This document shows positions 1 to 23,795 of a stretch of 23,795 nt of DNA, piece after piece; within the stretch, counting starts at the first letter, position 1; each line of letters starts with the position of its first letter. The notes under the pieces were generated by a model. It worked only from the letters and a program-made list of their open reading frames with translations. It did not search any database and was not told where the DNA came from. Made by a program: the position numbers and the translations under genes. Location: positions 1 through 23,795 of the forward strand of contig JBBSJT010000024.1 in assembly GCA_038257035.1 (NCBI GenBank), given 5' to 3'. Origin of the DNA: Chlamydiia bacterium (GTDB lineage Bacteria > Chlamydiota > Chlamydiia > Chlamydiales > Parachlamydiaceae).

Positions 1-138
1 GGATATTCAGGATCGCTCCGCTTCGCTTCGCTGGCCAAGATCAGGCAGGATAATATCAATCTCTAGTATATCCTTAAGGTTGATATTATCCTGCCTGATC
101 TTGGCCAGCGAAGCGAAGCGGAGCGATCCTGAATATCC
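1..138. repeat. Long palindrome (CAGGAT-module family), truncated by the window edge
   Basis: 1-59 is the exact reverse complement of 80-138, with a 20-nt loop. Homologous to the hairpin at 8369-8543. Confidence 0.95.
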
Positions 139-198
139 TGAAAAAAAATCATAAACTTTATAAAGAAAAAACTACCCCCTCTTTTCCTCTCTTGCTTT

Positions 199-223
199 TC
201 TCTGTGCCCTCTATGTTTAAAAA
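199..223 (-). repeat. Orphan half-element of the modular palindrome type (CACAGAG-like units)
   Basis: Minus strand reads TTTTTAAACATAGAGGGCACAGAGA, the same T-run + AAC + 8-9 nt ...AGAG unit layout as the arm at 17875-17900. No partner arm inside the window. Confidence 0.45.
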
Positions 224-244
224 GAAGTTCAACTTTCAAGGCCT

Positions 245-892
245 CTAAAGGTCGAAGTTGAAGATGTCAAACCAGATGGCGGCAAGCAAAAATGAGCCAA
301 AAGCAATCGGTCCATAAGGTGCATAATGTCCCACGTACAAAGTATAAGCAGAGATTGCTAATAAAATGAGCGGTGGTAACAATTTTTTGAGGCCAAGGCG
401 TCTGTTTGTTAAAAAAATTGAGATAATTGCAAAAGAAATTCCAAGAAGCCAACCATAAGATCCAGCTAAACTAAAAGCTGAACCGGATCCGCCAATGATC
501 GGGTCCGTATAAAGAAGTTGCACAATATTTTTTGTACTTTCAACATCAATATTTGGATGATGATTTGGTAAATCGAGAATATAGCCAACAGCAATTCCTG
601 CAGTTGAATCAAAAACAAGGTAGCAAACTGCAAATAACCAAATAAAAAATTTGCTTACAATGCCAAAAAAATTGTTTTGACGAAAAGTTAAAAGCATTGC
701 CGCAAGGGCCACTGCTCCGAATAAAAAGGATTGCAAAATATGAAGTTCCTTCCACCAACTGGACATATGATGCAGTCCTTCGTAAACATTTTTTGAAAAT
801 CCTGATGGATGATTCCACTCCAAGAGGACAAGTAAAAAAGGAACAACCATCATAACAAATCTTCTAAACCAGATAAATAAAACTTTTTCCAT
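245..892 (-). CDS. Hypothetical multi-pass membrane protein
   Basis: 215-aa ORF with about 6 hydrophobic segments. No family recognised. Confidence 0.75.
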   Translation of the reverse strand: MEKVLFIWFRRFVMMVVPFLLVLLEWNHPSGFSKNVYEGLHHMSSWWKELHILQSFLFGAVALAAMLLTFRQNNFFGIVSKFFIWLFAVCYLVFDSTAGIAVGYILDLPNHHPNIDVESTKNIVQLLYTDPIIGGSGSAFSLAGSYGWLLGISFAIISIFLTNRRLGLKKLLPPLILLAISAYTLYVGHYAPYGPIAFGSFLLAAIWFDIFNFDL

Positions 893-1035
893 GATTAAAC
901 CACCATTTTAATAAAGTTAACAAATACCAAATATAAAGATTAATCTAAAATGTTTTATTAAGATCTTGATTAAATAGGTGAGTTTGTGCAAAATAGGAGT
1001 GTAAAATGTGTAATACTTAAAAAAAAAGGAATATC

Positions 1036-1362
1036 ATGAAATCAATATACGCTCTATTAACGCTTGCTTGTTTATTTACTTTTGCTTCAACAACAAATTT
1101 AGAAGCAAGACACCATACTCACTTTGTTACTCGAACTTACTTTGCTCCTGCGCCACAATATGCTGTGCAATATTACCCTCAGCCGGTTTATGTTCAGCAA
1201 CCAGTTTACGTGCAACAACCGGTTTACGTGCAACAGCCCGTTCAAACTGTTGTTTACAGCCAACCTGTTTGCCGCCAAGTAGTTGTGCGTGAGCGATGCA
1301 ATCCTGCAGCCGGTTTGATCACTTCATTTGCCTTAGGCTTAGGACTTGGTTTACTTCGATAA
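1036..1362 (+). CDS. Small exported protein with QQPVYV repeats and a hydrophobic Gly-rich C-terminus
   Basis: AAGGA RBS, signal peptide MKSIYALLTLACLFTFASTTNLEA, and 18-bp tandem repeats at about 1180-1242. Confidence 0.8.
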   Translation: MKSIYALLTLACLFTFASTTNLEARHHTHFVTRTYFAPAPQYAVQYYPQPVYVQQPVYVQQPVYVQQPVQTVVYSQPVCRQVVVRERCNPAAGLITSFALGLGLGLLR

Positions 1363-1377
1363 GTCATAAAAAATTTA

Positions 1378-1419
1378 ATCAAAATCGGGTTAATATTATA
1401 ATATAGGCCTGATTTTGAT
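1378..1419 (+). terminator. Stem-loop downstream of 1036..1362, possible terminator
   Basis: ATCAAAATCGGGTT ... GGCCTGATTTTGAT inverted repeat 16 nt after the stop codon. Confidence 0.45.
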
Positions 1420-1466
1420 CGATCGAACCCCTGGGCTTTGACGAAGTTTTCCGGATTTACAGTGTT

Positions 1467-1630
1467 CTAGTACATCATGTCGTTTAAATTGATGGGTAAT
1501 AGCTTTAAATTTTGCCTCTAGTTTAAGAATTAAATTTCAATCCATGCATTGTTGTAGGTCTGAATTTAATTTTTAAAATAGAGGTGAAAGGAAAGTAGTA
1601 CCTATCAGTTTAGATGACATGGTGTACTAG
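1467..1630. mobile_element. Palindromic MITE-like element with CTAG at both ends
   Basis: CTAGTACATCATGTCGTTTAAATTGATGGGTAATA pairs with TAGTACCTATCAGTTTAGATGACATGGTGTACTAG. A second inner stem spans about 1510-1588. CTAG at 1467-1470 and 1627-1630 may be a target duplication. Confidence 0.75.
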
Positions 1631-1631
1631 C

Positions 1632-1960
1632 ATGCCAACAATAGGAAGCAACCTAATGAAACGTTTGAACACTTAAGCAGATAATGTCTTAACCCACATT
1701 CCGCAGAATTTAAAAAAATTGATATTTCACAAATCAGATCTTCAAACAAAGATTACCTTCTAAATAATCCAGTATTATATAGAAGAATTATTCGATTAGA
1801 AGAGTTCTGATCTAAATGAAATTAAAGATGGACCGGTTAAAAAAAACTTTTTCAATCATAGATTCTTATGAATTTGATGCAAAGCTTATTTCAACAAAAT
1901 GTAGATCAAAACTCTTGTTATCTATACGAGTTGCCATCATAGAAGAGGCCCTACAGTTAC
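1632..1960 (+). pseudogene. Decayed copy of the 5' part of the fibre-protein gene (3318..5147)
   Basis: Collinear DNA similarity to about 3295-3750, including the RBS (ATGCCAACAA.AGGAAGCAAC), TTCCGCAGAATTTAAAAA.ATTGATATTTCA and GATTCTTATGAATTTGATGCA. Contains deletions and frameshifts. ORF 1816..2046 retains IIDSYEFDA. Confidence 0.85.
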
Positions 1961-2067
1961 AATTGCAAAAGGTTTTAACCTCTTTTCCGGAGGGTAATGG
2001 GAAACCCGACAGCACAGGGGGATGCATTTCTGCTTGCAGGAGTTAATTTTTTGTACCGTAGCCTTTA

Positions 2068-2229
2068 GGCCAATGTCATTAACTTAAAGAAATTTTTATG
2101 ACACTGCGAACGCCAATCTCAATTGCTTTGCTCCTCGTTAATATAGCGACAGATATTAACTCGTCGCAAATCAATTGATCTTAGCATTCTCGTTGTCCTA
2201 TAATTTTTCTTAAGTTAACGACATTGGCC
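2068..2229. mobile_element. 162-bp palindromic MITE-like element with TTTA direct repeats
   Basis: TIR GGCCAATGTC(A/G)TTAACTTAA matches at 19/20, and imperfect symmetry continues to the centre. TTTA at 2064-2067 and 2230-2233. Confidence 0.8.
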
Positions 2230-2329
2230 TTTAGGCTGGCTAACATCCTTTAAAAATGCTATTTCTGCTAAGCATCGCTAATAGTTCGACGCATAATCCA
2301 GAAATTAATACATCTCTATGTGTAACTAA

Positions 2330-2785
2330 TTATTTCTTTACTATTTCTAATATTTCTTCCGCCTTTTTAGATTTATTATTTAATTCATTAAAGTCTCCGC
2401 GCAAAATTTTAAGAGCATATTTTTCCCAATCGATTTCCTTTCTAGTTCTAACATTTAAAGCTCTAAAAATAGGAAGAGGGGGACACCATCCTTGAACTGC
2501 ATGTTGAAAAAGAAAAATAAGGACAATAGAAGGGAGAAATAGCCAATAAGTATTAACAAATGCTCCCAGTAATACTCCTATGAATGCCAAAATTGAAGCA
2601 TTTGTTTCTAGCCATCGCTCAATACTCCATTCATTTTCAATAGTTCTTATCCTATTACTAATTTCCTGATTACTTCTTTCTGAATAATTTTGAATGCTTT
2701 TTAGGATTTTTTGATCAATAGCTGCATTTGAAGAAGTAGAAGTATGAGAGCGAACTCTATCATCATTTTCTAGGTTCATAAACAT
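2330..2785 (-). CDS. DUF2892 / YgaP-like membrane protein
   Basis: EWSIERWLETNAS, two TM segments, QHAVQGWCPPLPIFRALNVRT and EKYALKILRGDF match my recollection of this family. Confidence 0.75.
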   Translation of the reverse strand: MFMNLENDDRVRSHTSTSSNAAIDQKILKSIQNYSERSNQEISNRIRTIENEWSIERWLETNASILAFIGVLLGAFVNTYWLFLPSIVLIFLFQHAVQGWCPPLPIFRALNVRTRKEIDWEKYALKILRGDFNELNNKSKKAEEILEIVKK

Positions 2786-2834
2786 CCTTATGTTTAATTT
2801 ATAAAATCAAAAATAATTTTTAATGATCTTTTGG

Positions 2835-2960
2835 GTTTTGCATCTCAATGCGTTAACCCTTTTTAAGCACTTATGGTATTCCTCTACAACCCATTGTCTT
2901 CTCTTTTCCATCTCTAACTACCATTCGTCGTAAAGATCGTTGACTCAGTCTTTTACAAAA
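2835..2960 (-). pseudogene. Possible IS4-family (IS50/Tn5-like) transposase remnant
   Basis: Minus strand reads ...KRRQWVVEEYHKCLK, then after a frameshift G*RIE. This resembles the Y-x2-R-W-x-I-E-E-Y-H-K-x-L-K-x-G-C-x-I-E motif. Confidence 0.45.
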
Positions 2961-3317
2961 ATCTATTGACTATCAAGGTTCTGGCCTACCTATATTCTTT
3001 GTAGTCTAAAAACAATAAAAAGCAAAGCCTTAAATGAAACGAATGCCAGTGAAAAACCAAACTTAACCCTTTGAAATAATCAGACAGATGACAAAAGAAA
3101 ATGATTCCGAAGAATGTAAGTATCATCTCTTAAACATACCTTTTTTAAGCGTACAAAACATAATTCAATAAACGGGAGTTACGTTTTGAGTATTTTCATT
3201 TTATTTTCTTGTTAACCCTAACGCTCTCCCCTTTTTAATGTCAAAAAATTTATTGAAAATATTTATTTGACAAGGTATGACTATGCTCCAAGTAATGCCA
3301 ACAAGAGGAAGCAACTA

Positions 3318-5147
3318 ATGAAAAATTTTGAACGATTAAGACTCACATTATCTCTAATTATCTGTGGATTGTGTTTAAATCCACTTTCCGCAGAATTTAA
3401 AAACATTGATATTTCAGAAATCAGATCATTCAACAAAGATGAACTTCTAAATATTCCACTTCTAGATAGAAGAATAATTCGATTAGATGAGTCAGACAAA
3501 CAGTTAACTGATCTAAATGAAGTTAAAGATGAACCCATTAAAACACTTATCAACAATGGATTATTATCTTTGGTTTGGGAAGATCAGGAAAAAACATTTA
3601 TAATCATCGATTCTTATGAATTTGATGCAGAATTGCTTTCAAATAATGATTTCGATGAAACCTTAAAATTAAACTTTGAATTTCTTGGAGCAACTGATTA
3701 CGCATGTCATAATAGAATAGAAAAAAAAGGAGCCACCGGTCCGACAGGTGCTACGGGAACTACCGGAGGAATCGGTCCTACAGGTAATACCGGCCCCGGT
3801 ACTACCGGTCCTACAGGTACCACCGGTCCTACAGGTAGCACCGGACCTACAGGCACTACCGGACCTACAGGCACTACCGGTCCTACAGGAAACACCGGTC
3901 CAACAGGTGTGGGATTGACCGGCGCTACAGGTACAACGGGTCCAACAGGTACACAAGGTTTATTAGGACCTACTGGTCCAACAGGAACCGTTTCAGAAAA
4001 TGCCTGGCTTTTGACAGGTAATGCAGGAACTACTCCTCCAACTAATTTTGTTGGTACAACAGATAACCAACCACTTGTCATAGGTGTCAACAGCATACCT
4101 TCGGTACGTTTTACAGAAACAAGTCAAATTGAACCTCTTAATAGTTTAGCCTCTGTTTATGTGGGAAATGGGGCTGGAGCTTTAAATGTAGGAACCAATA
4201 ATACATTTATTGGCTTTGAAGCGGGTGACGTTAATACAGCCGGCTCTAGCAATACTGCCTTAGGTCATTTTGCACTTACTGAAAATACAACAGGCAACAG
4301 TAACACCGCAATTGGAGCCTCTTCCCTTCGCAATAATAATATCGGATTCAACAATAATGCTTTGGGCATAAATTCCCTTTTAAATAATATCAGCGGCAAT
4401 AATAACACTGCCATAGGAAATGGCACCCTTGGCAATGTTACAACAGAAACTAGCAACGTAGGTCTTGGAACAGGAGCTAATGTTTTTGCAGGTGCTAATA
4501 ATGCTACAGCTCTTGGCCAATCAACAATTGCCGCAAGTTCAGCTGTTGCTGTAGGATCCAGTGCTTCAGCTTCAGGACAAAGAGCAATAGCTATAGGGAG
4601 TTCGGCAGGAACAAGTACTGCAGGAAACAACGACACGATTTCCATAGGTAGTGTTGGGTTACCTGTCGCTGGGGTAATTAACATTGGAACACTTGGTACT
4701 AACATCGATTGTTACATTCAGGGAATTTATAATTCAACTGCGTTAGCACCCACCCTAGTCGTTAATATACAGGCAGACGGTAAGCTCACGACATTTACTT
4801 CCTCAAAAAGATTTAAAAATACAGTTAACACCCTATCAACAGATATTTCAAAAAAAATCTATGATATGCGTGTTGTTGAATTCTTTTATAATGGCGATTC
4901 TTCCAATAGAACTAATTATGGAATGATTGCAGAAGAAATGGAGCAAGTATTACCGGAAGTTGTTGTTTATGAGCCAGAATCTAATATTCCTTATAGTATT
5001 AGTTATCCATTAATTCAGCCGTTGATGATCGCTGAATTACAACAGCATGAAATGCAATTACAAAAGCAAAATGCAATCATTGCAAATCAGCAAAAGATTA
5101 TTGATTTGTTGATCGAAAGATTGGAAGCTTTAGAAAAGGCCATGTAA
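3318..5147 (+). CDS. Secreted trimeric fibre/adhesin-like protein: signal peptide, collagen-like GxT repeat, YadA-head-like beta-roll repeats, peptidase S74-like intramolecular chaperone and coiled coil
   Basis: GAGGA RBS before ATG 3318 (preferred over TTG 3267). Signal [25 protein letters not shown], (GPT/GTT)n, repeated NTA(L/I)G, C-terminal SSKRFK...YGMIAEEM...[13 protein letters not shown] and a heptad tail. Confidence 0.85.
3729..3989 (+). repeat. Collagen-like Gly-X-Thr coding repeat
   Basis: About 27 G-X-Y triplets, mostly GPT/GTT, with two interruptions (GP, GV). 9/18-bp DNA periodicity (ACCGGTCCTACAGG). Confidence 0.95.
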
Positions 5148-5156
5148 TTCCACACC

Positions 5157-5188
5157 GTGCGGGGTACCCCCGCACTTCTTCTTTTTTC
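5157..5188 (+). terminator. Rho-independent terminator
   Basis: GTGCGGGG-TAC-CCCCGCAC followed by a T-rich tail, 10 nt after the stop codon. Confidence 0.75.
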
Positions 5189-5224
5189 TGCCACTAAAAA
5201 AGTCTATGCTTACGTTAGCGTAGT

Positions 5225-6181
5225 CTAAAAGTCGTTGCCGTCCATGTTTTTTAATTGAGGTCTTAACTCATCCATTTTAGGCCCTATAAAAGTATAAAGC
5301 TTTTCATCAAAATAAAGCGAAAGATCAGGAAAACTTTTCTTAAGCCATATTCTAAATTTATAAGTCTTATTAAACATTTCCTGGGCTTGTACCTCAATGT
5401 CTTTATAACTTTCTTTTTGAAGAAATTGACCGACATCTATATGGATGGGCATTCCATCAAGAACTCCGGTGTTTTGCATTAAGGCATGATCATTATCACC
5501 AAGACCTCTGTTATATTCTGATACTAGGGTGTCAAAAAGAGTATCAAGTAATTTTTTTGTCTGATCCAGTTGACTCATTTTCATTTGTTTCTCGATCGTA
5601 TCTGTCAACATAAAGGCACGTTTTTGAATCAAAAATTCATAATCATCAATCGCTATATAATGTTCCATTCCCATTTTATCGGTAATTAAAACTTGTCTTT
5701 GTAAAGTATTTGTTTTATTTAAATGCACATATACAAGGCCGGTTTCAGATTTTAACTCATCATGGGCAATTTTCCAACTCTTGAAAATATTTTCTAATTT
5801 TATTCTTTTTTTCTCAATTTTCATCAGGCGATAATCATTCATGGCGGGAATAAATGAAAATAAATTAAGCCATTCTTGAGGTGTAAATCGCTGATATTTA
5901 AAAAATTTTAACACATATTTACCATCTTCGCTTGCAAAAACGTAAGATTGGCAACCTTTTCCAAGATATTCAAATTTTTGTGATAAAATAGAATCGATCT
6001 GATTTTTTTCTTCCGGTGTGATACTTTTTGTCTCAAATCTTGGATCAAATTTTAAATTAGAGGCAATATTTGAAGTTGTAAAGCCATCGGTCACATAATA
6101 ATAGACTCGACCAACACCATAAATACCACTTATGGCTAAACAAAACCAAATAGATAGTTTAAAAAAAGTATTTTTTGACAT
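5225..6181 (-). CDS. Membrane-anchored hypothetical protein with protein-kinase-like motifs
   Basis: N-terminal hydrophobic helix, then LGKGCQSYVF, YVLKFF, DNDHALMQN and IHIDVG in kinase order. Start is ATG 6181 or GTG 6190. Confidence 0.7.
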   Translation of the reverse strand: MSKNTFFKLSIWFCLAISGIYGVGRVYYYVTDGFTTSNIASNLKFDPRFETKSITPEEKNQIDSILSQKFEYLGKGCQSYVFASEDGKYVLKFFKYQRFTPQEWLNLFSFIPAMNDYRLMKIEKKRIKLENIFKSWKIAHDELKSETGLVYVHLNKTNTLQRQVLITDKMGMEHYIAIDDYEFLIQKRAFMLTDTIEKQMKMSQLDQTKKLLDTLFDTLVSEYNRGLGDNDHALMQNTGVLDGMPIHIDVGQFLQKESYKDIEVQAQEMFNKTYKFRIWLKKSFPDLSLYFDEKLYTFIGPKMDELRPQLKNMDGNDF

Positions 6182-6256
6182 ATAACTCACTTATTTTTTT
6201 TAAAAAAGTGCATCATACTGATTTCAAACTTTTTATTCCAACGTAATCGGTTTTTA

Positions 6257-6265
6257 TGCTATAGT
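6257..6265 (+). promoter_or_regulatory. Candidate extended -10 element for fabI
   Basis: TGCTATAGT about 33 nt upstream of the ATG. Pattern match only, in AT-rich DNA. Confidence 0.3.
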
Positions 6266-6297
6266 GGATTACTTAATCAATTGATAACGGAGGTTTT

Positions 6298-7200
6298 ATG
6301 CTAGCAATTAATCTTAAAGGAAAGAAAGCCTTTATTGCGGGAGTTGGCGACGATAAGGGATATGGCTTTGCTATTGCAAAAGCTTTAGCTGAAGCCGGAG
6401 CTGAAATCATCATCGGTACATGGACACCTATTGCAAAAATATTTTTAACGAGTCTTGAAAACGGAAAATTTGATGAATCGCTAAAATTATCTGATGGTTC
6501 TATCATGAAAATTTCCAAAGTTTATCCTCTGGATGCCACATTTGATACAATGGAAGATGTTCCGCAAGAAATCCGCGAAAATAAACGCTACAAAGATGTT
6601 ACAGAATATACAATTACCGAAGTGGCAGCAGCAATTGGTAGAGATTTTGGAAAGATAGATATTTTCGTTCATTCCCTTGCAAATGCTCCTGAAGTTCAGA
6701 AACCACTTCTTGAAACAACAAGAAAAGGGTACCTTGCAGCTTTAAGCTCTTCCTCTTATTCATTCGTTAGTTTATTGGCACATTTAGGCCCATTCATGAA
6801 TACAGGTGGCGCTGCCCTTTCATTAACGTATCTTGCCGGTGAAAGAATTATTCCGGGTTATGGTGGTGGAATGAGTTCAGCAAAAGCTGCACTTGAAAGC
6901 GACACACGCGTATTAAGTTATGAAGCCGGCCGTAAATGGAACATCAGAGTCAATTGCATTTCAGCCGGACCCTTGGGAAGCCGTGCTGCAAAAGCCATTG
7001 GTTTCATCGACAAGATGATAGACTATTCATTTATAAATGCTCCTATTTCAAAAGATTTAAAAGCCGAAGAAATTGGTGCTGCTGCTACATTTTTATTATC
7101 TCCTTTAAGTTCTGCTATTACAGGTGCAATTATTCATGTCGATAACGGTTTGAACAGCATGGGTGTAAGTCTTGACAGCCCCATATTTATGGAAAATTAA
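6298..7200 (+). CDS. fabI: Enoyl-ACP reductase (chlamydial/plant-type)
   Basis: [45 protein letters not shown] and [25 protein letters not shown]. Confidence 0.97.
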
Positions 7201-7230
7201 GAAAAAAAATAAAACAAGGAATGTTAATCA

Positions 7231-8190
7231 ATGATTACTAGTTTAAACGGCTATAGGGACGAACTTTTTAATAAGTCCCATAATGATGCCGCACTTGATG
7301 TGCAGCTAACAAATTGGCTTGGGCATAAGGTCGTCACATTGATTACCATTCCTGTAAACCTTACGTTATTTACAGCTTCTTTATCTCTTTGCACAATTTC
7401 ATGCTTAACCATAGGCACTGCAAGATTTGCCACTCATTTTTTCACCCTTGGAAATTTTCAATTTCCCCTATCGACCGGATTCAGCACACTCATGACAAGT
7501 GCATTCGACGGATTTGTTGGCCTTGGGGTTAGTGCAGGTCAACTTACTTACGATAGCTTTAATTTAGTTTTTCAAAGTTATCGCCTTGCACGATTTGTTA
7601 TTAAAGAACTGCATCTTGATGGGATTATTTCTGTAATCGTTAAAAAAGTTGCGGAGGTTGTTCAATTTTGTTTTAGAAAAATGATAGAATTACTTAATGC
7701 TGGATTTACGCGTATCTGTGAAGGATTTACAAAAGCTTCAGAATCTGAAATTTCAGTGGAAAACTTCGATCAGAATCTACCCTCCGCTCTTAAAAAACTT
7801 AACGAATGCGTCAATGAACATCGAATTAGCTACAATGAACGAGGGTTTAACACAATTTTAAAACATTATGCCTGGTCAGTTCCTGCAATTATTTGTAATA
7901 CACCTGTCTTTATAATATCAGGATGCGCATGTGTCATTTTGGGAACACTCTTTATTGCCAAGGCCACTGTTTATACCTTAACCAATATTAATATTGCCAT
8001 TCCAACCTATACCGGCAAGGCTTTTGCTATATCTAGGGATGCAGGATTAAACGCAGGAGTAGTTCTTGCTGTGGATATTGCCGATGTCTTTGTCTTAAGC
8101 TATAAGGCAATTGATTTCCTTGGGGTGACAAAAGCTGCTGCCACAGTCTTTCAATGCTTAGCATACGCCAAAGAAGCCTTCTTCCACTAA
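7231..8190 (+). CDS. Hypothetical hydrophobic protein with an internal duplication (Inc-like candidate)
   Basis: 319-aa ORF with AAGGA RBS and no signal peptide. Two homologous hydrophobic halves. Confidence 0.7.
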   Translation: MITSLNGYRDELFNKSHNDAALDVQLTNWLGHKVVTLITIPVNLTLFTASLSLCTISCLTIGTARFATHFFTLGNFQFPLSTGFSTLMTSAFDGFVGLGVSAGQLTYDSFNLVFQSYRLARFVIKELHLDGIISVIVKKVAEVVQFCFRKMIELLNAGFTRICEGFTKASESEISVENFDQNLPSALKKLNECVNEHRISYNERGFNTILKHYAWSVPAIICNTPVFIISGCACVILGTLFIAKATVYTLTNINIAIPTYTGKAFAISRDAGLNAGVVLAVDIADVFVLSYKAIDFLGVTKAAATVFQCLAYAKEAFFH

Positions 8191-8315
8191 AAAACATTTG
8201 TAAACCCAAAAATATTAAAAATACGATTGAACTGAAAAGAAATATATATAAAATTTTCAATTTCAAAAAAGCTATATCATATATTGGATTTTTTTTCTCG
8301 AAGTAGAACAGTATA

Positions 8316-8604
8316 CACTGGTGTTACTTCAAACTGAAAAATTTAGATCTCTACAATTTATCACGTCATCGATTTTTAACAGGATATGCAGGATCGCTCC
8401 GCTTCGCTTCGCGGCAGGATCGCTAAAAGCGGCAGGATATTATCAACTTCTAGGATATATTAGAGGTTGATAATATCTTGCCGCTTTAGCGATCCTGCCG
8501 CGAAGCGAAGCGGAGCGATCCTGCATATCCTGTTAAAAATCGAAGATGTTATAATAAGTAGTTTTGAGAACATTGCAAATTTTCACTTCCAAGTAGCATC
8601 AGTA
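8316..8604. mobile_element. TA-flanked MITE-like shell (~30-bp TIRs) carrying a CAGGAT-family hairpin
   Basis: TA|CACTGGTGTTACTTCAAACTGAAAAATTT ... AAATTTTCACTTCCAAGTAGCATCAGTA|TA. Same TIR type as 17843-18113. Confidence 0.7.
8369..8543. repeat. Long palindrome (CAGGAT-module family)
   Basis: About 78-bp near-perfect arms, TCGATTTTTAACAGGATATGCAGGATCGCTCCGCTTCGCTTCGC... and its reverse complement. The loop is homologous, in inverted orientation, to the loop of 1-138. Confidence 0.95.
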
Positions 8605-8615
8605 TATACTCTTAT

Positions 8616-10061
8616 CTAAGAAACCTCTCCATGTAATGTAAGGGTGGCTTTGATGATGCAGTCGGTGTCGCGTCTGATGGTGCGCAAGAAAATCGAGTAA
8701 TCAAAAGCCGCAAAACGATCTTTGCCCTTAGTTGCAATTTGTGAGGGTCGGTTTCCACGCATGAAATGGCCCATGAAATGACCGTTACCCTTTACAATTT
8801 CAAAAAGCAGATCAAATTTAAAACCATCAAGAATTACTTCAACTTTTTCTCCGATTTGAAATGTTGTAGCTTTTATCCCTTCAATCCTAACATCCGTTTT
8901 ATCAAAAAGATCAAAGTAAAAAGCCACTTCGCGACATTCCTCCTTATCTTCAAGCTCCGGAACTTCGGCCAAAGAAAAAAGAAATTCATGGGTTTTGTTT
9001 TTCTCCGTAAAAGCAATCTTTTGACTATTTGACCCTTCAATTGTCAAAGAATGTAACCTGTTAACATTGCCAAAATTAAGTTTATAAGGAGCAAATCCTT
9101 TGTCTTGAGATGCTTTATTAGAATCTTGCTCAATAAAGGCAAAATTATAATTTTCAAACTTAAAGCACTTATACGATTGCTCGTTAATCTTACCTTGCCA
9201 AAAAAATGGCAAATGATTGTCGATTTTGTATTCGCAAGGCTGAATGAGTGAAGCATGAAGATGAATAACACTTAAGGTTAAAGCACGCTTTGAGAACTTT
9301 TTTGTTAAATAGCCCATGAATAGATCGTATAAAGTAACTTCCGGCTCAAAACCTGCCTGATATTCTAAAATATTAGGGCCTGCATAGCAATTTAAATCCG
9401 GGTGCCAAGTTTTGTTAAGATGATCCAAAAACTTTTGACTAAATTTCATGTCAACCATCTGTGAGGCAATAATTAAATCACCCAAGTGTTTTGGTATAAA
9501 CCAGTCTCTTGTTACATCGTTAAATTCAACAAGCCTTTTTTCTCCGTCGTTTTTAAGCTCGTTTATATTAAAAAGGTTGCCCACTGCTTGCAAAGCTGCT
9601 GCCAATTTGATGCGCATAAAATAGGGCGGATTTTTTTCGGTTGAAATTTTAATGCTATAGTTAACAAGGTCAAGTAATGCCTTTTCCAAACGCTCCCTTA
9701 AGGGGTTTCCGAGAATTTGATGAAAGTCCTTGTAAATCCAATATAAAGGTGCAATTAAGGAGATTGCCAAGTAATGATCTTTGCATTCCGGATATTCATG
9801 CAAATAGACAGGAAACTGTCCGTCAGAACTTGCAAAATGGAGAAGCTTTTCAACTAAAACCCTTGCTCTTGTGATGTTTTCAACCGTACGTGTTTTAAAA
9901 AGGGAAAGTGCAAACAAAAAATTCTCTAAAACAGGAATTGTTAAATGTACATCATCTTGTAAGGCATGATACTTTAAGTGAAGAAAATCTGTTTGCAAGC
10001 TAATGCGTTTTTCCCCCGCATTTAAACAAAGATCGTTAATTTTTTTTAAATATTCATCCAT
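8616..10061 (-). CDS. Conserved-looking hypothetical protein (~481 aa)
   Basis: Long ORF. Start moved to ATG 10061, just after the upstream SDR stop, making it the third gene of the folB operon. No function recognised. Confidence 0.8.
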   Translation of the reverse strand: MDEYLKKINDLCLNAGEKRISLQTDFLHLKYHALQDDVHLTIPVLENFLFALSLFKTRTVENITRARVLVEKLLHFASSDGQFPVYLHEYPECKDHYLAISLIAPLYWIYKDFHQILGNPLRERLEKALLDLVNYSIKISTEKNPPYFMRIKLAAALQAVGNLFNINELKNDGEKRLVEFNDVTRDWFIPKHLGDLIIASQMVDMKFSQKFLDHLNKTWHPDLNCYAGPNILEYQAGFEPEVTLYDLFMGYLTKKFSKRALTLSVIHLHASLIQPCEYKIDNHLPFFWQGKINEQSYKCFKFENYNFAFIEQDSNKASQDKGFAPYKLNFGNVNRLHSLTIEGSNSQKIAFTEKNKTHEFLFSLAEVPELEDKEECREVAFYFDLFDKTDVRIEGIKATTFQIGEKVEVILDGFKFDLLFEIVKGNGHFMGHFMRGNRPSQIATKGKDRFAAFDYSIFLRTIRRDTDCIIKATLTLHGEVS

Positions 10062-10065
10062 CGAT

Positions 10066-10776
10066 TTATAACCTAAGTCCTCCGGCAACTTCAATATTTT
10101 GGCCGGTTATGTAATGATTGTTTGGGTTTAATAAAAATAAGACAACATCGGCAACCTCTTGTTTAGTTCCGAATCGTTTCATTGGTAGTTCCTTAGCATT
10201 TATTGGAGCATCAAAGGAATCTTCAAGCATTCCCGGTGAAACCATATTGACAGTCACATCAAATAAGGCAAGATCCTTTGCAAGGCTTCTTGTAAGCATT
10301 AAGAGCGAGGCCTTCGTCATGCTATAGACCATTGAATAATTTTCAGCCCTACCATGATCGATTCCACATACGCCAATATTTACAATACTTCCCTTTTCTT
10401 CTTTAATTGAAGGTATTATAGATTGAATCAGAAATAAGGGTGCAAATAGATTGGTCATAAAAAGAGCGTTCGTTTCGTTAAAAGATGTTTCTAAAACAGG
10501 TTTAACCAAATAATTACCCACGTTATTCACAATATTTTTTATTTTTTTAAAGGGTTTTAGCAAATCAATAAATGCTTTCATCCCCTCAAAATTAGAAAAA
10601 TCACCAAAAACAGCCTCTGCTTTAACTCCAAGAGTATGACACTCTTTGACAAGTTCGAATGCTTCCTTTTTGCTTTTATTGTAGTGGATCAGAAGGTCTT
10701 GTTTATTTTTTGCAAGTTTTAACACTATTTCTTTTCCAAGATTTTTAGCGCCACCTGTCACAAGAGTTTTACTCAT
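10066..10776 (-). CDS. SDR oxidoreductase, FolM/pteridine reductase-like
   Basis: TGGAKNLG, IHYNKS, NNVG, YSMTK (YxxxK) and VNMVSPG. Directly downstream of folB. Confidence 0.8.
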   Translation of the reverse strand: MSKTLVTGGAKNLGKEIVLKLAKNKQDLLIHYNKSKKEAFELVKECHTLGVKAEAVFGDFSNFEGMKAFIDLLKPFKKIKNIVNNVGNYLVKPVLETSFNETNALFMTNLFAPLFLIQSIIPSIKEEKGSIVNIGVCGIDHGRAENYSMVYSMTKASLLMLTRSLAKDLALFDVTVNMVSPGMLEDSFDAPINAKELPMKRFGTKQEVADVVLFLLNPNNHYITGQNIEVAGGLRL

Positions 10777-11136
10777 TTAAAGACTCCCCCCTTCAAGTTC
10801 AACAACCGCATAATTTGCAAGTGGCAGAGCATTTGGTTTTTTTATTCTAACAAAAGCCCATTTAATTTTGTATTGGTTCATCAAAGTTTGGATGAGTTCA
10901 AAAGCAAAAGTTTCTAACAGTCGATAACCTTTTAAACTTAATTCTTTACACAAATTTCCAAGCACTTCATAACAAATTGTTTTTTGAAAATCATCATCGC
11001 TCGCGGCTTTAGAAAAATCGTATTCAACGCGAAGATCTAAATAAATTGTTTGATTATTTTTCCGCTCTTCCTCGTGCACACCAATGATGCAGTCGATTTT
11101 ATAATGATCAAAGCCGATTTTTCCAATAAACTTCAC
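10777..11136 (-). CDS. folB: Dihydroneopterin aldolase
   Basis: IIGVHEEERKNNQ, TICYE, LLETFA and VRIKKPNA. GTG start with GAGG RBS. Confidence 0.93.
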   Translation of the reverse strand: MKFIGKIGFDHYKIDCIIGVHEEERKNNQTIYLDLRVEYDFSKAASDDDFQKTICYEVLGNLCKELSLKGYRLLETFAFELIQTLMNQYKIKWAFVRIKKPNALPLANYAVVELEGGSL

Positions 11137-11199
11137 TTTAACCTCTTGCTTGCTTCTTAAAAATAGTTTATGATCCGCATCTTTAACTTATGGGTTCTT

Positions 11200-11652
11200 A
11201 TGATAAAGTATTTGCGCATTTATTTCCTTCTAATGTTTTTACTTTCTAGTTTAACTCCGCTTTCTTTAAGCTCGCAAGAACGCGTTTTAAATAAGAGGAC
11301 AGAAGAAGACATTCCGCTACCGCCCTCTTTAAGGGAAAGTTCAAAAAAAGAGTTACCTCGAGAAGATAATTTCATGAAAGAGTTTATCAAGATGTTGCTG
11401 ACGCTTGCCTCAATAATTACCATCTTGCTCCTTATAAGCTACTTATTAAAAAAGTTCATGAACACACGCATCCAGCAGATCAACGAATCAAGCTTGATCA
11501 AAATTTTGGAACGACGAACAATGAGCCCCAAAAGCTCCGTTTATATCTTAGATATAAAAGGGCGCCAGGTTGCTATTGTGGAGTCCCATAATGCGCTATT
11601 ACTACTTCCTGAATTACCCCAAGATGAATATGAAGAAGATAATAACAAATAG
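11200..11652 (+). CDS. FliO-like membrane protein
   Basis: Signal-like N-terminus, one TM segment, then IKILERRTMSPKSSVYILDIKGRQVAIV, resembling the FliO cytoplasmic beta domain. Start uncertain (11170 or 11200). Confidence 0.7.
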   Translation: MIKYLRIYFLLMFLLSSLTPLSLSSQERVLNKRTEEDIPLPPSLRESSKKELPREDNFMKEFIKMLLTLASIITILLLISYLLKKFMNTRIQQINESSLIKILERRTMSPKSSVYILDIKGRQVAIVESHNALLLLPELPQDEYEEDNNK

Positions 11653-11662
11653 AGAGATTAAA

Positions 11663-11836
11663 ATGAGTTATTTAAAATTGAAAAAACATGTTTTTTTGAT
11701 TGTTGTACTGTGCAGCCTCACAAGCTGCTACCGCATGCCAACAGATCATGATTACTCGCTTGTGCCTAATGTGAACAACCCTGACGTCACAAGAGGCAAG
11801 CCGGGCAGCTTAAGTGCCCCCAGCATGGCCTTTTAG
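11663..11836 (+). CDS. Small lipoprotein (57 aa)
   Basis: ATG 11 nt after the previous stop. Basic N-region, hydrophobic core and lipobox LTS-C. Confidence 0.7.
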   Translation: MSYLKLKKHVFLIVVLCSLTSCYRMPTDHDYSLVPNVNNPDVTRGKPGSLSAPSMAF

Positions 11837-11892
11837 GACCATAGCCTCTTATATTAATACGAAGAAACCGCTGGAAGCTCACAAGCTTTTAG

Positions 11893-12021
11893 ATTTTTTA
11901 ACGCAAAGAAGCTGCAAAAGGCGCAAAGGCGCAAAGATAAAAAGATCTTTAAAAGTGTATAGAGTTTTTTTAATTCTTTGCGCCTTTGCGTCTTATTGCA
12001 GCTTCTTTGCGTTAAAAAAAT
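11893..12021. repeat. Long palindrome (CGCAAAG-module family)
   Basis: TTTTTTAACGCAAAGAAGCTGCAAAAGGCGCAAAGGCGCAAAGA ... TCTTTGCGCCTTTGCGTCTTATTGCAGCTTCTTTGCGTTAAAAAA. Related to 13932-14090. Confidence 0.92.
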
Positions 12022-12203
12022 ACCAACCTCAATAGATTCCTAGCGGTCTAAAATGTATTTACTGTCTTCGTGTTTAAAAACTCAGAAACTAAAGAAATAA
12101 TTATGCGTACGAATCAAGTGGATCGGATTATGCAGTCCAAGATGGCATTTGGGAGTGGTCAAGGAAATATATGCTGATTTTTGGATATTTTTTTTGAAAA
12201 TTG

Positions 12204-12232
12204 TTGCTATTCTTATGATTTTCATCTAAGAT
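12204..12232 (+). promoter_or_regulatory. Candidate sigma70/66 promoter for the csrA operon
   Basis: TTGCTA-N17-TAAGAT about 110 nt upstream of csrA. Pattern match only. Confidence 0.35.
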
Positions 12233-12340
12233 TGACAACTAATGCCCCACCCTGTCACATGAACGACAGATGGTATAAATAAAACTTGAGATTACACTCC
12301 AAGTAAAAAGAACATTAACTTTCTCTCATAGGCTTGATTT

Positions 12341-12607
12341 ATGTTAGTTTTAACAAGAAAAAGGGAAGAAAAAATTACAATCGGCAATAACCCCGGCATT
12401 GTAATTACAGTTTTAAAAATTCAAGGCGATAAAGTTTCTATAGGAATTGAAGCCTCACCTGACATACCTGTTTTTCGTACAGAGCTTCTCACACGAGAAA
12501 GACCTCAAAAAACCGAAACCGCTTCTCATAATCAAAGTGAAATCGCAATTGAAAGCTTACAAATCGATCTTGAAAAACAAAAACTTCATTTAAACCACAA
12601 AAATTAA
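12341..12607 (+). CDS. csrA: Carbon storage regulator CsrA with a C-terminal extension
   Basis: MLVLTRK..EKITIG...ITVLKIQGDKVSIGIEASPDIPVFRTEL. Confidence 0.92.
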   Translation: MLVLTRKREEKITIGNNPGIVITVLKIQGDKVSIGIEASPDIPVFRTELLTRERPQKTETASHNQSEIAIESLQIDLEKQKLHLNHKN

Positions 12608-12617
12608 GTAAGATCAG

Positions 12618-13106
12618 ATGAAAAAACCCTTTATTGAACTTAACTTAGAAAATCTACTTAAACATTTTAAGAAAACAAAAGAAAATGCAGTTTTACAAAC
12701 TGAGACCGATCAAATATTAATTACTGTTAAATTTGATAAAGTTGAATTTCCTCTATTTGTTCGTATCACAGAAACCCAAGATTTGCTACAATTGCTTGCA
12801 TTTTTCCCGTGTAACATCAAAGCGGGATGCGAATCTGACATGGCGCGTACCTTACACCTTTTAAACAAAGAACTTGATATTCCGGGATTTGGAATGGACG
12901 ATTTTAATGGTTTGGTTTTTTATCGCTGCATGATTCCTTGCCCTGATTTGCACTATCACGAAGCCGTCATCGATAAATACCTCGATGCTGTAAAAATGAT
13001 TTGTCAATCTTTTCTTCCCTTAATTTTTGCAATGAGTCAAGGAAACATGAAATTTTCAGAGATTTCAAACAAGCTTGGCGATTTAATGCAAACAGCAGAT
13101 AAGTAA
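12618..13106 (+). CDS. CesT/YbjN-fold type III secretion chaperone (CT260/Mcsc-like)
   Basis: ETDQI...FPLFVRI...LLQLL..FP...ARTLHLLNKELDIPGFGMD...VFYR. Adjacent to dnaQ, as I recall for C. trachomatis CT260-CT261. Confidence 0.8.
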   Translation: MKKPFIELNLENLLKHFKKTKENAVLQTETDQILITVKFDKVEFPLFVRITETQDLLQLLAFFPCNIKAGCESDMARTLHLLNKELDIPGFGMDDFNGLVFYRCMIPCPDLHYHEAVIDKYLDAVKMICQSFLPLIFAMSQGNMKFSEISNKLGDLMQTADK

Positions 13107-13110
13107 AAAA

Positions 13111-13824
13111 ATGACATTTAGACCTATATATTACGATACAGAAACCACCGGAATTAAAACCGACAGGGACCGTATTGTTGAACTTGCGGCTTATGATCCT
13201 ATCAACGATCGCTCATTTGAAATGTTAATTCATCCAGGCCTTCCAATTCCACCGGAAGTATCTGCCATTCATCATATCACGGATGAAATGGTTGCAAATT
13301 CCCCATCTTTTGCACAAGCTGCTGTTGAATTTGTAAAGTTTTGCGAAGGGAATGTTATTTTAATTGCCCACAACAATGATAATTTTGACTTACCCATGAT
13401 GCGAAATGAATTTGCCCGTCATCAAGTCATCATGCCGGCGGAATGGAAATTTTTAGACAGTTTAAAATGGGCAAGGAGGTACCGTCCTGATCTACCACGA
13501 CATACACTTCAATTTTTAAGAGAAATCTACGGCATTGCAGCAAATAATGCCCATAGGGCCTTGGATGACGTAAAAGTTCTTTATCAAATGTGTAGCCATA
13601 TGTTTGATGATTTGTCAATCGATGATATTTTCCTTTTAATCAACAAACCTTTTGATATTCTTCATATGCCTTTTGGAAAGTATCAAGGAAAACCCTTACA
13701 AGATGTCCCTGCAGATTATTTAAAGTGGCTTTTGGCTAACGGCGCACTCGACAAACCAGAGAATCAAGAACTTAAGCGCTGCTTCGGCAAACACCCCAAC
13801 TACCTCAGCCTCCTAAAATCATAA
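13111..13824 (+). CDS. dnaQ: DEDDh 3'-5' exonuclease (DNA Pol III epsilon-like) with a C-terminal MPFGKY domain
   Basis: YDTETTG, AHNNDNFD and HRALDD. C-terminal MPFGKYQGKPLQDVPADYLKW. Confidence 0.88.
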   Translation: MTFRPIYYDTETTGIKTDRDRIVELAAYDPINDRSFEMLIHPGLPIPPEVSAIHHITDEMVANSPSFAQAAVEFVKFCEGNVILIAHNNDNFDLPMMRNEFARHQVIMPAEWKFLDSLKWARRYRPDLPRHTLQFLREIYGIAANNAHRALDDVKVLYQMCSHMFDDLSIDDIFLLINKPFDILHMPFGKYQGKPLQDVPADYLKWLLANGALDKPENQELKRCFGKHPNYLSLLKS

Positions 13825-13873
13825 ACAGACTCACTTTCATCAAGATGGGAACTATTTTCCAAAGTGGTCTGTT
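13824..13873. other. Short inverted repeat after dnaQ (terminator or mini-element)
   Basis: AACAGAC(T)CACTTT ... AAAGTGGTCTGTT. Confidence 0.45.
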
Positions 13874-13876
13874 GAA

Positions 13877-14169
13877 ACCAGAAGAGCGCGAAGAAGCTCG
13901 CTTAAAAGCGTGAGAAGAAAAAAGTTAGTGTAGCTTTTTTTAACGCAAAGGCGCAAAGACGCAAAGAAGGACTTTGCTAAAATCTATTGCTACTAGTAAC
14001 CCTAGCAATATGCAAATATGAATAAAGTACGTTATAAAAATTAAATTTCGCTTTTCTTTGCGCCTTTGCGCCTTTGCGTTAAAAAAAGCTCTAATGGCTT
14101 TATATTTCCGCGCTTTTTTAAGCGCGCTTCTTCGCGTACCTTCGCGTCTTTCTTCGCGCTCTTCGCGGT
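13877..14169. repeat. Nested palindromes: outer CGCGAAG-module arms, inner CGCAAAG-module arms, innermost short IR
   Basis: Outer arms about 13877-13910 and 14110-14169. Inner arms 13932-13968 and 14054-14090. Innermost TATTGCTA/TAGCAATA at 13985-14010. Confidence 0.88.
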
Positions 14170-14242
14170 AAGATGGTCCACAAAAACTAGATACTAAAAT
14201 CTTCTCTGTGGTGAAAAATAATTAATGGGAAATAGGTGTGAA

Positions 14243-15046
14243 ATGCAGAAGACGAAATTGATGGGGATATTAAATGTTACCCCAGACTCATTCTTTGATC
14301 GAGGCGAGGCTTTTGATACAACTAAAGCCATTGAGAAAGGTCTTAGAATGTTTGATGAAGGAACTGATATTCTTGACATCGGTGGCGAATCGACGCGTCC
14401 CGGTGCGACTCCTGTAAGTGCTGAAGAAGAAATTTTGCGTGTTATTCCCGTAATTTCAGCGTTAAAGTCAAAAATTAATATCCCTATATCTATTGATACA
14501 ATGAAACCTCAAGTTGCTAAATTGGCAATTGATGCCGGAGCATCCATTATAAACGATGTAACAGGTTTTATAGATATTGAAATGGTTGAACTCGCAAAAA
14601 AAACGGGTGTCCAAATTGTAGTCATGCATATGCGAGGAACCCCCCTTAACATGCAAAATGATTTACATTATGAGGGTGGCATCGCTGAAGAAATCCTTGT
14701 TTTTTTTAAAGAGCGAACTACATTTTTAACATTAAAAGGGATTAAAAAAGAGCAGATTATTTTAGATCCTGGTATAGGCTTTGGAAAATCGGTTGCTGAT
14801 AATCTCAAAATCATACACAATTTGTCTAGGTTTAAGGAATTGGGGTTTGCCGTTTTACTTGGAATTTCACGTAAGTCATTTATGGGTAAGATTTTAAACA
14901 ATAAACCTTGCTCCTTATTGCCTGCAACAATTGGGTTGAACAGTGTCGCAATTATGAATGCTGTAGATATAATTCGTGTGCATGATATAAAAGAGCACCG
15001 AATGTTAATAGATTTAATGCATAATTATATGGAAGAAACAAAATAA
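14243..15046 (+). CDS. folP: Dihydropteroate synthase
   Basis: MGILNVTPDSF, DIGGESTRPG, DPGIGFGK, SRKSF and IIRVHD. ATG 14243 has an AGGTG RBS (alternative start 14225). Confidence 0.97.
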   Translation: MQKTKLMGILNVTPDSFFDRGEAFDTTKAIEKGLRMFDEGTDILDIGGESTRPGATPVSAEEEILRVIPVISALKSKINIPISIDTMKPQVAKLAIDAGASIINDVTGFIDIEMVELAKKTGVQIVVMHMRGTPLNMQNDLHYEGGIAEEILVFFKERTTFLTLKGIKKEQIILDPGIGFGKSVADNLKIIHNLSRFKELGFAVLLGISRKSFMGKILNNKPCSLLPATIGLNSVAIMNAVDIIRVHDIKEHRMLIDLMHNYMEETK

Positions 15047-15048
15047 GC

Positions 15049-15852
15049 ATGGAATTTTTTAGTTTGCTGGTTCCGACATTTGAAATATTGATCATGGCAA
15101 TCATGCTCTACTACCTGCTGTCGTTTTTTTGGAATACGCGCGCAATGGATTTAGTGCTTGGTATTTTTTCTGTTTTAGCCTTATATACCCTCTCTATTTG
15201 GTTTCATCTTCCTGTTTTACAAAAACTGATGCTTTATTTTGTTAATGTTGCAGTGATTGCCCTTCTGATTATTTTTCATCCAGAATTAAGGCTTGCCTTG
15301 TCAAAACTTAGCGTTAAAGGAAAAAAATATCGGGAAATCACAGAGTTTGACAAATTTCTTGATAACTTAGGTCTAACAACTTACCGCCTTTCTGAAAAAA
15401 AAATCGGGGCTTTAATCATTTTGGAAAACCAAGATTCCCTAGAAGAGTATGCTAATAAGGCCGTAATTCTCAATGCTGATTTTTCATCCGAACTTTTAGA
15501 AACGATTTTTTCAACTACAACACCCTTACATGATGGTGCTGTAATTATCCGAGGCACAACCATTTTATCTGCTGCTACAATTTTACCCCTTGCAGATGAA
15601 AGTTCTCAGATTACAAAATCAATGGGAACACGCCACCGTGCAGGCCTTGGCATAAGCCAGCTCACCGATGCCCTTGTGATTGTGGTCTCTGAAGAAACAG
15701 GGAAGGTTTCAATTGCAAGAGATGGTATTATGACTCGTGGCGTTAAACTCGATCGCTTCAAAGGGATTGTACGAAGTATTTTCACCCCTCCAAAAACTGC
15801 TATAGAAACGAGTATGGATGCATTAGGTAGGTTTAAGCAATGGAATCGTTAA
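15049..15852 (+). CDS. cdaA: Diadenylate cyclase CdaA/DacA
   Basis: Three N-terminal TM segments, PLHDGA, GTRHRA and VVSEETG. Confidence 0.95.
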   Translation: MEFFSLLVPTFEILIMAIMLYYLLSFFWNTRAMDLVLGIFSVLALYTLSIWFHLPVLQKLMLYFVNVAVIALLIIFHPELRLALSKLSVKGKKYREITEFDKFLDNLGLTTYRLSEKKIGALIILENQDSLEEYANKAVILNADFSSELLETIFSTTTPLHDGAVIIRGTTILSAATILPLADESSQITKSMGTRHRAGLGISQLTDALVIVVSEETGKVSIARDGIMTRGVKLDRFKGIVRSIFTPPKTAIETSMDALGRFKQWNR

Positions 15853-17096
15853 TCGCAAGACTTTTTCTTCAAAATTGGCAACAAAAATTAGTGGCACTTA
15901 TCAGTGCCCTTGTAATTTGGTTTTTTGTTAGTCAATCGATTATTGAAACAAAAATCATCCCAAGGGTCCCTATACGCATCGTTAACTTGCCACGGGATAA
16001 AACAATTTTGGGACTCAATCCAAATGGTTTATTATCTAAAAGGATTACCCTTACCCTGACAGGTACAAAAGATGTGATTCACACCATTGAAACCGGGGAT
16101 CTTGAAGTTTTAATTGATGCCTCAATAATCGATCATGATGATTGGGTGCTTCAGATCAATAAAAAAAATCTTGTTAGCCTTAACCCATCCATTGATTTAA
16201 AAAACCACATACGTCAAGTCTCACACACAGAAAACGTTATCAGGCTCCGTCCTTTAATCACCGAAAAAGTACAGATCACAATTCAGGAGCCCACCGGAAA
16301 ACCCCCTGCAGGATATGAATTTTTGGATGTCTGGCCTCACCAGTTGATGCAAACATTAAGTGGTGCTGAAGAGGAAATCCAACATCTAAAAATTACAGGT
16401 CTTGAAGTTACTTTTGACTTAAATCAAATTACAGCAGCCGATCTTGATGCGATTAAAAACACAAGAGATCATTTACAAGATGATGAAGTCAGTTTTACCG
16501 TCCCTAATAAATGGAAAAAAATTCTTATTCCTTTTCATGAGAATGCTCTTGAAGACTTCAATGATCCTGACGCACAATATTTAAGGTTGGATTTTTTAAG
16601 AAAAGAAGTGTTGCCCGTTAAAAATATTATTCCCGTCAGAATTTTTTACCCCTTTAAATTTAGCGAAACACTCAATCCTAAAACTTACACACTTTTGACC
16701 GAAGCACCTATTGAAGAGAAAAACCATTTAACGTTTTTGACAACTCCACTTTTTGCAAAAGGTGTCAGCAGGCTTTTTCTAGATATCATCAAAGAAAATA
16801 TGGAGATTACAATTATTGCAGCACCAAAAAGCGAAAGAGATCTTTTGCAATGGACCATTGATGTTGCAGATGTTCATGACTTGGAAGATATTTATGTCGC
16901 TTTTCTAATTTCGAGCATGAAACAGTCAAAAAATAATCAGGATTCAATTTCTAAGAATCGCGAGCAGTTGCTAAGACAACGCTTTAGAGATTACTTGCAA
17001 AAATTAACACTTTATAGAAATCCTGAAGATAAACTTTCCCTGGAAGCCAAACTTGAACAGAATGTCATCAAGGTGACAATTGATAATTTAAACTAA
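15840..17096 (+). CDS. ybbR: YbbR/CdaR-like regulator of diadenylate cyclase
   Basis: NWQQKLVALISALVIWFFV anchor followed by VPIRIVNLP. Overlaps the end of cdaA. Confidence 0.82.
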   Translation: MESLIARLFLQNWQQKLVALISALVIWFFVSQSIIETKIIPRVPIRIVNLPRDKTILGLNPNGLLSKRITLTLTGTKDVIHTIETGDLEVLIDASIIDHDDWVLQINKKNLVSLNPSIDLKNHIRQVSHTENVIRLRPLITEKVQITIQEPTGKPPAGYEFLDVWPHQLMQTLSGAEEEIQHLKITGLEVTFDLNQITAADLDAIKNTRDHLQDDEVSFTVPNKWKKILIPFHENALEDFNDPDAQYLRLDFLRKEVLPVKNIIPVRIFYPFKFSETLNPKTYTLLTEAPIEEKNHLTFLTTPLFAKGVSRLFLDIIKENMEITIIAAPKSERDLLQWTIDVADVHDLEDIYVAFLISSMKQSKNNQDSISKNREQLLRQRFRDYLQKLTLYRNPEDKLSLEAKLEQNVIKVTIDNLN

Positions 17097-17099
17097 TCT

Positions 17100-17813
17100 A
17101 TGCCAAAAGAACGTTTTTTTCTCGAATCCCCTCTTAAAGAAGGTGAACTGATCTCTATTCGTGACGATGAGTTTCATCATTTAAATGTGATGAGGCCAAA
17201 AGTCAAACAACAAATCGAGATTGTTAACGGTAACGGTGAGCTTGGCATTGCCACACTTGAAACTTTAGAAAAAAAACAAGCAACACTAATTATTGAAAAA
17301 GTAATTAGAGAACCTTTTGAAACCTTTAAAGTCATCTTGGCGCAAAGCTTTTGCCGTCCAAATCGACTAGATTTTATTCTAGAGAAAGCAACGGAGCTTG
17401 GTGCTACAGACATCTGGCTATTTCCAGGAGTGCATAGCGAAGCGAAGGATTTGAACGATCATAAGCTTGCCCGCATGCGTGCCATTACGATTTCTGCCAT
17501 GAAGCAATGCGGAAGGCTTTATCTTCCAAAAATCACTTTAAAACCAACCTTGGAACATTTTGAAAAAAGTCCCTATTCATCTTTTTTTGGGGATGTGGAT
17601 CAAAATGCTCCAAACTTTCTTGAATGTTGGAAAAAGGAAAGTCAAAATGAAGGTGTTTTATTTTTTATTGGTACAGAATCTGGTTTTAGCGATGCAGAAA
17701 CAAAAAGACTTTTGAGCCTTGGTGCAAAAGGCGTTAAAATTAACAAAAACATCCTACGCACCGATACTGCCGCCATCACTGCCTTGAGCTTAATCGGCAG
17801 TAGGCTTTGTTAG
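17100..17813 (+). CDS. rsmE: 16S rRNA m3U1498 methyltransferase
   Basis: HHLNVMR, ILEKATELG, AMKQCGR, IGTESGFS and NILRTDTA. Confidence 0.95.
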   Translation: MPKERFFLESPLKEGELISIRDDEFHHLNVMRPKVKQQIEIVNGNGELGIATLETLEKKQATLIIEKVIREPFETFKVILAQSFCRPNRLDFILEKATELGATDIWLFPGVHSEAKDLNDHKLARMRAITISAMKQCGRLYLPKITLKPTLEHFEKSPYSSFFGDVDQNAPNFLECWKKESQNEGVLFFIGTESGFSDAETKRLLSLGAKGVKINKNILRTDTAAITALSLIGSRLC

Positions 17814-17842
17814 TACTTTCAGAGATAAGTAGAACCAGTATA

Positions 17843-18113
17843 TACTGATGCTACTTGAAAGTAAAAAGTTTCAGATTTTTTCAACGCAGAGGCGCAGAGA
17901 CGCAGAGACGCAGAGAAGCGCGCTAAAGCGCGAAAAGAATAAGAAAAGTTAATCGTTTTTCGTGGCTTAGAAAAGAATTTAATTTGTTGTTTTTCGCGCT
18001 TTAGCGCGCTTCTCTGCGCCTCTGCGTTGAAAAAATCATATACTTTTAAATAAGTTTCTTAACAGCATACTCTTAATTTTTTTTAAATTTTTCACTCAGA
18101 AGTAGAACCAGTA
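17843..18113. mobile_element. TA-flanked MITE-like shell (~30-bp TIRs) carrying a CGCAGAG-family hairpin
   Basis: TA|TACTGATGCTACTTGAAAGTAAAAAGTTT ... AAATTTTTCACTCAGAAGTAGAACCAGTA|TA. Confidence 0.75.
17874..18037. repeat. Long palindrome (CGCAGAG-module family)
   Basis: GATTTTTTCAA(CGCAGAG unit x4)AAGCGCGCTAAAGCGCGAAAA ... TTTTCGCGCTTTAGCGCGCTT(CTCTGCG unit x2)TTGAAAAAATC. Confidence 0.92.
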
Positions 18114-18117
18114 TATA

Positions 18118-18255
18118 TACTTTCTACTCTCAAATGAAAAAGAAATTAGACCTCTACAATCTATAACAACTTGCATATCCTGAAAAATTTAAGGTGCTAA
18201 ATTAATAGATTTATTAGTATTGCAAGTTTTAGTTTTAAAAACTGTAGAAAAATAT
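18118..18255. mobile_element. Degenerate copy of the 8316-8604 element lacking most of the hairpin
   Basis: ATTAGACCTCTACAATCTATAAC resembles 8341-8364, TGCATATCCTG equals 8522-8532, and ATTGCAAGTTTT resembles 8572-8583. Confidence 0.55.
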
Positions 18256-18325
18256 TGGTGAATGTCTTGTGCAAAAGCTGAAAATTTATTATAAATAATC
18301 AAATTTAAAAAACTTTAGGGATTTG

Positions 18326-19237
18326 ATGTTTTCAATAAATCACGATTTAAATACTTGGCCACTAGAAATTATTGATAATATTATTAAGCAAGCCCCTCTT
18401 TATGAACAAGGTTCTGTTATTTCTCGTATCTCTAAAAAATTTGAACATGCCAATACAGCATACAGAGAGGGCGCGCAAAATATTTTCCTGGAAATAAAAA
18501 AAAACTATCCTGGTTTTCAAACAAAATTCACAACTGAGCAAAGAATCCAATTATTTAGCTCAATCGGCAAAAACAATTTATTAAACGAATTACACAACTT
18601 GGAAAATAATTTCTTATCAGATTTTTTTCATATCAATTGGAATTCAGATGATTCTGAAAATCTAAAAATAAACAACCATTTTGGAAATCTCCGCATAAAA
18701 TGTTTTTTTTCAACTCAAATGTCATCTTATGATGTATGCTCGTATGGTGGATATTTTCTTTACACTGGCAGTGGCTTTGAGCCAAAAATATCTTATACTT
18801 CCCACGTCAAATTTACTCAGCGAAAAATAGGTTTTAACTCTTGGCTGCCGGTATCTAATACTGTTAAAAGCCATATAGTCAATACTGCATTTAATGTTGA
18901 TCTTCAGCAAGCTATCAACATGATCGCAAAAGAAAACATTAAATATCTCTCACATATTAAGACGCTAGATGATGTTTTAGATGGTATTTCTTTTTTTTGT
19001 GATTCTAAAGGTAGATTCACCCCGTTAAAAGATTCCTCTACCCTTTATAATTTTTATTTAATGGTTGAAAAGGAATATATACATCCTTTTTTAAGATGGA
19101 CAACAGATAAATATAAACGTACAAACTATTCCCCATCCCTTCAAGAAGCTCTAAGAAATAGCGCCCTTTCTAAAACAACCGAATTGCTTGCGAAACAGCT
19201 TAAAATCTATAATTTGTACAACAACAATAAAAGTTAA
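18326..19237 (+). CDS. Hypothetical protein with an N-terminal F-box-like motif (candidate effector)
   Basis: DLNTWPLEIIDNIIKQAPLYEQGSVISRISKKF fits L..(L/W)P.EI...I.....+..VSK.(F/W). Very AT-rich. Confidence 0.6.
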   Translation: MFSINHDLNTWPLEIIDNIIKQAPLYEQGSVISRISKKFEHANTAYREGAQNIFLEIKKNYPGFQTKFTTEQRIQLFSSIGKNNLLNELHNLENNFLSDFFHINWNSDDSENLKINNHFGNLRIKCFFSTQMSSYDVCSYGGYFLYTGSGFEPKISYTSHVKFTQRKIGFNSWLPVSNTVKSHIVNTAFNVDLQQAINMIAKENIKYLSHIKTLDDVLDGISFFCDSKGRFTPLKDSSTLYNFYLMVEKEYIHPFLRWTTDKYKRTNYSPSLQEALRNSALSKTTELLAKQLKIYNLYNNNKS

Positions 19238-19357
19238 CTACTCTAGATTCACAAAAAATAAATATAATAAGAGTAAAATATGACTCCTAGAGATTATGTA
19301 ATTTCTATGTAATAGAGAAAAAACCGGTACAAAAACTATTTCAACATAATTTATAGA

Positions 19358-19912
19358 TCAGGGCCAAGTTCTTTCAACCAGAAAAAGAAACCCTAATAAA
19401 AAAAGGCACAAAATCAAAACCACTGCGCCATATGGGACTTTTAAAAGATCGGCAATTGTGATTTTCCCTAAATCCCCCCACTTTGCGATCGTTTTTTTAA
19501 TTTCGCCTGACAGTTCAGCAAACACATATGAGCCAACTAATAGCCCCCCTACTCCAAAGAGGGCATCCCAATTTCCTTGACCAATAGCTGCAGCGCCCGT
19601 ACCTGGGCAGTAACCAAGCAGAGCAAAGCCTACACCAAAAATGAGGCCACCTATTATGTTGGAACCAAGTCGAGTTGGTTGTAAATGAAGATTAATAAGT
19701 GCTAATTTATTAAGAAAGTAGACCCCTACCATTCCGACAAGGATTGCCGACATCATTACTTTAATCACTGTAAAATCTTGTAAGAGTAATTGTCCGATCA
19801 GAATATGGTATTTGGCAACTCCTCCTTTTTGCAATAAAAAACCAAATATAAATCCAAAAATTATGGCTTGAATTAATTTTTGACTCTGCGGCTTTTCTTT
19901 TGTATTAATCAT
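19358..19912 (-). CDS. YeeE/YedE-family sulfur-compound transporter subunit
   Basis: GFIFGFLLQKGGV and IIGGLIFGVGFALLGYCPGT. ATG 19912 has an AAGGA RBS. Confidence 0.88.
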   Translation of the reverse strand: MINTKEKPQSQKLIQAIIFGFIFGFLLQKGGVAKYHILIGQLLLQDFTVIKVMMSAILVGMVGVYFLNKLALINLHLQPTRLGSNIIGGLIFGVGFALLGYCPGTGAAAIGQGNWDALFGVGGLLVGSYVFAELSGEIKKTIAKWGDLGKITIADLLKVPYGAVVLILCLFLLGFLFLVERTWP

Positions 19913-19922
19913 ATTCGTTTCC

Positions 19923-20513
19923 TTATAACCTAAAAAGTACATTTGCAACAATTACTCCACTCACAAAAAAGCATATGACTGCAATCCATGAAGCCACGTT
20001 CAATTGCATTGTTCCGCTTATTCCATGCCCACTTGTGCATCCGCCGGCAAGTCTTGCACCAAATGCCATCAATAACCCACCCACAAAACTAAAAGCGACT
20101 CGTAGCCACAGACTGTGTATACCAAATTGATCTTTCCACATTTGCGGAAGCCATATTCCATTAAATTCGCCACCTGTCCATGCAGCAACGAATGCTCCGA
20201 AGACTATTCCCAGGACAAAAATAAATCCCCAATTTACTCGAGGAGGATTGTCTTTGTAATATTGAAGGGATTTTGTATGCTTTTCTGCAATTAAATTTCC
20301 AAACATTCCTGCAAGTGTAGCATAAAATGAAGAAGCTCCAACAGGTTTGTCTGAAAAATATAAAGTCATGCAAGTAAGTATTCCAATTAATGCACCCACC
20401 ACGTAGGGCGACCAGGCGGCTTGATCGTAGTTAGCAGCATTTACCACTTCTTCAGCCCCGTAGGCATTCATTGAAAAAAACGTAAAGAGTAACACCCAAA
20501 ATATTGATTTCAT
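19923..20513 (-). CDS. YeeE/YedE-family sulfur-compound transporter subunit with an N-terminal signal-like peptide
   Basis: WSPYVVGALIG, PVGAS and FGARLAGGCTSGHGISG. Start moved to MKSIFW at 20513. Confidence 0.88.
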   Translation of the reverse strand: MKSIFWVLLFTFFSMNAYGAEEVVNAANYDQAAWSPYVVGALIGILTCMTLYFSDKPVGASSFYATLAGMFGNLIAEKHTKSLQYYKDNPPRVNWGFIFVLGIVFGAFVAAWTGGEFNGIWLPQMWKDQFGIHSLWLRVAFSFVGGLLMAFGARLAGGCTSGHGISGTMQLNVASWIAVICFFVSGVIVANVLFRL

Positions 20514-20978
20514 TTTTGTCCCTGTTTTTGTTTCGATTCTTCTTTTTCTATGGGGGGTTAGCATTTTTCCATACAGCGAAACACCGGTAAAGGATTTAGG
20601 ACCTGGCATGACTAAGAAGGATCTTTCACTGATCCCTGTTATTGATTAAACCTATCCTTTTATCGAACACAGCTCTCAATCATCATCCCGAACTTAGGTT
20701 CTGGTACACCATCCGTCAAAATTTGTTCAATACTAACGCATTAGTTCCTTACTAGAACCCTTGCCTCACAAATGGAAAAATGTCATATAATAAATATTTG
20801 GTCAACCAAATCAAAAGTATTGCATTATAGAAAACATTCAAATTACTAATACTAAAGAGCATTAATAGGAAGAAATGAAATTAGTAGACATAAATAAAAC
20901 AGAACGTATATATAAATATTTGCATTGTTATCTATATACAAAGCCATTTTTAGATCTTTATCTTTAACACATGAGGAA

Positions 20979-22190
20979 ATGATGGGTAAAACATTTTTAG
21001 CTCTACTGATAGCGCCTGCTATTTTATTTACTTGGGATCATGCATCTGCAAACGAAACTCAAGAATTCATTGCTCAATCGGGTGAAAGCAAACAAGGAAA
21101 CAGATCACGTGAGGGCAATAGCGATTCAAGAGGATCCCGTGGGGGCAATAACGATTCAAGAGGGTTCCGTGAACAACAATCCAGAGGACCGGACCAAGGA
21201 TCACAGGGACAGCAGCCCCAAATGCAGCAAGTTCGCACACAGGAATTGCAGGAAAGAAACTCAACTGAAATTGATCGGAATCGAAATCAAAATCAACAAA
21301 GAGTTATCGAACAAAAGAATGACTTAAATCAAATTCAGGATTTGAATCGAAATCAAATAAGAAATGTCGAGCAAAGGAAAGACTTTAACGATCAAAAACG
21401 GGGTTGGGAATCAGAGAGAAGGGATTCAGTAAAGACTCCCGATGTATATAGAGATGGAGACAAAGACCGAGCAGGTTACAGAAAAGAGAGAATTTCCAAA
21501 GAACGTTTAAAGGAAAGGGAGAGTCGCTGGCAGTCGAAAAGCCAAGAATGGCGTAAACATTTTTCTAATTACAGATCGCGCGATCATATCTTTGATGATC
21601 ATTTTTGGAATCATTTCCGAAGAAGAAGCAATAACTGGTATTTCGATAACAATTTTCAATGGTATTCAGGCGCGACTTGGCCGCGCATCGTTGTGTGGCT
21701 TCCTTGGGCTTGGAGTCGACCGATTTATTATTATTATGAAACGGATGGTGACGTATACTACAGCACAACTGAAGACTTTTCTTACCTCATACCTGTGGAT
21801 TCCAAAGAACTATTCATTGAACAGGCTATAAGGATTGCAAATGCACGATATCCTATTTCCAAACAGCAGTCCGATTGGATGCCGCTCGGAATGTTCGCAT
21901 TTGCATTAGAGAATGATTCTTCAGATACTCCAAAAAGGTATATATCACTTGCTATCAGCAAAGAGGGCGCAGTATCGGGCGCATATTTTGATACTGCAAA
22001 CAATACAATGCTCGAAATTCATGGGGGAATTGATCCTGAATCACAACGCATTGCATGGAAACTTGGAGGAAACGATTGGCCGATCATGGAAACGGGTCTT
22101 TTCAACCTTACAAAAGATGAATCCACTCTATTAATTCATACTTCTGGTCATACAACTGAAACTCAAGTGCTTATCAGGCTTGATAAATAA
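20979..22190 (+). CDS. Exported protein with an R/Q-rich low-complexity region and a conserved-looking C-terminal beta domain
   Basis: GAGGA RBS, signal peptide ending ASA, and a 30-bp duplication at 21111-21170. The C-terminal WMPLGMFA...LAISKEG..SG.Y...METGLFNLT resembles Planctomycetes 'protocadherin-like' surface proteins (from recollection). Confidence 0.75.
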   Translation: MMGKTFLALLIAPAILFTWDHASANETQEFIAQSGESKQGNRSREGNSDSRGSRGGNNDSRGFREQQSRGPDQGSQGQQPQMQQVRTQELQERNSTEIDRNRNQNQQRVIEQKNDLNQIQDLNRNQIRNVEQRKDFNDQKRGWESERRDSVKTPDVYRDGDKDRAGYRKERISKERLKERESRWQSKSQEWRKHFSNYRSRDHIFDDHFWNHFRRRSNNWYFDNNFQWYSGATWPRIVVWLPWAWSRPIYYYYETDGDVYYSTTEDFSYLIPVDSKELFIEQAIRIANARYPISKQQSDWMPLGMFAFALENDSSDTPKRYISLAISKEGAVSGAYFDTANNTMLEIHGGIDPESQRIAWKLGGNDWPIMETGLFNLTKDESTLLIHTSGHTTETQVLIRLDK

Positions 22191-22198
22191 GCTTAATT

Positions 22199-22221
22199 CG
22201 GTCGGGGCCTCGCCCCGGCTG
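22199..22221 (+). terminator. GC-rich stem-loop after the exported-protein gene
   Basis: CGGTCGGGGC-CTC-GCCCCGGCTG. No clear U-tract. Confidence 0.4.
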
Positions 22222-22351
22222 TATAGGAATAATCATTGATCTTCAAAGGGCTAATTAAAAAAAAGATTATCAAATAGGAAAAATTCTCTTTGTTTAAATG
22301 GTTTCATGTGCTACATAAAACGATAATTTAATAAAGAAACCAAGGTCTCCT

Positions 22352-23680
22352 ATGACGCAAATAGCTGACACCTATCTTTCACCGAAAAAATCTAAGATAT
22401 CGGTGGATATGAATTATGTCACCACAATAATTCTTGCAGGAGGCAATGGTAAGCGGCTTGAGCCACTTACAAATACTCGCTGTAAACCGGCGGTTTGCTT
22501 TGGAGGCAAATACCGCTTGATCGATATACCTATATCTAATGCCATCCATTCCGGTTGTTCTAAAATTTTCGTTATTTCCCAATATCTTTCATCTTCACTA
22601 AATCAACACATCTTTAATACGTATCATCCGGGTGCATTTTCTTCTGCTGCAATCGAGCTTATATCGGCAGAACAAAGGCATTCACAAAAATCATGGTACG
22701 AGGGAACGTCATGCGCTGTTCGACAAAACCTGCATTACTTCACTGAGACTCATGCTGAGTATTTTCTTATTTTGTCTGGAGACCAGATATATAGCATGAA
22801 TTACCAAAATATTATCAATTTTGCAAAAGAGACAAATGCTGATCTCGTTATTGCAGCTTTACCTGTGAAAGAAGAAGATGCAAAGCGTATGGGGATCATG
22901 AAGGTAAATCCAGATTACTCCGTTACAGAATTTCACGAGAAACCTCAAGAAAAAGAACATTTAAATGAGTTGCGCCTCCCCACATCCCTATTAGAACAGA
23001 TGGTAGGTGGTGAGATTGGAAATCGCCAATTTCTTGGTTCAATGGGAATTTATGTATTCAAACGACAAGCTCTATTAGATTTATTGCAATTTGATCCAAG
23101 AGAAGATTTTGGTAAACATCTGATTCCAACTAAAGTAAGCCAGGGAAATGTTGTAGCTTATCCCCACAATGGCTATTGGGAAGATATCGGAACTATTGAA
23201 TCATTTTTTAAAGCCAACATTGCATTGACGGCATCAAAACCTGATTTCAATTATTGTGAAGAGAAAAAACATATTTTTTTCAGACAGCATTACTTATCAG
23301 CTCCCAAAATCCTTAACTCAACAATTATGAATTCCATTATCTGCGAAGGATCAATTTTAGAAGCTGCAGAGGTTACAAATAGCATCATTGGCTTGCGGTC
23401 TATCGTTAAACAAGGCTCCATCATTAGGAACAGCTATGTAATAGGTAATAATGTCTGTACATCCCCTATTCAAAAAGACCATCCTTCAAATGCACCTTTA
23501 ATTGGAGAAAATTGCATTATTGACCATGCTATCATCGATAAAAATGTGCATATAGGAAGGAATGTTCAACTTATTAATAAAGATAAATTAAGGAACTATA
23601 ATAGCGATAAAGTTTGTATTCGTGATGGGATTATTGTTGTGCCGCGTGGGACTCATCTACCCGATGGATTTATTTTGTAA
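22352..23680 (+). CDS. glgC: Glucose-1-phosphate adenylyltransferase
   Basis: IILAGGNGKRLEPLT..RCKPAVCFGGKYRLIDIPISN, ILSGDQ, FHEKP, SMGIYVF, DFGKHLIP, YWEDIGT and IRDGIIVV. Confidence 0.97.
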   Translation: MTQIADTYLSPKKSKISVDMNYVTTIILAGGNGKRLEPLTNTRCKPAVCFGGKYRLIDIPISNAIHSGCSKIFVISQYLSSSLNQHIFNTYHPGAFSSAAIELISAEQRHSQKSWYEGTSCAVRQNLHYFTETHAEYFLILSGDQIYSMNYQNIINFAKETNADLVIAALPVKEEDAKRMGIMKVNPDYSVTEFHEKPQEKEHLNELRLPTSLLEQMVGGEIGNRQFLGSMGIYVFKRQALLDLLQFDPREDFGKHLIPTKVSQGNVVAYPHNGYWEDIGTIESFFKANIALTASKPDFNYCEEKKHIFFRQHYLSAPKILNSTIMNSIICEGSILEAAEVTNSIIGLRSIVKQGSIIRNSYVIGNNVCTSPIQKDHPSNAPLIGENCIIDHAIIDKNVHIGRNVQLINKDKLRNYNSDKVCIRDGIIVVPRGTHLPDGFIL

Positions 23681-23795
23681 GAATGATCAGATCCGCATTT
23701 GTAAAATAAAATAAAAAAATTTACAAGGTAATCTGTTGGTATCACGAAAAACGCATAAACTCATGATAAATTGAAAGCAAAAACTCATCAATTGA

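Follow-up and report, generated by a model that had tools for sequence, protein, structure and literature searches.

Bacterial miniature inverted-repeat elements (MITEs) include the Correia and RPE elements and those derived from IS630. The intervening sequences of 23S rRNA interrupt an rRNA helix, from which RNase III excises them, and their internal ORF encodes an S23p / four-helix-bundle protein (PF05635). Short tandemly repeated repetitive (STRR) sequences are the heptamer arrays of filamentous cyanobacteria.

The palindromes described here were observed in a window of 23,795 nucleotides, which is the whole stretch of Parachlamydiaceae DNA analysed. The family to which they belong resembles STRR sequences, as these are commonly described, in its intergenic tandem arrays of 7-nt units with several sequence types per genome. 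With the 23S rRNA intervening sequences it shares a long inverted-repeat stem, a small ORF in the loop and a cuttable stem by which transcription would be tolerated; however, all five window elements lie between protein-coding genes and not in rRNA. The window contained no match to rRNA or any other Rfam family, and the only four-helix-bundle gene of the genome (G000:C166), a gene type near which the initial annotation had proposed to look for enrichment, carries no tandem-unit arms. As in MITEs, the copies are short, gene-less, intergenic, bounded by inverted repeats and able to nest, and two window elements have a shell with 16-nt terminal repeats and TA on either side. Nevertheless, the whole element, and not its ends alone, is a near-perfect palindrome, the only gene between arms encodes a nuclease instead of a transposase, and for the tandem-unit cores neither a DDE transposase with matching ends nor a discernible target duplication was found, the flanks continuing the palindrome. 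A DDE-derived MITE is unlikely because no full-length insertion sequence with the same terminal repeats was found, in a draft assembly that may lack insertion sequences.

In published accounts (PMC3116915, PMC2817692, PMC3733652), REP/REPIN sequences occur with a RAYT (Y1, IS200-like) transposase, and the stem of REPs is short and GC-rich, one end bearing the conserved tetranucleotide GTAG or CGTC (PMC3733652). The likeness is that high-copy intergenic palindromes far outnumber one or a few small genes flanked by the same repeats, and that several repeat families share one genome, each with its own gene variant, in what would be a non-autonomous/autonomous relation. The enzyme here, however, is a PD-(D/E)xK nuclease of ~125 aa and not a Y1 transposase, and the arms, 40–80 nt in length, are built of tandem 7-mers behind a T-rich A(A/C)C tip, in contrast to GC-rich stems of 20–40 nt with a GTAG/CGTC tag. 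Nine Y1_Tnp matches were obtained from the genome, with no tandem-unit arm within 1.5 kb at the seven loci examined, and the Y1 gene at G000:C29 is flanked by a separate REP-like family. Identity with REP/RAYT, and with it the strict sense of the REP-like label first given to the elements, was rejected because none of the Y1 genes examined is flanked by tandem-unit arms and the tip is not GTAG/CGTC. No published description of tandem-unit palindromes with a GxxExxY cassette was found in the literature.

Palindromes of the window

An inverted-repeat scan and reading of the sequence recovered the five palindromes and the orphan arm where the initial annotation had placed them (Table 1), and folding of each region as DNA against 60 dinucleotide shuffles gave z scores from -7 to -29. 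The limits proposed there needed revision at three of the five sites, since 8369-8543 and 17874-18037 are the cores of larger composites and 13877-14169, described as a single hairpin, comprises two nested elements. Nesting, in which some cores lie within a TA-flanked shell and others within one another, had been missed in that reading.

Table 1. Palindromic features of the window and unit types of the arms at GxxExxY genes.
Feature	Position or genome	Remarks	DNA fold (region: dG in kcal/mol; z)
CAGGAT-unit (family D) palindrome core	1..138	Truncated by contig start; mirrored GC-rich insert CGCTCCGCTTCGCTTCGC; arms 69-nt, complementarity 94%	1-138: -79; -19.8
Lone CACAGAG-unit right arm	about 180..228	Units CTCTGTG / CTCTATG, then TTTAAAAA	
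CAGGAT-unit core 8369-8543 inside outer-shell composite	8314..8606 (293 nt)	Inverted-repeat pair; TA-flanked terminal inverted repeats TACACTGGTGTTACTT / AAGTAGCATCAGTATA; palindrome 8351-8561 with arms 77-nt, complementarity 92%	8351-8561: -107; -29.1. 8300-8620 (whole composite): -118; -21
CGCAAAG-unit (family A) hairpin	11894..12019	Gap between FliO-like gene and csrA; arm segments of 24-nt and 20-nt, perfect or nearly so; tip T6-AAC; loop AT-rich; insert AAGCTGCAA	11894-12019: -53; -13.0
CGCGAAG-unit (family C) element, left arm shortened	13883..14169	Complete CGCAAAG hairpin in loop; outer arms span 13887-14136	13877-14169: -82; -8.5
Inner CGCAAAG-unit hairpin, nested in family C element	13935..14085		z -7.4
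Outer-shell composite around CGCAGAG-unit (family B) core 17874-18037	17841..18115	9-copy alignment fixes ends; shell TATACTGATGCTACTT ... AAGTAGAACCAGTATA, flanked by TA; palindrome 17864-18047 in the inverted-repeat scan	17864-18047: -64; -11.1
Collapsed D-type copy	18086..18190	Direct sequence comparison with 8300-8370; shell motif match 18100-18115	
CGCAAAG arms at GxxExxY gene	G000:C17, G007, Prevotellaceae MAG		
CGCAGAG arms at GxxExxY gene	G109		
CAGGAT arms at GxxExxY gene	G124, G149		
CACAGAG arms at GxxExxY gene	10 genomes		

Segments of the first core are 81–97% identical to the core at 8382-8539. The partner of the lone CACAGAG arm would lie past the contig start or have been lost; the genome contains 22 CACAGAG arms, which share its T-run and AAC/ACC tip and have a purine-rich tail. 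The composite of a family C element with a family A hairpin in its loop has a second copy in this genome (G000:C31:14170-14532). The family B core carries four units in the left arm and two in the right, and other genomic copies of its composite are 76–91% identical. The collapsed copy resembles 8300-8370 in its shell end and left outer segment, which run straight into the terminal ~15 nt of a D-type right arm (GCATATCCTGAAAAA). Depth in run X1 over the CGCAAAG hairpin beside csrA was 4–9 times that of its flanks.

Repeat grammar and abundance

The whole genome (2.366 Mb in 210 contigs, 95.8% complete) was scanned for inverted-repeat pairs with arms of at least 18 nt and at least 85% complementarity, which revealed 797 pairs versus 13 in a 3rd-order Markov control; these merge into 479 elements, or one per 4.9 kb. 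Tandem 6-mers following runs of at least five T were seen at 883 sites versus 253 in the control, and 237 hairpins, including all five window elements, show a grammar of T-run, A(A/C)C and tandem units. The dispersed repeats in several unit alphabets reported for the window extend to the genome. Each arm, 40–80 nt in length, consists of a T-rich tip, A(A/C)C and two to five purine-rich 7-mers in tandem at a spacing of 8–9 nt. The T-run followed by AAC that had been noted as the arm start is real, but the tip consensus is AAC, ACC or AC in every family. At least four T in a run were found within 12 nt upstream of the left arm in 21/31 (A), 15/18 (B), 87/93 (C), 57/90 (D), 38/47 (E), 14/29 (F) and 5/11 (G) cases. 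Family C contributed about 90 hairpins, with 50 from CAGGAT, 36 from CAGTGAG, 21 from AAAGGAC and 13 from CGCAGAG. A total of 25 elements reach contig ends.

The best identity of a copy to another copy had per-family medians of 80–93% and a maximum of 100%, and the copies are recent. Same-genus relatives have genes with no more than about 70% identity to those of this genome, and window elements were missing at three comparable sites in these relatives: the hairpin at 11894-12019 was missing from the matching intergenic region of same-genus G001 and G002, and neither genome has anything like the 13883..14169 element upstream of folP. Across the phylum the hits were patchy, with 374 in this genome, eight in a same-genus genome and 321 in another family.

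GxxExxY genes and their flanking arms

Two GxxExxY nuclease genes (TIGR04256/PF13366) were obtained from the genome, and the window itself holds no candidate enzyme gene, in agreement with the initial annotation, whose link between such units and GxxExxY genes is also borne out in this genome. One gene, G000:C7:1100-1507, sits between a family C (CGCGAAG) left arm, TTTTTTTACCGCGAAGACCGCGAAGAAAGACGCGAAG, and a mirror-image right arm. The gene occurs once, whereas the arms of this cassette have matches at up to about 175 other places, and homology to gene-less copies ends exactly at the gene borders. The second gene (G000:C17) is preceded by a degenerate CGCAAAG arm and followed, after 20 nt, by a complete CGCAAAG hairpin. 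In the full-length form the start codon follows closely on the left arm, and the right arm starts within about 30 nt past the stop codon. Left and right arms 0.3–4 kb apart were observed in only six cases, one of which brackets a GxxExxY gene and none a transposase with matching ends. Cognate genes were present in the assembly only for CGCGAAG and CGCAAAG, two genes versus 237 hairpins, and the 95.8%-complete assembly showed no cognate gene or gene remnant for CGCAGAG, CAGGAT, CAGTGAG or AAAGGAC. IS3-like genes within an AAAGGAC hairpin are seemingly a later insertion.

The protein is ~125 aa in length, and its E...D...ExK catalytic residues are invariant or nearly so among 25 proteins. A confident model (pLDDT 95.5) has a PD-(D/E)xK nuclease fold and matches the BpuSI nuclease domain (Z 8.2), Cas4 SSO0001 (Z 7.8) and Hjc (Z 6.6), matches that are generic for the fold, as Z under 8 may mean just a common arrangement.

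Among the chlamydial GxxExxY loci whose flanks were read, arms of the same grammar were observed in 19/25 and none in 6/25, and an automatic scan of 29 loci detected arms in about 14. The units seen were CACAGAG, CGCAAAG, CACAAAG, CGCAGAG and CAGGAT; no GxxExxY cassette with CAGTGAG or AAAGGAC units was seen in this or related genomes. Unit type clusters by nuclease clade, with nine changes on the nuclease tree versus a mean of 13.9 after shuffling (0/200 shuffles as low). Protein identity and unit type are not related in a simple way, since a 46%-identical paralogue has a different unit and a 40%-identical Prevotellaceae protein shares one.

Arrays and gene were also co-distributed. At least five CGCRRAG tandem hits were found in 15/151 sampled chlamydial genomes, with a GxxExxY match in 15/15 versus 46/150 overall; all 13 genomes with a CACAGAG or CACAGAG-like (including mixed) cassette had at least eight CACAGAG tandem hits, 112/151 genomes had none, and 24/27 genomes with at least eight have the gene, counts which overstate the support because kin genomes are not independent. 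In many gene-bearing genomes, arrays were few for both of the unit types tested. In a bacterial genome collection, 48/123 exact matches to AACGCAAAGRCGCAAAG were in inverted pairs, distributed among Sorangium, Acidobacteriota, Planctomycetes, Verrucomicrobiota, Geomonas and chlamydial MAGs. CGCAAAG hairpins occur in other phyla, some adjoining a GxxExxY gene: in the Prevotellaceae MAG a single nucleotide separates the end of the gene from a CGCAAAG right arm whose tip is GTT plus an A-run, as in this genome.

Origin of the gene-less hairpins

The observation behind the initial annotation is confirmed and its reading as a whole partly supported. On balance, the window hairpins are probably, if narrowly so, gene-less members of a palindromic selfish family whose full form carries a GxxExxY nuclease in the loop. 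The anatomy and the co-occurrence suggest that the nuclease acts on the hairpins and that these move in trans. It would bind the tandem units of the alphabet to which it belongs, with several protomers probably taking part, and cut the hairpin or cruciform made by the palindrome; gene-carrying and gene-less copies would then be copied or moved into other gaps between genes, in most cases shortly after the 3′ end of a gene. Slippage would alter the unit number, and copies would insert in one another's loops.

An unlikely alternative is that the hairpins are ordinary MITEs of a conventional transposase absent from the draft, with GxxExxY as a passenger or frequent neighbour. The shell is what speaks for it: its terminal repeat TATACTGGTKCTACTT gave 101 matches at ≤2 mismatches versus 4 for the reversed control and bounds, besides the two window elements, about 50 genome-wide; an alignment of nine family B copies stops exactly at it; and TA occurs on both sides of 8/15 inverted pairs, as in IS630/Tc1-mariner-type elements, although TA is self-complementary and so may belong to the repeat. 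With 210 contigs and 25 elements at contig ends, insertion sequences could also be unassembled. On the other side, no DDE_3 (IS630-type) match was obtained from the genome, in a draft that may lack insertion sequences, the consensus flanks of families C and E lack the shell, as do both gene cassettes of this genome, and the arm pairs 0.3–4 kb apart hold a GxxExxY gene once and a transposase with matching ends never. Moreover, the shell-less arms at 19/25 GxxExxY loci across chlamydial families and in other phyla would be left unexplained. For the shell itself, which encloses two window cores, a separate transposase of conventional type could be the mover.

The direction could also be reversed, which we regard as quite improbable: palindromes that spread or arise otherwise would be cut by a homing-type GxxExxY nuclease specific for its own alphabet, whose gene would be copied into their loops during repair. 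The position of the gene, always in the loop with intact arms either side, the homology that ends right at its borders, the unit type that follows the nuclease clade, as expected of a target-specific homing enzyme, and the hairpin families without any gene all fit this. Active homing, however, should fill more of the about 90 family C targets than the single gene copy observed, no remnants being present in other loops, and the spread of the hairpins themselves would remain unexplained.

It is very improbable that the hairpins are non-mobile gene-end signals serving the host (terminators, mRNA 3′ stabilisers or RNase III sites) and kept by selection, since they are missing at matching sites of same-genus relatives, are patchy across the phylum and include near-identical copies, nesting and collapse derivatives. 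Their 3′-end bias (of 237 hairpins, 69 in 218 convergent, 99 in 876 tandem and 26 in 263 divergent gaps; 71/99 in tandem gaps closer to the stop codon of the upstream gene, with medians of 65 nt vs 134 nt) favours such a role, as do arms that match slightly better within than between copies and, in family E, two-sided changes at 8/22 consensus pairs versus 0–4 in shifted controls, but purifying selection against promoter or gene insertions would leave a 3′ bias too. Intrinsic terminators, which the initial annotation had already discounted, were rejected, as on both strands the T-run comes before the stem and an A-run after it, an order opposite to that of a terminator, and none of the five window elements is among the 18 terminator-like sites (15.8 ± 4.6 in shuffles, no enrichment).

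If the window hairpins are indeed gene-less members of a nuclease-bearing palindromic family, the uncharacterised GxxExxY family would gain a role open to testing, that of the enzyme behind a selfish repeat of a new kind, and the hairpins of this soil chlamydia-like bacterium would be gene-less copies of a widespread palindromic element.

Palindromes with tandem-unit arms and their outer shell

An inverted-repeat scan of the window, together with a reading of the sequences, recovered the five palindromes and the orphan arm where the initial annotation had placed them, and single-strand DNA folding of the palindromes gave z scores from −7.4 to −29.1 against dinucleotide shuffles. The palindromes are genome-wide and not local, as had been proposed. 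In the draft genome (2,366,241 bp, 210 contigs, 36% G+C, the window being contig C24), a scan for arms of ≥18 nt, ≥85% complementary and with a span of ≤450 nt gave 797 pairs that merged into 479 elements, against 13 pairs in a third-order Markov copy of the genome. A total of 25 elements touch contig ends, 29 lie within ORFs, and single-linkage clustering of the palindromes gave 70 clusters. The T-run followed by tandem units also proved to be general, with 883 runs of at least five T leading into tandem 6-mers versus 253 in the control. The T-run stands before 87 of the 93 CGCGAAG left arms and before most arms of the other families, and the arm tip varies with the family (AAC, ACC or AC).

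When a hairpin was counted as a left arm with at least two perfect units and a right arm within 450 nt, 237 hairpins of this grammar were obtained, with the units CGCGAAG (89), CAGGAT (50), CAGTGAG (36), CGCAAAG (28), AAAGGAC (21) and CGCAGAG (13), while the CACAGAG arms (11 left, 11 right) escape the pairing rule, their partners being degenerate. The best identity of each copy to another copy in the genome has a median of 80–93% across the families, and some copies are fully identical (100%). Family-wide arm alignments were poor because unit numbers differ, so that a usable consensus for arm covariation came from family E only, and an alignment-free measure of within-copy arm similarity gave only a small excess (0.02–0.10). 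Rfam returned no family in the window, and a CRISPR-like array was rejected by eye, the units being contiguous and mirrored. At least 10 more families of palindromic repeats that lack the tandem-unit grammar occur on many contigs of the genome, with sequences that include TATAAAGCAGGCCTACAGCCTGC...CCTAGGGCGTTGCCCTAGG, AATTTGGAGTGCGGT... and GGGGTCAGGCTTTACAATATTACAGT.

An alignment of nine CGCAGAG copies revealed that the element extends about 45 nt past the T-run on each side and is bounded by a 16-nt inverted repeat, TATACTGGTKCTACTT. This shell motif has 101 matches in comparison with four for the reversed control, and forms 15 inverted pairs ranging from 173 to 617 nt in length. A conventional transposase working on the outer shell is a less likely alternative source of mobility; the shell bounds two of the window's cores and has TA on both sides in 8 of the 15 pairs, and no IS630-type transposase gene was found in the assembly. 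Nested composites were also observed, both as CGCAAAG hairpins within an outer CACGAAG/CACAAAG layer and within CGCGAAG loops, and in the window's CGCAGAG core one arm has two more units than the other, a difference compatible with slippage.

Coordinates of the features in the window and on other contigs of the genome
Location	Feature	Remark
Window 1515–1584	Small AT-rich palindrome	Member of a family with 5 copies in the genome
Window 1632–1894 and 3295–3642	5′ part of collagen-repeat / Peptidase_S74 gene (3267–5147), duplicated upstream	78–92% identity; duplicate lacks the rest of the gene
Window 2060–2237	Separate imperfect palindrome	85-nt arms, 76% complementary, z −8.5, no tandem units
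Window 8314–8606	TATACTGGTKCTACTT shell around CAGGAT core
Window 8380–8445 and 12341–12607	Repeated GGA motifs	In CAGGAT and AAAGGAC units
Window 11871–11892	Small GC hairpin	Immediately 5′ of the CGCAAAG element
Window 13883–14169	CGCAAAG hairpin within CGCGAAG loop	Second case on C31
Window 17841–18115	TATACTGGTKCTACTT shell around CGCAGAG core
Window 18086–18190	Collapsed copy
Window 19358–20609 (− strand)	Sulf_transp family transporter split over two overlapping ORFs	ORFs match N- and C-terminal halves of the profile, respectively
C1:9569–9667, C1:4241–4385, C1:43534–43731	Palindromes without tandem-unit grammar	Examples
C4:32354–33819	IS3-like ORF pair	In loop of AAAGGAC-unit hairpin
C7:1100–1507	GxxExxY gene	Inside CGCGAAG element
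C29:8800–9907	Y1_Tnp (RAYT-like) gene	Separate REP-like family on both flanks

GxxExxY genes between tandem-unit arms

Pfam and NCBIfam profiles detected two GxxExxY genes (PF13366, TIGR04256; a small PD-(D/E)xK nuclease family), one four-helix-bundle gene and seven to nine Y1_Tnp genes in the whole genome. The link to GxxExxY genes, which the initial annotation had mentioned for other bacteria, was found at both: one lies within an element on contig C7, and the other, on contig C17, is preceded by a degenerate CGCAAAG arm and followed after 20 nt by a complete CGCAAAG hairpin. The left arm of the C7 cassette carries a T7-ACC tip and the GC-rich sub-hairpins of the gene-less copies and stops about 80 nt 5′ of the start codon, and the right arm follows directly past the stop codon. 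By BLAST, the arms of this cassette have matches at as many as about 175 places and the gene is present once; homology to the gene-less copies ends at the gene borders. Left and right arms 0.3–4 kb apart occur in six cases in the genome, one of them being this cassette, and a six-frame HMM search of the genome returned the two intact genes (next E 0.45) and no gene remnants in hairpin loops. That the nuclease gene homes into pre-existing hairpins is a second, likewise less likely alternative.

The hairpins form a dispersed repeat system with a linked gene, as had been envisaged, and are not REP-like in a strict sense: none of the seven Y1_Tnp loci examined has a tandem-unit arm within 1.5 kb. 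The four-helix-bundle gene also has no arms. The palindromes would work in a manner like REP/RAYT elements and MITEs but differ from both in defining traits. The repeats around the Y1_Tnp gene on contig C29 belong to a separate family of nine elements (TACCGGTGGTTTCACCACCGG...), so that a REP/RAYT-type system of the classical kind is present in this genome as well. The IS3-like pair on contig C4 looks like an insertion sequence that landed in a palindrome.

Across 151 sampled genomes of the phylum, the distribution of tandem CGCRRAG units is highly uneven: this genome has 374 matches, two further genera of its family have 162 and 90, a same-genus genome has 8, two genomes from a different family have 321 and 43, and the 1.0–1.3-Mb genomes of one family (f12) have 0–1. 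GxxExxY matches were found in 46 of 150 chlamydial genomes and in none of 26 from f12. Tandem CACAGAG matches are absent from 112 of the 151 genomes. The co-occurrence counts are only descriptive because related genomes are not independent: a GxxExxY match was present in 15/15 genomes with at least five CGCRRAG matches, the gene was present in 24/27 genomes with at least eight tandem CACAGAG matches, and, in a test of prediction, such numbers of CACAGAG matches occurred in 13/13 genomes whose cassette arms are CACAGAG or CACAGAG-like.

From 30 loci returned, the flanks of 25 intact homologues were examined; L159, L161, L165, L169, L172 and L179 had internal stops, were truncated or lay at a contig edge and were dropped before alignment, and L166 duplicates L140. 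Arms of the same grammar flank 19 of the 25, which extends the association to other chlamydiae, and the right arm of the chlamydial cassettes usually begins 3–30 nt past the stop codon. Unit type clusters on the protein tree (nine changes, where shuffling gave 13.9 on average and none of 200 shuffles reached so low a number), on which the chlamydial families are intermixed. There is good support for reading the hairpins of the window as gene-less copies within a family of elements that, in their full form, contain the GxxExxY gene.

Beyond the phylum, the exact 17-mer AACGCAAAGRCGCAAAG gave at least 123 matches in 596 Gb, about the chance level (our own estimate being ~140). Among the 123 matches listed, 48 are inverted pairs making the same kind of hairpin, from Myxococcota, Acidobacteriota, Planctomycetota, Verrucomicrobiota, Desulfuromonadota and chlamydial MAGs, and in three cases, one of them weak, the 300-nt flank contains a GxxExxY reading frame. 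A Prevotellaceae MAG encodes a GxxExxY protein 40% identical to that of this genome, with a CGCAAAG arm and the same GTT and A-run tip; the unit being kept at this protein identity suggests that the 7-mer units may be under constraint. Same-grammar hairpins are piled head to tail in Geomonas (L088; 143-nt period) and in the chlamydial genome G115 (L157), which suggests insertion beside existing copies.

G24, E27, Y30, D67, K79 and Q91 are invariant in 25 GxxExxY sequences and E77 is nearly so, a pattern that corresponds to an E...D...ExK nuclease site (E27, D67, E77 and K79). AlphaFold predicted the structure with confidence (pLDDT 95.5), and the model was matched by Foldseek to Cas4 (E 4.6e-4, TM 0.51) and by VIA-align to the BpuSI nuclease domain (Z 8.2), SSO0001 (Z 7.8) and Hjc (Z 6.6), so the predicted structure appears as a generic PD-(D/E)xK fold in which no subfamily stands out. 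A sequence search with the nuclease returned no solved structure at E ≤ 1. The only survey found to list the family has an entry for PF13366 with function unknown and "multiple transfers" (PMC3424549). In full-text searches of the literature, 'GxxExxY' turned up in passing mentions in three papers, and no account of palindromic repeats in chlamydiae or of repeats flanking GxxExxY genes was found.

Genomic setting, terminators and orthologous sites

The window's genes are ordinary (FabI-like, FolB, CsrA, RNase T, FolP, CdaA, RsmE, GlgC and others), and their annotation agrees with the claim that no candidate nuclease or transposase for the hairpins lies there. On a crude ORF map (84% coding), the grammar hairpins fall in 69 cases in convergent gaps (218 such gaps in the genome), 99 in tandem gaps (876) and 26 in divergent gaps (263), with 11 in ORFs and 32 at contig edges; in 71 of the 99 tandem-gap cases, the upstream stop codon is the nearer gene end. 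A host function of hairpins at gene ends is a third alternative and the least likely. Terminators do not explain the hairpins, as had been argued, for a T-run precedes the stem and an A-run follows it on both strands. A terminator scan of the window called none of the five palindromes and showed no enrichment (18 sites versus 15.8 ± 4.6). The small GC hairpin beside the CGCAAAG element scored as terminator-like only because the T-run of that element acts as its tail. As the window encodes a CsrA homologue and some units bear GGA, binding of CsrA to them can be imagined, which is pure speculation.

The window's elements were not expected to be fixed at orthologous positions, and they are missing at all three comparable sites in both of two same-genus genomes (G001 and G002), whose flanking genes have only ~70% nucleotide identity to the window's: the interval separating csrA from the FliO-like gene, the stretch of 55–98 nt upstream of folP, and the stretch of ≥60 nt downstream of rsmE. 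The site at 8300–8620, on the fabI side, was left out, as the neighbouring genes are not homologous. This absence, together with the high identity of the copies, argues that at least part of the hairpin spread is younger than the split from these relatives. Contigs of the best-matching public run, a soil metagenome (X1), are fragmented over the 11894–12019 locus and reach greater depth at the hairpin; in a related organism (run X2), the fliO–csrA gap is replaced by 353 unlike letters, which is uninformative on an empty site; and the single RNA contig (run X15) covers csrA only. No hairpin-skipping joint occurred among the assembled contigs of the runs, and contigs cannot show absence.

A candidate mobile system and its meaning

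We infer that the nuclease has the units as its recognition sequence and that it either cuts the palindrome or mobilises it. The widest form of this proposal, which we advance tentatively as possible rather than probable, is that GxxExxY proteins are the enzymes of a hitherto unrecognised, pan-bacterial class of mobile palindromes. A minimal PD-(D/E)xK nuclease would then read a short unit code repeated in tandem along the arms, each clade reading its own 7-mers, and would resolve the extruded hairpin or cruciform, whereby the element might be excised or copied; the hundreds of gene-less hairpins per genome would be its non-autonomous progeny, and the mechanism would be unlike Y1, DDE and serine or tyrosine recombinase transposition.

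The large family PF13366/TIGR04256 thereby gains a concrete candidate DNA substrate, and therefore binding and cleavage tests can be designed straight from sequence. If the nuclease moves the hairpins, this would be a second REP/RAYT-like system, one that relies on an enzyme of another fold and in which the match of 7-mer unit to enzyme clade can be read. Such hairpins account for much of the intergenic DNA in environmental chlamydiae and for many of the contig breaks in their assemblies, and, because the nuclease tree mixes chlamydial families, the system offers markers of recent exchange among amoeba-associated bacteria.

Follow-up and report, generated by a model that had tools for sequence, protein, structure and literature searches.

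The locus raises the question of how the two arms of a long hairpin can change together. The window, the whole stretch of 23,795 nucleotides that was analysed, is one entire contig of a draft genome (2.37 Mb, 95.8% complete) whose family is probably Parachlamydiaceae. It begins with one such hairpin (element 1, 1-138) and carries a homologous one further on (element 2, inverted repeat 8358-8554), and an alignment of the two gives 79-80% in both orientations. The initial annotation had described their differences as appearing in both arms, and all the items that it listed are present in the sequence: TATTCAG in element 1 against TATGCAG in element 2; GATAATATC against GATATTATC, a single A/T change found on both arms of each element; and a block swap of TGGCCAAGATCA against GGCAGGATCGCTAAA(A)GC, in which the two arms of element 2 are not quite alike, with AAAA on the left against TTT on the right. 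The explanation that we favour, at roughly two chances in three, is that the hairpins are gene-less copies of modular palindromes with self-templated arms, that the mirrored differences are states of founder sub-families, and that small cassettes carrying a GxxExxY gene are autonomous relatives and candidate mobilisers of the hairpins.

Element 1 belongs to a group of hairpins that we call family A, to its TATTCAG sub-family, and has the rare TGGCCAAGATCA block on both arms. Its arms are perfect (59/59), and folding of its single-stranded DNA gives 62 pairs and a loop of 14 nt (-79.2 kcal/mol, z = -22.8); like the other hairpins with z-scores below, it is much more stable than sequence that has been shuffled. 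It is truncated by the contig end and its left flank lies on contig C111, the 3' end of which holds a different left flank followed by the element's left arm and most of its loop, with an exact overlap of 77 nt. Element 2 is also a family A hairpin, of the TATGCAG sub-family, and each of its arms holds two GATCGCT units; its core lies at 8380-8532 (8382-8530 by the narrower count; -87.5 kcal/mol, z = -20.6). It is the GC-richer inner hairpin of a whole composite palindromic unit with AT-rich outer modules (8307-8613), which over this span agrees at 80% with its reverse complement and whose flank modules recur beside other copies. A second family, family 0, is represented at 11894-12019 (CGCAAAG 8-nt units, sub-family with a AAGCTGCAAAAG block on both arms, z = -14.2) and at 13932-14090 (three CGCAAAG units per arm, long loop, z = -7.8). 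The insert that had initially been noticed in both arms of one member of this pair is real, since the first hairpin has a AAGCTGCAA(A/T)AAG block that the second lacks, and the AAGCTGCAA block is found on both arms in 8 further copies. At 17828-18128 lies another composite unit, in which outer modules surround a hairpin of family 0 (17864-18047) that is built of CGCAGAG units and contains a GCGCGCTAAAGCGCG sub-hairpin further in; the unit recurs elsewhere in the genome at 81-86% across some 280 nt, and other genera contain matches to its arms. A separate imperfect palindromic repeat, 76% complementary, is situated at 2060-2237, and its second copy is within an element of another family, family B, on contig C14.

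These hairpins are part of a large genomic population. With the same finder, 389 long hairpin loci (67,522 bases) were detected in the real genome and none in the genome shuffled in 500-nt blocks, so that the elements make up about 3% of the genome, and many contig breaks in the draft are caused by them. The loci sort into a few families of 180, 78, 37, 18, 15 and 9 loci, the largest being family 0, while family A comprises 36 complete copies and about 61 half copies at contig ends, or about 70 copies overall. The arms of families A and 0 are continuous arrays, 45 to 80 nt long, of tandem units of 5 to 17 nt, CAGGAT-type in family A and the 8-nt units CGCAAAG, CGCAGAG or CGCGAAG in family 0. 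The hairpins are 100 to 300 nt long, multi-copy, with inverted termini and without coding capacity, as are MITEs. Hairpin elements occur across Parachlamydiaceae genera, and related hairpins are found in further assemblies, among them genomes of 4 and of 7 contigs. In genomes of the same genus the match is confined to the coding flank (about 72% identity), with no hairpin there. No target-site duplication or empty site could be defined: the search for an unoccupied T-run/A-run frame was uninformative in an AT-rich genome, and even the nearest relatives have diverged too far to supply orthologous empty sites. No account of these repeats was found in the literature searched for Parachlamydiaceae, or related names, in combination with palindromic, MITE or REP repeats.

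When all copies are considered, each mirrored state proves to be an allele that recurs on between 5 and 47 arms: TATTCAG on 22 and TATGCAG on 47, GATAATATC on 46 and GATATTATC on 19, the middle block of element 2 on 14 and the middle module CGCTCCGCTTCGCTTCGC on 20. Elements 1 and 2 therefore belong to different sub-families. In our favoured explanation the mirrored states would have arisen in a few founder elements and would then have been inherited as the entire palindrome was copied. After copying, the arms diverge mostly independently, as the comparisons below show. Symmetry at the level of the family would persist because only elements with well-matched arms continue to be copied, and new symmetric variants would appear only occasionally, through rare conversion between arms or through replacement or insertion of a central segment.

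If one arm were regularly copied from the other, the left and right arms of one element should be sisters, as the check proposed in the initial annotation had it. They are generally not: the own partner is strictly closest for 17 of 68 family A arms and an arm of another element is closer for 50, although arm identity may be underestimated by these counts because about half of family A is broken at contig ends and the copies assembled through are probably biased to imperfect arms. Between elements of this family, identity is 0.676 for same-side arms and 0.674 for opposite-side arms. All six families behave alike: the own partner was strictly closest for 109/348, 43/122, 20/66, 9/34, 16/30 and 9/18 arms, which is roughly a third of the total. 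Between the members of the 18 most similar pairs of tandem-unit hairpins there are 97 one-armed differences against 9 mirrored ones, together with 33 arm mismatches common to both copies. Indel events in these pairs were 19 one-armed, 14 shared and 8 mirrored; all 8 mirrored ones are shorter than 5 nt, while among indels of at least 5 nt there is one one-armed event, two shared asymmetries and none that is mirrored. A complex one-armed variant, CACTAAAGCCAAG, has been inherited at four loci (C2:37956, C42:10895, C151:3897 and C4:8166) with different flanks at each. One-armed divergence together with transmitted mismatches, unit-sized indels included, means that each arm is templated by itself and not by its partner. 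Arms are copied as found, which rules out a mechanism that rebuilds one arm from the other as the route of propagation, and arm-to-arm correction can amount to no more than about one event for every ten one-armed changes.

The same comparisons nevertheless contain more mirrored changes than chance allows. Mirrored changes occupy 16 cells in 8 pairs, compared to 4.4 to 4.7 in shuffles, and none of 2000 and none of 500 shuffles reached 16; arm heterozygosity is 55 observed against 76.8 expected (F = 0.28), and independent double hits were estimated to give at most 1 of the 9 mirrored differences in the closest pairs. Some symmetrising process thus exists, and occasional copying between arms or selection for pairing must occur, if rarely. 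The clearest case is the TGGCCAAGATCA block, which is two-armed in element 1 and one-armed in the elements at C17:4671 and C67:7196, so a complex block must have passed between arms at least once; element 1 also has a private C on both arms where others carry T. It could be supposed that mirrored differences, or at least those with which new sub-families are founded, come mainly from copying within one element, by template switching at a quasi-palindrome, by fold-back priming or by intramolecular conversion, and such mechanisms are established in other systems according to the parts of PMC8604942, PMC8794818 and PMC7202029 that were consulted. About half of the mirrored events are transversions, without a G.T intermediate, which also speaks for it. 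We consider it unlikely in view of the rarity of mirrored change and the inherited asymmetries described above. In all five informative closest pairs loop orientation is consistent with arm asymmetry, so that no spacer inversion is seen among them; the one discordant orientation, between the elements at C17:4671 and C67:7196, would also be produced by ordinary recombination between arms. Moreover, conversion from the arm of another element would give an identical end state. The initial annotation's suggestion that one arm is copied from the other thus stands for at least one transfer, that of the TGGCCAAGATCA block, and falls, on the arm tests, as an account of how the elements are made.

Both arms could also change at once if the central segment of a palindrome were replaced, inserted or deleted, for instance by a nested palindrome or a conversion tract spanning the loop. 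Nesting is directly visible in this genome: the C4:8166 element has an unrelated palindrome at its loop, multi-hairpin elements of family B are nested within family A termini in many copies, and identical outer modules are found around different inner hairpins. For elements 1 and 2 a single central replacement is insufficient, since they differ at three places, an outer base, a middle block and an inner base, between which the sequence is identical, and the middle module CGCTCCGCTTCGCTTCGC is common to sub-families that differ on both sides of it. As the general source of the mirrored differences this route is less likely still than copying between arms.

Independent compensatory mutation under selection for pairing, of an RNA or of a single-stranded DNA hairpin, and with no copying between arms, seems to us very improbable. 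Stems are much more conserved than loops, 95.4% of cells pair as against 93.4% in shuffles, and in REPINs the two sides of the hairpin commonly undergo compensatory change, as stated in the consulted part of Bertels and Rainey (2011, PMC3116915), all of which would agree with it. It could not produce identical multi-base blocks on both arms, and the initial argument that symmetric multi-base changes are unlikely to be independent is borne out to the extent that these differences exclude independent hits. The one-sided changes show no preference for wobble pairs (16 of 53 G.T, where about a quarter is expected) and are divided into 27 transitions and 26 transversions. No Rfam family matched anywhere in the window at gathering score, which speaks against a known RNA family, and on neither strand does a U-run follow the stem. 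An intrinsic terminator was likewise rejected on anatomy, as both strands read T-run, stem, loop, stem and A-run, with the two runs pairing mutually.

Since element 1 lies at a contig end and has perfect arms, arm identity might be thought an assembly artefact, a fold-back of the graph at palindromes, and about 61 contig ends do lie inside family A copies. One contig of the run X2 also switches strand at 17908/18018. The contigs of this run (Logan) cover all 30 bins of 1-18400, are short and break at hairpins. We find an assembly artefact hardly credible: 36 family A copies are assembled through and have imperfect arms, contig C111 independently holds the left flank, left arm and loop of element 1, and related hairpins are seen in other assemblies, those of 4 and of 7 contigs among them.

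The genome contains two GxxExxY genes. The one on contig C7 lies between CCGCGAAG-unit arms of family 0, and the one on C17 is directly followed by a CGCAAAG hairpin with the AAGCTGCAA block. Across 14 genomes, inverted tandem-unit arms scoring at least 25 flank 8 of 15 GxxExxY loci, compared to 3 of 522 control ORFs, and in another genus (G005) an exact 18-mer of the family A terminus brackets a GxxExxY gene. A gene-carrying element with the same termini is thus present both for family 0 (C7) and for family A (G005); in the present genome itself, no nuclease gene turned up between CAGGAT arms. On this evidence the full-length autonomous relatives may be small cassettes in which arms of the same type surround a GxxExxY gene of PD-(D/E)XK type, and the putative nuclease may mobilise both the cassettes and the gene-less hairpins. 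GxxExxY is an uncharacterised nuclease family, named in three papers of the literature searched and in none of their titles or abstracts, and it would be a concrete candidate for the mobilising enzyme. A PDB sequence search with the C7 protein gave no match. It is conceivable, but doubtful, that the hairpins and the GxxExxY cassettes together represent an undescribed class of bacterial mobile elements in which a small PD-(D/E)XK nuclease reads tandem-unit "words" on inverted arms and new words or sub-families are founded by occasional template switching from arm to arm; if so, the element with TGGCCAAGATCA on two arms and its one-armed relatives would be such a founding step caught in the sequence.

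Other candidate enzymes were also sought. Y1_Tnp matches were obtained at 7 loci, all flanked by small hairpins, that of the gene on C105 by family B arms; arms of the CAGGAT or CGCAAAG type are absent from all seven, and a cognate RAYT was rejected. The two Y1 proteins scanned score 62.6 and 87.3 bits with the IS200 model, above its cut-off of 55, but only 23.8 and 29 bits with the REP-tyrosine-transposase model, below its cut-off of 80. A PDB sequence search with a Y1 transposase gave no match. Neither a DDE_3 (IS630-type) nor a TnpB gene was found in the genome. A few rve, DDE_Tnp_1 and IS110 genes are present.

Among the closest known systems are REPINs, which in the part of PMC3116915 consulted are described as intergenic palindromes present in many copies, able to form long hairpins and evolving as populations of sequences within a genome, their families each having a single-gene partner flanked by the same arms. 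The present genome has genuine examples of this kind as well, namely the 7 Y1 loci with their small hairpins. The likeness to the REPIN/RAYT system extends from the multi-copy intergenic hairpins to the single gene between arms of the same type, but here that gene is of the PD-(D/E)XK type (GxxExxY) and not an HUH/Y1 enzyme; an inverted REP doublet does not describe families A and 0, whose arms are tandem-unit arrays, although it fits family B. Quasi-palindrome template switching, which according to the passages seen of PMC8604942, PMC8794818 and PMC7202029 homogenises the arms of inverted repeats and inverts the spacer, alters both arms at a single stroke, indels included, as the initial annotation proposed; it could explain the rare mirrored changes and the two-armed TGGCCAAGATCA block and is here at most a minor process.

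The BOX, Correia and ERIC elements are modular bacterial MITEs, and the foldback elements of Drosophila have tandem sub-repeats in long inverted arms. All of them are non-autonomous elements present in many copies, and they share inverted termini, a division into sub-families and internal modules that vary in number. In our case, differently from these, no DDE transposase sharing the hairpin termini was found, the few IS genes seen being unrelated. Arrays of short units are also known from Xanthomonas (GGGAATC heptamers) and Nostoc (GGGGA(T/C)T), where, in the passages of Rehm et al. (2015, PMC4692102) that were available, intergenic 7-nt units mostly form arrays about four units long, convergent pairs able to form stem-loops number 70 to 75 per genome, and the arrays are treated as G-quadruplex-forming simple repeats. 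A reading as mobile elements, a comparison of arms and an associated gene do not figure in those passages. What is new here is a test of how the two arms of tandem-unit palindromes evolve relative to each other, and it gives a fairly clear answer to how both arms change together at this locus: the paired changes would be inherited states of sub-families.

All the features that the initial annotation listed, i.e. the hairpins, the differences mirrored on both arms and the AAGCTGCAA block, are present in the sequence. Folded as single-stranded DNA, the hairpin at 1-138 (element 1) forms a stem of 62 uninterrupted pairs closed by a 14-nt loop (-79.2 kcal/mol, z = -22.8), and the one at 8358-8554 (element 2, folded over 8382-8530) reaches -87.5 kcal/mol (z = -20.6); for two CGCAAAG-type hairpins z is -14.2 (11894-12019) and -7.8 (13937-14085, within 13932-14090). 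Elements 1 and 2 align with 79-80% identity in both orientations and differ on both arms by T/G in the outer CAGGATAT(T/G)CAGG, by A/T in GATA(A/T)TATC and by the block TGGCCAAGATCA versus GGCAGGATCGCTAAA(A)GC. Both arms of 11894-12019 contain the AAGCTGCAA block, which 13932-14090 lacks. Element 1 lies at the start of its contig, and its left arm is independently confirmed because the 3' end of contig C111 shows the same arm and loop with a different flank (exact overlap of 77 nt). No Rfam family matched anywhere in the window. Canonical terminators were considered and rejected, since either strand shows, in this order, T-run, stem, loop, stem and A-run. The window also holds, at 3267-5147 on the plus strand, a 626-aa ORF whose product combines collagen triple-helix repeats with a Peptidase_S74 (endosialidase chaperone) domain at its C-terminus, as is typical for tail fibres or spikes of phages.

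The draft genome (2.37 Mb, 36% G+C, 210 contigs, the window being all of C24) has Parachlamydiaceae metagenome-assembled genomes as its closest named relatives. A simple inverted-repeat finder detected 389 long hairpin loci in it (67,522 bases, 2.9% of the genome) and none in the same genome shuffled in 500-nt blocks, and all-against-all BLAST gave hairpin families of 180, 78, 37, 18, 15 and 9 members. Family A, to which elements 1 and 2 belong, has the termini CAGGATATGCAGGATCGC and 36 complete copies. Another 36 left and 36 right termini are unpaired, and about 61 of these 72 are no more than some 260 nt away from a contig end, so a large proportion of the assembly breaks is due to family A. 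About half of the family is broken at contig ends in this draft, and the copies assembled right through may be the more decayed ones. We found no description of these hairpin repeats in chlamydiae in the literature. Tolerance of hundreds of long palindromes would be explained in part by the absence of SbcCD, a hairpin nuclease. A search for SbcD gave no matches at E <= 0.001 in this genome (completeness 95.8%) and was positive in 13 of 14 known genomes used as control, and SbcC was represented by weak N-terminal ATPase matches only (29.7 bits, far under the 478.5 cut-off).

Each hairpin arm consists of short units in tandem array. In family A the units are CAGGAT-led and 9 to 17 nt long, with a CGCTN pentamer tract in addition; in a second group, family 0, they are 8 nt long and carry CGCAAAG, CGCAGAG, CGCGAAG, CACAGAG or CAGTGAG. 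The build is nested, with differing inner hairpins enclosed by AT-rich outer modules, seen in the window at 8290-8380, 8533-8613, 17828-17880 and 18085-18128; the stretch 8307-8613 aligns to its own reverse complement with 80% identity. There are about five outer module types with common AGTAGAACCAGTATATAC-like ends, which combine freely with each other and with different inner hairpins. Multi-hairpin elements of a third group, family B, occur within family A termini. At C4:8040-8260 a family A copy is interrupted at its loop by the unrelated palindrome GGAGTGTCCGAAATTTTG ... CAAAATTTCGGACACTCC, so that nesting of one palindrome in the middle of another is seen directly. The imperfect 178-nt palindrome at 2060-2237 of the window has a near-identical copy inside a family B element (C14:22945-23296), therefore it is another dispersed repeat.

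The mirrored differences had been taken as evidence that one arm is copied from the other, in which case both arms of an element should be sisters. Each state read as a change is in fact a sub-family allele found on many arms: TATTCAG on 22, TATGCAG on 47, the block of element 2 on 14, CGCTCCGCTTCGCTTCGC on 20, GATAATATC on 46 and GATATTATC on 19. In eight further copies the AAGCTGCAA block is two-armed, and the arms of these copies are often unlike each other inside it. Arms were compared, with search motif and loop trimmed, in 34 complete family A copies; the other two of the 36, one a 55-nt remnant and one a 335-nt composite, were left out. On average an arm had an identity of 0.827 to its own partner and of 0.889 to the best-matching arm from a different element, the overall mean being 0.675, and between elements same-side (0.676) and opposite-side (0.674) identities were equal. 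The own partner was strictly the closest relative of only 17 of the 68 arms; it was tied for one and beaten by an arm of another element for 50. In six families (elements of at least 90 nt, none touching contig ends) the corresponding values were 109/348, 43/122, 20/66, 9/34, 16/30 and 9/18 arms.

Closely related copies differ mostly on a single arm. Among 15 family A copies from one sub-family, with exactly 115 nt between termini (57 stem pairs), 53 changes were one-sided (27 transitions, 26 transversions; G.T resulted in 16 of the 53, i.e. no wobble preference), 16 were mirrored and complementary, and two were double and non-complementary. The 16 mirrored changes exceed the shuffle mean of 4.4 (reached in 0 of 2000 shuffles), and most of them are alleles common to many copies and not private events. 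A pair-counting tool run on alignment A1 gave 16 mirrored cells in 8 pairs versus 4.7 shuffled (0/500), with 95.4% of cells paired versus 93.4% in shuffles. Arm "heterozygosity" in the 15 copies was 55 sites versus 76.8 expected under random arm pairing (F = 0.28). The 26 closest pairs (at least 88% identity, every element in one pair only) showed 132 one-armed and 9 mirrored differences, the chance level for the latter being an estimate and not a simulation, together with 122 shared arm mismatches and 24 others. In the 18 tandem-unit pairs (11 from family 0 and 7 from family A, totals added up by hand) the one-armed, mirrored and shared classes numbered 97, 9 and 33. Among their indel events 19 were one-armed (one of them 8 nt long), 14 were shared asymmetries (two measuring at least 5 nt) and 8 were mirrored, every one below 5 nt. 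Loop and shared-asymmetry orientation agreed in 5/5 informative pairs of 8 examined. One-armed variants are also inherited: the complex variant CACTAAAGCCAAG replaces CACGATAAGCAGG at C2:37956, C42:10895, C151:3897 and C4:8166, with unlike flanks at all four loci and a consensus opposite arm, the right arm at C1:19256 has three additional 16-nt units, and arm lengths differ by at least 5 nt in 8 of 34 family A elements. In 29 of the 34, nevertheless, the two arms have equal numbers of GATCGCT units (shuffle mean 19.4, 0/5000 reaching 29).

From these results we conclude that every copy takes each arm from that arm's own template and that new changes, unit-sized indels included, hit a single arm at a time. 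Arm-from-arm copying thus does not hold as proposed; what stands of it is an excess of mirrored change that is real, though small, and one specific case. TTGGCCAAGATCAGG occupies just one of the two arms in C17:4671 and in C67:7196, whose loops are oppositely oriented, and CTGGCCAAGATCAGG is two-armed in element 1; some arm-to-arm transfer of this block is needed, within a single element or from another element.

Similar arms accompany genes of the GxxExxY (PDDEXK_3) family, of which this genome has two (138 to 140 bits). The gene on C7 is bracketed by CCGCGAAG-unit arms; the one on C17 has a decayed arm upstream and, within about 10 nt downstream, a CGCAAAG hairpin of the AAGCTGCAA sub-family. 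Among this genome and 30 relatives, 19 of the 31 carry the family, with a maximum of 67 matches in a single genome. Inverted tandem-unit arms scoring at least 25 were found at 8 of 15 GxxExxY loci versus 3 of 522 control ORFs (100 to 250 aa, from this genome). Arms at GxxExxY genes in a genome of another genus (G005) include the exact family A 18-mer, and CGCAGAG-unit arms find matches as plus/minus pairs in 14 of 18 further genomes searched from this genome's taxonomic family. These cassettes are likely autonomous relatives of the hairpins, and the nuclease is a putative agent of their mobilisation. At one G005 locus (L050, contig C1) the left arm is a tandem duplicate (1271-1360 and 1377-1466), and the GxxExxY ORF (1477-2055) meets no stop codon ahead of the right arm and continues through an ATCCTG-unit array, which gives a His/Pro-rich tail. 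In a 1.9 Mb genome from another family of the same order (G029), many of the 67 model matches are C-terminal fragments of identical length, and the cassette there seems to have proliferated massively and decayed.

IS200-type Y1 transposase genes were also found at seven loci, C29:9113-9457, C105:2280-2621, C119:363-704, C7:10608-10945, C25:9991-10328, C48:13969-14277 and C68:12300-12539, and no TnpB gene was found in this genome. Most of these loci have their own small REP-like hairpin arrays on the flanks in inverted orientation; at C105 the flanks are family B arms (CCTAGGGCGTTGCCCTAGG and related), and family B also occurs as gene-less doublets. Together the seven loci look like several RAYT/REPIN-like systems within one chlamydial genome. 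In REPINs compensatory changes are described as common (PMC3116915), template switching is described as a known homogeniser of inverted-repeat arms (PMC8604942, PMC8794818, PMC7202029), and arrays of inverted heptamers are described in Xanthomonas (PMC4692102).

Follow-up and report, generated by a model that had tools for sequence, protein, structure and literature searches.

Two TA-flanked repeat elements of a chlamydial genome share one terminal-repeat shell and carry different hairpin cassettes

The window, a 23,795-nt stretch of contig JBBSJT010000024.1 (assembly GCA_038257035.1), belongs to a 2.37-Mb chlamydial MAG of 210 contigs that is 95.8% complete (G000). It contains two short elements, one of them lying a little downstream of the RsmE gene, that are bounded by the same terminal inverted repeat (TIR) of about 28 nt, TA followed by TACTGGTKCTACTTSAAANTGAAAA, and that enclose different palindromic interiors. 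The coordinates, TIRs and TA flanks proposed for both elements in the original prediction proved accurate. In the following, the TIRs with their adjoining linkers are referred to as the shell, and the enclosed hairpin as the cargo. The features of the two sites are as follows.

8200..8313, + strand: right linker and TIR of another MITE, the remainder missing; one base is deleted in its 14-nt end (8300-8313)
8314..8315: TA on the left side of element 1, putative target duplication
8316..8604, + strand: element 1, MITE shell with a CAGGAT-type cargo, 289 bp
8316..8341, + strand: left TIR of element 1, CACTGGTGTTACTTCAAACTGAAAAA
8371..8541: cargo 1, CAGGAT hairpin cassette, GATTTTTAA to TTAAAAATC, member of a 50-locus genome family
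8579..8604, - strand: right TIR of element 1
8605..8606: TA on the right side of element 1
17814..17840, - strand: 27-nt TIR-only stub directly 3' of the RsmE stop codon
17841..17842: TA common to the stub and element 2
17843..18113, + strand: element 2, MITE shell with a CGCAGAG-type cargo, 271 bp; absent from relatives L099 and L100
17843..17869, + strand: left TIR of element 2
17874..18037: cargo 2, CGCAGAG hairpin cassette, GATTTTTTCAA to TTGAAAAAATC; the arm also occurs in other genera without the TIR
18087..18113, - strand: right TIR of element 2
18114..18117: TA twice, separating element 2 from the next shell (the right flank TA of element 2 is 18114-18115)
18118..18254 (elsewhere given from 18116), + strand: decayed third shell, CAGGAT type, hairpin deleted

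The end fragments that abut the elements (8300-8313, 17814-17840 and the third shell, 18116-18254) had not been part of the original prediction. The remnant at 8200..8313 adjoins element 1 through a common TA, and in L099 its sequence comes after a CACAGAG cassette. Numerous contigs of the genome begin or finish within hairpin or TIR repeats.

The TIR is repeated in the genome far above chance. Within the window, the 16-mer AAGTAGNANCAGTATA gave four exact matches and one with two mismatches, and eight matches at up to three mismatches against 2.43 expected; genome-wide, the repeat was matched 79 times at up to two mismatches, versus once in the backwards control. The 28-nt consensus was matched 144 times versus 4 in the reversed genome, and nhmmer reported 120 matches versus 1 (E<=1). 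In all, the genome has ~144-160 TIR ends, against 1-4 in reversed-sequence controls. Strict pairing of the 16-mer yielded 17 left/right pairs, 15 of them non-nested and spanning 173-617 bp, and all 15 of these complete copies carried TA on both sides, as did 9/9 complete copies inspected in four other genomes (G063, G035, G413, G386). A 4-bp target duplication was considered as well and fails in at least six copies. With short TIRs, small size, no ORF and many copies, the shell has the properties of a MITE. Solo ends and stubs of 16-27 nt are also common, end-to-end insertion affects ~14/71 good ends, and the linkers vary widely from one shell subfamily to another. Among 401 genomes of the order Chlamydiales scanned for the TIR family, G063 (34 hits), G035 (11) and G413 (6) contain MITEs of this family, the last genome belonging to another chlamydial family; there, the MITEs are ~165 bp long, with a conserved, hairpin-free interior different from that in G000. 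No description of MITEs or palindromic repeats of Chlamydiae was found in full-text literature searches.

MITEs such as RUP and Correia are mobilised by IS630/Tc1-mariner transposases, and TA duplications are typical of them. The same origin had been proposed for the elements in the window, and the proposal stood with respect to copy number, TA flanks and a TIR related to Chlamydiales IS630 ends, while no transposase bearing this TIR was present in G000 itself. Neither G000 nor G063, both rich in the TIR, yielded an IS630 transposase, and the trace in G000 consisted of only a 38-aa fragment (C163:2-115). In G035, a full IS630 transposase (206.6 bits versus a cut-off of 100) lies in an element whose end is identical to the MITE TIR of the same genome at 23/28 positions and is followed by TA; only this one end is readable because the contig stops inside the gene. 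An IS630 remnant end in G413 matches the MITE TIR of its own genome at 25/28 positions, and three further genomes (G188, G096, G230) hold full IS630 elements of 1.1-1.2 kb with related TIRs (14-17/28 to the window ends). Overall, the TIRs of G000 share 14-21/28 identities with IS630-element ends of related genomes, where random comparisons average 7.7. Six DDE_3 loci of the chlamydial family, whose surroundings were searched for inverted repeats, showed no end resembling the TIR, and G008, which is rich in DDE_3 copies, had no such TIR. A Transposase_1 (PF01359) search gave no match, and since its control likewise matched nothing anywhere, it was uninformative; a TnpB search returned none, and the one IS110 gene had no link to the TIR or hairpin repeats. 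The likeness of the TIRs suggests that the shell is a non-autonomous MITE of IS630/Tc1-mariner type. It resembles ISY100 and IS630/Tc1-mariner MITEs in its short TIRs, non-coding content, many copies, TA on both sides, relation to Chlamydiales IS630 ends and insertion in a TA-rich palindromic context; in an excerpt of PMC2170065, ISY100 is described as inserting nearly exclusively at TA and duplicating it. Unlike such MITEs, the shell in G000 has an interior that is not an IS deletion remnant but a second repeat class, variable between copies of one shell; it lacks a cognate transposase in its own genome, and it often lies end to end with TIR-only stubs.

An empty allele was available for element 2. 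Two independent metagenome contigs from close relatives, L099 and L100 (92.3% and 92.2% identical to the window over 3642 aligned flanking bases; elsewhere given as ~91%), lack exactly this element, with the gap inside a run of TA. The stub at 17814..17840 is present, in a decayed state, in the relative without element 2, and the left end of the third shell is orthologous to a remnant in both contigs. The empty allele has three TA units and the filled allele 3+4, including the terminal TAs of the element, which is one TA above the prediction of simple TA duplication in this sole empty allele. The empty-site comparison proposed beforehand showed the exact absence of the element within a TA run, with a TA count that was ambiguous by that extra unit; we infer that insertion of the shell duplicates TA. 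Elsewhere, divergence limited what could be read. Genes of two genomes of the same genus (G001, G002) are just 63-78% identical, and empty sites are therefore unreadable there at base level; the intergenic DNA at the MITE site of G063 could not be aligned with three same-genus genomes (~80% identity), so that no duplication was readable at that site. In an RsmE search of genome contigs, the matches were one chlamydial MAG at 42% identity and otherwise unrelated phyla. Of the public runs, X1 is probably the source sample. Two others (X2, X3) contain a relative ~92% identical, whose contigs carry the TIR and are broken at both MITE sites, and the joined, empty form of the sites was not seen in these contigs.

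Both interiors are strong hairpins, as had been proposed. Folded as single-stranded DNA, the interior of element 1 reached -115 kcal/mol (shuffles -30.4 +/- 3.9; z -21.9) and that of element 2 reached -69 kcal/mol (shuffles -33.6 +/- 3.6; z -9.7). The window gave no Rfam 15 match at the gathering score and no tRNA or tmRNA. An intrinsic terminator is a poor description of either element, given that on both strands the hairpin has the T run before it and the A run after it. The two cargos had been called unrelated, and this was too strong because, despite their different sequences, they share one architecture: arrays of 7-8-mers in inverted orientation, CAGGAT units in cargo 1 and four CGCAGAG units with a period of 8 in cargo 2, with like borders of the form GATTTTT(T)(C)AA ... 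TT(G)AAAAA(A)TC. The cargos are thus one architectural class and not unrelated in kind.

Hairpins of this kind are dispersed throughout the genome, where 452 palindromic regions total 81 kb (3.4% of the genome) and are concentrated in intergenic DNA. The tandem 7-8-mer families comprise CAGGAT, CGCAGAG, CGCAAAG, CAGTGAG and CGCGAAG. At least one TIR accompanies 31/50 CAGGAT loci, the sole family that is mostly shell-borne, 7/17 CGCAGAG loci (41%), 11/46 CAGTGAG loci (24%), 4/29 CGCAAAG loci (14%) and 5/94 CGCGAAG loci (5%), 89/94 of the last having no TIR within 220 bp; the remaining, apparently free cassettes may include shells with decayed TIRs or with TIRs past contig ends, and a contig end is no more than 220 bp away from 18 of the 40 CAGGAT loci that do not have a TIR on each side. 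Many free CAGGAT copies also retain shell linkers. Arms of the CGCAGAG type occur without the TIR in five other genomes (G010, G015, G016, G017, G018). By sequence and distribution, the cargos are best read as members of genome-wide hairpin families rather than as original MITE sequence. This agrees in part with the earlier two-tier idea of a shell with cassettes: the same shell does carry different cargos, of at least six hairpin families in G000, yet only CAGGAT is mostly shell-borne. The additional suggestion that the MITE is a special landing site was not supported, as a cassette can also be nested in the loop of another cassette (window 13878-14176) and RAYT-type repeats lie inside cassettes (C4:14351, C58:7212).

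The combination of shell and cargo is most clearly seen in two elements, C25:12807 and C128:924, which are homologous in both linkers and carry CAGTGAG and CAGGAT cargos, respectively; the L1 linker likewise occurs with either cargo. The border of the swap is GATTTTTTA, then the cargo, then TAAAAAATC. A hairpin lies inward of 70/115 usable shell ends (61%) versus outward of 19/115 (17%), the baseline in random 150-bp windows being 5.4%. None of the three outcomes that the original prediction had listed as speaking against it, namely TIRs that do not recur as pairs, no TA duplication relative to empty alleles, and hairpins no more frequent inside shells than outside, was observed, the TA count of the single empty allele being ambiguous. 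Four CGCAAAG composites at separate loci are 90-97% identical, and the nearest neighbour of a shell-borne cargo is also shell-borne in 7/7 CGCAGAG and 4/4 CGCAAAG cases; for CAGTGAG, 6/10 shell-borne cargos are nearest to a free copy. A search for empty shells in G000 found none (0/16 T-run/A-run palindromes between TIRs). There are, then, two repeat classes that are distributed separately, a shell that occurs with more than one cargo, and a composite that behaves as a unit of insertion or deletion.

A possible identity of the cargos emerged from gene-bearing cassettes, in which arms of the cargo class enclose a small gene of the GxxExxY type (PDDEXK_3, TIGR04256) with a nuclease fold. Both such genes in G000 adjoin cassette arms, one enclosed by CGCGAAG (C7) and one beside CGCAAAG (C17). 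Across the 14 loci examined, 13 of them outside G000, arms were found on both sides in 10 and on one side in 4, and the association extends to further genera, some of them in other families of the order. CAGGAT arms enclose a GxxExxY gene in G005 (L202), and CGCAGAG-like arms do so in G004 and G018; G000 itself yielded no cassette in which CAGGAT or CGCAGAG arms accompany the gene. Since gene-bearing copies have the gene between the same arms, the cargos look like miniatures of this element class that lack the gene. The arms of the window cargos, inverted tandem 7-8-mers, are like those of the heptamer-armed GxxExxY cassettes; unlike the gene-bearing cassettes, the window hairpins are enclosed by a transposon shell, with which they spread. 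The GxxExxY protein had no match when its sequence was compared with the PDB, and our literature searches found no paper describing GxxExxY/PDDEXK_3 elements; PF13366 is given as of unknown function in an excerpt of PMC3424549.

Other known systems offer partial parallels. Interchangeable or nested modules occur in BOX elements, ERIC with internal inserts, BIMEs and cyanobacterial small dispersed repeats in MITE-like sequences; unlike these, the modules in G000 would come from mechanistically different classes, with a fixed T-run/A-run palindrome as the border of exchange. REP/REPIN-RAYT systems and the TIRtron (excerpt of PMC3733652) are alike in having hairpin doublets dispersed in the genome. 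G000 has nine Pfam matches to RAYT-like Y1, corresponding to ~7 genes, six of which are each flanked by their own palindromic family; the gene at C48 has repeats on the upstream side only. CAGGAT cargos contain nested copies of one Y1-linked family. Neither the TACTGG TIR nor heptamer cassettes flank any Y1 gene in G000, so elements 1 and 2 are not REPINs. Ssn nucleases and their NTS/SRM repeats, as presented in an excerpt of PMC11893778, similarly couple a small nuclease gene to hundreds of cognate dispersed repeats, although the Ssn fold is GIY-YIG and that of GxxExxY is PD-(D/E)XK, its association with hairpins being that of gene and repeat only.

Taken together, we consider it probable (roughly 70%) that each element is a composite of an IS630-type MITE shell and a hairpin cassette from a separate mobile class, the two spreading as one unit. 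The shell would move by cut-and-paste into TA, with transposase supplied from outside this assembly, and would prefer a TA that adjoins the end of an element already in place or that lies in (R)TA-TA-TA(Y). Cassettes would have entered shells, or been swapped in them, repeatedly at the fixed border, either by insertion at the T/A-run dyad or by recombination between cassettes through their common borders, after which shell and cargo would multiply together. A more specific version, in which the shell centre, GATTTTTTA joined to TAAAAAATC, is a docking site for site-specific insertion or exchange of GxxExxY-miniature cassettes, is tentative, and we regard it as possible without favouring it.

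The composite could also have arisen by capture, with solo MITE ends coming to flank pre-existing intergenic hairpins and the resulting TIR pair mobilising an accidental passenger, with no cassette insertion into a shell. The abundance of solo ends, stubs and end-to-end insertions, the concentration of hairpins in intergenic DNA and the wide linker differences between subfamilies are all in keeping with such capture, which nevertheless appears improbable: one linker pair surrounds different cargos and breaks at the same T-run border, hairpins are strongly biased towards the inward side of the ends, the cargo occupies the middle of the shell, and no mechanism is known for solo-end movement. Descent from one MITE family, with an ancestral hairpin whose heptamers arose by mutation and compensatory change or by array conversion and with free hairpins as end-less MITEs, would account for the single architecture and GATTTTTT border of all cargos, for CGCAGAG and CGCAAAG differing by one base that is compensated in both arms, and for the linkers on many free CAGGAT copies. 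It is very unlikely in view of CGCAGAG arms in genera without the TIR, same-class arms around GxxExxY genes in other genera and families of the order, the conserved hairpin-free interior of the canonical MITE in G063, G035 and G413, and the near absence of TIRs from CGCGAAG loci. That the linker and cargo combinations are chimeras of a repeat-rich metagenome bin, which the 210 contigs and their frequent ends inside these repeats might suggest, can practically be set aside, since the swap border shares just ~13 nt, presumably below the usual assembly word length, independent contigs L099 and L100 show the same element kinds and nesting, and in two other runs the contigs, which carry the TIR, are interrupted at the same sites.

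If the docking version were true, a Tc1/IS630-type MITE would act as a mobile platform on which members of a second, undescribed class of mobile DNA are exchanged, comparable to an integron attachment site on a transposon but built solely of non-coding parts acted on in trans. For the composite reading itself, environmental Chlamydiae are shown to have MITEs and a very rapid turnover of intergenic repeats, neither of which was found described in full-text searches. The elements would represent a natural case of one mobile class carried by another, nuclease-gene-linked hairpin cassettes by a MITE that depends on a transposase; by riding in the MITE, the gene-less CAGGAT cassette would therefore reach high copy number without a gene-bearing form in the genome. 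The defined borders and matched shell pairs are available for testing the movement of the uncharacterised GxxExxY elements.

Two elements in the window share the same terminal inverted repeat (TIR), each with TA on both sides; we call the TA flanks, the ~28-nt TIR and the linkers the shell, the interior hairpin cassette the cargo, and both together a composite.

Shell-bearing elements of the window
8316-8604, element 1, 289 bp, CAGGAT cargo
17843-18113, element 2, 271 bp, CGCAGAG cargo

The source genome bin (G000; 2.37 Mb, 210 contigs, 36% G+C, 95.8% complete; the window is contig C24) is chlamydial; the top NCBIfam models of its FabI and DnaQ are PRK06300 and PRK06309, which we take to be Chlamydia-type models, and the closest named RsmE locus is that of a 'Chlamydiales bacterium' MAG. 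Its TIR matches far exceeded chance, with 79 for the TIR 16-mer at ≤2 mismatches (1 for the backwards control), 144 for the 28-nt consensus (4 in the reversed genome) and 120 in a profile search at E≤1 (1 in the control), and strict TIR pairing yielded 15 complete non-nested elements of 173-617 bp. Both window interiors form long hairpins (z-scores of -21.9 for element 1 and -9.7 for element 2 versus shuffled controls), confirming the original prediction of two TA-flanked elements with a common TIR and hairpin interiors. Across 71 good ends, the order inward was TA, TACTGGTKCTACTTSAAANTGAAAA, a variable linker, a T run and the hairpin. Hairpins lay within 150 bp inward of 70/115 usable TIR ends, against 19/115 outward and 5.4% of random windows, so their predicted excess inside shells holds. 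Every complete copy had TA at both sides, and the next two bases outward, also TA at roughly two thirds of ends, were not duplicated in the copies on C4, C8, C58 and C84, which would make TA duplication, with TA-rich palindromes as preferred sites, the simplest reading of the target.

A survey of 401 genomes of the order showed the TIR in multiple copies only in G000 (64 matches), G063 (34), G035 (11), G413 (6; from another family) and G386 (2); the elements that it bounds in G063, G035 and G413 are ~165 bp long, with a conserved interior lacking the heptamer hairpin. IS630-family elements use TA as insertion target and duplicate it (PMC2170065). Of 61 genomes of the family, 22 had IS630 (DDE_3) genes; G000 and G063 had none, and no transposase for the shell was found in the G000 assembly. 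The predicted IS630-family transposase bounded by the same TIR was missing from the source genome, but related ends accompany IS630 in relatives. G035 carries a full transposase (206.6 bits, cut-off 100) followed by a sequence identical to its own MITE TIR at 23/28 positions and then TA; G413 has an internally deleted IS630 remnant whose end matches its MITE TIR at 25/28; and G188, G096 and G230 hold IS630 elements of 1.1-1.2 kb with related ends. The window TIRs match the ends of IS630-linked elements in relatives at 14-21 of 28 positions (random mean 7.7). The shell is a TA-flanked MITE with putative IS630-type ends, the IS630 link being drawn from relatives.

L099 and L100, metagenome contigs of a relative, are collinear with window 7530-23795 (about 90-92% identity) and reveal element 2 as a unit of insertion or deletion. 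Following the stop codon of RsmE, the relative reads ...GAACTATTA-TA-TACATGTATTAATCC..., whereas the window reads ...GAACCAGTA-TA-[TACTGATG...271 bp...CCAGTA]-TA-TA-TACTTTCTACTC...; therefore, the whole composite, TIRs included, is present or absent between lineages, with both borders in a TA run. The empty site anticipated by the original prediction was found, but its TA count departs from a single duplication: the empty allele has 3 TA units and the filled allele 3+4, one above plain duplication. Slippage in the TA run across ~8% divergence would suffice to explain the excess; TA duplication is putative here. Before element 2, two older ends already abutted each other at this site:

Older ends beside element 2
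17814-17840, stub, 27 nt
18118-18254, decayed CAGGAT-type shell

A separate ~170-bp palindromic MITE with GTACACTGTAAGG... ends (G000:C15:28589-28809) is absent from L099, and its borders (ACTAG|...|CTAAC) fit TA duplication within CTAG, which serves as a positive control showing that TA targeting has been active in the lineage; this insertion apparently lies within a coding region. At the locus of element 1 the relative is not empty and carries a different composite (L099:660-990), a GGGGAC-type (GGGGACATTGGGAGACAATTGCA) inverted repeat around a GTAGGCTTTAGCCTGC-type double hairpin. Other features of the window were recorded alongside. A 304-aa ORF (18323-19237; no family in NCBIfam) lacks a counterpart in L099 or L100 for its first ~750 bp and is conserved only at its 3' end, from 19077 (~80%); about 1.46 kb of L099 (12878-14341) is absent at 20580-20761, where only short remnants align; and a long coding-region tandem array of a ~27-nt ATATCGATTCAAAAGGGCCCCGTGAGAGTA-like unit (L099:14740-15180) corresponds to about one unit at 21150-21330. 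A 626-aa ORF (3267-5147) has a collagen-like Gly-X-Y stretch, which Scl/Lcl adhesin models match weakly, far under cut-offs.

Self-comparison of the genome identified 452 palindromic regions, which together cover 81 kb or 3.4% of its length; one group of them consists of tandem 7-8-mers with a T-run border. In this fragmented bin, numbers of 'free' cassettes are maxima and shells truncated at contig ends are undercounted in the following shares, computed with the most sensitive TIR set.

Cargo hairpin families and percentage of loci having one or more TIRs within 220 bp
CGCGAAG, 94 loci, 5%
CAGGAT, 50 loci, 62%
CAGTGAG, 46 loci, 24%
CGCAAAG, 29 loci, 14%
CGCAGAG, 17 loci, 41%

In relatives, element 2 matched by its hairpin arm only, not by its TIR, and CGCAGAG or CGCAAAG hairpins without the TIR occurred in G018, G016, G010, G017 and G015. 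A long-span hairpin search showed that the loop of one CGCGAAG hairpin (G000:C7:925-1589) encloses a GxxExxY gene (TIGR04256, 138 bits; PF13366); the other GxxExxY gene of this genome (C17) adjoins CGCAAAG arms. At 14 loci, comprising this C7 locus and 13 from other genomes, heptamer-array arms flank the gene on both sides in 10 and on one side in 4, with arm types including CACAGAG, CGCAGAG-like, CACAAAG, AACGATA and, in G005, CAGGAT; three matches to the element 2 arm (G018:C81, G010:C48, G007:C45) lie no more than about 40 bp from a gene of this kind. Accordingly, we interpret the cargos as putative gene-less miniatures of GxxExxY cassettes. Our literature searches found no paper describing heptamer-armed GxxExxY cassettes or gene-less hairpins of this kind. 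The 1.9-Mb genome G029, of the same order, has 67 PDDEXK_3 matches, many of them identical C-terminal fragments, in what looks like a large cassette expansion. A GGAGTGC palindromic family (C1:60243, C29:6180, C115:356) has GATTTTTTAAAAATC, a motif also bordering shell cargos, at its dyad centre.

A third repeat class accompanies RAYT-like genes, about seven of which, some broken, account for nine Y1_Tnp matches:

RAYT-like Y1 genes of G000
C29:9113-9457
C119:363-704
C105:2280-2621
C7:10608-10945
C25:9991-10328
C48:13969-14277
C68:12300-12539

Six have their own palindromic repeat family on both sides, and the C48 gene has repeats only upstream; several of these families carry GTAG, and neither the TACTGG TIR nor heptamer cassettes border any Y1 gene. 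This is the REPtron layout of PMC3733652, in a chlamydial genome. The C105 family (GCAGGCC/CCTAGGGC) is nested in the CAGGAT cargos of C4:14351 (617 bp) and C58:7212 (475 bp).

Shells with the same linkers carry different cargos. The composites at C25:12807 and C128:924 (contig:position) have both linkers in common (...GCCTATACGATTTTTTA and AAAAAATCATAAAAGTT...) around CAGTGAG and CAGGAT, respectively; C138:4762 pairs the left linker of these two with a further CAGGAT cargo; and a further linker, L1, accompanies CAGGAT in element 1, C58 and C171 and CAGTGAG at C22:13545. The swap border was GATTTTTTA | cargo | TAAAAAATC in every linker-sharing case. Composites multiplied after cargo acquisition: four CGCAAAG composites are 90-97% identical to one another, and the nearest neighbour of a shell-borne cargo was another shell-borne one for 7/7 CGCAGAG and 4/4 CGCAAAG cargos. 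Free copies were nearest for 6/10 CAGTGAG, 3/5 CGCGAAG and 8/26 CAGGAT shell cargos, which suggests that cargos were acquired several times or that ends were lost. Insertion at a T/A-run dyad would fit as the entry route, as would recombination between cassettes via the common border; none of the 16 T-run/A-run palindromes of G000 was an empty shell. Nesting of repeats is general, beyond shells: a complete CGCAAAG cassette (13935-14087) occupies the loop of the CGCGAAG hairpin at 13878-14176, a site where L099 carries a GxxExxY gene and, after it, a CACAGAG cassette, and a free CGCAAAG cassette (11892-12020) is replaced at the orthologous L099 site by CAGTGAG cassettes together with a decayed TIR end. 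The predicted two-tier system, a MITE serving interchangeable palindromic cassettes, is partly supported, with a MITE shell, probably of IS630 type, as vehicle and heptamer-array hairpins, probably of the GxxExxY-cassette class, as cargos. What is new is the nesting of one repeat class in another together with exchange at a fixed border.
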